A DNA stretch of 64,000 nucleotides from Blepharisma stoltei ATCC 30299 (GCA_965603825.1 CBFDEM010000050.1:310001-374000), one strand, 5' to 3'. Counted from the first letter of the stretch, positions 1 through 64,000 are shown. Program-made: numbers and translations. Notes: generated by a model not told the origin, from the letters alone.

Positions 1-232
1 TTTCTTCATCTGCTTTCGGACTTTCACCTTTTGTACTTAGAACTTCTGGCTCCATATCCAATTCATTTTCTGAAATCTGCAAAAATGACGAAGATTTTTC
101 AGAGTATCTCTGCTCTGGGACTATATCTGGACGTTTAAACAGTTCTTTATGTGCCAGGTGTTCTCTAATTCTTTGCTCCAACAATTGTTTTTTTGCCTTA
201 TTTTTTTGAGTTATTTGATCGTTTGCTTTCAT
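1..232 (-). CDS. 5' part of an unknown protein (runs off the window edge)
   Basis: ATG at 232 in the AAATATG context seen at other starts; open frame MKANDQITQKNKAKKQLLEQRIREHLAHKELFKRP... to base 1 with no stop. Confidence 0.65.
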   Translation of the reverse strand, partial: MKANDQITQKNKAKKQLLEQRIREHLAHKELFKRPDIVPEQRYSEKSSSFLQISENELDMEPEVLSTKGESPKADEE

Positions 233-247
233 ATTTAAGAATTATTA

Positions 248-1576
248 TTAGTAACTAGGGTAATTTGTAAAAGAATCAATCGCTTCAGTAAGTTTATTGA
301 CTTCAGCAGTTCGTTGGTTTAAAAGCTCCATTTTCATTTTTGCAAATTGTTTTCGCTCCAGTTTTTCCTGCCTTTCTTTTTCTCTAAAAGCTTCTAACTG
401 CTTTTTCAGCTCGAAATTTTCTCCTTTAACTTGCACCATAAAAGTGTCAAAATCAGTATTTTTTTTAGAATTTTCTTCAAGTTCTTGTTGGAGTTTTTGA
501 ATTTTTATATGTAAACGATTTTTTTCTTCATCTTGCTTTGATAAAGATGCTTGTAAAGATGATATTAAGGATTCATCTTCTTTTGATTTCATACGAAGAT
601 CCATGATAGTATTTTCCTGACGAGAAATCAATTCAATTGCCCTATTGAGTTCACTATTGAGTGACTGAAATTCTTCAGAGATATTTTCCTTATAATTTGA
701 GGTGAATGATTTTAGATCTTTTATCTCTTTTTCACTGATTTCTTGGATTCTTCTCAACTCTTCGTTTTTTTTCCTTTCCTTTTGCAGATTGTTTTCAAGA
801 TCTTGAACTTTTTGGGAACTGTAGTATAACTTTTCATTATTTTCTTTAAGCTCTCTTATATTGCTTGCTAGAATATTTTTTTCTTGTGAAAGCTCAGATA
901 TTTGATCTTTCAAGACTTTCTCAAAGTTCTTCCAAGTTCTCAACTGTTCATTTGCGTGCTTATCTCTTTCTTTCGCCATCGAAATCTCTTCATCAAGTCT
1001 ATCTTCAGCCTGCTTATTTATTTTCTTATATTTCTCCACTTCTGCAAGCAAAAATGTTGTTTCTTCGTTTTTTTCTTTAAACTGTTCTCTTAAGGCTTTG
1101 ATTTCTTTATTTTTTTCATCTCTTTCTTTCATTACAATTATCTGCATTTCCCTCAACGATCTCTCATACTCCTCAACTTGTTTCCTCATACTTTCTCTCA
1201 GTTCATCATTTTCTCTATCTCTATCTTTTATTTGTTCACTTAGATCATATATTTGCTTCTCAAGGTTTCCAATTTCGCTTCTTTTCCCTCTTGAATTTCT
1301 TATTTCTTCTTCCAGCTCCAAAATCCTTTGATCTTTCTTTAACACTTCCCTTCTAAACTGTTCAATTTTTTCTCTCTGCATTTTAAGCCCTTGTATATAC
1401 CTTTCCTCTTCTTGCATTTCCCTCATTTCAATAGCTCGAATTGAATCAAAGTCATTGACAATAAATTTTGATGGATTATTGTTGGGTGATGCATTATAAA
1501 AGTCAGCTGGTCCTGGAGTATCTGAAATTCTGCTGCGTTCAGCTGATTTTTCATTTTCTCTATGGTAAAGAGCCAT
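248..1576 (-). CDS. Long coiled-coil protein, 442 aa, function unknown
   Basis: Uninterrupted ORF ending in TAA; E/K/Q/R/L-rich heptad-like composition. Confidence 0.8.
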   Translation of the reverse strand: MALYHRENEKSAERSRISDTPGPADFYNASPNNNPSKFIVNDFDSIRAIEMREMQEEERYIQGLKMQREKIEQFRREVLKKDQRILELEEEIRNSRGKRSEIGNLEKQIYDLSEQIKDRDRENDELRESMRKQVEEYERSLREMQIIVMKERDEKNKEIKALREQFKEKNEETTFLLAEVEKYKKINKQAEDRLDEEISMAKERDKHANEQLRTWKNFEKVLKDQISELSQEKNILASNIRELKENNEKLYYSSQKVQDLENNLQKERKKNEELRRIQEISEKEIKDLKSFTSNYKENISEEFQSLNSELNRAIELISRQENTIMDLRMKSKEDESLISSLQASLSKQDEEKNRLHIKIQKLQQELEENSKKNTDFDTFMVQVKGENFELKKQLEAFREKERQEKLERKQFAKMKMELLNQRTAEVNKLTEAIDSFTNYPSY

Positions 1577-1649
1577 TTACTTTTATTTTTTGAATTATTT
1601 GATTTTGAAATTTGAGGAGATGAGTTAAATTTCTGTCTTATAATGGTAA

Positions 1650-3242
1650 ATGGAAAACAATCATAAACTTACAGATTTCGTAATTCAAAAAGAACTTGGC
1701 CGCGGAAGCTTTGGAATTGTATTTTTAGTACAAAATACAAGAAACCGCAAATTTTATGTGCTAAAGCGCATCAACTTAGGCCTTTTAACCATAAAGCAAA
1801 AGAAAGCAGCACTCAGAGAAGCAGAAATTTTGAAACAATTAGACCATCCACATATTATTAAATATCATGCATCCTTTCTAGAAGATAATGACCTCTCATT
1901 GATTATGGACTATGCAGAAGGTGGAGATCTGCAACAGTTGCTGCTTAAACACAGACTAAGAAAGAAAAATTTCAACGAAAAAGAACTATGGAGATTTGCA
2001 AATGAATTATGTTCAGCCGTGAGCTACTTGCATAGCAGAAAAATCATACATAGGGATATTAAGTGTCATAATGTATTCTTAACTAAAGACCACTCAGTAA
2101 AGTTGGGCGATTTAGGAGCTTCAAAAATGGTCAGTGCAGAAATGCAGGCTACAAGAGTAGGGACTCCTTTATATTTAGCCCCAGAAATGGTCAAGCAGCA
2201 GCCCTATGACTTTAAGGTCGATGTATGGGCAATAGGCTGTGTTTTATATAACTTAGCCTCATTAGAGTCTCCATTTGTAGGGAGAAATTTAATAACTCTT
2301 GGTATTTCTATAGTAAACAAAATACCAAAGCCACTTCCATCTGGATACTCTAAAAGGCTTTCTGAGTTAATAATGAAGCTTTTAGAGAAAAAACCCATAG
2401 AGAGACCAAGCATGCAAGAGACTATGCAGTTTCTACAGAATGAACTGACTAATTTTAATAGTGTAGAAATCGACGAAATGAGCACGATGTGTACACTAAA
2501 TAAAAGTATTGAACCTTACTATCCTTCAGTATCAAAAATACCAAATCCGACTTCTTGCAAACCGTTTACTATTTGTAACGTCCCAGAAAAAGCAAGGTTT
2601 TATGATGACCGAGAAGAAGAAAAAATCATCAAAAGACCTTCAACGCAGCCTGGGAGACCAAGAACGGCTGGGCTTGAAAAGCTTTTAGCGAGGAGAGAAA
2701 TTGCGTCAATAAACCCATATATTTCACCTCAGGCTTCACAAGGAAGCTATTATGTGGAGAAGGTAAGCTTTTCGAATAATTTGAGACATTGCGATTCTGA
2801 AGGCATAAATAAAAAACTGAGAAAAGATCCGATACCAATTTTCCCAAGGAAATCGTCAATTCCAGTTATTCCATTATTATCGTCATCTCAGACATCAATA
2901 TCAAATATTATTGACAAAAGGCTTGACCAAGCTCCTGTTATAATAAGAGCTACGCCAACGTCAGTTGGTACTATTAAGCCAAGCTCTCCTCATCCGCAGC
3001 AAGCTCCACCAGGAGTTATATTGAAGCCTCAGCTTGCAAGACCTCAAACTTCTCAGCCTAGAATAGCATTGCAAGGAAATTTTACAAGACCAAAATCTGC
3101 TGTTAGCAGAGAAAATATTTTATTCACGACTCCAGCGTTAAAATCTCTTGTAAAATCTAATGCTGCCATCAAGCTTTCCTTAAGCCAAGAGTCATCGAGC
3201 ATCAAGAAAAAACCAAGTATTATTGATTTAAAATGTTTGTAA
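1650..3242 (+). CDS. NIMA-related (NEK family) Ser/Thr kinase, 530 aa
   Basis: LGRGSFG, VLKRI, HPHIIKY, MDYAEGGDL, HRDIKCHNVFL, KLGDLG, GTPLYLAPE, DVWAIG; the N-terminal kinase domain with a basic S/P-rich tail is typical of NEKs. Confidence 0.92.
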   Translation: MENNHKLTDFVIQKELGRGSFGIVFLVQNTRNRKFYVLKRINLGLLTIKQKKAALREAEILKQLDHPHIIKYHASFLEDNDLSLIMDYAEGGDLQQLLLKHRLRKKNFNEKELWRFANELCSAVSYLHSRKIIHRDIKCHNVFLTKDHSVKLGDLGASKMVSAEMQATRVGTPLYLAPEMVKQQPYDFKVDVWAIGCVLYNLASLESPFVGRNLITLGISIVNKIPKPLPSGYSKRLSELIMKLLEKKPIERPSMQETMQFLQNELTNFNSVEIDEMSTMCTLNKSIEPYYPSVSKIPNPTSCKPFTICNVPEKARFYDDREEEKIIKRPSTQPGRPRTAGLEKLLARREIASINPYISPQASQGSYYVEKVSFSNNLRHCDSEGINKKLRKDPIPIFPRKSSIPVIPLLSSSQTSISNIIDKRLDQAPVIIRATPTSVGTIKPSSPHPQQAPPGVILKPQLARPQTSQPRIALQGNFTRPKSAVSRENILFTTPALKSLVKSNAAIKLSLSQESSSIKKKPSIIDLKCL

Positions 3243-3253
3243 ATATTTTTCGC

Positions 3254-3766
3254 TTAATTTAACATCCTATTAACATATTCCTTTAAATCATAATCTTTGT
3301 CATTTTCTCCATATTCCCATTTATCCCATAAATGCGTTATAGGTCTTGTAGATTTTGAATTTTTTATGTTAGGAATTTTATTATTTTCTTTATTTTCTTT
3401 GGATTTTGGAGAAATTGATAGAGCTCTGATTGGGACCAAGTGCTTAAATAACAATTTTGGTTTATTGATTTTTGGGATATGAGCCACTTTTGAGTTGAAA
3501 TTTATGGTGCTGCAGCTTGAAGAGCATTTTTTGATGTTTAGAACTTCTGAAAAATTATCTGCGTCTGTTAGAGTTTTGAGTGAAGAGTTTTCAGCTGTTC
3601 CGTTAAAATCTGTCTTGCTAGAATTTGAGCTATAAAGATAATGATTTTTAGGCAAACTTTCTGTAATAATTAAAGTTCTCCCCAGCGGCGGTTTATTAGA
3701 CCTAGTTCTATTAAATTGGCTCAAAAACTGGGGATTGTTTCCTCCCTTGATTAAAGATCCTTTCAT
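3254..3766 (-). CDS. Hypothetical low-complexity basic protein, 170 aa
   Basis: ORF fills the gap between two kinases; AAATATG start context; TAA stop 11 bp from the NEK stop; no recognisable domain. Confidence 0.6.
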   Translation of the reverse strand: MKGSLIKGGNNPQFLSQFNRTRSNKPPLGRTLIITESLPKNHYLYSSNSSKTDFNGTAENSSLKTLTDADNFSEVLNIKKCSSSCSTINFNSKVAHIPKINKPKLLFKHLVPIRALSISPKSKENKENNKIPNIKNSKSTRPITHLWDKWEYGENDKDYDLKEYVNRMLN

Positions 3767-3923
3767 ATTTAAAAATAGCAGTTATTTTCTTCTCAAAACA
3801 TAAGCGCATTTCCAGGTATTTTTAATCCCAGTATCCTGCAATTTTCTTAAAATATTTACGTCTAAACTCCTAATAAGACCATAAAAAAAATCCATTTCCT
3901 TGATCATTATTAATTTCTAACAT

Positions 3924-4958
3924 ATGGAACTACGAGTCGGAGGCAAATACCGAGTTGGCAGGAAAATTGGCAGTGGCTCATTCGGTCAAATTTATTTGGG
4001 CGCAAATATCCAAACAAACGAAGAAATCGCGATAAAGCTAGAGAAAAATAATACCAGACATCCCCAACTCCAATTCGAATCTCGCATCTATAGAATCTTG
4101 CAAGGCGGGCAAGGAATCCCTATGATCCATTGATATGGAGTAGAAGGCGATTATAACGTGCTGGTGATGGATTTACTAGGACCTTCGCTAGAAGATCTCC
4201 TCAAATTTTGTGGACAAAGGTTTTCTGTTAAAACAACCCTTGTCTTGGCAGAACAGATCATTTCCAGACTTGAATTCATGCACGAAAAAAATCTAATCCA
4301 CCGTGACGTCAAGCCTGACAACTTTTTGATCGGGTTGCGGAGAAATGAAAGCCAAATTTATGCAATTGATTTTGGCCTCGCAAAACAGTATCGGGATCCC
4401 AGAACGAATCAGCATATTCCGTACAAAGAAGGGAAAAGCTTAACTGGGACAGCCCGATATGCGTCTATTTTTACTCATATGGGCATAGAACAGTCAAGAA
4501 GAGATGATCTTGAAGGACTCGGGTATGTTTTGATGTATTTTTTAAGAGGAAGTCTGCCATGGCAAGGGCTCCAAGGGAACAATAGAAAAGAAAAATACAG
4601 AAATATTATGGATAGGAAAATAAATACACCTGTAGAAGTCCTTTGTGAAGGCTTCCCTGTTGAGTTTGTGAACTTTATCAATTATGCGAGGGCTTTGAGG
4701 TTTGACGAAAGGCCAGATTATGGGTATTTAAAAAGGCTATTTAAAGATGAATTTATGAGGCAAAATTATCAACAGGATTTTCTGTTTGATTGACAGCTGG
4801 TGAAAAGAAAACAAGAAACACAAAAATCACCGGAAGGACAGGAGGGACAGGAGGCTAGAAACCAAATACAAAAGTCACCAATTCGAGGATCACCAATGGG
4901 GAATAGGGGCGCGACTTTTGCAACAGCAAATGGTAGACAAGCTTTAAGGAGATTATAA
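3924..4958 (+). CDS. CK1: Casein kinase 1, 344 aa (two UGA=Trp codons)
   Basis: [58 protein letters not shown] at 4131 and 4791 fall on Trp positions typical of CK1 ([11 protein letters not shown]; FLFD-W). The frame closes at TAA 4956-4958. Confidence 0.96.
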
Positions 4959-5032
4959 CCCGTGAAATTATAATATTTTAAATAGATTATTTTTTATATA
5001 AAAAGCTAGATCAGCACTTGTATTAATTTATT

Positions 5033-8000
5033 CTAAAACCATTTAAGTGACGAAGCACTGATTGGTTCTTGTATTGACATTTCTAATTTTTGATGGATAT
5101 TTTGTACATCAATATTTTCTTCGATTATTGACATTATTTTAGTCATATCGGCTTCTCCTTCATCTCTTAGTATATAGTATAGCAATGGCTCTATTTGAGA
5201 TTTTTGCTTAAGTATCAGCTTCATTGAATTGGAAATCACTGCAGGCATCAAACCTTTGATTCCAGCTTCACCAATTAAATATTTGATATTCGGCGTTAGG
5301 CGGACTCCAATAGTACCTTCATAGTTTGAAATTAAAGGAAGATCAGAAAACCCTAGCTCTAAAGTACCAGATGTCTTAGAGATCCAGAGCCTAGTCAATA
5401 GCTGCTGATTTATTGGGATTTCTAAAAGCTCAGCTAGAACATAAAATAATCCCCATTGTGCAGTAAATTGTTTTGAAAAGACTGCAAACCTGTCAGGAGA
5501 CTGCAAGCACCTTTGTATATATGAGCTAAACAAATGTTCAGGCACAATTTCATCATTATCTTCAAATATCCAAAAATCAGGGTCGTTTCCTGTTTCATCT
5601 ACCGTTAAATTATAAATTTCATTCAAAGATATAGAGCCTGACCTCATTTCTACTAGCGAATGCCTTGAGTCTATTGGGACTTGCTCTTGTATGTCAAAGT
5701 TTGACCCCTGTATCCTGTGACTAATTTTATGTCCATGCACAATAAAGCAGTGATTTAAATTTTTCATTATTTGTGTCAGCCTATAAGAACTATGTGAAAA
5801 CGGTGCATTTACAGCAACCATAAAAGTATAATCTTTTCCATTAGACCCTCTTATAGTCAAAGCTCTGTTGCTGTTTTTTCCTCTAATAGGGACTATTTTT
5901 GGCAAAAATCTTTCCAAAATGACTTTTTCAGTCCCAGGGATTTCTATTTCTTTTGAATAAAATGTGCTGAGGTCTATGCACTCTTGGTCCAAATATTTCA
6001 GATCATTTAGTTTAATTTCTTGTGATAGCCTGTCTTTCCATTTTTTCAGGTTTAGCTGGATTTGTCTGAGATTTCCATAGATATTTTCATTGAAATCATT
6101 CATGAAGTCTTCATGGTATTTTTCAATAAATTCGACATTATCATCTCTATTGAAAAACTTGTCATCAATTGACTCAAAAGTTTCTTGGACGTGCTCCTCA
6201 GTGATTTCTTCGTTGGTGATAAAGGTAAGCTGAAGAAGATTGGAAATGGTGTTGTAGAAATCTTCTTCTATAGAAACTTTTAGGTTTTGTGATAAGTTTT
6301 GACAGAGGATTTCTAAGGTTTGGATTAGGATAGGATGCTTCTTGCGAAGCTCTCCCATAAGCAGCTGAGGATAGCGGAGTTTTTCATTGAGAACTTCTGT
6401 AGGGGAGCTCGCATATTGGTCGTTAATTTCTAAAATGAGACTTCTGAGGTGATAGAAGAGCGATTGAGGCTTTTGAGTTGCAATCTTAATGAGCAGCTTG
6501 TAAATAGCGTCAGAATTAGGCCTACCGAGGCTGGATAATAGTTGAGGAATCCAATTAGCCATAAGACTTAAAGAAATCCTGTCTGAAAACTCTTCAAATG
6601 AGCTAGGACTGTCACAATTTTCTAATAAAAGCAGTATTTTTGGAATATAAAGACGATATTTCTGCAAATTTGACTGTATTCCTAATAAATAAGCTACCAT
6701 TGCTTGAGTCGCCATTTCTGGTGATCTATTCTCTTCATAGTCCTTGGATATTAAATGTGCCCAGCTGAGCCAATTTTTCATAATTTTTGGACTCGTGGCT
6801 GCTGCATTGCTAAAGCAGTTCTTTGATTTTTCTTCATCATTAATCCTTGAATATATGATTCCTTTTAGCCTCTTAAACTCACTTATTTTAGTTGGGTCGA
6901 TATTGGTATTTTCCTGTGAGTAAAATCTTGCTAAATTAAGAGCTCCTTCATAATACTCAGTTGACATACAGAGTTTTATTTTTTCTTTAGCAATAAGGAA
7001 CATCTCTGATTGGGATTCTTCATTTGTTAAATTTTCGAGGATGCTGGCTGCTTTACTATAGATTCCAGCCTTTCTGCACAGCTTTGCGTGTGTCACATCA
7101 GTCCAGGTTGAGTCTTGCAAATTGCCAATTTCTGAAGCACTTATGTAGTTAGGATTTTTTTGTGCAATAATTCCCATGTGTTTGAAAAACACTTTTCTTG
7201 TTTTTAATATTGAACCCCACATTCTTGGGCCGTCTTGAGGGCTGATTTTTCTCCTTCTTCACTTATTGATGCTTTCTACCAAGTCAATTGGTGTTTTATT
7301 AGCTGACAAATGGTCTTCCATGGCTTTTAGCATAACCAATCCTTCATAGAATTCATATTTTAGCTCTAATTGTTGCATTATTGGTATATGCGCTGCGGAT
7401 GGGTACTTTGGTATAGCTGCCCATTCTTGCAACAGCCCCATAGTTCCGAATTCATTTTTCTTTTCTAATTCTCTGATAGAATTATTATCATCTGAGCTTT
7501 GAGCTAAATCAGCTACACAGAAATAGTAGATGCATGTAGGATGGAACGAAATATTGAGTTTATGGCAAAGCGATTTCATCTTGCCAAACTCGTCACTCTG
7601 CCAATAGCTTTCAACCAGTGACAAATCCTGCCTAGGCTCTCCATACTCTACAAGTGTGGTCCAATCGCCAAGCCTTTCTACACTTTCCCTTCAGGAATTT
7701 TCCAAAATATCAACATCTTCAGTCTCGCCTGATCCCAAAATTCTTTCAAACTCCGTACGAGCTTTGTCCCAGTCTGCAACTAAAAAGGTGTTTAATGATA
7801 ATTTTGTGGTCTCATTGCCTGCTCGGATCATTTTCCAGCCGATTTCAAGCTCCCTTTCACTGAGTCTATGGTAGAGATTTTCAAGTAAATAGATGTATTT
7901 ATCGGACTCTGGGAGATACTTTGTATAAGCCTGAAGCAAAGGAATAGCAATGTTCCATGAGTTGTGGGCAGTTGCTAAGAAGTGAATAATTTCTGGCCTG

Positions 8001-11000
8001 ATTATGGGGAGTGGGTAGCATGATGAGACAGCTGTAAGAATTGTTTTAGCAGAGTTGTGGTATACTGGTTCTGGAGCCAGCCTGTTAGTTAATAAATTTT
8101 CTATTGAATATGTCAGAGCTGTTTGTTGGGTTTTATTGAAAGACTCCCATAACTGTGGGAACAGATAAGTAAACAAATAATGAGAAATCGGTAAATTCAA
8201 TAGCTGTCGCAGCGGCGCAATCAAGTCTTTAGCATATTTCACTTTTTTATGAGTAATGTACCATACATGCTGCCTCAAAAACTCCGCAATATCTCTGTCC
8301 ATCCCCCAGTCGGCTTCTTCTTCCATTTCGTCATCTTCTACTACCACACTTTCTTCAAGTGCTCCCAAAATGATGTCAATTGAAGCTTTGGTCCATGCCT
8401 TCGACTCACTGCAGTCTTGCTGCTCAAATGCAAACTGTAAGCGCCTCCATATAGAAGTCCCAATCATCTGCTTTAATAAATTGTTGAAGGCTGACTTCAT
8501 CTCATGACTTGGATCTTTTAAGAGATACTGCAAAACTGCTTTACAAAGCGCTATACGAGGCTCATATACAGAGGATTCTGCAGATAAAACACGAAGACTT
8601 AGCTGGAGAGGCGCTGAAGCGTTCTGGATTTCTAGCTTAGGAGATGAGAAAAGCTTCAAAAGCATTGAGCATTGGTCTTTTATAGTTAGTTGAGAATCTT
8701 CAGGGCATTGAGTTATCCAGACTTCCATAAGGCTGCAAGCTTCAAGCATGATTTTGGGGTCAGTGCTGCCTTCAAATATGATAATTATAATATTTTTTAG
8801 TGCACGCTTGTTCTCGTCTGCAAGAAGAGTAATATTGTTTTGAATTATTTTGAGGGATGTAAGAAGGGCATCAAATTTATTTTCCTTGCCAATTGTGTCT
8901 TGGAAAAGCTCTTTTACGAGGGTTGTTGTCATCTGCAATAGACCTTTCATATGGTTCGTCACATCTTTTGGAGAAAAGTCTGCAACTACTGCGAGTAGCT
9001 TTACGGTCCACAAGTAATTTTGTTGGGAAGTATCTGCGAAAGAAGCTTCTAAAATTTCATTTAGTTGTCCTTTTAAGTCTGAAGCTCTTGAGTTTAGTAG
9101 CAATTCAATAATATCGCAAAGTGTTTTTATAAGTGGTGGACTTTCTGTAATTTTTACTTGTAAAGCTAGATATTTTGTTAATTCTGGGTACTGCACAATA
9201 GCCATCCTTGTGTTATGTTCTGATAATATTTTGACAATATTTAAGCTTCTCTCTAATAATTTCTTCAATGCATCAGCAGAAGACCCTCTTTGTTGATGCT
9301 GCTGTACTAAATTCACACATTTCTTCAGAGCTTCTGTCCAGTTTTTAGCTTTAAATGTAACCTCTCCCCAGAGCCTCAAAGCATTTTTCATGTTATTGAT
9401 GCATCTTACACTTAAAAAGTTCATTTGCTCAAATGTTCTTTGTGGAGTTCTGCTTATATACAATGCTGGAGCTTGGCCAAATCTTGCGAAAAAGTTGATA
9501 AGCATTTCTTTATGTGGAGCAGTTATATAAGAATCTCCTATTTCCTTAGCGTGTCTATCAGACCAATCAATCATGACTGCAGTTAAATCTAGTAGTGTCT
9601 TTTTCGCGTTATAATTTGAGTGAAGCCCTAGGCCTAAGTGATTGATTCAGTTCAAAAAATGGCTTGTAAGGCCTTCTCTAATATAATAAAAGACATGGGC
9701 ATTTTTTATTATAATATCAATCACATGCATCATAGATTGAAATTGTCGAGTTTCTTGCAGCAAATTTTTCCTTACAAATTCTGTAAGATATTCACGAAGA
9801 CGGGACTCTTTAAATAGGTTTATAAGCTTTTCTGAAAGATAAGTGAATGCTTGCTGAGAAGACTGAGCTAGCTCGCTATGGTGAGCTTTTAATAGAGCAC
9901 CTAAAAGCTGAACTGTCAAAGTATCCGGAAGATTATAAATATTAATAAATCTTGCAACATTTACATAAGCACTTCCTTTGATAAACGGGTTTTCAGATTT
10001 TATCATTCCCCAGCAGAATTTTATAAGCTCTTTTCTATGTGGGAAAAATTCTTGGTTTAGGTTTTCTATAAAGAGTGACCCTAAATTCATCAATTGGACA
10101 CAGCAGGTATTTGAAATATCATTTAGGTGTTTTCTTATAAGTTTTATTGTTGAGACTTGCAGAGATTTTGTTAAAATAGTTTTTCCATTTTCCTGCTTAA
10201 AAGTTTCAGACAAGAAAGGAATTGTGAAGAATTCAAGGACTTTTGACTTTTGCTGAGAATGGACTTGGGGGTCATGCAAAAACTGCATCAGCTTTTTCAA
10301 GGTTTTATATTTTTCTTCTAAAGTTAATATAGATGGGAGTTCCTTTTGCAAGAAATCAGACAGGAAGTCGGTATTCCATATTTGTTTTCTGCCAAAAGCT
10401 AATGGGATTTCAAATAGAATCTGCTTGATTCCGTCTTTGTGGTTATATCTGATAAAGCTAACAAAGGCTTTTATCATGTATTTCTCAATGTAGCCTTTTT
10501 CAATAATTAGTGCCTCGTTTTGGATTTCTTGGTCTATCATTGATTTCCATACTTTATACAAAGCATCAATTAAATCTTGCTTTGAGCTTATTCATCTCGG
10601 CATATACTTCACAAGACAATTAAGCATTTTCAGCCCTTCAGACAGAAATTCAGGACTCCCAGTACTGAAAAATTTGTCTCTTAAAGTGGCCTGATACCTT
10701 TGTGCTATGCATTCACGTAGAGGGTATCCAGCTGGATGTCCTAGAAGCCCAATGAAATAGTTGAGAAGTCTTTTTTCTGTGAATTTATCCTCAAAGAAAA
10801 ATTTCAGTGTTTCATTAGGGAATCTTGATAGGTACCTGATTAATGGAACTGTGAAATAAGAATTTAAAAATCCTTGTAAAGAGTTTTTCTGAAGACTTTC
10901 TTCTGATTTAATAAAGCCTGTAATAACTGGAGTAAGTATTTCAACTGCACAGCTGGGCATTAAATGGAAAAGATTTGCGATAGCTGGTACCAAAGGAATT

Positions 11001-14000
11001 AAAGGACGAGCGTTGTGGTCACTGCAAATATCTGTCAAATGATGGAGAAGCCTGTCACCTAAGTTCGTATTGAAACAATTAGAAATTACTTCTAAAAGTC
11101 TTGAAAAATTCTGTAATCGGGGCAAGCTAGGCAAGTTGGAATTTTTCGCTAAATCTAGTAAAATTGGCCTCAAACAAGCTTTTAGTTCATCTTGTGGAAG
11201 GATATGCCTACTATTTTCTTCCCTTTCCAGCAAGCTGATAATCCCTTCTTTGACTATATCAATCACTCTTTGGTCATTATGCTGACTCATAGCTCTCAAA
11301 AACTTAAAAGTTATCTTATACCTCATTTTTTCATATTTTTCATCTTTTTGCCTGATGAAGGCCCACATTTCTTCATTTTTCAATATAGTTTTCATGCATT
11401 CATACGCAGCAATCTTTTCATTTAACACCAAATCTGGGCTTTCATCTTTAGTTTTGTCCTTTTTCGGCTCTTTTTCTAAGAAATCGTCCGCTCTTTCAAC
11501 GAGTGTAAGGATGAAATTGTAAATGACTTGGTTCCCATCTTGCGATATCTTAATAATTCCTTTTTTCAAGCAGAATGTAAAGGCTTCTAATATAAGAGTT
11601 CTTACACTCACATGAGCAGTTTTTATGTTTTGCAGGAAAATCACATCAATTAATTGCTGTTGTAGAGAAATTTCAGGCTTATAAGGGCATAAGTTTGACG
11701 ATAATGCGTTATGGATTTTTCCAATGTCTTCGACATAATTGTTATCATCAATAAGCTGCCTTGCGATTTGCCTTAGAATTGGGGATCTTGAGAGCAAAGC
11801 TGATACAAGTTCTGTGACTATTGTTTCTTTTGAGCAATGAGTTGATGCCAAATTGAAAAGTTTGACGGATTCATCAGTGATTTGTGACTTGAAGTTTGAG
11901 GGGAAGCTCTGCAAAATATGTAAAGAAGTCTTCAGTATTAAAGTTGCGTGTGCTTGAATCAGCTGATGAGGGAACTTAGAAAACAGCCTACAAAGTCCTC
12001 CACAAGCTCCAACTTGCATGGTTCACTCCTGCTTATAACAAGTCCTTATGAGAACAAGCAGAACTTGTTTTACAGACTCACTTCTGCTCAGTGCTGCTTC
12101 ATCTTTATGCAGTAATTTTCCAATTGTGTTTAAAATATTTGTCAGTCCTCTCAGTGATGCCAAAAATCTTTCATCGCCTTTTTCTAAGTATGCTAATTTT
12201 TCACAAAGAATTTCTAGGATATCTAAAGGATTCATTCCAATTTCAACAGGCTCGCCTTCAACACTGATAAAAATTAGCATCCCAAAATGTATGCAAACTC
12301 TTTCATAAAGCTCACCAAGCTCTTCACTAGTCTCTGAAAACGCTAATAAAGAAATCAAAGCTTCTATTGAATTCCTCAAGGTCTCTTGAAATGCGATTTT
12401 ATGCAATTTAGGCTGTCCATCTACAACTTGGGCAATTTCTTCAATTTTTCCGCTCATCACGTAAGCTACTTTCATAGCTAGAAGCTTGTGATCAATTCTG
12501 AATTTGGATAATAGTGACAAAATGGCAACTGAAATTAGCTTACTTGCGGCTAAAACTGTTTTCTTTTGGTTTTCGTCCACATTGGTTTTCGCTTTGAATG
12601 CTTTGGCGATTTTCAAAATTATATAGTCAAGAGGAATTTTGAGTGCAGACGCATTTTGATCGTAATAAATAGAAAAGTGGAAAGTATAGACTGAAGAGTT
12701 CCCAGGGGAAAGAGGAGATAATGGAGCGCTCCAGCTTTTAAAAGTGATCGCTTGGCGGCATTCTCTGACGCTTCTTCCCAGTTTTCCAAGAATTTTCATA
12801 ATTTCAAGATTGTAGCTTACATGTGACTTGTGCAGCAGCTCATATAGTCTTTTTAACAGCTCTGGGGTAATTTGGATCCTGCCAAGATTTTCGTCAATTA
12901 ATAAGCAAGCTTGTGTGATTTTTTCTGAACTTGAGCTGAATAGCCCCTGGAAAATCACATGGGAAGGAGGAAATGGAAGTAATAAAGGATCTTGCTGCTG
13001 TATCCATGGTGTTGAAAGCTCATACCTCAACTCTTTGTTCTTAAATACGATAGTAATGCAGTTTCTTGCTAGAACCACAAACTTCGAAATAGTTTCTGTT
13101 TTGCATAAATCTTCGCACTTCTGGACGAGTTTTTTGCCATGCATTTCGAGTACTTCGTAATTTAAGGTCAGCTCCAAAAAGCTCCATAAACGTTTTCTTA
13201 TAGCATTTTTATCAATATTTGGAGGCATTTCTGTCTTTGCAAGCCAATAGAGGTGGAATAGCTTCGCTTCACCCATAGGAGAGTTTGGCTCTAAAATATC
13301 AAGGTTATCAATAACGAAAGGCATAAGAACATCTCCCATTGCTCTCATAGAGTCGCGGGAGCTTCTTTTTATGCTGTCAAAGAATTTTGTAATTATTTGT
13401 GCAGATTCTACATATTTTAAGAAAAGAATTGGTGTTAAGGCTTGTAAAATATCTTGAAGAGCTATTGGATGGAAGCTGCTGAAGAGCTGGGATATGGTTT
13501 CGTAGATGTTATATTCTTCTCGGTCAGCTCTCATTTCTGAATAAATTTTAGAAGAAATGATAAGGTTTTTAAAGATTTTGGTGATTAAGCGCACAGTCGG
13601 GTAGTCTTGGAGGATTGAGACTTGGCCGCTGCCTGCTGCTGGCATATAAAGCTTTTCATTGATGACACTTCTTGCTAAATCTGACAGTCTTTTTAGAATC
13701 CCACAGACTTCATGGACAATTTGATTAGTTCGGGTGTTATTTAGTCTGTTTTCTTTGATTTGTGGCATATTTTCTTCAATGACTCCTCTGCAGTATCCTA
13801 GCCTTTTGCTCACTGTCAGCAAAATCATTTGGTACATGGAATCTACGATTTGCAAATTTCTATCCCTTCCTACTCGCTGGCTGTCTTTCAAAGCTCTGAT
13901 GCTGTCCAAAAAGCTTTTCAGCACATTTAATGACTGTACCACCAATAGTGGAAACATATGGATATTTCTACATATAAGTGCTGTCGCTTTCGAGAGCTGC

Positions 14001-15028
14001 TCTGAGGTCATTTCTTGTTTGAAAATTTCTAAAAATTCGAGCATTGCCCCGTATCAAGCTGATCTGATGCTATTTGCTGTTGCGTTTGGTTCATTGTCTT
14101 CGAGCATACTGTCGATATGCCTTGAGAAGCCTTTTCTGTGATTTGATTTAATTATTTCAGAAAAGCCTTGGAAAAGGTCTTTTTTAATATTATAAGAATC
14201 TGACGGCAATGTCCTCATCATTTTTATAATTGACTGAGGCAGCCTGTCATCATATTGTTTGAATTCTTCATAAAATCTCTCAGATCTGGAAAATTGAGCT
14301 ACAAAAATCAATATTTTTGTTTTGCATAAGATGTAGTCATTATAGACTTTCACGTTTCTGTTGAGATTTTCAGGCTCATCCCTGCACACGATTTCAAAAG
14401 CATAAGTAATGAAATCTTTTATATTCACAAGCCTTTGAAAGTGATGATACAGCGATGTAATTCCATTCCCACACTCTATCAGCACTTTTAACGACTGGTT
14501 TCTCGCTAGCAATGACCCAGCTTGGTATTTTTTGTCAAGCGCTCTAGTACAGATATCAGCAGACTCTTTGAACATTTTTTCGGCATACTTGATAAATTTG
14601 GAAATGTAGGCCTCACTGACGATGTCTTTGAAAGTTCGAGTGAGGTCTATGAACAGCTTGATTGCAATGCAAGCATTGTCTTCGTTGTCCTGGTTCATGA
14701 CTTCTTCAGCGATCTTGAAAAGCTGATTGTAATAATTGCGAATTGATTCCAAATTAGGGCACTTTACGACAATTTCCAAAATGTTTTGTCTTGCTGTGTT
14801 TTCTGCGCCTTCGTTAAATTGAGGCGGGATTTTATGCAAAACTTCAAGAAGTTCAGGAATTAGTTGCGCCAGATAGTTTGGCTGCTCGTTTGCGTAATAC
14901 ACGCATCTCTCGAGAAAGTCTTTTATTTCGTTGACTATTTCAGGGATGTCTGATCCTGTTGCTGCTTTTAGTTTTTCTCTTAAGATCTCGAAGCGTCTAT
15001 TACGAGTGCTATTGGGGTCTTCAGACAT
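5033..15028 (-). CDS. TRRAP: TRRAP/Tra1-like PIKK-family pseudokinase, 3331 aa (five UGA=Trp codons)
   Basis: Six ORF-track pieces are all in one frame, separated only by TGA (14054, 12023, 10592, 9647, 7691, 7259 are the piece ends on the track side; linkers checked and stop-free). Tra1-like N-terminus (DNEDNACIAIKLFIDL), LRPILLDL, FAT-like region (WIPQLL, PQSLFYHLR), degenerate PI3K-like domain (LTIRGSNGKDYTF, VRLTPNI), short FATC-like end (LKWF-TAG). Confidence 0.88.
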
Positions 15029-15424
15029 TTATTATTATAATAATTTATTAAATATGAAAATTTTTGATAATAAATGAGGAAAAGGAGGAAAGTGATAATA
15101 AAATGACTTTTAGCTTAAATGTTTTTATAAAGGGTGCATTGTGAAAGATACTGAGAAAGATAAAATGAAAGATGAATTTCTTTATATAAATAAAGTTTGC
15201 AAATATTTATGTGAAAAAGAAAAGCACTATATCTTATCTTCACAAGGAAATAAGAAAAAAATGAAATGCAAATGGAGGTGAAAATCAAAATAAAGCAGCA
15301 GATTATAGGGATAGCAAAATAAAATAAATAAAAATTGAAGTAAATCAAATTAAGCATAGCAATATTAGTGCTTTTTGACTTTGATCTCTATATATATCTC
15401 CCCACCTAAAAATCGGATAGTTAT

Positions 15425-15497
15425 GCCTCTATAGCTCAGTTGGCAGAGCATTAGTTTCGTAAACTAAAGGTCTCCGGTTCAAACCCGGGTGGGGGCT
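15425..15497 (+). tRNA. tRNA-Thr (anticodon CGT)
   Basis: Cloverleaf: acceptor GCCTCTA/TGGGGGC, D arm GCTC-AGTTGGCA-GAGC, anticodon arm TTAGT-TTCGTAA-ACTAA, T arm TCCGG-TTCAAAC-CCGGG. Confidence 0.93.
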
Positions 15498-15498
15498 G

Positions 15499-15505
15499 TT
15501 TTTTA
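15499..15505 (+). terminator. RNA polymerase III oligo-T terminator
   Basis: Run of 7 T immediately after the tRNA discriminator base. Confidence 0.75.
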
Positions 15506-15581
15506 TAAACTTAAATTCCATCCCTTTTATTCTTTATTTGTTTAACTCTCACCAAATAATTCTAAATTACTTAATATTCAT

Positions 15582-16313
15582 CTATTTCCTGGGATAAGGA
15601 TGCTCATAATCATTAGTCCCCCCATACTCCATCAAAAGTTGGTCTGGAGAAAAATGATCCCTTAAGCCGTTGATATTTCTTAATACATGGACTTTATTTC
15701 TCGTTTTCTTTTGAAGCATTGGCTTAACAGCTTGATACATTAACCAATATATCCAATTCACATGCAAAACATACAAAGCCCCTAATCTCTCAGCATAATA
15801 GTCTTGTAGCATCCCCGAAAGCCTTTTCATAGTCCCTATCAGTTCTGGGTCTCTGTTGGCTTCTGTCATCTGCCCTCTATCATAAATCACACAAATTTGC
15901 CCATTCCCTGATTCGTCAGCAAGCCTAATCCCAATTTCTACCAAATAAATGCAATATCTGATCATGTTATCCATTGGAAACTGACCAGGCCAGTGAAATC
16001 TAGTCCTAACAATCAAGCATGGTCTGCCTTGATTGTCATGGCCATGCCAGAAAGCTTGTCCCGTTTCAATCTGAGGCATGACTTCAAGTTCAGTGATTTC
16101 GTCCGCTCTATATGATTTTCTCCATTCCATTCAATGTCTCCACATTTCTAAGGCGTTGTCAACTTTCATTTCCCTTGCCCTCAAAAACCGTATCAAAGCT
16201 TCAGGATCTAGATATTTTTCGTCCTCAGAGGATGTAATAAGCTCATTAGCTCTTGAATACAAGACCTCGTAAGGGATTTCTTCTTCTTCTTTGATATGAA
16301 TGCGAGACTCCAT
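15582..16313 (-). CDS. CRAL-TRIO/Sec14-like lipid-binding protein, 243 aa (one UGA=Trp)
   Basis: LIRFLRAREMKVDNALEM (CRAL-TRIO N), GHDNQGRP, LQDYYAERLG, LLMEYGG; the two track ORFs join in frame across TGA 16131; TAG stop. Confidence 0.92.
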
Positions 16314-16328
16314 TTAATTAGACTAAGG

Positions 16329-17786
16329 CTATTTTAAAAATAAACAAAGGATGGCACTTATTGAGCATCAGAAAGCAGACACTTTTAAAGCCCATATGTT
16401 ATCGTCAACTTCAGGGAAAAAAGCTAAAATTGTGGGGACGATACAGAGAACTGTGATTTCGCTGAGGGAGCCACTTCAGAGTAAAAGCTTTTCCCATTGT
16501 GGGATGTATTCAGGAGGAAGATGCAAAGCATTGCTTTTTTGGTTTTTTTGGCTTGGGCAGTCTTTGGAAAGATGAGGAAATGATATTATTGGGCATAGTT
16601 TTGAATAGGTTTTGTCGAGTAGAGGAGAAAGATGTTGAGGAATCACTTGGATAGTAGCAAAAATCAAGCTGCAGAATGGAATCAAAGCATATAGATAAAT
16701 ATTGCTGTTAAGCAGTAAACCTAGTGTTAGAGAAGCAGTGCATACAATGCAAGATATAGATCAAATAAGACTTTCTGAAATAAGCGAACTATGCCTGATG
16801 TATTTAATGAGCTGCGAAAATATTAATGCAAAAAAACTCAAAAGGAGCATATCAGATGCACCCCATGAAACACCGATTTCAAATTCTCTATGGTGAATCA
16901 AATACTTTGCACCTCTTGAATTTTCGTTTAAAAGTGATATTGTTACCCATGAAGTTGTGTAAATTGAAATTAAGAAATAGCTTCCATAAGAAAAATAATA
17001 GGCAAGTAGGAAAAGTTTTATTTTGAGAGGAGACATAAAAAATAAGCTAAGTGAAGTAATCGAGCATTTTTCAGGGTTATATCGGTAGTTATATGGAATA
17101 TTCATAATTCCTGGCAAAATCAAGCAGAAAATTACCATATAAATAAAAGCTGAAAATCCAAAAGAAAATGCTAAATTGTCACCTACAGCATAATAGGTAT
17201 ACAGACTATAAGTTTCGAAAATATCTAGCGATGCAAACAAAAACCCTATTATCCTTCCACCTTTTTTCCAATTAAAAATCCAAAAATCAATATCATTTAC
17301 TTCTGAGTTAGAATGATGAATAATTTCAATCAATAAATCATTTATCATTAAATACCCTAAATCCATAAAGATAAAGCCAATAAGCCCTAGTATTAGAGCT
17401 AAATTTTTTGCATTTTTATTAGTTTCGACATCTTCTTCGAAATATCATTGACTTAATGACCCAGCAAATATAAAAATTAGTGTCCCGAGCAAACTTTGTA
17501 AGCAAAGATAAGATAGAATTCGGTTCCTTCGTTGCTCAAACTTTTGCTTGTTTGAATAAATATATTGAGAGCGGATAGGATTTAATAATAACCTAAAAAA
17601 TGAAGGAAATAGCCAAATCATAGCGCTTAGATAGGAATTAGTGCCAAGCCTCAAGAAATAAGGAGAAATGAACACATTTTCTAAGGCATATCCGAATTCA
17701 ATACAAGCAATAAAAATGCTTTGAAAATATAGAGGGGATTGAGTTTTTGGGGTATTTGTAGTTATAGGAGTAGTTTCTTCGTCCAT
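16329..17786 (-). CDS. MFS transporter, SLC45/sucrose-H+ symporter (GPH)-like, 485 aa
   Basis: IEFGYALENVFISPYFLRLG...MIWLFP...LNP matches the SLC45/SUC N-terminal signature. Multiple hydrophobic segments; one frame through four TGA codons (17445, 16761, 16476, ~16368) to TAG at 16329-16331. Confidence 0.75.
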
Positions 17787-18506
17787 TTTATAATATTAAA
17801 CACAGGAAAGGACATATCAAAATTGAATTTGAGAAACATATAAACAGAGTTGAGGCATTTTTTTGTTTAAAAGATCATATTATGATTAAGCAAATCTGCA
17901 AAGAGACAATAATTTAATTTTAATAGCTAATATTACTATAATTTAATAGATTGCGAGAAAGATATTATATCAAAATAAGTCGATTATTTAAAACTAAAAA
18001 TAAAATTTTAAATATAGATGCTACTCTGATTTGAGTAATCATATCTAGACTAATTAAATTTAATTTCAAAATAATCAGCCCACATGAAAACAAAAGAAAA
18101 GTCGAGGAGAATTCTCAAAAGCTTAGCGCCAATTTTAGCAAACTTTTGCAGCTTGAACTAGATTGGCGTGTATAAAAAATTTCGACATAAGCACTGCTAT
18201 TTTGGAGCAGCAGAATCAAGCCAAGTTGAGAATAAAATTAGAGCTTTAGGCATTCTAAGATAATTCACTTCTAAAGCACTAGCAAAATAGAAAAAAATTA
18301 AGGATCAGACCTGTTACTCCTTTTAATTAAATAAAATGGTGTCCACAACTTTCGAGAAGTTAACTAATTTTATTTGACATATGGAAGTCTATATCCTTAA
18401 TTGATTTATTGACTATCTTATTAATTAAGCTATTTTTTATTAAATTTTAATAGTATATTTATTTCCATGTTATAACTCTAAAAATTGCGTTTATAATAAA
18501 TTCTTA

Positions 18507-21500
18507 TTAAATGTGTAATTTATTTCCTTTTAACAGCTGATTATCTGGTTCAGATGGTTTACTTACAATTTTCCCTGGAATCATGTTTGAAATTTTTTGC
18601 ATTTTATTCATTTTTTTTCGTTCTCCTTTCAAAAAAGGAACATAAAATCCAGCATAAAGGAAAACTGACCCCAATGCATAAAAAACTAAAGCAATAATAA
18701 TCATTCTTACCTCATTTTGTATGCTGTCGTAAGATTCTTGATCAGCTAAGCTAATTAAAGTATCATGCTCATTATTAATATCTTCTAAAGTCAGCATCAA
18801 ATTAATAAATATATTAAACGCATCAAGATCTCCAGAATAATCTAGATAATAAGTCTCAAAAATAACTAAATTTCCTGCTGCATAGGTTCCATAAGACAAT
18901 ATAGGATTTGAGAGGCTTAATGTTTCATAAAACTGCACAAGAAAATCTGAAGATAAAAAATCCAAATATTTATTTTTCCTTATTAGCTGTTTTGAGCAGT
19001 TTATTTTTGATATTTCTCTGTTAATAATAATATTATAGTCACTGAATAAGTATTGCTGAGGTGTTAATGCACTTAAAGAAGCTGGTGAATATCTTGCTAA
19101 AGTTTCGCCAGACCAAATGGACAAGCTTTTATATTGTAACTGAATATCTATCAACTCTCTCATAAACTCTGGCCTTAGTTTCAACAAATAAGCACAGTTT
19201 TGGTATAAGTAAGTATATTCCAATAAGAAGAAAAATAAAGAAAATAGAAAATAAACAATGACTCTTCAACTATAGATTCAGCGATCCTTAAAATCGCCAT
19301 TTTTGCTTGTCCGTCCACTTATAGCATCTGAATTATTATCTGTTTGCCCATGAATACTTATAAGTCGATCTAGACAAGATTGTTTGAGATCATAATAAAA
19401 TTCGTAGGCTTGACTTTTTATGTGATTTCAAAAAGTATTTTTCATAATGTCAGCTGCTAAATAAAAAATAATCATAACTCCAACGCAAATGCAAAGAATT
19501 GCAAAACCCGCAATTAAAAGCGTATTGATGTCACCTGATAAGTTGTCAACATGATTTATTTGGCAATCTACTAAATCATATAATGAAGCATTGCAATATT
19601 CAAATGTCCTTCCGTAACCATTTAAGGTAAAAAATGTGATTTCTTCATACACAGTTTTGTTGCTGTTATATTTATTGATAAAATCGTTTCCCTACATAAT
19701 ATATACATTTATTATAAATTCTTCCAAAGCAGATACAAGGTTCGTTTTGTCTAAAACAATTTTATCGTTATCAATTTTTCATAAATCAACTTCAGACCTA
19801 GAAAATATTTTTTGAGCTGAGCATTGAGTTCAGCTTGATAGATTCGCTAAAATGTCTTGATGGATATTTTTCAAATTTTTCATTTCACCATAAAAGCCAT
19901 TTAAAAATTCATTAAAAAGTTCTTTACTCGCAGAATCTCTTGCAAAAAAAATTATTCTTGCAAAATGAGAAACAGAAAGAAAGGATTTTGCAATATTCCC
20001 TAATGTATTTTGGACCTCTAAACTACTTGAAGAATTTACTTCGTCCACTGCATAAAATAAAACTGCTCCATTAGTCAATAAAACAACAAGCATAGAGATA
20101 ATTAAAATAATCTGGAAAATTTTCAATGATTTAACAGTCTTTTCCATAAGACTTTTTAGGACCTTTGAATTAGTAAAAATTATTGAGCTTTGAGAGCAAA
20201 CATTTGAAAGAATATCTTCATTTTTTTCTGTGTTGAGATTCTCAGTAAATTCAGTTGTTTCTCCAGTCTGTGTAATATCGTTTCTTGATAATGATTTTAG
20301 TCTTAAGGTTTCTCGAGTTGATTTATTTCTGAAATAATCAGAGCGGTTGTCAGTTTTTATTGAGCTACTTATTCTTAATAAAGGTGGGGTGTCTAATTCA
20401 TAGTCTTCAATTTGATCAGATTCTTGAATTTCTTCTGTGTCTCTGTGTTTTCACTTTTCAATTTCAATAGGGTCATTTACCAAAACAACATAATTTATTC
20501 TGATTGAGTTTATAACCTTGTAGCACAATACTAAATACGTTTCCGTTTCTATATTGCTTAGTTTATATGGTATAAAAGGGAGCAAAACCATTTTCTTTAA
20601 GACAGGAAAGAGTGCAGAGAGTTCGACGCCTTGTAAGCTGCTCATTCTTTTTCCTGCAAGCTTTGTAAAAAGACGTGAGTGCGCCACAATTTCGCCTGAT
20701 TCTGAAAGTAAAGCAACTTGATGATCCACAGGCCTTTCTCGAAATATAATCACAAGAGTAGACAAATCAGATAAAGAGGTTATAGAAGCACGAACATTGC
20801 ATTCTACAATATTTCTATTTGATAATTGTAAACAAATGCTAGAAGGAAGTTTCAATTCTGATTTAGAGCAATGATGTAGGTATTTGTACATGCTTTCATT
20901 AAAATCTTTATCTAATGGCGGAGGAATATACATTGAAATGCTATTTCCGATAATTGTATCAGAAGACTGCTTAAGAATAGCAGCTGCTTTTTGATTTGCA
21001 TATTGAATTTTTCCAAGGGTATTTTTTTCTCAGGAAGCTAAAATGATTCCATTATTGTCATCAAAAAAGTTTAGCCGTTTTTGGTCTTTTAGGGATATTT
21101 CTAATGATTTTTCCAATGAATTTCTTTTATTATTGAGAATCATTGCTTTATCAAAGTCCAGGATAATGCTTTGGAGCAAGGTTGAATATAGCAATAGAGT
21201 TTCTTTGCTTTTTGGGTAATTATTTATAAGAAATGTATACTCAATATGAAGAAGTTTCAAATTTTTTGAGATAGATCTCATCATATTATTCAATTTTTTA
21301 AGCTCTGGCTTAGTAGAAACTAATTCCCTTCAGAATGATTTCAAGACCATGCATAAGCTTTCATCAGCTGCTTTTGTTACTTGGATTTTATGAATATAAT
21401 GCAAAAACTTTGCATTTTCATCTATATTATATCCTAAATATGCTTTTGAGCAAACATATTCTTGATAGGAGCCTTCCAAATCGAAATCAGACATTTTAGC

Positions 21501-22790
21501 CTTTCCCAGCTTGATTTTTCCTAAAATCTCGTCGTTCAAAGAAAATGTGCAATAATTGGCTTCTCATACTGCCAGTAGCTTATTTCTATAAAGCTTTGTT
21601 TCTAGATAGCATTTAGAGAAAATATTTATTAGTGTTTCATTAATTTCTGTAGGATCCAAGCATAAAAAATATCTCAGATTGATTTCCAACTCATATGCAT
21701 TTTTTAATAGCTTAATATTCGTAGGTAACTTCTGTGCTGTTTTCATTTTGAAATTAATAATTGCATGAATTAGAATTAAACTTGATAAGGGAACGATTGT
21801 GATTGTTAGCATCACAATTACCATAGACTTATCTAGCATTTCCCCAAATAAGAATAAGAATGATATAGCTGTAATAATTCAATAACGAACTATAATCACA
21901 CAATTAGCAAATAGCGAGAAGTATGGGAAGTATTTAATTGACTCAATTAGCATAATTGCAGAGTAGATCATGACAATAATTTGAAAATAAATAGTTTTGT
22001 GTAAAGCCATAATAGCATATAAAATTGACAAAATAAAAGAAAATAAGACTGAATAACAGTCTATTTTTGAGTGTGCTTTTGATTTAAAGTCTTTATAAGC
22101 AATTGAATGTCTTATTTCTCCGGTAAACCCAGCATCAAACAATCCAAAAACAAAAGACAAAGCCAATAGAGGCAGAGCAAAGATTGAAGCAATAAAATTT
22201 GCTTGAAAATTACCTTGCTCATAACTATTGCTATATTCTGAAACATATTTTTCAGGGAAAATTCGATATTTCAATATTAAAATCAGTAAAGTAATAATTG
22301 GAATTTGGAAAAAATGAAGCCAAATGAAATTTATCTTTTTGAAAATTGCCAAAAATATTCTTGTAATTTTTATGGAGAAATATACTAGAAGCACTAAAAT
22401 CAAAAGATATGCGGTATTTACTAGAACTATAATAATCGAAATATAAATACAGTAATCCATTACTCCTAAAGCAGCACATCAATTATCAATTCTTAAATAG
22501 CCTAGATATTGCCAAAACCTTAAATTTTCTTTCCAGTTTGTAATAGATAAGTCTGGAATTCATAGTAAACTGATTGTTTGAAAACAAAAAATCAAATTAA
22601 TTACTATAAATTTTGACTTTTGGAAAAATTCAGATTTTTCTCTTGGATTTTGATTATAGTAAGAAATACGGTAAAGCTCGAACAGGGCTCATAATAATTT
22701 TTGAAAAAACTTTGGGGCTTTGATTTTTCTCAGATAAGAGCTCAATTCTTCGGTTTCATCCTTAATGTTGAATAGATATGAATCAGACAT
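18507..22790 (-). CDS. Multi-pass membrane protein with PAS-like domain (TmcB/TmcC-like family expanded in ciliates), ~1422 aa, one intron
   Basis: ATG 22790; all track fragments are in one frame through 13 TGA codons. N-terminal TM bundle, helical region, PAS-like GIILAS-W-EKNTLGKIQYANQKAAAIL...IIGNSISMYIPPP, further TM helices. The only in-frame TAG lies inside a 15-nt intron. Confidence 0.8.
19692..19706 (-). other. 15-nt spliceosomal intron
   Basis: GTATATATTATGTAG: GT..AG, 15 nt, A at position 10; removal eliminates the sole in-frame TAG (..FIIN^GNDF..). Matches heterotrich tiny introns. Confidence 0.88.
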
Positions 22791-22970
22791 TTATTGGCTA
22801 TTTATTAAAATTATTTTCTTAAAATATTCGTAGTTTTTATTTTATTTCATTTCAATCCACAAGTGAACTTTATTCTATTTATCAGCTAATAATATAAAGG
22901 CTTTACATAGAGAATAAAATTTTATTCTAAGAATATACTTAAACATAAATGAGATATACTTTAGATTTTA

Positions 22971-23020
22971 AAATATAATATATTGAATTAAACCTAATTT
23001 TAATTTGAATGTCCATTATC
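22971..23020 (-). promoter_or_regulatory. Conserved ~50-bp 3' flank of the giant-gene repeat unit (likely 3' UTR/3'-end signal)
   Basis: aaatataatatattgaattaaacctaattttaatttgaatgtccattatc recurs exactly at 37601-37650 and nearly at ~43532-43581 and ~56470-56519, each abutting a stop codon. Confidence 0.5.
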
Positions 23021-26000
23021 TTAAATATTAATGTCTAAAGAATCAAACTTGCTATTGTGGGAAATCGCAAATATGATCTTCTCTTTCATGATTTCTGGAG
23101 ATGTATAAGCTGGCAGCTCAAGTCTGAATATAGTATTGTCGATAATAGGAACCAATGTATTTACTGCTCCGGATTTACTGTGCTTGGCTATTGTAAATTT
23201 AAGAGGCCAATCCCACTCAGTAATCTTAGACCTTCTAGCAATATAGTCAATAAATTTGGCAAGCTCACTTTCTTTTAATGATTTAATTGCTTCCCAGAAG
23301 TTTTCAATGTGCGGATCTGTTCTTCTGCAATTTTCGTAAACGGTGTTTTCTTCTAAGACTTCTAATTTGACTTCTTGATTCAGGCATATGAGTTCACGTA
23401 GTTGAGCAGCTGTGAATAGGTTCAATTTATCAATAGGAACAACAGCAGCCACACCTTTCCTTATAGAATCGTAAGCTTTAGGATTTTCAAATAATTTGTG
23501 CTTCTCTAATAGATCAGCATAGTGGGCAGCATTTTCAAAAGTAACGTCAATATTGGCTCCGCCTTCACAAAGTTCCACAACTTCTTCTCCATATTTCACT
23601 ATGAACTTCTCAGAAATTTGCTGGCCAAAGTTGTCCGCAGTAATTCCATAGGCTTCAAGGTTCCTTAATTTATGCAAAAACTTGTAGAGTGGGAAATCAA
23701 AGTCTCTTAAATCTTCGGTTGTAACGTTTTCGTATAGAAGATGCTTAAATACAATAACAGGGAGTGAAAGTCTCAGCCTCAGCTTGGTACGGATTGCAGA
23801 ACCGAAGAATTTTCCAAGAGTGGTGAATAGGTGCATATGAGCTGGGAGAGTGGAGGTTGGATTTATCATCCAATTATCTCTTCCATTGCCTACGTTAAGG
23901 ACGTTATTTTGAGATGGGATCAAAAGTGGAAGTAATGGAGATTGAAGCTCTTTAGAAAGTTCTGTTAATAATTCATTATACTTGCCAGCATCATCTTGGA
24001 TTCCTTCTGGCTTGTATGCAAATTTGAACATTCTTTCAGGATGTCTAAGAGTTTTATTTGCTGCCGCTCCCAAGGCTCTGCTTATTTGACTAAACATTGA
24101 AGCAGTTGCAGAATGATCAACTTCCCCTTTAGCTTTTATTTCTTGTGCTTTAGCTTTATCGATAGTAATGTCAATTCTGCATTCAGTTTTAGTCCCATCA
24201 AGATGGTTTTCCAATCTTTCCTTCTTGAATCTTGATAACAAATAATACTTGGCCTTCTTAATAAATTTCATGAGAGAGTTTTCTGGCTCATCTGCTTCAG
24301 TGTGCAAATCAAACAGATAGAAGTAATTTTGGAATCTTGAGCAGAAGTTAAACAAAATTTCTTTCAAGTTAAATAGCTCTGCCTCTGATAATTTTTGTAA
24401 GTCTGGATAATAGATTAACTCTTCTGGAGAAATACACAATGCATTATTGCTCAGCATACTATCGAAACTAATTGAATTGGCGTCTAGGTAGCCATTCATG
24501 AATTCAATAAATTGCTGTGCTATGCCATCTTTGAAAAATTTGGAATAGGTAGGCTTATAGTTTTCTCTCCAATTTTCTCTGTCGCCAGCTGATGCAAAAC
24601 TCAAATAGGAATCAATGAGTTTAGTGTTTCTTCCTTTGAAATTAGGTGTTAAGGAGAATTGATAGCCCCATAATTCAGTTTCTTGTTCAGAGTCGATTTT
24701 CATGAGATCAACACCTGCAGGATATTTTCCTGAATTATTGATTGCTAAGCTTTGGTTTTCTTCTGATAAGACAGCAATGAATTTGAAACAATCTTCTGAG
24801 TCTTCGATATTAAGAGCCACTTGGACAGTGTCTAGCAATTTTTCATTCTTATAAAACGCGATTTCGTTTTTATCAAAATCGATATAGCTCCCAATGACGT
24901 CGTTTTGGTCATAGCTGGCACTGTCAGCAGTGCCAAGTTTTCCATTACTATAATAAATTACAGTTTGCTCACTTCCTTCAATAGTGTTCTCATTGATCAA
25001 GCTCTTCTTGGTAAAGCCAACGCCTACATATCCTTTGGATTCAACAGAGACTTCGATGTAGTATTTGCCGTTTCTCATTTCAGCTTCAGTTTCATGGTAA
25101 GTTTTATCACTTGTTGACTTTGTGACAGTCGTTTTATTCGCGTTGAGTGCAGCTCCGTTCTGATTGCTGTCCCATACATGCTTAATATTAGCAGTTTTAT
25201 GAACTGGGATCCAATAATAGACTGAGTCTCCTATAATATCCAAGTTTCTTTCAGAAAGAGGTTTGGACCCAGCCATTCTTTCAACACTGAGCACAGTAAT
25301 GACTTGATTTAAAGAGCCAAAGCAGATCACTGGGGTGACTGAAGAAGCAATCCCCGTGAACTTGAAGACCTCAAGAGCTCCATTAAAGAAAGTCAGTTCT
25401 CTTAAGTTCATATCAATAAACATTGTGATTTCATCTCCCTCCTTAAATCCTTCGAACCCACCTTTGAACCATCCTTTCTTGTGAACTTCTCCAGTTTTTT
25501 TCCAACTCCAGACATCATGAGGACAGTCGCATCCTATGTACTCATTTAGGTCATAGTTTTGGACATCCTTTGCAGTCCTATAAACTCCAATGTACCAATA
25601 ATCAGAGTCTCCATCAGATTCTATCTTGAATTTGATACTAACTGTACCGTCAGAGTAGTCTTCAGACCAAATTGCGTTGCCCCATCCACTTCCCTTGACT
25701 CTGGTAACTTGTGAATTTTCTTCTGAAAAAGTGACTTTGCTTCCACAAGGTTCTTCTCTCCATCTCGCTTCGCTGATTATAGCTTCAATTTTCTTTTCTT
25801 CAACTAATTTCTTACCAAATTCATCATAGCTGAAAACAGCTGTATCTCTTGGGTCAAGATTTGAATTTGAATCGAAGACGATACTAATAAAAGAAGCACC
25901 AGGAATTTGGATGAATTCTTTTGTGGTTTGTCTAATATAAGGATGTTTGGACTCATAAGTTCTTCCGAGATTACAAGTAACGTTCTTCTTGAATGATTCG

Positions 26001-29000
26001 AATAAGAAAGTTTCTAACAGTCCATCTTTTTCGCTTAGACCTTTAATATCAGAAACAAGCTCACAAAATTCCATAAACCAAAGCTCCTCTCCAGTAAGTT
26101 GGAATTTATGTGAAGCATCTTCTAAGAGCCTTGCAGTTGCTTGCATCAAACTATTTTCTGCTTTATTAGAGCTCACAACATTATGAAGCTCATTTGCTTG
26201 AGCAATCAAGATGTTAAGTATATTTTTGAACAATGGGCCTTTCTGATCTCTTATGATCTTATTCAAAATTCTTACAGAGTCAAGCTTCAATTCTAAATTG
26301 TTTGCTGAAAGAGAATGCAAGAAAATAGGCTGGACACACCTAGGGTGCGTTATTTCCATAAATTCTTTAGGTATTGGGTTCATGCTTGAAATCTTATTTA
26401 GCACCCACATAGCAGGCCAAGGATGTTCTGCGACTACAGAACTTGAGCCTTCAGGAATCACTTCAAACTTATATCCCCAATAGTTAACTGATCCATCAGA
26501 GTGGAAATATGTATAAACAACTTCTCCATCTACTTCAAATTGAGCCCAGTTTGTTTCTCCTTCTCCTGAAATGCATTTGATTTCATCAACTCTGCCTGGA
26601 TTCTTGTAGAATCTTAAAGGATCACAACCACTTTCAGTCTTACATTGTGGATCAAACACAAATTTGAGTTTTTTAGCTCCAGGAATTCTGATTTCTTGAT
26701 CTAAATCCATGTTATTATCATATGGGTGGGTTGGACTTTCAATTGTCAAAGAAGACAATGATGCTCCTGATTTTTCTGTATATATCAAACATCTAAGCAT
26801 CCTTTCTAGACAGTCCTTGAAAAGCTTGTCCTTGAATTTCGGATTGTCCTGGGATAGTAAAGTATCAATCTTTTTAGCAATTTTATTGATAGAGCTTCCT
26901 AAGAAATCGAATAATTTGGTGATACTGAATTCCAGAGCTATTGTTGCAATAGAGGTTGGGCATTTTTTGATGAGCATTAGAGCAAGATTTTTATATGAAA
27001 CTTGCTTTGAGGAATCCATAAACTTATAATAGTGACTGAAGAGCTCTTGAATAGACAGAGCATCAAAAGCGTCGTCTTTAACTTTTGTTTCGTTGTTTTC
27101 TGCAGTTTCTAGTAATCCGCATAGTGGCATTTTAGCTAAGATCATCTTCTTGAATGGTGTAAGCGCGCAGTTCAAAGCAGTATCACTTATCTTTGCAGCT
27201 AAAAATAAGACTGATTTCTTTCCTAAGTTATGGCCAAGATTTATCGCGTTGCCTTCCTCATCTTTAATTATCTTATAGCCAAATGGCACTTTTACGTTGT
27301 ACATTGAAGAAGATTTGATGAAAATGATATCTTTTATACAGGATTTTTCTATTTCTCCTTGCTTTACCCAGATGTGAGTTAAAGAGTCACTTGCTTGGTC
27401 TTCAGGGTCAAAGTTCCCTAAATCTATATGGTCTTTAGCTTCTGTGCCTAGAGCAATGCTTGAGTACCCACTTCCAGTAGTAACCTGCTCTTTTTTAGCA
27501 CATAAAATCATTCTCTTTGGAATATTGAACTCTTTCTGCTTGCCATCTTCATAGATAGGAACTGCTGTAAATCCATTAGGGACTTCACGAATTGTTTTAA
27601 CCAGTTTTAGCTCAGTGATAACATCTTGGTTTAGAGAGCTAATGGTATTTTGGAAAGCGTTCGGGAAATTCTGAGAAACGTAGTCTAAGCTAGACCTTAA
27701 GTCTCTGTCTGATGATAGTGCTTGAGTTATTTGGTCTTCAGTCAAGCCTAAAAGTTTTAGTCTTAGCCTATCATAGTTGTCAGATTTTTGAGTGACTTTG
27801 ATTGTTTTATAAGTCTCAGCTTCTTTGGATTTATTAACTTTTGTTGGTGTAGCCTTTGTATTTTTACCGTCATATACTTCGAAAGTTAACAATGAAGCTC
27901 TTGTGCCAGCTTCCATATAAAGTCCATAAGCTCCCATTTGAAGGCCATTAAATGTAGTTGTATCCTGGAGATCAATGGTTTCTTTGGTGTTTTCATTAAT
28001 TATTCTGATTTCTCCATTTGGATTTAAATAAACCCTAACAGCTAATACCTCACCAAGTTTGGCAGGACAGACAACACTGCCATTGACTTCAAAGCTTGGC
28101 GATCCAGAGCTTGTGCTAATTCCTATATCCACTCCTCCAAGCTTGAGACCATATGACAACTGATTTTGATAGTGAATACCTTCTAACTGCGCTAGAATAG
28201 TCAAAGACTCTACAAACTGTGTTGTGTTTCTGAATACAGACAAGTCAGGAACTGTCGTTATTTCTTTTCTTGATGTTGTGAAGTTACTATTTTCTATCAC
28301 GAATTGGCTACTTGAATTTTGGTAAATATCAGCATATCCAGCGATATCAGATGTTTCAAGTTCTATAGATTCAATTTGCTGAAGCTTGAATAATAGGGTT
28401 GATTTTGGCTCTTCTACTTTTCCAGCAAATTCTAAAATCCCATTTTTATCCTTGATTCCTTTGTCAAGACACTTAGCGATGATCATTGTCAGAATATTTT
28501 CTTTTGTCAGTTCTTCAATTAGGTATTTGGTTTTATCGCTAGCATTCGAAAACATTTCCATTATTTCTTCATCTGTAAAGTCGTCATAAATGTATTTTTC
28601 TGCGATTGTCTTTAGAATTTGTTTAATAAGCAGCTGCTTTTCTTTATTTCCTAAGACTCTAGTTTCAGCTTTAGCATGCTTCATGATAGATCTTAATAAG
28701 TCTGCCCCTTCTTCGTCGCTAATCTCTTTCTTTTTTAAGATAAGTGTAATTGCATTGACAATAACGTTTTCTAAGTGAGCATAAAGGGTTCTGAACGAAG
28801 CAGTTCTCTCAGATTTCATATTGAAACGCAAAAATTCTGATTCAATTAGAGCAAACCACAAATTGATAGCCGAGTCTTTAATGCTCTGCAGTTCATCTTG
28901 GCTAAGTATTTTCATGGCATTAAAGTTGTTGATCGTCCTTAAATAAGCAATGGACTCTGTATTAACTGACACTGTCTCATCAGTGACAGGAGAATAAATA

Positions 29001-32000
29001 TTTACTGTGTCCCCATCAATTGCTCTTATGATGCATCTTGTCATCTTAGAATTAATTAGTTTTGCTTCAGCCAACTCAATTGGATCATTTCCAAAAATAT
29101 CAACCTGCTTCGATAAAATTGCTAAAGCTTCGATTGCTCCAACTTGATACATAGGAAGTGCTTTTCCATCCCTTAAGTTTTGGCAAGCATCGTTCAAAGA
29201 TTTCATAATTGTGGTGAGTACCTCGCCTCTCCATCTTTCTATGTTCATGAGTTCTTTCAAAAGCACAAGTGCTTCATAGCCACATCTGAAAAGTTTGCTT
29301 TTTGCATCTCTGAAGCCATACCAATAAGTCATTTTCCCAATTCTTTTAAGCAAAAATTGGACAAAGTCAGTGCTTGTGCTTTCAGAGTTAAAGTGAGGAA
29401 GAGTAGTCCAGATTGCACCTAGTGTTTGGGGTGAGTGCTGAGATGGGAGAATTGCTTTGAGGATGCGAGACCCAAGGGCAAAGTTGCTTTCTGCGCTGCT
29501 CAGGAAAGTAATTTTAAGGAGCTCTGCAAGATATTCTTCACGAGCTAAGAGGCTCACTATTGTACTCGATCCGAGGCACCCATAAATTGTCCACAATAGA
29601 GAAGTCATATATTCACTTGCAGATTTTTTTTCTTTATATACTTCTAAACAGCTATTAGGAAGATCATCATACTGGAGAAGAGCCCACTTCAGCTCATGAT
29701 AATAATCGAAAAACTTGTTCTGGTCTTTGGCTATTGCATGCATTGCTACATACAAATCTAAATTGCCTTCTTCGTTTTTGAATTCTGCTGGGCAATCTTC
29801 TTGAACTTTGTCACTTTGCACGATGCCTTTTGTTTCTGTTAACTCGAAAAGATCAATTAATTGTTGGAAAGATTTTCCTTGATGTTTAGGATTGAACCTT
29901 GAAACAATATTTTTATATATGGTTTCAAGATTACAGAAATCATAAGATAAAGCTGCTTGCTCGAAATCTTCTGGTATTTGAGTCCAGATCTTAGAATGTT
30001 CAATATAATACTGATCTTCTTTAGAAAGTGTATTTTTAATAGCATAGACCGAGTTGATATATTTAAAGAAATCGAAATTTCCTTTAGAATTTTTGTAAGC
30101 ATCTTGGCTTGAAAGGAGTTCTGAGATCTCAGGATCAAGTTTCGAAATTTCAGCAGGAGTTAAAACTCCTTTCATTGCAGGATCAGCTTTGGCGATTAAA
30201 TCGTTAATCGTTTCCTTCAACATGGATTCTCCTAGTTTTTCAGTCTCTTTATTAAACTGCCTGACCCATTCTTGCATTGGATTCTTTTTAAAAGCTTTGA
30301 TAGCGTTCATTTTATTTACCCACAACTCCCCTGAAACTGCTACATTAAGTTTTAGACCTGAGTAGCCCAATTCCAATAGCGATTGATCCCACTTTAATTC
30401 ATTAAAAATTGAATTCAAAAACAGATCTTGGACAGTCTGTTTGACAACTGAATTACTTTGGCTTACATTTCCCACTGCACTAAATACTAAAAGCTTATAA
30501 GCAGCCCATGCTGTTCTGCATAATCTATCTTTAAGGCTTTCTCTTAATTGCTTTTCATCTTCTGATTCCTCACCTAATAGATCACAATAAGGCCTGTACT
30601 CACATTCAAGGTTCTCCTGGATACTGACCAGAAATTGGCTCTTTGCACTTGGTTCGCTCTTTTTGATGAAAATATGTTTGGATTCTCCATTCTGAGTGAA
30701 CTGGCCTAAATTTTCATATCCTTCAATTTCTTCAGATGTGACTTGGAAATCGACAACAGGAAGTGCTCCTTTATGCTCAATAATTAAATAGAGATTCTGG
30801 CCTTCTCCTTCTCTGGCTTCTAAGAGAATTTTATCAACATCGTCAGAGATATCAGCTTCTACCAAGATTTTGAATCCTGTAATGCACTGATCCAAAAGGA
30901 ATGATTTGGTCTCAACTTCTTCTCCTATATAGCCTTTAGACCAATTCAATAAAAGAGAAATGATAAGTGGGAATTGTTGTTCTACTATCATAAGATTATC
31001 AGACTCTTTTAATGGGAAGCATAATGCATCTAAAACAGTCAAGTAATGGGAGAAGAAAGGTCTTTCGATGGCTTCTGTTTTTGATTTGAGCAGCTCCCTC
31101 TGCAAGTATCCATAGATGTTATAAAATGACTTTTGGATGCACTTTAATAGGTTTGAATCAATTCCTTCAACACTATCCCAATAATGGAATTTTACATTGT
31201 TTTGCTTCAAAGAGTCAACAAAGGATCTTATTAGTGAAGTTTCTTTTCTAAATGATAAGCTCATTAAGTTTCCTAAGCTAGAAAGTCCAAGAGCTCTTGC
31301 CATAGCTTTCACTCTTCTTTTCTCAATGGTGTCTACAATTTTTTCAGCTGAAGCTGGAGTTTCGAGTAAAGAAAGAATAAGTTCAGATATTTTTTTGATT
31401 TCTTTAACGTCTTCTGAGTGGCTTTCGTCTTCACTTTCAGTCCTTCCTAGCATAGCAACTAAGCTTGAAGCTGCTGAAACTCCTCCTTTGACTTGCTTCC
31501 ATTTGCTTTCTTTTTTTTTCATTTTAGGAATGCTGGCTTCTCCGACTACAGTTGTTACCAAATGTTTCATTATTTTAGTAATCCCAAGCTCATTTAATCC
31601 TTGATTATGCTGCGAATTGATTAACAGAGCGCATTTAACTACAACATCTTTAGAAACTTCTTCAAAGGTCATGGATACAGTTTCTTTCGATTTTTGGATG
31701 TACTTATCAGCCCATTTTCTATATTTGACTGCATCTTTTACGAGGTATTTGACTGTAGATCCAACACTTGTAGGATCTTGAAGAAGGTTTTTGAAAGTCT
31801 CAGCAAATTCAAAGAAAGCTACATAAACAGCGAAAATGGCTCTTTCTGCTTTATCAAAATCTGGTCCTCCAATTGCTGAATCTTCTTCGCTAACTCCGCT
31901 CAAACTTTTCAGGGTATTCCAATCTCTTACAATTTCGCTATTCCCTTCAATGAAATCGTTGATAAACTGATTGTCAGAATACTTTGCATCTCCCCATTTT

Positions 32001-35000
32001 CCAAAAGAGTCAATATACTCTTGCAATGTCAGCTCTGATTTATTATTGCATACCAGCTTTTTAGTAGGATCGCTTCTAATAAACTGATTCAACATCTTAG
32101 GCTTAACTTTTTCTCCAATTCCTGGCACTTGGGTAAGGGTGATCAGACTTTCTGGGATAGGGTTTTGAGGTTTAACAAGTGACAAAGTCTTATCAGAAAT
32201 TCCGTATTTAAGCAGAGGGTTTTGAAGCAAAGCTTTCACTTTTTCATCTTCTGGTGTTGTCTCAAATTCTCCTGAAATCAATTTTACGCTGATAAACCCA
32301 ACCATAATCCCTGCTGCGTCTTTTGTGGTATCTGGCCATTGTTTAGCATAATAATCAGCCTGAATTTCTCCGAAAATATCAATTTTCCAGCCCCAATAGT
32401 TGACTGAACCATCAGAGTGGAATGTGAAGAACAAATATGGGGTATTTACTTCAACTCTTTCCCCATTCTTTGGAAAATCGTCTCCGTCCCATCTGAAGAG
32501 CTTTTCTTCTTTTTTATCATCTTTCCAAAGCTCTAAATAATCGCAATTCTTCTCGGTTTTGCATTGAGGGTCAAAGACCAAATAATATTTTCTTGCTCCA
32601 TTGATCTTTACAGTGTGGGTAATATCAAGACTGTTATCGTAATTGTGACTACTTTCATAAGCATCTCCTGCAGCTAGAGCCCAACCTTTATTTAAGATTT
32701 TTGGCTTTGGGTCAAAGTGTTGTAGAGATGTTGTGATGCTCTGCAAAACTGGCAAAATTTTTGCCAAGAAATCAAGGCTCATTCTGGTTAAAGACAACAT
32801 GTAAAGAAGAGTTTCTAATAAATCTGCAAGGATGGTTTTTCGTATAGTGTTTGTGAGTGCATCTGACAATGAAGACCCTTTTTCTTTTGCTTTCACAATA
32901 TGAAGGACTTCTTCACAGTTCTGGAAAACACTTAATGAGTAGTTCATTAAGATTTCTTGCCATTTTCCTTTGAAGTTAGATTTAGCAGCTTGACCGAATA
33001 AAGCAATTTGACTTGTTTCAAGAAGTTTCAAGATTCCAACAGATGTCTCTTCTCCCCTCACAAGCTTCTTGGAAATTTCTGAAGAAAGCTCAATCAAGTA
33101 CTTGAAATAAGTTTCAACTAAATGCTGAGACTCGTCATTAATAAGCTCTAAGGCTGGGAAAAGTTTGTCAGGTCGAGCCATTTCAAGGAAAATTCTATCT
33201 TCAAGCTCTTTAAAGATACCTGATATCTCAACTCCGTCCATTTGATCTTTAAGTCTATCTAATAAATAGGACAATTTCTCCTGCGGATCCTTATAAAAGA
33301 CAGAAAAGCATGATGTCACAATTTTGGTGGCTTCTTCACAAGCCTTGGACCCTGGCATGCTATTTATTAGATCCATAGTGTTTTTCATAATTCTTGTCCT
33401 TAGCTGTCTTTCTAAAGTTGCATTTGGGATCATGTCCGACCCAATTAAGTGAGATCTGGTGAGTTTTAGCACATAAACGAGCATTTCTGAATAAATTTCT
33501 TTCGATTCTCTTTCAACATTTTCTGAGTGAATTTTTTCAATGCAAGTCAAAGCCAGTTTTTCTAAAATTTCGACAGTTTCATTCTTGATGTCAAGGGAAA
33601 GCCCCATTCTTTTTTCAACATTCACCTTTTTCTCTTTATTTTCTAATTTTTCTATGATACCGTCATTTAAGGCATCAAATGATTTAAGAATATAGTGTGT
33701 GAGCTCAATAGGCTTCATTTGGAGATAGTCATCAGCCATTTCTCCAGTTGTGATAGCCCTTTCAATCACGTTTAAATCTTCAAGATTCACTTCTACTTTA
33801 AATTTTTTCAAATAATTATCAACTTTTATGCGAGCCATTGCAGGCATATCTTCGGGATTATAGACGATTTTGTGTTTGCTGATTCCTCCAAGACACATAA
33901 ATAGTTTCATACTTTCAGGAAGTTCTCGAATAGGTCCTTTGGGATCTTCTTTTCCGTTATGGAAGAAAAGAACTGAGCGCTCATCCATATCTAGCAGAAG
34001 TCCAACTTTTTCACCGACTTGATATTTTTCGAAGGCGTACAATTCATTTCCAGCTTTAAAGATACCTCCGGCAGGTTTATAAGAGAGAGCAAACGATTGC
34101 TCTTCAGGGGTCGTGTCAAGGTTTGGATAATTTCCATTACAAACTCCATAGTAAACATAGTCAGTTTGACCTTCAGTCCAAAGCATCTCAACATAGTGAA
34201 CCCCTTCTGTCCAAGCTTCTGCTGAAAGATTAGCTCCCCAGCCATCAGTGATTGTTCTGACTAATACATCTGGCTCGTCGCTTCTGATTTCTAAGCCTTT
34301 CCCTTTCTTTTCAGTCTCCCAAGCAAAAGAGCCACTTATTTTTAGCTTCGTAAGGTCCTTAAAGTTCGCTAGCATAGGGAAAATTTGTTTATAAATTGGA
34401 GAATGATCTTGACTTGGGTCAAAATTGGCAAATGTTAAAGCTAATGCTAAGGCTGTACACAAATTCCCTGTAGCGACATAAAGCCCAAAAAGAATTGAAT
34501 AGCAGGCATTTATGTCTTCTTCTTGGATATTTGGGAGCTCTCTTCTTAGCATTGAGTTGAAAAATGCAAGAACTGATGAAACTACTTGAGAGATCGAAGG
34601 GTCGTTATCATTAAGTGCCATTGGGCTTAAGTCAGAAACTATACTTGAAGCAGCTTCTATGATAATCTTATAAAGCTCAGGCTTATCAGAGCCTAAAACC
34701 TTAATTATCCCAAACAATGAAGACAGACCAAAAGATAACCCTGATTTGGCAATTGGGTTGAGGGTTTCTTTAGTTTTTGAAGCTCCTGGCTTTGATTTTC
34801 TTTTTTCACGCTCATCCATTCTAAGAAGAGCTTCATAAGTTTTGCTCAGGTATTGAAGTTTTTTTGTCATCTCAACTGAGCTTGAGTCTTCCCCTTTACG
34901 TAAGTCGATTTCATTCAGTAAACCTTGGACGACTTTTGTGTGCCTTTCTTTTATAAAGCTTTTGTCTTCCATGCTGCACAGCATTTGCTCTTCATTTATG

Positions 35001-35209
35001 TAGTTCAGGTCTTCAAGCTTGGCTGAGGCAGATGATGATGAGCCTGGGACCTGATAATTATTGAGGTCTCCTCGAGTTAATAGAGCGCTATGATTGAAAA
35101 ACAGTTTTTGGTCACCAAGAATGCTCAGATCTCCCTTGAGCTCTTTTTCTAGAGCTTCAGAAGTTAGACCTGACACACGAGTTGCTATGCTGGTGGCTGC
35201 GTTACCCAT
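23021..35209 (-). CDS. Giant SPRY/CUB-like/MABP-like/UBA-like/HECT-fold protein, copy 1 (intact, 4062 aa; catalytic Cys absent)
   Basis: Single ORF. MGNAAT start. SPRY motifs (VGLLLDMDERSVLFFHNG; ITMFIDMNLRELTFFNG; IGSYIDFDKNEIAFYKN); CUB-like ESxHPY...FHSDGSVNYWG repeats; UBA-like LKLLGLTEDQITQAL; HECT-like C-terminus (ELQSPLLPLLIP, LGKFFGSAIR, VELCEGGANIDVT, FWEAI, LELPAYTS). Confidence 0.9.
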   Translation of the reverse strand: MGNAATSIATRVSGLTSEALEKELKGDLSILGDQKLFFNHSALLTRGDLNNYQVPGSSSSASAKLEDLNYINEEQMLCSMEDKSFIKERHTKVVQGLLNEIDLRKGEDSSSVEMTKKLQYLSKTYEALLRMDEREKRKSKPGASKTKETLNPIAKSGLSFGLSSLFGIIKVLGSDKPELYKIIIEAASSIVSDLSPMALNDNDPSISQVVSSVLAFFNSMLRRELPNIQEEDINACYSILFGLYVATGNLCTALALALTFANFDPSQDHSPIYKQIFPMLANFKDLTKLKISGSFAWETEKKGKGLEIRSDEPDVLVRTITDGWGANLSAEAWTEGVHYVEMLWTEGQTDYVYYGVCNGNYPNLDTTPEEQSFALSYKPAGGIFKAGNELYAFEKYQVGEKVGLLLDMDERSVLFFHNGKEDPKGPIRELPESMKLFMCLGGISKHKIVYNPEDMPAMARIKVDNYLKKFKVEVNLEDLNVIERAITTGEMADDYLQMKPIELTHYILKSFDALNDGIIEKLENKEKKVNVEKRMGLSLDIKNETVEILEKLALTCIEKIHSENVERESKEIYSEMLVYVLKLTRSHLIGSDMIPNATLERQLRTRIMKNTMDLINSMPGSKACEEATKIVTSCFSVFYKDPQEKLSYLLDRLKDQMDGVEISGIFKELEDRIFLEMARPDKLFPALELINDESQHLVETYFKYLIELSSEISKKLVRGEETSVGILKLLETSQIALFGQAAKSNFKGKWQEILMNYSLSVFQNCEEVLHIVKAKEKGSSLSDALTNTIRKTILADLLETLLYMLSLTRMSLDFLAKILPVLQSITTSLQHFDPKPKILNKGWALAAGDAYESSHNYDNSLDITHTVKINGARKYYLVFDPQCKTEKNCDYLELWKDDKKEEKLFRWDGDDFPKNGERVEVNTPYLFFTFHSDGSVNYWGWKIDIFGEIQADYYAKQWPDTTKDAAGIMVGFISVKLISGEFETTPEDEKVKALLQNPLLKYGISDKTLSLVKPQNPIPESLITLTQVPGIGEKVKPKMLNQFIRSDPTKKLVCNNKSELTLQEYIDSFGKWGDAKYSDNQFINDFIEGNSEIVRDWNTLKSLSGVSEEDSAIGGPDFDKAERAIFAVYVAFFEFAETFKNLLQDPTSVGSTVKYLVKDAVKYRKWADKYIQKSKETVSMTFEEVSKDVVVKCALLINSQHNQGLNELGITKIMKHLVTTVVGEASIPKMKKKESKWKQVKGGVSAASSLVAMLGRTESEDESHSEDVKEIKKISELILSLLETPASAEKIVDTIEKRRVKAMARALGLSSLGNLMSLSFRKETSLIRSFVDSLKQNNVKFHYWDSVEGIDSNLLKCIQKSFYNIYGYLQRELLKSKTEAIERPFFSHYLTVLDALCFPLKESDNLMIVEQQFPLIISLLLNWSKGYIGEEVETKSFLLDQCITGFKILVEADISDDVDKILLEAREGEGQNLYLIIEHKGALPVVDFQVTSEEIEGYENLGQFTQNGESKHIFIKKSEPSAKSQFLVSIQENLECEYRPYCDLLGEESEDEKQLRESLKDRLCRTAWAAYKLLVFSAVGNVSQSNSVVKQTVQDLFLNSIFNELKWDQSLLELGYSGLKLNVAVSGELWVNKMNAIKAFKKNPMQEWVRQFNKETEKLGESMLKETINDLIAKADPAMKGVLTPAEISKLDPEISELLSSQDAYKNSKGNFDFFKYINSVYAIKNTLSKEDQYYIEHSKIWTQIPEDFEQAALSYDFCNLETIYKNIVSRFNPKHQGKSFQQLIDLFELTETKGIVQSDKVQEDCPAEFKNEEGNLDLYVAMHAIAKDQNKFFDYYHELKWALLQYDDLPNSCLEVYKEKKSASEYMTSLLWTIYGCLGSSTIVSLLAREEYLAELLKITFLSSAESNFALGSRILKAILPSQHSPQTLGAIWTTLPHFNSESTSTDFVQFLLKRIGKMTYWYGFRDAKSKLFRCGYEALVLLKELMNIERWRGEVLTTIMKSLNDACQNLRDGKALPMYQVGAIEALAILSKQVDIFGNDPIELAEAKLINSKMTRCIIRAIDGDTVNIYSPVTDETVSVNTESIAYLRTINNFNAMKILSQDELQSIKDSAINLWFALIESEFLRFNMKSERTASFRTLYAHLENVIVNAITLILKKKEISDEEGADLLRSIMKHAKAETRVLGNKEKQLLIKQILKTIAEKYIYDDFTDEEIMEMFSNASDKTKYLIEELTKENILTMIIAKCLDKGIKDKNGILEFAGKVEEPKSTLLFKLQQIESIELETSDIAGYADIYQNSSSQFVIENSNFTTSRKEITTVPDLSVFRNTTQFVESLTILAQLEGIHYQNQLSYGLKLGGVDIGISTSSGSPSFEVNGSVVCPAKLGEVLAVRVYLNPNGEIRIINENTKETIDLQDTTTFNGLQMGAYGLYMEAGTRASLLTFEVYDGKNTKATPTKVNKSKEAETYKTIKVTQKSDNYDRLRLKLLGLTEDQITQALSSDRDLRSSLDYVSQNFPNAFQNTISSLNQDVITELKLVKTIREVPNGFTAVPIYEDGKQKEFNIPKRMILCAKKEQVTTGSGYSSIALGTEAKDHIDLGNFDPEDQASDSLTHIWVKQGEIEKSCIKDIIFIKSSSMYNVKVPFGYKIIKDEEGNAINLGHNLGKKSVLFLAAKISDTALNCALTPFKKMILAKMPLCGLLETAENNETKVKDDAFDALSIQELFSHYYKFMDSSKQVSYKNLALMLIKKCPTSIATIALEFSITKLFDFLGSSINKIAKKIDTLLSQDNPKFKDKLFKDCLERMLRCLIYTEKSGASLSSLTIESPTHPYDNNMDLDQEIRIPGAKKLKFVFDPQCKTESGCDPLRFYKNPGRVDEIKCISGEGETNWAQFEVDGEVVYTYFHSDGSVNYWGYKFEVIPEGSSSVVAEHPWPAMWVLNKISSMNPIPKEFMEITHPRCVQPIFLHSLSANNLELKLDSVRILNKIIRDQKGPLFKNILNILIAQANELHNVVSSNKAENSLMQATARLLEDASHKFQLTGEELWFMEFCELVSDIKGLSEKDGLLETFLFESFKKNVTCNLGRTYESKHPYIRQTTKEFIQIPGASFISIVFDSNSNLDPRDTAVFSYDEFGKKLVEEKKIEAIISEARWREEPCGSKVTFSEENSQVTRVKGSGWGNAIWSEDYSDGTVSIKFKIESDGDSDYWYIGVYRTAKDVQNYDLNEYIGCDCPHDVWSWKKTGEVHKKGWFKGGFEGFKEGDEITMFIDMNLRELTFFNGALEVFKFTGIASSVTPVICFGSLNQVITVLSVERMAGSKPLSERNLDIIGDSVYYWIPVHKTANIKHVWDSNQNGAALNANKTTVTKSTSDKTYHETEAEMRNGKYYIEVSVESKGYVGVGFTKKSLINENTIEGSEQTVIYYSNGKLGTADSASYDQNDVIGSYIDFDKNEIAFYKNEKLLDTVQVALNIEDSEDCFKFIAVLSEENQSLAINNSGKYPAGVDLMKIDSEQETELWGYQFSLTPNFKGRNTKLIDSYLSFASAGDRENWRENYKPTYSKFFKDGIAQQFIEFMNGYLDANSISFDSMLSNNALCISPEELIYYPDLQKLSEAELFNLKEILFNFCSRFQNYFYLFDLHTEADEPENSLMKFIKKAKYYLLSRFKKERLENHLDGTKTECRIDITIDKAKAQEIKAKGEVDHSATASMFSQISRALGAAANKTLRHPERMFKFAYKPEGIQDDAGKYNELLTELSKELQSPLLPLLIPSQNNVLNVGNGRDNWMINPTSTLPAHMHLFTTLGKFFGSAIRTKLRLRLSLPVIVFKHLLYENVTTEDLRDFDFPLYKFLHKLRNLEAYGITADNFGQQISEKFIVKYGEEVVELCEGGANIDVTFENAAHYADLLEKHKLFENPKAYDSIRKGVAAVVPIDKLNLFTAAQLRELICLNQEVKLEVLEENTVYENCRRTDPHIENFWEAIKSLKESELAKFIDYIARRSKITEWDWPLKFTIAKHSKSGAVNTLVPIIDNTIFRLELPAYTSPEIMKEKIIFAISHNSKFDSLDINI

Positions 35210-35999
35210 TAATTATACTAATGACTGAAAATGGTCCAAATATCGATGGTAATAAAATCTGTCAAAAATTTATTAAAGTTTATTTAATTAGAGATGCTTT
35301 CAAGAATCCAAAGAAAGCCAAAAAATTGTATTTTTATTGAATATAATAAAATCTCTTAAAAAATCCAATTGTGCATAATCTCTTTTCTTTAAGAAAGAAA
35401 TTGTAAATAACTACTGCAATATCTGCATTCCTAAGATATTATTAGATGTGAGAAGAATTTGGTCACATGAGTCGAGTCTATCATTGAGCCATACCATAAA
35501 AACTAATTATCCGATAAAAATGTCAGGCCTAGCCAAATCTGATTTCATGTGAAGTGAAATATTTTAAAGACAAAATTTCTTTATCAGATAAACTCATTAA
35601 AGATTACTAGCGAAAAGTTTAAAATGTGTAATCTATATATGCTTGAAAAGCAAACAAAATATTATTATTTCATTTAATAGAGATTGATTTGATGCTTTAA
35701 TCGCTTTGTTTCTAATACTCTAGAAAGATAGAAAGTATTTAATCAATAATAAGCAATTGCATTCTTAGAGGAAGTTTTATTTGAAAAGGTATAAAAGAAA
35801 GACCATTGTCACTAACTTCTGTAATGTGATCAAGTAAACATTTAATCCATAATTTTTGTAAGGAAAGAAAATGAACTTGCATTTGCTTCGATATTTAAAC
35901 AAATGGACTTTTAAATGGAAAATTTAATCACTGGTAAGTTATAATGTGAATGAATTGATCGATAAGAATTTATATCAAGAAATGAAAGGAAATAAAAAT

Positions 36000-37560
36000 A
36001 TATTTAAACCAGATAAAGATCTATCAAAGTTGCATGTGTGAACATTCAGAATAATAAATTAGGTATTAAAAATTATACAATAAATGAAATTAGGTAATCA
36101 AATTGTGATCTCATAGGAATTTTAGAAAGCGGATTTGGAGAATTGCTAGCAAGAATTTATTTAGATCTTAAAATTGGATAATTGGGGCTTAAAAATTCAT
36201 TCTTTAGATGCTGATAATTGGAGAATTTTTGAGAAAGATAGTAATAGTGCGAATTCTCAATTATTGAAGGTCTAGACTTTCAAGCATGCTTTTTTGCGTA
36301 GCCAAAATGCAGTGCAAGAATTTTGCTTTTGAAAATATATTAAGAAATATCAATGTGATATAATAATTGGAACTTTAATTTACATATCAAGGGCTATTTA
36401 TCAAATAAAAATGATAAAATAAGTTAATTATTCTGATCTTTCTGGAGGAGCATAAGTATAAAATTAGAAATTTTATGAGCAATGCTACTTTTAAGACGAT
36501 AAACTGAAAAATATTATTAATTCACACCTACGCAAATTTCCTTTGGATCTCTTCCTTTTTAAAACAGGAAAAACTTCAATATGATTAAATTTTTCAAGCT
36601 GAGCAGAAAAAAAAAGATATTTAGATTTTCAGATTAATAAGAGTATTAAAATTTATATAATACATATGAGAATATGAAAATCACTTTTGTAAGCTTGCAG
36701 AAATAGATATTACTAATTGAATATAGGCATTTCAAAATTAATTACGAAGTGCATATGGAAGAAACAATGATAATTAGAAATATCAAAATTTTGAATAAAA
36801 ATGAACTTGTTGGATTACATACAAATAAATTTTTAGATATTATTAGCATAAAGAATGATTGCTTATTACTCAACTGAAAATTTAAATTTGCGAAAGAGAA
36901 ATTGCATTCGCTGCAATAATGATATGGATTATATATAAAAGGATTTTTAAAGTAGATTATATGAGAGTAATAAACATCTGTTTATGTTTTCGAAGAGAAA
37001 AATTATATTCCTAATCCAGATGAAATTCAAGAAGACAGGAGGAACATTAATTCAAAAAAAAAGGATTAGATGGTTTTGCAATCTCATTTCTGGGAAGATT
37101 TAACCATATAATATTTAATATTTTTAAGGATTGATAATAAAGCAAAGCATTGGAGAATAAAATTGGTGTATAATTGCTCCTATCTATAAAAACGGAGATA
37201 AAAATTTAGCAGAAAACTACAAGCCAATTATACTAATAAACGTTTTAGTAAAATTATATGAAACAAATATATTCAGTAAATATAGAAGAATGCTATCACA
37301 AAATATTAAAAGCTATCAATTAGAATTTTTAGAGAAAAAATTAGCTAAAATACAACATGAAATACTAAACTCATGGATTTATCAGGAGTTTATCAAGTTT
37401 AACATCAACAAAGTGGGTATGTCTTTCTTCTTTTTATAGATTTAAAAAAAGATGATGATTATGCAAACTGGAAAATTTTAATTGACAAGCTAGAGAATTA
37501 TTATATTCCAAGTAATTAATTAATGCTGTCAAACTAATCTTTAAAGTTCAAACTTTAAGT
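36000..37560 (+). mobile_element. Highly decayed non-LTR retrotransposon (APE endonuclease plus N-terminal RT), 3'-truncated
   Basis: Hand translation: IKVACVNIQ...CDLIGILES (36023-36130), DIIIG/FNLHIKG (~36357-36394), IIAPIYKNGDKNLAENYKPIILINVLVKLYE (37170-37262), FIDLKKDDDYANWKILIDKLENYYIP (~37433-37510). Many stops and frameshifts; boundaries approximate. Confidence 0.75.
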
Positions 37561-37650
37561 ATTTTAGATTTAAGGATGCCCTGAATATACTTTTCCCATT
37601 AAATATAATATATTGAATTAAACCTAATTTTAATTTGAATGTCCATTATC

Positions 37651-39829
37651 TTAAGTATTAATATCTAAAGAATCAAACTTGTTATTGTGGGCAATCGCAA
37701 ATATGATCTTCTCTTTCATGATTTCTGGAGATGTATAAGCTGGTAGCTCAAGTCTGAATGTAGCATTGTCGACAATAGGAACCAATGCATTCTCTGCCCC
37801 GGATTTACTGTGCTTGGCTATTGTAAATTTAAGAGGCCAATCCCACTCAATAAGCTTAGACCTTCTAGCAATATAGTCAATAAATCTGGCACGCTCACTT
37901 TCTTTTAATGATTTAATTGCTTCCCAGAAGTTTTCAATGTGCGGATCTGTTCTTCTACAATTTTCATAAACGGTGTTTTCTTCTAAGACTTCTAATTTGA
38001 CTTCTTGATTCAGGCCTATGAGTTCACGTAGTTGAGCAGCTGTGAATAGGTTCAATTTATCAATAGGAACAACAGCAGCCATACCTTTCCTTATAGAATC
38101 GTAAGCTTTAGGATTTTCAAATAATTTGTGCTTCTCTAATAGATCAGCATAGTGGCCAACATTTTCAAAAGTAACTTCAATATTAGCTCCGTCTTCACAA
38201 AGCTCCACAACTTCTTCACCATATTTCACTATGAACTTCTCAGAAATATGCTGGCCGAAGTTTTCCGCAGTAATTCCATAGGCTTCAAGGTTCCTTAATT
38301 TATGCAAAAACTTGTAGATTGGGAAGTCAAAGTCTCTTAAATCTTCGGTTGTGACGTCTTCGTATAGAAGATGCTTAAATACAATAACAGGGAGTGAAAG
38401 TCTCAGCTTTTGCTGATAAGTACGGATTGCAGAACTGAAGAATTTTCCAAGAGTGTTGAATAGGTGCATATGACTTGAGAGAGTGGAGGTTGGATTGATC
38501 ATTCAATTATCTCTTCCATTTCCTACGTTAAGGACATTATTTTGAGATGGGATTAATAGTGGAAGTAATTGAGATTGAAGCTCTTTAGAAATTTTCCTCA
38601 ATAATTCATTATACATTCAGACATTATCTTGGATTCCTTCTGGTTTGTAGGCAAATTTGAACATTATTTTATCATGTCTAAGAGCTTTATTTGGTGCTGC
38701 TATCAAAGCTCTGCTTATTTGACCAAACATTGAAGCAGTTGCAGAATGATCTGCATCCCCTTTAGCTTTTATTTCTTGTGCTTTAACTTTATCGATAATA
38801 ATGCCAATTCTGCAGTTAGTTTGATAATTTCAAAGACTCTGATTAAAAAATAATTCTAGTTTGAGTTCTGAAAATAAATAATACTTGGCCTTCTTAATAG
38901 ACTTCATGAGAGAGTTTTCTGGTTCGTCTGCTTCAGTGTGCAAATCGAACAGATAGAAGTATTTTTGGAATCTTAAGCCGAAGTCAAGGAGAATTTCGTT
39001 CAAATTAAGCAGCTCTGCCTCTGATAATTTTTGTAAGTCTGGATAATAAATTAACCACTCTGGAAGAATACTCAAATACTCTTCGACCTCATCGAAATGA
39101 TGCATTCTAAAACAATTTTCAATCATGTATCCACCCATAAATTCACTAAGCTGCCGTGCTATGCCATCTTTAAAAAATTTGGAATAGGTAGGCTTGTAGT
39201 TTTCTCTCCAATTTTCTCTGTCGCTAGCTGATGCAAAGCTCAAATAGGAATCAATGAGTTTGGTGCTTCTTCCTTTGAAAATAGGTGTTAAGGTGAACTT
39301 ATAGCCCCAGAATTCAGTTTCTTCTTCAGAGTCAATTTTCATAAGATCAACATCGGCAGGGTATTTTCCTGTATTACAGATTGATAAATTTTGATTTTCT
39401 TCTGATAAGACAGCAATAAATTTGAAGCAGTCTTCAGAGTCTTCGATATTAAGAGCTACTTGGACAGTGTCTAAAAATTTGTAATTCTTATAGAAGGCAA
39501 TTTCGTTTTTATCAAAATCGATATAGCTCCCAATGACGTCGTTTTGGTTATAGCTCTCGCTGTCAGCTTTACCGATTTTCCCATTACTATAATATATTAC
39601 AGTTTGCTCATTTCCTTCAATAGTGTTCGAATGGATCAAATTCTTCTTGGTAAAGCCAACCCCTACAGATCCTTTGGATTCAACAGAGACTTCGATGTAG
39701 TATTTGCCGTGTCTCATTTCAGCTTCTGTTTCATGATAAGTTTTATCACTTGTTAACTTTGTGACAGTTGTTTTATTAGAGTTAAGTGCAGCTCCGCTCT
39801 ATTTGATGTCCCATTCATGCTTAATATTA
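37651..39829 (-). pseudogene. HECT-fold giant gene copy 2, 5'-truncated (last SPRY plus HECT only)
   Basis: Clearly homologous to the 3' ~2.2 kb of copy 1; homology stops at 39829. In-frame TAG at 39799-39801. From ATG 39717 a 688-aa frame is open if UGA=Trp. Confidence 0.8.
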
Positions 39830-42800
39830 TCCATCATATGAATTTATTTTGATATATGATGACCTGTTTGTGGTATCGCTGTCTTCCCGTAGCCATCTAT
39901 ATAATTTGGTCGTTTTCTCAGTTTCTTCTTGTAGCCTGTGCATGGACTCCATCATGTTTGCTTTTCTCACAGCTTCTGCTATCTTTAGCCTTCAATCACC
40001 ATCTTCAATTTCTCTGAATTTGTCATATAGTCGAAACTCCTCCAGTCCTAGCAGCTGCATAATCTCCCTGCATCTGAGCTCCCACGGTAATTCTTCTTCA
40101 GAATTTATTGTTCTCACTATTACTGACAATCTGCATCTCTATCATATATTCTTTTCCTGAATCTGAGCGTGTATGCCCTGATATGATTCACAAGTGCTAT
40201 CCACCCCAAATCCAGCAGAGAGGTCTCTCTTGCTGTCCCAATGATTGTTTATAGCAGCATCCTAGCTAGTCTCATCCTCTCATTCTCAGCGCACTTCAAT
40301 ACTGCACCACTCAGTTCACGCTGTGCACATTCTATGGCATATGTAGCCACGGGAGTTACACATGCTTCTGCTATAATCAATTTTTTGGTGATCGATAGGT
40401 TATTCATGCACCCAAGTAGGATTTTAGTTGCTCTACTTGCTGATCTTATTTTTTCAATTATTGCTTTGGCATCAGTGGTGCTTGCTCTGGTACTCCCTAT
40501 ATTTTTCCCTAAATATTTATATTGCTTCACCTGCCTCAGTTGTTGCCCATCGATGACTAATTTCAATTTTGTAGGCCTAACAGCATAATCCACCACACCT
40601 GATTTCTGCTGATTTATCTTTAGTGAATATTTGCGTGCCCAGTCACTACATATATCTGCTATTTGCTGTAGTTGAAGTTCATTGTTTGCCAACAGTGCAA
40701 TATCGTCGGCATAGAGCAGAAATCCCAATCTGCTTCCATCAGGTCCTAGCTGTATTCCTAAATCTGTGCCTTCTATGGCTCATGCTAGCTCATTCGGTAT
40801 TAGATTAAAGCACATGGGTGATGAGCTTCCACCTTGCCTAACACCTCTTCTAATGTTAATCGGCTATGATAACCTCTCGTTAATAATTATCTTGCCCTCG
40901 CACCCTGTGTACATTGCCCCGACAATGCTGACAATATCTTTCTCAATTCCTCTTTCAACCATTGTCTTATATAAGTCTGAATGCTTGACTGTGTCGAATG
41001 CTTTGCTTATGTCAAGAAAGGCGCACACGATTCCTTCTTTCCTAAGCCTGCAGTGTTCTATCACTGATTCAAGCCTATAAATCTGGCCCGAGGTAGACAT
41101 TCCCGCCATATATCCCGCCTGCACTGGGCGCATTATGTGTTTGCTCATTACATCTTGTGCTAGCCTGTTTGCTACTATTTTATCAATAACCTTATATATG
41201 GAATTAAGTAGTGTTATCGGTCTGTAGTCTTCCGGTTTCTTTGAGCCTAGTTTTTTTGTAAACCACTAGCGCACACTTCATCGTTTTTGGAAGCGTTCTC
41301 TTTTGTCATATTTCCATTATTATTCCTCAATACATTTCCGTTGCTGCTTCACCACCATATTTAATTAGTTCAGATGATACACCATCCGGTCCTACTGCTT
41401 TCCTGTTGCTCAGCGACCCAATCGCATTCTCAACCTCTGGTCTCGTTGGTATTTTAGGATCTCCTTCTTTCCCCCAGTCTCATTCCCTGTCGTCATATTG
41501 CAGTTTCCACCACTTTATCATCTCCTCCTCTTCCCCTTTTGTGAAGCTCACTGGTTTGCTTCTCATTGCTCGCTTTATCCGTCTTGCTATCTCCCACATA
41601 TCGCTTGCGCTCGCTATTGCTTGCTCTATCTTCCTTTCCCTACATGTCTTCAACTTATTTCCTCATATCTTCGTTCTATTCCCTCCTGCTCTCTCTTCCG
41701 TAACTCAACTAACTCTTTAATGAGTTCTTCTTGATAAAGTTTGCGGAAAGTGGGATTCTGCAGTCGATCTATGCGTATTCTTCTAAACTGCGATTTATTA
41801 TTTCTTGAATTTCAGTCTCATAGTTTTAGTGTTATTGGAATGTGATCACTTTTTATCGGGTTGTTTCATTTGTGTCAAAGTCAATGACACTTTCCACTAG
41901 GTCCCTCGAGAGAACTGCATAGTCTAGGTAAAAGGTATTCCACATAGAGTGTAGATGCGTTGGTTTGTCAAGTTGCAAAAGTTCTTGATCCCATTCCCTA
42001 CACATCGTCTTGAGCTTTGTTCCATTATTGTTCGTTTCGTTTGACCACCATCCTTTGATATGGCCGTTGAAATCCCCCATCATTACCTCCTTCCTATTTT
42101 CTAGTCTACACCAATCTATCGCTTCATATATTCTTTCATAGAAGGTCTCTATCTCTCCTTCATTGGCTCCTTCCACGGGGGCATATGCTTCTATGAATGC
42201 CATTTTACCAAATGTCTGCCCCAAAATCCTCCCAGGCATAAATTCGCGTGTTTCACCTGTCTCTATCTCTATATCCTTTTTTATCAGTATTCCAACCCTG
42301 CCTTTCTATTTGTCCCTGAACTCATCACTCACCTGTAACCCCTTATTTGTGGCAGTTCCTCCTCCTTCTCACAATATAGTTCGCAGAAACCTATTATGTC
42401 CGGATTGATGTCTTTGATAAATTCTTCTACTTGATAGCCTTTCGTCTTGATCCCTTGTATGTTTATGTGACTGATAGTCTTCAGTCTGCTATGTACTTCA
42501 CATTTGGGCCTCTTATTTTCTTGCCTAGAGTAGCCTGCTTCAGTCATCGTTCTTTTTTTTGGCATTGATGAGGTATTTAGCATGTCATTTAATGATGGCG
42601 CAACTTGTTGCGCTGGCTCATGTTGTAGCGATGGTCTGGCCTGTAGTGATGGCTTGAGTAGTATTGTTGGGATGCTTTTTAGTGATCATACGTCATGTAC
42701 TTGTGGTGACGACGTGGCCTGTAATGACAGCATGACTTGAAATGACGATTTTGCCTGTAACAGTGGCATAACCTGTAGTGATGGATTTTCTAATGATGGC

Positions 42801-43030
42801 ATAGCTGAATTGCTGGCTCATCTTGTAGTGACGGTATAATTTGCCTCGGTGTAACTTGTGCTGATGCATCAATTTGTGCTGAAATTTCATGTGCTGGCAC
42901 AATTCTTGTTGGTGTAGTTTTTGCTGATTTACCAGGTTCTCGAAGATTAGCATTCTCTCTAGCCGTGCCTGCAGTGCTGGCTTTACTGGTCCTTGCAACA
43001 ATTGTTTCTGTCCTTTTTCCTTCCTTCAAT
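39830..43030 (-). mobile_element. Non-LTR retrotransposon (LINE-like, APE+RT), frameshifted, 3' end missing
   Basis: APE motifs HINIQG, DIIGFCE, AYAP, MGDFNGH, LDY, SDHIP. RT motifs KAVGPDG, DYRPITLLN, FLDISKAFDTV, GVRQGGSSSP, LLYADDIALL, YKYLG. GC content higher than flanks; several frameshifts and stops. Confidence 0.92.
42590..42900 (-). repeat. Degenerate 18-nt (6-aa, xxPSLQ) tandem repeat in the LINE N-terminal region
   Basis: Recurring CCATCACTACAG-like units; translation ...IIPSLQDEPAIQ/MPSLENPSLQVMPLLQAKSSFQVMLSLQATSSPQ...LKPSLQARPSLQHEPAQQVAPSLN. Confidence 0.7.
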
Positions 43031-43212
43031 GCTCCCTTAACTTCCCTACGAGATAAGCAAAGAGGATTATAGATGAATACTTTGAGCGCAATTTTAAGTT
43101 ATGAAATAAGATGGACATTTTAAGATACAAAACTAATATTTTAACTTTTTTTTAACCTATTTTAGTGAATGGGCAAGTAAGGCCTTAATAATTTTAGCTT
43201 AATGCATGCTAT

Positions 43213-43262
43213 AATTTTTGATCAACAGGTTTTAATTAATTAAAACCTGTTGATCAAAAATT
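43213..43262. repeat. Perfect 50-bp palindrome
   Basis: aatttttgatcaacaggttttaatt|aattaaaacctgttgatcaaaaatt: 25-bp arms, no spacer, centred on TTAA. Confidence 0.95.
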
Positions 43263-43581
43263 TCCCAAATATTTGAGAGTTTTACATACTATAAATAAGC
43301 TAGTTCTAGACTTTAAAAAATAAATTAAACCTGATTTTCGTCATTTGTGTGCGCTTTCCGATAACGTTTAACTTTTGATTGTCTAATAAATCAGATCACA
43401 AAGGTCTCAATAGAATGATATGGAGAAAAATTATTTTAGCGAATAAGAAATTGAATGCTAGTGAAGTTTATTATCCAACAATTTAGCTCATCCCTAAATA
43501 AAAAGATAAATGAGACATAATTTTGCCGTTAAAATATAATTAGTTGAATTAAATCTAATTTTAATTTGAATGTCCATGATC

Positions 43582-46500
43582 TTAAATGTTAATGTCTAAA
43601 GAATCAAACTTGCTATTGTGGGAAATCGCAAATACGATCTTCTCTTTCATGATTTCTGGAGATGTATAAGCTGGCAGCTCAAGTCTGAATATAACATTGT
43701 TGATAATAGGAACCAATGCATTAACAGCTCCGGATTTACTGTGCTTGGCTATTGTGAATTTAAGGGGCCAATCCCACTCAACAAGCTTAGACCTTCTAGC
43801 AATATAGTCAATAAATTTGGCACGCTCATTATCTTTTAATGATTTAATTGCTCCCCAGAAGTTTTCAATATGCGGATCTGTTCTTAAGCAATTCTCGTAA
43901 ACAGTGTTTTCTTCTAAGACTTCTAATTTGACTTCTTGATTCAGGCATATGAGTTCACGTAGTTGAGCAGCTGTGAATAGGTTCAATTTATCAATAGGAA
44001 TAACAGCAGCCATACCTTTCCTTATAGAATCATAAGCTTTAGGATTTTCAAATAATTTGTGCTTCTCTAATAGATCAGCATAGTAGCCAACATTTTCAAA
44101 AGTTACGTCAATATTGGCTCCGTCTTCAAAAAGTTCCACAATTTCTTCACCATATTTTACTATAAACTTCTCAGAAATATGCTGACCGAAGTTTTCAGAA
44201 GTAATTCCATAGGCTTCAAGGTTTCTTAATTTATGCAAAAACTTGTAGAGTGGAAAGTCAAAGTCTCTTAAATCTTCAGTTGTGACGTTTTCGTATAGAA
44301 GATGTTTAAATAAAATAATAGGGAGTGAAAGTCTCAGCCTTTTTCCTGTACGGATTGTAGAACCGAAGAATTTTCCAAGAGTGGCGAATAGGTGCATATG
44401 AGCTGGGAGAGTGGAGGTTGGATTTATCATTCAATTATCTCTTCCATTGCCAACATTAAGGACGTTATTTTGAGATGGGATCAAAAGTGGAAGTAATAAA
44501 GATTGAAGCTCTTTAGAAAGTTCTGTCAATAATTCATTATACATGCTATCAAATTCTTGAATTCCTTCTAGCTTATATGCAAAATTAAACATTTTTTGAT
44601 AATTTCAAAGAGTTTTATTTGGTGCTGCTTCCAAGGCTCTGCTTATTTGACCAAACATTGAAGAAGTTGCGAAATGATCAGAATCCCCTTTAGCTTTTAT
44701 TTTTTGTGCTTTAGCTTTATCGATAGTAATTTCAATTCTGCAGAAAGTTTTAGACTCATCAAGATGGTTTTTCAATTTATCCTTCTTGAATCTTGATAAT
44801 AAATAATACTTGGCCTTCTTAATAAACTTCATGAGAGAGTTTTCTAGCTCGTCCGCTTCAGTGTGCAAATCGAACAGATAAAAGTAATTTTGGAATCTTG
44901 AGCAGAAGCTAAACAAAATTTCTTTCAAATTAAACAGCTTTGCTTTTGATAATTTTTGTAAGTCTGGATAATATATTAACTCTTCTGGAGAAATACTCAA
45001 TGAAGTGTTGCTCAACATACTGTCGAAACTAATTGAATTAGCGTCTAGGTAGCCATCCATGAATTCAATAAACTGCTGTGCTATGCCATCTTTGAAAAAT
45101 TTTGAATAAGTAGGCTTGTAGTTTTCTCTTCAATTTTCTCTGTCTACAGCTGATGCAAAGCTCAAATAGGAATCAATAAATTTGGTGTTTCTTCCTTTGA
45201 AATTAGGTGTTAAGGAGAACTGATAGCCCCAGAATTCAGTTTCTTCTTCAGAGTCAATTCTCATAAGATCAACACCAGCAGGGTATTTTCCTGTATTACA
45301 GATTGATAAGTTTTGGTTTTGTTCCGATAAAGCAGCAATAAATTTGAAGCAGTCTTCAGAGTCTTCGATATTAAGAGCCACTTGGACAGTGTTTAGCAAT
45401 TCATCATTTTTATAAAAGGCAATTTCGTTTTTATCAAAGTCGATATAGCTCCCAATGATGTCGTTTTGGTCATAGCTCACGCTGTCTGCGTTATTAATTT
45501 TTCCATTATTATAATAAATTATTGTTTGCTCATTTCCTTCAATAGTGTTCGCATTGATTAAGCTCTTCTTGGTAAAGCCAACACCTACAGATCCTTTGGA
45601 TTCAACAGAGACTTCGATATAGTATTTGCCGTGTCTCATTTCAGCTTCAGTTTCATGGTAACTTTTATCACTTGTTGACTTTGTGACAGTTGTTTTATCC
45701 GCGTTGAGTGCAGCTCCTTTCTGGTTGCTGTCCCATGCGTGCTTGATACTAGCAGTTTTATGAACTGGAATCCAATAATAGACTGAGTCTCCTATAATAT
45801 CTAAGTTTCTTTCAGAAAGAGGTTTTGACCCAGACGTTCTTTCAACACTGAGCACAGTAATGACTTGATTTAAAGCACCAAAGGAGACCACTGGAGTGAC
45901 TGAAGAAGCAATCCCCGTGAACTTGAAGACTTCAAGAGTTCCATTGAAGAAAGTCAGTTCTCTTAAGCTCATATCAATAAACATTGTGATTTCATCTCCC
46001 TCCTTAAATCCTTCGAACCCATCTTTGAACCACCCTTTCTTGTGAAATTCACCAGTTCTTTTCCAACTCCATACATCATGAGGACAGTAGCATCCTATGT
46101 ACTCATTTAGGTCATAATATTCGGCATCTTTTGCAGTCCTATAAACTCCAATGTACCAATACTCAGAGTCTCCATCAGATTCTATCTTGAATTTGATACT
46201 CACTGTGCCTTCAGAGTAATTTTCAGACCAAATTGCGTTGCCCCATCCGCTTCCTTTGACTCTGGTAACTTTGGAAGTTCCTTCTGAAAAAGAGACTTTC
46301 TTTCCACAAGGTTCTTTTCTCCATCTCGTAGTTGTTGTTTCAAATTTATTTTCTTCGACTAATTTCTTACCATATTCATCATAGCTGAAAATAACTGTGT
46401 CTCTTGGGTCAAAACTTGAATTTGAATTGAAGACTATACTAATAAAGGAAGCACCAGGAATTTGGATGAATTCTTTTGTGGTTTGTCTGATATAAGGGTG

Positions 46501-49500
46501 TTTGGACTCATAAGTTCTTCCGATGTTGCAAGTAACGCTCTTCTTAAATGATTCGAATAAGAAAGTTTCTAGCAGTCCATCTTTTTCGCTTAGACCTTTA
46601 ATATCAGAAACAAGTTCACAAAATTCCATAAACCAAGGCTCCTCTCCAGTAAGTTGGAATTTATGTGAAGCATCTTCTAACAGCCTTGCAGTTGCTTGCA
46701 TCAAACTATTTTCTACTTTTTTAGAGCTCACAGCATTATGAAGCTCATTTGCTTGAGCAACCAAGATCTTAAGAATATTTTTGAGCAATGGGCCTTTCTG
46801 ATCTCTTATAATCTTATTCAAAATTCTTATAGAGTCAAGCTTCAATTCCAATGTGTTTGCTGATAGAGAATGCAAGAATATAGGCTGAACAAATCTAGGG
46901 TGAGTTATTTCCATAAATTCCATAGGTACTGGATTCATGCTTGAAATCTTATTTAGCAACCACATTGCAGGCCAAGGATTTTCTGTAACTAGAGAAACTG
47001 GGTTTTCAGGAATCACATCAAACTTATATCCCCATAAGCTACCTGATTTAGCAGACTGGAAATGTAAATAAACAACTTCTCCTTCAACTTCGAATGGAGT
47101 CCAGAGCCTTTTATCTCCTCCTGAAAAGCTTCTGATTTCATCAACTCTTCCTGGGCTCATATAGAATGTTAAAGGTTCTCCATAATTTTTAGTCTTACAT
47201 TGTGGATCAAACACAAAAAAGAGCTTTTTAGCTCCAGGAATTCTGATTTCTTGATCTAAATTCATGTTAGTATCATATGGGTGGCTTGGGCTTTCAACTG
47301 TTAATGGAGCCAATAATCCTCTTTGCTTTTCTGCATAGATCAAGCATCTAAGCATCCTTTCTAGGCAGTCCTTAAAAAGCTTGTCCTTGAATTTCGGATT
47401 GTCTTGGAACAGTAAAGTATCAATTTTTTTAGAAATTTTATTTACAGAACTTCCTAAGAAATAGAATAATTTGATGATGCTGAATTCCTCAGCTATTGTT
47501 ACAATAGAGGTTGGGTATTTTTTGATGAGCATTAGAGCAAGTTTTTTGTATGAGGCTTGCTTTGAGGATTCCATAAGCTTATAAAAGTGGCTGAAGAGCT
47601 CTTGAATAGAGAGAGCTTCGAAAAGGCTTCTTTAAATTTTCTTTCGGTATTTTCTGCAGTTTCTAATAATCCGCATAGTGGCATTTTAGATGAATTCATC
47701 TTCTTAAATGGTGTAAGCGCGCAGTTCAAAGCAGTATCACTTATCTTTACAGCTAAAAATAAAACTGATTTCTTTCATAAGTTATGGCCAAGATTTATCG
47801 CATTGCCATCTCCATCTTGAATTATCTTATAGCCAAATGGCACTTTTACATTGTACATTGAAGAAGATTTGATGAAAATGATATCTTTTATGCATGAATT
47901 TTTTATTTCCACTTGCTTTACCCAGATATGAGTTAAAGAGTCACTTGCTTGGTCTTCAGGATCAAAGTTCCCTAAATCTGTATAGTATTTAACTTCTGTG
48001 CCTAGAGCAATGCTTGAGTACCCATTTCCAGTAGTCACCTGCTCTTTTTTAGCGCATAAAATCATTCTATTTGGAATATTGAACTCTTTCTGCTTGCCAT
48101 CTTCATAGATCGGAACTACTGCAAATCCATTAGGGACTTCACGAATTGTTTTAACCAGTTTTAACTCAGTGATGACTTCTTGATTTAGAGAGATAAGGGT
48201 ATTATGGAAAGAGTTCGGGAAATTCTGAGAAATGTAGTCTAAGCTAGACCTTAAGTCTCTGTCTGATGATAGAGCTTGAGTTATTTGGTCTTCAGTCAAG
48301 CCTAAAAGTTTTAGTCTTAGCCGATCATAGTTGTCAGATTTTTGAATGACTTTGATTGTTTTATATGTCTCAGCATCTTTAGGTTTATCAACTTTAGCTG
48401 GTGCAGATTTGGTGTTTTTATCGTTATACACTTCAAAAGTTAACAATGAAGCTCTTGTGCCAGCTTCCATATAAAGTCCATAAGCTCCCATTTGAAGACC
48501 GTCAAATGCAGTTATATTCTGCAGATCAGTAGTTTCTCCGGTGTTATCATTAATTATTTTAATTTCTCCATTTGGATTTAAATAAATCCTAACAGCCAAT
48601 ACTTCATCAAGCCTGGCAGGATAGACAACACTACCATTGACTTCAAAGCTTGGGAGTCCAGAGTTTGTGCTAATTCCTATATCCACTTCTCCAAGTTTGA
48701 GACCATATGACAACTGATTTTGATAGTGAATGCCTTCTAACTGCGCTAGAATAGTCAAAGATTCTACAAATTTTGTAGTATTTCTGAATACAGATAAGTC
48801 TGGAACTGTCCTTATTTCTTTTCTTGCTGTTGGGAAATTGTTATTTTCTATCACGAATTGGCCATTTAAATTTTGGTAAATATCTGCGTATCCAGCGATA
48901 TCGAATGCTTCAAGGCTTCAAGATTTAATTGGCTGAAGCTTGAATAGTAGGCTTGATTTTGGCTCTTCTATTTTTCCAGCAAATTCTAAAATCCCATTTT
49001 TATCCTTGATTCCTTTGTCAAGACACTTAGCGATGATCATTGTCAGAATATTTTCTTTTGTCAATTCTTCAATTAGGCGTTTGGTTTTATCGCTAGCATT
49101 CGAAAACATTTCCATTATTTCTTCATCTGTAAAGTCGTCATAAATATATTTTTCTGCGATTGTCTTTACAATTTGTTTAATAAGTAACTGCTTTTCTTTA
49201 TTTCCGATGACTTTAGTTTCAGCTTTAGCATGCTTCATGATGGATCTTAATAGGTCTGCTCCTTCATTGTCACTAATATCTTTATTTTTTAAGATAAGTG
49301 TAATTATATTAACAATAATGTTTTCTAAGTGAACATAAAGAGTTCTGAATGAAACAATTCTCTCAGATTTAATATTGAAGCGCAAAAATTCTGAGTCTAT
49401 TAAAGCAAACCACAAATTGATAGCTGAGTCTTTAATGTTCTGCAGTTCATCTTGGCAAAGCATTTCCATGGCATTAAAGTTATTGATCGTCTTTAAATAA

Positions 49501-52500
49501 GCAATGGACTCTGCATTAACTGACACCGTCTCATCAGTGGCAGGAGAATAAATCGCTACTGTGTCCCCATCAATTGCTCTTATAATACATCTTGTCATCC
49601 TAGAATCAATCAGTTTAGCTTCAGCCAGCTCAATTGGATCGTTTCCAAAAATATCAATTTCCTTCGATAAAATTGTTAAAGTTTCGATTGCTCCAACTTG
49701 ATACATAGGAAGTGCTTTTCCGTCCTTTAAGTTTTGGCAAGCATCGTTTAATGATTTCATAATTGTGGTGAGTATCTCGCCTCTCCATCTTTCTATGTTC
49801 ATGAATTCTTTCAAAAGCACAATTGCTTCATAGCCACATCTGAAAAGTTTGCTTTTTGTATCTCTGAAGCCATACCAGTAAGTCATTTTTCCAATTCTTT
49901 TAAGCAAAGATTGGAAAAAGTCGGTGCTTGTGCTTTCAGAGTCAGGAAGCGTAGTCCAGATTGCACCTAGTGTTTGAGGTGAGTGCTGGGATGGGAGAAT
50001 TGCTTTGAGGATGCTAGACCCAAGGGCAAAGTTGCTTTCTGCGCTGCTCAGGAAAGTAATTTTAAGGAGCTCTGCAAGATATTCTTCACGAGCTAAGAGG
50101 CTCACTATTGTACTCGATCCGAAGCACCCATAAATTGTCCACAATAGAGAAGTCATATATTCACTTGCAGATTTTCTTTCTTTATATACTTCTAAACAGC
50201 TATTAGGAAGATCATCATACTGGAGAAGAGCCCACTTCAGCTCATGATAATAATCGAAAAACCTATTATGATCTTTAGCTATTGCATGCATTGCTACATA
50301 CAAATCTAAATTGCCTTCTTCGTTTTTGAATTCTGATGGGCAATTTTCTTGAACTTTATCGCTCTGCACAATGCCTTTAATTTCTGCTAACTCGAAAAGA
50401 TCGATAAATTGTTGAAAAGATTTTCCTTGATGTTTTGGATTGAACCTTGAAACAATATTTTTATATATGGTATCAATATTGCAAAAATCATAAGATAAAG
50501 CTGCTTGCTCAAAATCTTCTGGTATTTCAGTCCAGATCTTGGAGTGGTCAATATAATACTGATCTTCTTTAGAAAGTGTATCTTTCGTAGCATAGATTGC
50601 GTTGATATATTTAAAGAAATCGAAATTTCCTTTAGAATTTTTGTAAGCATCTTGGCTTGAAAGGAGTTCTGAGCACTCAGGATCAAGTTTCGAAATTTCA
50701 GCAGGAATTAAAACCCCTTTCATTGCAGGGTCAGCTTTGGCAACTAAATCGTTAATCGTTTCCTTCAGCTAGGATTCTCCTAGTTTTTCAGTCTCTTTAT
50801 TAAACTGCCTCACCCATTCTTGCATTGGATTCTTTTTAAAAGCTTTGACAGTGTTCATTTTATTTACCCACAACTGCCCTGAAACTACTTCGCTGAGCTT
50901 TAGACCTGAGTAGCCCAGCTCCAATAGCGATTGATCCCACTTTAATTCATTAAAAATCGAATTTAAAAACAGATCTTGGACAGTCTGTTTGACAACTGAA
51001 TTAATTTGACTTACATTTCCAGCTGCACTAAAGACTAAAAGCTTATAAGCGGCCCATACTGTTCTGCATAACCTATCTTTAAGGGTTTCTCTTAATTTCT
51101 TTTCATCTTCTGATTCATCACCTAATAAATCATAATAAGGCTTGTATTCACATTCAAGGCTCTCCTGAATACTGACAAGAAATTGGTTCTTTGCACTTGG
51201 TTCGCTCTTTTTGATGAAAATATGTTTGGATTCTCCATTCCGAGTGAACTGGCCTAAATTGTTATATCCTTCAATTTCTTCAGATGCGATTTGGAAATCG
51301 ACTACAGGAATTGCTCCATTGTGCTCAATAATTAAATAGAGATTCTGGCCTTCTCCTTCTCTGGCTTCTAAGAGAATTTTATCAACATCTTTAGAGATAT
51401 CAGCTTCTACCAAGATTTTAAATCCTGTAATGCACTGATCCAAAAGGAATGATTTGGTATCAACTTCTTCTCCTATATAACCTTTAGACCAATTCAATAA
51501 AAGAGAAATGATAAGTGGGAACTGTTGCTCGACTATCATAAGATTATCAGACTCTTTTAATGGGAAGCATAACGCATCTAAAATAGTCAAGTAATGGGAG
51601 TATAAAGGTCTTTCTATGACTTCTGTTTTTGATTTGAGTAGCTCTTTCTGCAAGTATCCATAGATGGTATAAAATGACTTTTGGACACACTTTAATAGGC
51701 TTAAATCAATTCCTTCCACATTTTCCCAATAATGGAATTTTATATTGTTTTGTTTTAAAGAGTCAATAAAGGATCTTATTAGTGAAGTTTCTTTTCTAGA
51801 CGATAAGTTCATTGAGTTTCCTAAGCTGGAAAGTCCAAGAGCTCTTGCAATAGCTTTCACTCTTCTTTTCTCAATGGTGTCCACAATTTTTTCAGCTGAG
51901 ACAGGAGTTTCGAATAACGAAAAAATAAGCTCAGATATTTTTTTGATTCCTTTAACGTCTTCTGAGTGGCTTTCGTCTTCGCTTTCATTCCTTCCTAGCT
52001 TAACAACTAAGCTTGAATCTACTGCAACTCCTTCTTTGACTTCCTTCCATTTGCTTTCATTTCTTTTCATTTTAGAAGTACTGGCTTCTTGGACTACATT
52101 TACTACCAAATATTTCATTGTTTTAGTAATCCCAAGCTCATTTAAGCCTTGAGTATGCTGTGAATTGATTAATAAAGCGCATTTAAATACAACATCTTTA
52201 GAGACTTCTTCAAAGGTCATAGATACAGTTTCTTTCAATTTTTGGATGTATTTCTCAGCCCACTTTCTATATTTGACTGCATCTTTTACGAGGTATTTTA
52301 CTGTAGATCCAACACTTATAGGATCTTGAAGAAGGTTTTTAAAAGTCTCAGCGAATTCGAAGATAGCTAGATAAACAGCGAAAATGGCTCTTTCTGCTTT
52401 ATCAAATTCAGATCCTCCAAGTGCTGAATCTTCTTCGCTAATTCCGCTCAAAGTTTTCAGGGCATTCCAATCTCTTCCAATTTTGCTATCCCCTTCAATG

Positions 52501-55500
52501 AAATCATTGATAAACTGATTGTCAGAATACTTTGCATCTCCCCATTTTCCAAAAGAGTCAATATACTCTTGCAACGTCAGCTCTGATTTATTATTGCATA
52601 CCAGCTTTTTAGTAGGATCGCTTCTAATAAACTGATTTAGCATCTTAGGCTTAATTTTTTCTCCAATTCCAGGCACTTGGGCAAGGGTGATAAGACTATC
52701 TGGGATAGGATTTTGAGACTTAAAAAGTGATAAAGTCTTATCAGAAATTCCGTATTTAAGCAATGGGTTTTGAAGTAAATCTCTCGCTTCTTCATCTTCT
52801 GGTGTTGCCTCAAATTCTCCAGAAACCAATTTTACGTAGATAAATCTAACCAAAAACCCTGCTGCATCTTTTATGGTATCTGGCCATTCTTTAGTATAAT
52901 ATTCAGCTTGCACTTCACCGAAAATATCAATTTTCCAGCCCCACGTGGAAAAGTATCTTGAGTAGAATGTGAAGAACAAATAAGGGATATTTACTTCAAT
53001 TCTTTTTCCATTCTTTGGGAAATTTTCTCCTTCCCATCTAAAGAGGTTTCCTTTTTTATTATCGTCTTCCCAAAGCTCTAAATAATCTTGATATCTTTCG
53101 GTTTTGCATTTAGGATCAAAGACCAAATAATATTTTCTTGCTCCAGGGATCTTTACCTTGTGGGTAATAAAATAATCTGTTTGGTATTTGTGACTACTTT
53201 CAAAAGCATCTCCTACAGCTAGAGTTCAGCATTTATTTAGGATTTTTGGCTTTGGGTCAAAGTGTTGTAGAGATGTTGTGATGCTCTGCAAAACTAGCAA
53301 AATTTTTGCTAAGAAATCAAGGCTCATTCTGGTTAAAACCAACATGTAAAGAAGAGTTTCTAATAAATCTGCAAGTATAGTTTTTCTTAAAGTGTTTGTG
53401 AGTTCATCTGACAATGTAGACCCTTTTTCTTTTGCTTTTACAATATGAAAAACTTCTTCACACTTCTGGAAAACACTTAATGAGTAGTTCATTAAGATTT
53501 CTTGCCATTTTCCTTTGAAGTTAGACTTAGCAGCTTGACCGAACAAAACAATTTGACTTGTTTCAAGAAGTTTCAAAACTCCAATAGATGTCTCTTCTCC
53601 TCTTACAAGTTTCTTGGAAATTTCTGAAGAAAGCTCAATCAAGTACTTGAAATAAGTTTCCACTAAATGCTGAGACTCGTCATTAATAAGCTCTAAGGCT
53701 GGGAAAAGTTTTTCTGGTTGAGCCATTTCAAGGAAAATTCTATCTTCAAGCTCTTTAAGGATACCTGATATCTCAACTCCGTCCATTTGATCTTTAAGTC
53801 TATCTAGTAAGTAAGACAATTTCTCCTTTGGGTCCTTATAAAAGACAGAAAAGCACGATGTCACAATTTTTGTGGCTTCTTCACAAGCCTTGGACCCTGG
53901 CATGCTAGTTATTAGATCAATAGCGATTTTCATAATTCTTGTTCTTAGCTGTCTTTCTAAAGTTACATTTGGGATCATGCTCGACCCAATTAAGTGCGAT
54001 CTGGTGAGTTTTAGGACATAAACGAGCATTTCTAAATAAATTTCTTTCGATTCTCTTTCGACATTTTCTGAGTGAATTTTTTCAATACAAATCAAAGCCA
54101 ATTTTTCTAAAATTTCGACAGTTTCATTCTTGATGTCAAGGAAAAGCCAAATTTTTTCAACATTCGCCTTTTTCTCTATATTTTCTAATTTTTCTATGAT
54201 ATCGGAATTTGAGACGTCAAGCGATTTAAGAATATAGTGCGTGAGCTCAATAGGCTTCATTTCGAGATACTCATCAGCCATTTCTCCAGTTGTGATAGCT
54301 CTGTCAATGATGCTTAAATCTTCAAGCTTCACTTCTACATTAGACCTTTTTCTATAGTTTTCAACTTTTATGCGAGCAATTTTTGGCATATCTAGGGGAT
54401 TATAGATGATTTTGTATTTGCCGTTTTCACTAACGCTCATAAAAAGTTTCATAATTTCAGGGAGATCTTTAATAGGTCCATTGGGGTCTTCTTTTCCATT
54501 ATGGAAGAAAAGAACAGTGCGCTCTTCCATATCCAGCAAAAGTCCAATCTTGTCCCCGACTACATATCTTTCGAAGGTGTACAATTCCATTCTAACTTTG
54601 CCTATACTTCCGTTAGGCTGATAATAGAGAGCACACGATTTTTTTTTTATAGGTGGTCTGTTGAGGTCAGAATAATATCTATTACAAACTCCATAGTAAA
54701 CTCTGTCATCTTCACCTTCAATCCAAATCATCTCAAAATAGTGAGCCCCTTTTGTCCAAGCTTCTGCTGAAAGAACAGTTGCCCATTGACCTAAAGTTGT
54801 ACTGATTAAAAAATCTGGCTCATCGCTTTTGATTTCTAATTCTTTCGCTTTCTTTTGAGTATCCCAAGCAAAAGAATCACTTATTTTTAAGAACTTAAAG
54901 TTTGTTAGCATAGGGAAAATTTGTTTATAAATTGGAGAATAGTCTTGACTTGGGTCCAAATTGGCAAATGCTAAAGCTAATGCTAAAGCGGTACACACAT
55001 TCCCTGTAGCTATATAAAGCCCAAAAAGAATTGAATAGCAGGCATTTATGTCTTCCTCTTGGATATTTGGGAGCTCTCTTCTTATCATTGAGTTGACAAA
55101 TGTAAGAACTGATAAAACTGCTTGAGAGATAGAAGGGTCTTTATCATATAGTGCCATTGGGCTTAAACCAAGAACTATACCTGAAGCAGCTTCTATAACA
55201 GTCTTATAAAGTCCAGGTTTATCAGAGCCTAAAACCTTAATTATCCCAAGCAATGAAGGCAGGCCAAAAAATAGCTCTAATTTGGCAATTGGGTTGAGGA
55301 TTTCTTTAGTTTTTGAAGCTAATGGCTTTGATTTTCTTTTTTCGCGCTCATCCATTCTAAGTAGAGCTTCATAAGTTCTGCTCAGGAATTGAAGTTTTTT
55401 CGTCACCTCAGCTGAGCTTGAGTCTTCCCCTCTACGTACGTCAATTTCATTCAGTAAGCCTTGGATGACTTTTGTGTGCCTTTCGTTGATAAAGCTTTTA

Positions 55501-55744
55501 TCTTCCATGCTGCACATCATTTGCTCTTCATTTATGCAGTTCAGGTCTTCAAGATTGGCTAAGGCAGATGATGATGAACTTGGGAGATGATAATTATTGA
55601 GGTCCTCTCGAGCAAATAGATAACTATAATCGAAAAAAGTTTTTGGTCACCAAGAATGCTCAGATCTCCCTTCAGCTCATTTTCTAGAGCTTCAGAAGTT
55701 AAACCTGATACACGAGTTGCTATGCTGGTGGCTGCGTTACCCAT
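43582..55744 (-). pseudogene. HECT-fold giant gene copy 3, full length but disrupted
   Basis: Colinear with copy 1 from MGNAATS to LDINI. 1-nt deletions in homopolymers at ~55633-55638 and ~47621-47624; in-frame TAG at 50769-50771. Other track breaks are TGA. Confidence 0.82.
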
Positions 55745-55834
55745 TAATTATTAGTGATGACTGAAAATGGTCTAAATATAGATGATAATAAATCTGTTAA
55801 ATGTTTTTAAAGTCTTTTAAGCAGAATATTTAAA

Positions 55835-55966
55835 TCTCCTTTCAGCTCTTTTTCTAGGGCTTCAGGAGATAGGTCTGATATACGGCTGCAAAGGTGATAG
55901 CTGCGTTACAATAAATTATTATCCTTAAGAGAAAAATGGATGATGTATGCATATAATAAAATCTGT
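55835..55966 (-). repeat. Decayed direct duplicate of the first ~26 codons and 5' flank of the giant gene
   Basis: atctcctttcagctctttttctagggcttcagg...gctgcgttac...aaaatgg...taataaaatctgt parallels 55664-55797; the ATG is lost. Confidence 0.75.
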
Positions 55967-56089
55967 TCTGATTTCCATAAAATTTTAAAAATGACAGAGT
56001 AAGTAAAAAGAATTCAAAATAATATAATATCTTGTAATTTTAATTCTTTAAATGCTCGCTAATACTGTATTTACTATAAAAATAAGATA

Positions 56090-56330
56090 ATATTATCCAT
56101 AGGCCATACTTCTGCATCTTATAAATGGATACACTATCTTTTGAGAATTTAATTCTGCAATCTGAATGATATTATCTTTTCTAATAAAAGTAAAATTAAC
56201 CAAATAAAGGATGACATCCAAATCCTTTAGAACAGAAAGTGGCTTAAATCTTGTAAAGCATTTAGGTTGCAGACTAATCCAATATTCATCCATCCAAATA
56301 TTAAAAGATCTGGAACTGATGGGATGTGCA
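56090..56330 (-). mobile_element. Possible third LINE remnant (RT C-terminal region)
   Basis: With frameshifts reads HIPSVPDL/xYLD...KIVYPFI/DAEVW, resembling KYLG...P..Y..E.W at about the same spacing (~60 codons) as in the 40249-40728 RT. Weak. Confidence 0.3.
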
Positions 56331-56519
56331 TTTTGTTCCTAAATAATTATAAAAATCCTTTTCTAAAAGCACTTAGATTGCATAATAAAAAAGAGAGGAA
56401 GGGGATGATTAAATGTTTTAAAAATATATACATTCCAAATAAAAAATATAAATTTAATATTATGCGTTAAAATATAATATATTTAATTAAACCTAATTTT
56501 AATTTGAATGCTGATTATC

Positions 56520-59500
56520 TTAAATATTAATGTCTAAATCATCAAACTTGTTATTGTGGACAATCGCATATATGATCTTCTCTTTCATGACTTCTAGAGA
56601 TGTATAAGCTGGCAGCTCAAGTCTGAATATAGTATTGTCGACAATAGGAACCAATGTATTCACTGCTCCGGATTTACTGTGCTTGGCTATTGTAAACTTA
56701 AGAGGCCAATCCCACTCATTAATCTTAGACCTTCGAGCAATATAATCAATAAATCTGGCACGCTCACTTTCTTTTAATGATTTAATTGCTCCCCAGAAGT
56801 TTTCAATGTGCGGGTCTGTTCTTCTGCAGTTCTCATAAACGGTGTTTTCTTCTAAGACTTCTAAATAAACTTCTTGATTCAGGCATATGAGTTCACGTAG
56901 TTGAGCAGCTGTGAATAGGTTCAATTTATCAATAGGAATAACAGCAGCCATACCTTTCCTTATAGAATCATAAGCTTTAGGATTTTCAAATAATTTGTGC
57001 TTCTCTAATAGATCAGCATAGTGGCCAACATTTTCAAAAGTAACGTCAATATTGGCTCCGTCTTCACAAAGTTCCACAACTTCTTCTCCTTATTTTACTA
57101 TAAACTTCTCAGAAATGTGCTGGCCGAAGTTTTCCGAAGTAATTCCACAGGCTTCAAGGTTCCTTAATTTATGCAAAAACTTGTAGAGTGGGAAATCAAA
57201 GTCTCTTAAATCTTCAGTTGTGACGTCTTCGTATAGAAGATGCTTAAATACAATAATAGGGAGCGAAAGTCTCAGCCTTTGCTTGGTACGGATTGCAGAA
57301 CCGAAGAATTTTCCAAGAGTATTGAATAGGTGCATATGAGCTGGGAGAGTGGAGGTTGGATTGATAATTCAATTATCTCTTCCATTGCCTACGTTAAGGA
57401 CGTTATTTTGAGATGGGATCAAAAGCGGAAGTATTGGAGATTGAAGCTCTTTAGAAAGTTCTATCAATAATTCATTATACTTACCTGCATCATCTTGGAT
57501 TCCTTCTGGCTTGTATGCAAATTTGAACATTCTTGCAGGATGTCTAAGAGTTTTATTTGCTGATGCTCCCAAGGCTCTGCTTATTTGACTAAATATTGAA
57601 GCAGTTGCAGAATGATCAGCATCGCCTTTAGCTTTTATTTCTTGTGCTTTAGCTTTATCGATAGTAATTACAACTTTACAGTCAGTTTTAGACTCATCAA
57701 GATGACTTTCCAGTTTTTCCCTCTTGAATCTTGACAATAAATAATACTTAGCCTTCTTAATAAACTTCATGAGAGAGTTTTCTGTCTCATCTGCTTCAGT
57801 GTGCAAATCGAACAGATAAAAGTAATTTTGGAATCTTGAGCAGAAGCTAAACAAAATTTCTTTCAAATTAAACAGTTTTGCTTTTGATAATTTTTGTAAG
57901 TCTGGATAATAGCTTAACTCTTCTGTAGAAATGCTTAATGAAGTGTTGTTCAGCATACTATCGAAGCTAATTGAATTGACATCCAGGTAGCCATCCATAA
58001 ATTCAATAAACTGCTGTGCTATTCCATCTTTGAAAAATTTTGAATAAGTAGGCTTGTAGTTTTCTCTCCAATTTCCTCTTTCGCTAGCTGATGCAAAGCT
58101 CAAATAAGAATCAATAAGTTTTGTGTTTCTTCCTTTGAAATTAGGTGTTAAAGTGAACTTATAGCCCCAAAATTTATTTTCTTGTTCAAAGTCAATTCTC
58201 ATAAGATCAACACCAGCAGGGTATTTTCCTGTATTACAGATTGATAAGTTTTGGTTTTCTTCTGATAAGACACCAATAAATTTGAAGCAGTCTTCAGAGT
58301 CTTCGATATTAAGAGCCACTTGGACAGTGTCTAACAATTTTTCATTCTTATAAAAGGCAATTTGGTTTTTATCAAAATCGATATAACTCCCAATAACGTC
58401 GTTTTGGTCATAGCTCTCGCTGTCAGCGTTATTAATTTTTCCATTATTATAATAAATTATAGTTTGCTCATTTTCTTCAATAGTATTCGCATTGATCAAG
58501 CTCTTCTTAGTAAAGCCAACGCCTACAGATCCTTTGGATTCAACAGAGACTTCGATGTAGTATTTGCCGTGTCTCATTTCAGCTTCAGTTCCATGGTAAG
58601 TTTTATCACTTGTTGACTTTGTGACAGTCATTTTATCCGCGTTGAGTGCAGCTCCATTCTGATTGCTTTCCCATGCGTGCTTAATATTACCAGTTTTATG
58701 AACTGGGAACCAAAAATAGACTGAGTCTCCGATAATATCCAAACTTCTTTCAGAAAGAGGTTTGGACCCAGCGACTCTTTCAACACTGAGCACAGTAATG
58801 ACTTGATTCAAAGCGCCAAAGCAGACCACTGGGGTGACTGAAGAAGCAATCCCTGTGAATTTGAAAACTTCGATAGTTCCATTAAAGAAAGTCAGCTCTC
58901 TTAAGTTCATATCAATAAACATTGTGACTTCATCTCCCTCCTTAAATCCTTCGAACCCATCTTTGGACCATCCATTCTTGTGAAATTCTCCAGTTCTTTT
59001 CCAACTCCATACATCATGATGACAGTCGCATCCTATGTACTCATCTAGGTCATAATCATAGACATCCTTTTCAGTCCTATAAACTCCAATGTACCAATGT
59101 TCAGAGCCTCCATCAGATGTTATCTTGAATCTGATACTAACTGTGCCGTCCGAGTAGTCTTCAGACCAAATTGCGTTGCTCCATCCAGTTCTTTTGAGTC
59201 TGGTAACTTGCGCACTTCCTTCTGAAAAAGTGACTTTCCTTCCACAAGGTTCTTTTCTCCATCTCGTGGTTGATGCTTCAATTTTATTTTCTTTGACTAA
59301 TTTCTTACCATATTCATCATAGCTGAAAATAACTGTGTCTCTTCGATCAAGACTTGAATTTGAATCGAAGACGATGTTAATAAAAGAAGCACCAGGAATT
59401 TGCATGAATTTTTTTGTGGTTTGTCTAGCATAAGGATGTTTGGACTCATAAGTGCTTCCGAGGTTGCAAGTAAGATTCTTCTTAAATGATTCGAATAAGA

Positions 59501-62500
59501 AAGTTTCTAACAAATCATCTTTTTCGCTTAGACCTTTAATATCAGAAACAAGTTCACAAAATTCCATAAATCAAGGCTCCTCTCCAGTAAGTTTGAATTT
59601 ATGTGAAGCATCTTCTAGTAACATTGCAGTAGCTTGCATCAAACTATTTTCTACTTTTTTAGAGCTCACAGCATTATGAAGCTCATTTGCTTGAGCAACC
59701 AAGATGCTAAGAATATTTTTGAACAATGGGCCTTTCTGATCTCTTATGATCTTATTCAAAATTCTTACAGAGTCAAGCTTCAATTCCAATGTGCTTGCTG
59801 ATAGAGAATGCAAGAAAATAGGCTGGACACATCTAGGGTGCGTTATTTCCATTAATTCTTTAGGCATTGGACTCATGCTTGAAATCTTATTTAGCACCCA
59901 CATTGCAGGCCAAGGATTTCATGTAATTGCAGAAGGTGGGTTTTCAGGGATCACATAAAACTTATATCCCCAATAGTTAGCTGATTCACTATTAGGGCGG
60001 AAAAATAAACAAACAACTTCTCCTTCTACTTCAAATGGAGCCCAGTTTGTTTCTCCTCCTCTTCCTGAAATGATTTTGATCGTATCATATTTGCCTGGAG
60101 TCTTATAGAATGTTAAACGGTCTTGATTAGGACAAGTCTCACATTGTGGATCAAACACAATACTGAGACTTTTAGCTCCAGGAATTCTGATTTCTTGATC
60201 TATATCCATGAAATTTTTATATGGGTGGCTTGGGCTTTCAACTGTTAATGGAGTCAATGATTCTTCTTGCTTTTCTCTATAGATCAGGCATCTAAGCATA
60301 CTTTCTAGGCAGTCCTTGAAAAGTTTGCCCTTGAATTTCGGATTGTCTTGGGACAGTAAATTATCAATCTTTTTAGAAATTTTATTTACAGAGCTTCCTA
60401 AGAAATCGAATAATTTAATGATGCTAAATTCTTCAGTTATTGTTGCAATAGAGGCTGGGCATTTTTTTATGAGCATTAGAGCAAGTTTTTTGTATGAGGC
60501 TTGCTTTGAGGAATCCATAAGCTCATAAAAGTGGCTGAAGAGCTCTTGAATAGAGAGAGCTTCGAAAAAGTCTTCTTTAACTTTTCTTTCAGTATTTTCT
60601 GCAGTTTCTAATAATCCGCATAGTGGCTTTCCAGATGAAATCATCTTCTTGAATGGTGTAAGCGCACAATTCAAAGCAGTATCACTTATCTTTACAGCTA
60701 AAAATAAGACTGATTTCTTCCCTAAGTTATGGCCAAGATTTATCGCATTGCCTTTGTCATCTTTAATTATATTATACCCAAATGGCACTTTTACGTTGTA
60801 CATTGAAGAAGATTTGATGAAAATGACATCTTTTATGCAGGATTTTTCTATATTTCCTTGCCTTGCCCAGATGTGAGTCAAAGAGTCACTGGCATAGTCT
60901 TCAGGGTCAAAGTTCCCTAAATCTTTATGGCCTTTAGCTTCTGTGCCTAGAGCAATGCTTGAACACCCATTTCCAGTCGTGAACTGCTCAGTTTTAGCGC
61001 ATAAAATCATTCTCCTTGGAATATTGAACTCTTTTTGTTTGCCATCTTCATAGATCGGAACTGCTCTAAATCCATAAGGAACTTCACGAATTGTTTTAAC
61101 TAGTTTTAACTCAGTTATGACTTCTTGATTTAGAGAGATAAGGATATTATGGAAAGCGTTCGGGAAATTCTGAGAAATGTAGTCTAAGCTAGACCTTAAG
61201 TCTCTATCTGATGATAGCGCTTGAGTTATTTGGTCTTCAGTCAAGCCTAAAAGTTTTAGTCTTAGTCTATCATAGTTTTCAGATGTTTGAATGACTTTAA
61301 TTGTCTTATAAGTCTCAGTATCTTTGAATTTATTAACTTTAGTTGGTGCAGTTTTGCTGTTTTTACCGTCATATACTTCAAAAGTTAACAATGAAGCTCT
61401 TGTGCCAGCTTCCATATAAAGTCCGTAAGCTCCCATTTGAAGACCGTTAAATGCAGTTGTATCCTGTAGATCAATGCTTTCTTTGGTGTTTTCATTAATT
61501 ATTCTAATTTCTCCATTTGGATTTAAATAAATCCTAACAGCTAATACTTCATCAAGTTTGGTAGGACAGACAACAGTACCATTGACTTCAAAGCTTGGCG
61601 ATCCAGAGTTTGTGCTAATTCCTATATCCACTCCTCCAAGTTTGAGACCATATGACAACTGATTTTGATAGTGAACGCCTTCTAACTGCGCTAGAATAGT
61701 CAAAGATTCTATAAACTTTGTAGTATTTCTGAATGCAGATGAATCAGGAATTGTGGTTATTTCTTTTCCTTCTGTTGGGAAATTGTTATTTTCTATCACG
61801 AATTGACCGTTTGAATTTTGGTAAATATCTGCGTATCCAACGATATCAGATGCTTCAAGATTTAAAGATTCAATTGGCTGAAGCTTGAATAATAAGCTTG
61901 ATTTTGGCTTTTCTATTTTTCCAGCAAATTCTAAAATTTCATTTTTATCCTTGATTCCTTTGTCAAGGCATTTAGCAATGATCATTGTCTTAATATTTTC
62001 TTTTGTCAGCTCTTCAATTAGGTGTTTAGTTTTATCGCTAGCATTCGTAAAAACTTCTATTATTTCTTCATCTGTAACGTCCTCATAAATGCATTTTTCT
62101 GCGATAGTCTTTATAATTTTTTTAATAAGCAACTTCTTTTCTTTATTTCCTAAGACCTTAGTTTCAGCTTTAGCATGCTTCATGATAGATCTCAACAAGT
62201 CTGCCCCTTCATTGTCGCTAATATCTTTATTTTTTAAGATAAGTGTATTTGTATTAACAATCACATTTTCTAAGTGAGTATAAAGGGTCCTGAATGAAGC
62301 AATTCTCTCAGATTTAATATTGAAGTTCAAAAATTCTCAGTCAATTAAAGCAAACCACAATTTGATGGCTGAGTCTTTAATGCTCTGCAGTTCATCTTGG
62401 CTAAGTATTTTCATGGCATTAAAGTTGCTAATCGTCCTTAAATAAGCAATTGACTCTACATTAACTGACACTGTCTCATCAGTAATAGGAGAATAAATCG

Positions 62501-64000
62501 CTACTGTGTCCCCATCAATTGCTCTTATGATGCATCTTGTCATCTTAGAGTTAATTAGTTTTGCTTCAGCCAGCTCAATTGGATCGTTTCCGAAAATATC
62601 AACCTGCTTCGATAAAATTGCTAAAGCTTCGATTGCTCCAACTTGATACATAGGAAGTGCTTTTCCGTCTTTTAAGTTTTGGCAAGCATCGTTTAAGGAT
62701 TCCATAATTGTGGTGAGCACCTCGTCTCTTCATTTTTCTACGTATATAAGTTCTTTCAAAAGCACAATTGCTTCATAGCCACATCTGAAAAGTTTGCTTT
62801 TTGTATCTCTGAAGCCATACCAGTAAGTCATTTTCCCAATTCTTATAAGCAAAAATTGGATAAAGTCGGTACTTGTGCTTTTAAAGTGAGGAAGCGCAGC
62901 CCAGATTGCACCTAGTGTTTGAGGTGAGTGCTGGGATGGAAGAATTGCTTTGAGAATGCGAGAGCTAAGGGCAAAGTTGCTTTCTGCGCTGCTCAGGTAA
63001 GTAATTTTAAGGAGCTCTGCAAGATATTCTTCACGAGCTAAGAGGCTCACTATTGTACTCGATCCGAAGCACCCATAAATTGTCCACAATAGAGAAGTCA
63101 TATATTCACTTGCAGATTTTCTTTCTTTATATACTTCTAAACAGCTATTAGGAAGATCATCATACTTGAGAAGAGCCCACTTTAGCTCATGATAATAATC
63201 GAAAAACTTGTTCTGGTCTTTAGCTATTGCATGCATTGCTACATACAAATCTAAATTGCCTTCTTCGTTTTTGAATTCTGATGGGCAATTTTCTTGAACT
63301 TTGTCACCCTGCACAATGCCTTTAATTTCTGCTAACTCGAAAAGATCAAAAAATTGTTGGAAAGATTTTCCTTGATGTTTTGGATTGAACCTTGAAACAA
63401 TATTTTTATATATGGTATCAATATTGCAAAAATCATAAGATATAGCTGCTTGCTCAAAATCTTCTGGTATTTCAGTCCAGATCTTGGAGTGGTCAATATA
63501 ATACTGATCTTCTTTAGAAAGTGTATCTTTCATAGCATGGACTGCGTTGATATATTTAAAGAAATCGAAATTTCCTTTAGAATTTTTGTAAGCATCTTGG
63601 CTTGAAAGGAGTTCTGAGCACTCAGGATCAAGTTTCGAAATTTCAGCAGGAGTTAAAACCCCTTTCATTGCAGGGTCAGCTTTGGCAACTAAATCGTTAA
63701 TCGTTTCCTTCAGCAAGGATTCTCCTAGATTTTTAGTCTCTTTATTAAACTGCCTCATCCACTCTTGCATTGGATTCTTTTTAAAAGCTTTGACAGTGTT
63801 CATTTTATTTACCCACAACTCCCCTGAAACTACTTCATTGAGTTTTAGACCTGAGTAGCCCACCTCCAATAGCGATTGATCTCACTTTAATTCATTAAAA
63901 ATTGAATTCAAAAATAAATCTTGGACAGTCTGTTTGACAACTGGATTGCTTTGGCTTACATCTCCAACTGCACTAAAGACTAAAAGCTTATAAGCAGCCC
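56520..64000 (-). pseudogene. HECT-fold giant gene copy 4 (5' part beyond window); premature TAA inside the HECT domain
   Basis: Colinear with copy 1 in a single frame. TGA at 63882, 62730, 62337, 59919, 59571 and 57369; TAT>TAA at 57090-57092 would remove ~190 C-terminal residues. Confidence 0.75.

What the first reader, a model, noticed from the sequence alone, without database searches (positions are those of the whole stretch)
23021..64000. Tandem array of giant receptor-like proteins with hypervariable ligand-binding loops: candidate recognition/defence locus
Four head-to-tail copies (stops at 23021, 37651, 43582, 56520) are near-identical over helical regions, but in-frame changes cluster in recognition modules. 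The CUB-like loop FHSDGSVNYWG, identical in two copy-1 domains, becomes FYSRYFSTWG and FQSAKSGSLWG (copy 3) and FRPNSESANYWG (copy 4). KTESGCDPL becomes KTKNYGEPL or ETCPNQDRL, and SPRY1 loops are also rewritten. In CUB and SPRY families these loops bind ligand. A conserved parent, diversified then decayed duplicates, and TE-rich spacers resemble birth-and-death evolution at immune loci. Any defence role is inference only.
Basis: partly seen in the sequence, partly recalled or inferred. Interest (0 to 1): 0.85.

Follow-up and report, generated by a model that had tools for sequence, protein, structure and literature searches.

The report
Dead ubiquitin ligases with diversifying loops
In the ciliate Blepharisma, a huge, apparently catalytically dead ubiquitin-ligase gene has been copied several times, and the copies rewrote their protein-binding loops faster than neutral drift allows, as animal antiviral recognition proteins do, although no target or defence role is known.

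Summary
The window is Blepharisma stoltei macronuclear DNA (UGA = Trp). The genes are not surface receptors. They encode about 4060-aa, probably cytosolic, class I HECT-family proteins (MG start, 3 SPRY, 2 whole + 1 split CUB, C-terminal HECT, no TM segment). The catalytic Cys is lost in all eight recent copies and in a relative's ortholog, while older paralogs keep it.

The quoted loops are real. Copy 1 is intact and conserved; copies 2-4 are broken; two more intact copies lie outside the window. In the duplicates dN/dS is about 0.35 over most of the protein but 1.7-2.0 on 12 structure-defined binding-end loops of CUB1, CUB2 and SPRY1 (0.07 in copy 1 and its ortholog). The synonymous rate there is not raised, and the excess survives a multinucleotide model and a simulation of post-hoc loop picking (p<=0.003). 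Gene-wide tests are weak, and the signal is mostly in now-broken copies 3 and 4.

Best reading: pseudo-ligase adaptors or decoys under episodic diversifying selection with birth-and-death turnover. Defence is untested. Copies are 81-89% identical over helices, not near-identical; one of three spacers holds a clear retrotransposon, one a weak relic. Other scan notes had flagged the missing Cys.

The parts
23021..35209 (-). Copy 1 (c1): intact 4062-aa CUB/SPRY/HECT pseudo-ligase, conserved parent
   Evidence: single ORF; P0001; omega 0.24 outside hot domains; 97-100% of sampled words in four RNA-like runs
33854..34339 (-). c1 SPRY1 (res 291-452); binding-face loops diversified in duplicates
   Evidence: AF2 pLDDT 93; Foldseek TRIM67/HERC1/SPSB2 SPRY
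32360..32677 (-). c1 CUB1 (res 845-950) with ancestral loops KTEKNCDYL and FHSDGSVNYWG
   Evidence: Pfam CUB; family HMM
26444..26758 (-). c1 CUB2 (res 2818-2922) with acidic residues E2859, D2863, D2905 invariant in 24 distant homologs
   Evidence: AF2 pLDDT 93; Foldseek C1s/neuropilin/MASP CUB; conservation
24635..25969 (-). c1 split third CUB-like domain enclosing SPRY2 and SPRY3; not hypervariable
   Evidence: N-terminal CUB part E 3e-7, C-terminal part only E 0.08; omega 0.29-0.46
23024..24169 (-). c1 HECT domain; the catalytic Cys column is T4026 (window 23132-23134)
   Evidence: Pfam HECT 1e-45; ungapped alignment to active paralog P0017
35213..37600 (.). AT-rich spacer with a weak reverse-transcriptase-like relic at about 37161-37436 (+)
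   Evidence: 29% identity over 34 aa to the neighbouring LINE, pairwise E 9e-4; no relevant Pfam hit
37651..39843 (-). Copy 2: 3' fragment (SPRY3 to HECT), TAG at 39799-39801, ending 5' at the retrotransposon
39860..43000 (-). Decayed APE-RT non-LTR retrotransposon
   Evidence: RVT_1 8e-10 and 4e-8, Exo_endo_phos_2 9e-9; 64-73% identical relatives elsewhere in the genome
43582..55744 (-). Copy 3: full-length pseudogene (1-nt deletions near 55637 and 47626, TAG at 50769-50771) with the most rewritten loops
   Evidence: loop omega 3.4
55745..56520 (.). Duplicated upstream region of the gene unit, not a TE
   Evidence: 78-79% identical to DNA upstream of c4 and c6
56520..64000 (-). Copy 4 (continues to G000:C50:378717): full length, one recent TAA at 57090-57092 inside HECT; CUB2 at 59943-60260
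   Evidence: stop spanned by a mismatch-free contig piece of an RNA-like run; omega 0.24 after the stop

Best explanation
A Blepharisma-lineage pseudo-ligase, derived from a widespread family of giant class I HECT E3s, was duplicated repeatedly, and the duplicates evolved new binding surfaces under episodic positive selection, then mostly decayed. Shown: HECT/CUB/SPRY folds; Cys loss in all copies and the ortholog; purifying selection on the scaffold and dead HECT; omega above 1 on binding-end loops. Inferred: the protein is myristoylated and sits on a cytosolic membrane face; CUB and SPRY loops grip partner proteins (in active paralogs, substrates); lacking the Cys, it works as an adaptor, decoy or sequestering scaffold, possibly beside an active paralog; each duplicate was selected for a changed target and was lost when that target stopped mattering. 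The target is unknown; an intracellular antagonist is the usual cause of this pattern but is only one candidate.
For: Domains. Cys lost (T/A/V/F) in 8 copies plus ortholog, kept in 37 other long hits. The 12 binding-end loops (110 codons): omega 2.05 plain (LRT 48.8), 1.74 with multinucleotide changes (LRT 25.8), 1.31 with the synonymous clock inflated by a third (LRT 6.5), against 0.07 in c1 and its ortholog; 4-fold divergence 0.114 there vs 0.121 gene-wide. 11 of 12 such loops exceed 1, vs 3 of 14 other loops (Fisher p 5e-4). Neutral-loop simulation with post-hoc picking p<=0.003. Intact c8 has 31% of loop sites changed vs 11% elsewhere. Outside these domains omega is 0.33-0.40, so the duplicates were functional for most of their history.
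Against: Gene-wide M1a vs M2a not significant (p 0.34). The gene-wide branch-site signal vanishes once multinucleotide changes are allowed. Intact c6 has loop omega of only about 0.7; the excess comes from c3, c4 and internal branches. Five sequences only, some mosaicism near codons 1750-2250, home-made codon models. No ligand, localisation or induction data.
Confidence: 0.6

Rival explanations
1. Loss of, or escape from, the ancestral partner: duplicates stopped binding the parent's ligand, so the binding loops drift neutrally, or were briefly selected to lose binding to avoid interfering with c1, while the scaffold stayed constrained.
For: The conserved CUB acidic residues are among those destroyed (E2859 to C/K/T; D2905 to N/A/E). 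Domain-average omega is near 1. c6 loops about 0.7. The strongest signal is in copies now broken.
Against: Pure drift caps omega at 1, and the pooled loops exceed it after corrections. Runs of 3-4 successive replaced codons are more than loss of binding needs. Intact c8 is also heavily changed.
Confidence: 0.25
2. A local mutational process (multi-base replacement tracts, short templated conversion, or scars of imprecise IES excision) rewrote loops that tolerate change, mimicking selection.
For: Several loops show runs of 2-3-base codon changes and one-codon indels. Multinucleotide terms remove the gene-wide signal. c7 carries a TA-bounded 167-nt insert.
Against: 4-fold sites in the loops are not more diverged. 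No donor closer than 80% to c4 CUB2 exists in this assembly. Opposite-end loops, equally tolerant in principle, have omega 0.4-0.7.
Confidence: 0.1
3. They are surface receptors with extracellular CUB domains (the literal 'receptor-like' reading).
For: Solved CUB folds most like CUB2 are extracellular proteins.
Against: No hydrophobic window above 1.8 in c1; family-wide MG start; C-terminal HECT.
Confidence: 0.03

Closest known systems
Class I HECT E3 ligases (HERC1/2, HECTD3, KIAA0614, HECTHe1; PMC3673628)
   Same: C-terminal HECT whose active paralog P0017 is closest to HECTD3 among solved structures (E 6e-46); SPRY domains, reported as exclusive to class I; same architecture in Stentor SteCoe_9826 and older B. 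stoltei paralogs.
   Different: Catalytic Cys lost; long stem branch (1.9 changes per column in the C-terminal region); recent duplication with diversified loops. That survey describes no such pseudo-ligase in the passages read.
TRIM5alpha and fish finTRIM SPRY/B30.2 proteins (titles cited in PMC10445537; details from my own knowledge)
   Same: Cytosolic ubiquitin-system proteins, duplicated in clusters, with positive selection on SPRY loops.
   Different: RING/B-box/coiled-coil active ligases with known or suspected viral targets; here a HECT scaffold, no catalytic Cys, CUB loops also involved, no known target.
Ca2+-binding CUB domains (PCPE-1, C1s, MASP; PMC6372009)
   Same: Same fold (TM about 0.8); conserved Glu/Asp/Asp in loops at one end, which in PCPE-1 bind Ca2+ and a ligand Lys.
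   Different: Those are extracellular. Equivalence of the acidic residues here is inferred from motif and topology, not from superposed coordinates.
Tetrahymena young LRR gene families (PMC6564038)
   Same: Rapidly turning-over ciliate gene families physically close to LINE-like elements.
   Different: Thousands of 90-bp-exon genes made by exon shuffling; here eight intronless 12-kb copies diversified by codon change.

Membership tests
HECT domain family (class I-like) | C-terminal HECT domain above Pfam cut-off | tested here: met
   PF00632 157 bits vs cut-off 23.9
HECT domain family (class I-like) | SPRY domain and nearest solved HECT in class I | tested here: met
   SPRY hits; paralog P0017 best hit HECTD3
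HECT domain family (class I-like) | Placement in a named family (KIAA0614, HECTHe1) by a tree with reference sequences | not tested
   no reference set on hand; the tree used database hits only
Active HECT E3 ligase | Catalytic Cys in the HTCF motif | tested here: not met
   column reads T/A/V/F in all copies; last Cys of c1 is residue 3961
Active HECT E3 ligase | Ubiquitin thioester formation | not testable with these tools
   needs an assay
CUB domain | CUB beta-sandwich fold | tested here: met
   CUB2 model pLDDT 93, Foldseek to C1s, neuropilin, Kremen, prob 1.0
CUB domain | Ca2+ and Lys binding by the acidic residues | tested here: inconclusive
   E2859, D2863, D2905 invariant in 24 homologs; binding untested
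Surface receptor | Signal peptide or transmembrane segment | tested here: not met
   no Kyte-Doolittle 19-residue window above 1.8 in c1; MG start
Arms-race immune locus (TRIM5-like) | omega above 1 on ligand-binding loops | tested here: met
   weak gene-wide
Arms-race immune locus (TRIM5-like) | Birth-and-death turnover | tested here: met
   3 intact and 5 broken or partial copies
Arms-race immune locus (TRIM5-like) | Recognition of, or induction by, a parasite | not testable with these tools
   no infection data
APE-type non-LTR retrotransposon | APE endonuclease upstream of RT | tested here: met
   such elements are already reported in this genome (PMC9942806, PMC9942856)

The most novel reading that the evidence does not exclude
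These are cell-autonomous immune sensors or decoys of a ciliate: catalytically dead giant HECT proteins whose CUB and SPRY loops track effectors or surfaces of intracellular parasites and hand them to, or shield, active paralog ligases, a protist counterpart of TRIM5-type arms races.
Probability: 0.22. Interest if true: 0.85.

Novelty: new variant of a known kind. Interest (0 to 1): 0.55.

Why it matters
How ciliates recognise intracellular parasites is poorly known (my own knowledge), and my paper searches found no report of HECT pseudo-ligases or of selection on such genes in ciliates. This locus offers a small, testable set: three 105-165 aa domains in ancestral and derived forms, with active paralogs as controls. 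Without any immune role, it still shows residues invariant across distant homologs becoming the fastest-changing sites after duplication, which marks the binding surface of an uncharacterised giant E3 family.

Tried and rejected
Assembly or allelic artefact: rejected; copies differ by about 9% nt with dS near 0.2, and the strain is virtually homozygous (PMC9942806). Tiny introns explaining the breaks: rejected; the breaks are 1-nt deletions or point stops relative to intronless c1. Whole-gene neutral decay: rejected; omega 0.33-0.40 outside hot domains. Gene-wide site test: not significant. Sequence search of CUB2 against PDB found nothing; the fold search did. Several Nelder-Mead fits failed to converge and were redone; only values are used for loop sets. 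The first tree used a wrong frame for L012 and was fixed. Paper searches for HECT+ciliate+SPRY, HECT pseudoenzyme, and ciliate immune positive selection found nothing relevant.

Full report
Source and code. The genome has 41,464,486 bases in 64 contigs, and close database hits are named Blepharisma stoltei. This fits the published macronuclear assembly (64 contigs, UGA = Trp, virtually homozygous strain; PMC9942806). The window is G000:C50:310001-374000. Neighbouring genes such as the Tra1/TRRAP gene open up only when TGA is read as Trp.

The gene. Copy 1 is one intronless ORF of 4062 aa at 23021-35209 on the minus strand. Pfam finds HECT (3751-4057, E 1e-45), three SPRY stretches and CUB. A family HMM finds two whole CUB domains and a split third one around SPRY2 and SPRY3 (its C-terminal part is weak). 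AlphaFold models of CUB2 and SPRY1 (pLDDT 93) match solved CUB and SPRY domains. There is no transmembrane segment, and nearly all homologs start MG-x-x-x-S/T-like, which by established knowledge suggests N-myristoylation. So the protein is probably cytosolic and not a surface receptor. The active paralog's HECT is closest to HECTD3, and SPRY-HECT is reported as class I (PMC3673628).

Pseudo-ligase. Aligned without gaps to paralog P0017, PISHTCFF corresponds to PIIDNTIF. The catalytic Cys column holds T in c1, c4 and c8, A in c6 and c2, V in c3, c5 and the ortholog, F in c7. Thirty-seven other long hits, including Stentor SteCoe_9826 and two older B. stoltei paralogs, keep HTCF. The loss therefore predates the duplications, and the dead HECT is still under purifying selection (omega 0.15-0.36).

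Copies. Eight recent copies exist: c1 intact; c2 a 3' fragment abutting a retrotransposon; c3 full length with two frameshifts and a TAG; c4 full length with one TAA in HECT; c5 and c7 fragments further along C50; c6 intact on C50; c8 intact on C60 (P0003, matched by length and identity). About seven older paralogs at 38-43% identity lie on other contigs. The usual tree is (ortholog, c1, (c6, (c4, c3))), with some mosaicism near codons 1750-2250. c1 has a short branch and the ancestral loops. Four runs guessed to be RNA hold 97-100% of sampled c1 words. On 52701-58600 they show short copy-specific pieces of c3 and c4, none in the intergenic stretch, and one mismatch-free piece across the c4 stop. 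This is consistent with c1 being well transcribed and c3/c4 weakly, but contigs cannot give levels. The c4 stop looks recent, since omega after it is still 0.24.

Observation check. All quoted motifs are at the stated copies. Pairwise dS is about 0.2 and fairly even, while dN is 0.17-0.23 in SPRY1, CUB1 and CUB2 against about 0.06 in most other regions. Among distant homologs CUB2 is among the best conserved parts (c1 vs distant 65% against about 35% overall), and E2859, D2863 and D2905 are invariant in 24 of them. In PCPE-1, acidic residues of the CUB loops bind Ca2+ and a ligand lysine (PMC6372009); equivalence here is inferred. These positions are replaced in c3, c4 and intact c8.

Selection tests. 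I wrote codon models for table 4 on five sequences. Gene-wide M2a vs M1a is not significant (p 0.34). Branch-site tests are significant on duplicate branches and null on c1 and the ortholog, but the gene-wide signal vanishes when multinucleotide changes are allowed; CUB2 alone stays nominally significant (omega2 2.3, p 0.002). I then defined loops from predicted secondary structure: alternate loops at one end of each CUB sandwich, and the SPRY loops matching the SPSB pocket (that mapping is from my own knowledge, and I had already seen the alignment). On these 12 loops omega in duplicates is 2.05, 1.74 with multinucleotide changes, and 1.31 under a deliberately inflated clock, against 0.07 in c1 and the ortholog; CUB strands give 0.6-0.7 and opposite-end CUB loops 0.4-0.5; 4-fold sites are not elevated. 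Eleven of 12 loops exceed 1, versus 3 of 14 others. Simulating all 26 loops as neutral and picking the best 4 or 8 afterwards never reached the observed statistic in 300 runs. Per branch the values are c3 3.4, c4 1.7, internal 1.9, c6 0.7. At protein level loop sites changed in 48% (c3), 31% (c8), 28% (c4) and 16% (c6), versus 8-11% elsewhere.

Spacers. 39860-43000 is a decayed APE-RT non-LTR retrotransposon, a class already described in this genome (PMC9942806, PMC9942856). 35213-37600 has only a weak RT-like relic. 55745-56520 is the duplicated upstream region.

Mechanism. Most likely (0.6) the parent is a membrane-tethered scaffold that binds partners through CUB and SPRY loops and, without a catalytic Cys, acts as adaptor or decoy; duplicates were selected for altered binding, then most decayed. 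Rivals are loss of or escape from the ancestral partner (0.25), a local mutational process (0.1) and a surface receptor (0.03). The pattern resembles TRIM5-type loci, but no parasite, ligand or induction was tested, so membership of an immune class is not claimed.

Verdict. A real feature, correctly seen but misnamed: a new variant of giant class I HECT proteins, combining catalytic loss with loop-focused diversifying selection and gene turnover. Interest 0.55; the immune-sensor reading has probability about 0.22 and would merit 0.85.

Noticed in passing
L008 (G000:C50:450239-450405): Copy 7 carries a 167-nt insert that starts with TA and is followed by TA, like a retained IES or small mobile element in the MAC assembly.
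   Followed up: partly
L003:4283-5143 (G000:C50:398283-399143): Integrase-core-like fragment (rve E 0.026, weak) between copies 5 and 6, at the point where copy 5 is truncated.
   Followed up: partly
window 31400-31600 (c1 residues 1206-1265): A helical segment outside CUB/SPRY also evolves fast in duplicates (omega about 0.8), as do HECT residues 3720-3745 in c3 (3.2); possible further binding surfaces.
   Followed up: partly
window 5033-15028 (-): 3331-aa Tra1/TRRAP-like gene with six in-frame TGA (Trp) codons.
   Followed up: partly
window 23021-35209: c1 uses no TGA among 49 Trp codons, and its ortholog L012 none among 43 in the called ORF, whereas duplicates have 6-8 TGA each; fits stronger codon constraint on the parent.
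   Followed up: no
window 1650-3242 (+) and 3921-4958 (+): NEK-like kinase and casein kinase 1-like genes; ordinary.
   Followed up: no
window 18507-22790 (-): Large multi-membrane-spanning ORF pair with a PAS-like stretch directly downstream of copy 1; not analysed.
   Followed up: no
L006-L010 (G000:C50:432896-467324): Three large ORFs with similar signal-peptide-like starts (1093-2266 aa) flank copy 7, suggesting a second local paralog cluster.
   Followed up: no
window 27100-27770 (c1 residues 2480-2700): UBA-like stretch (by eye) followed by weak MABP/beta-prism hits (Pfam E 0.004-0.008), consistent with membrane association.
   Followed up: partly
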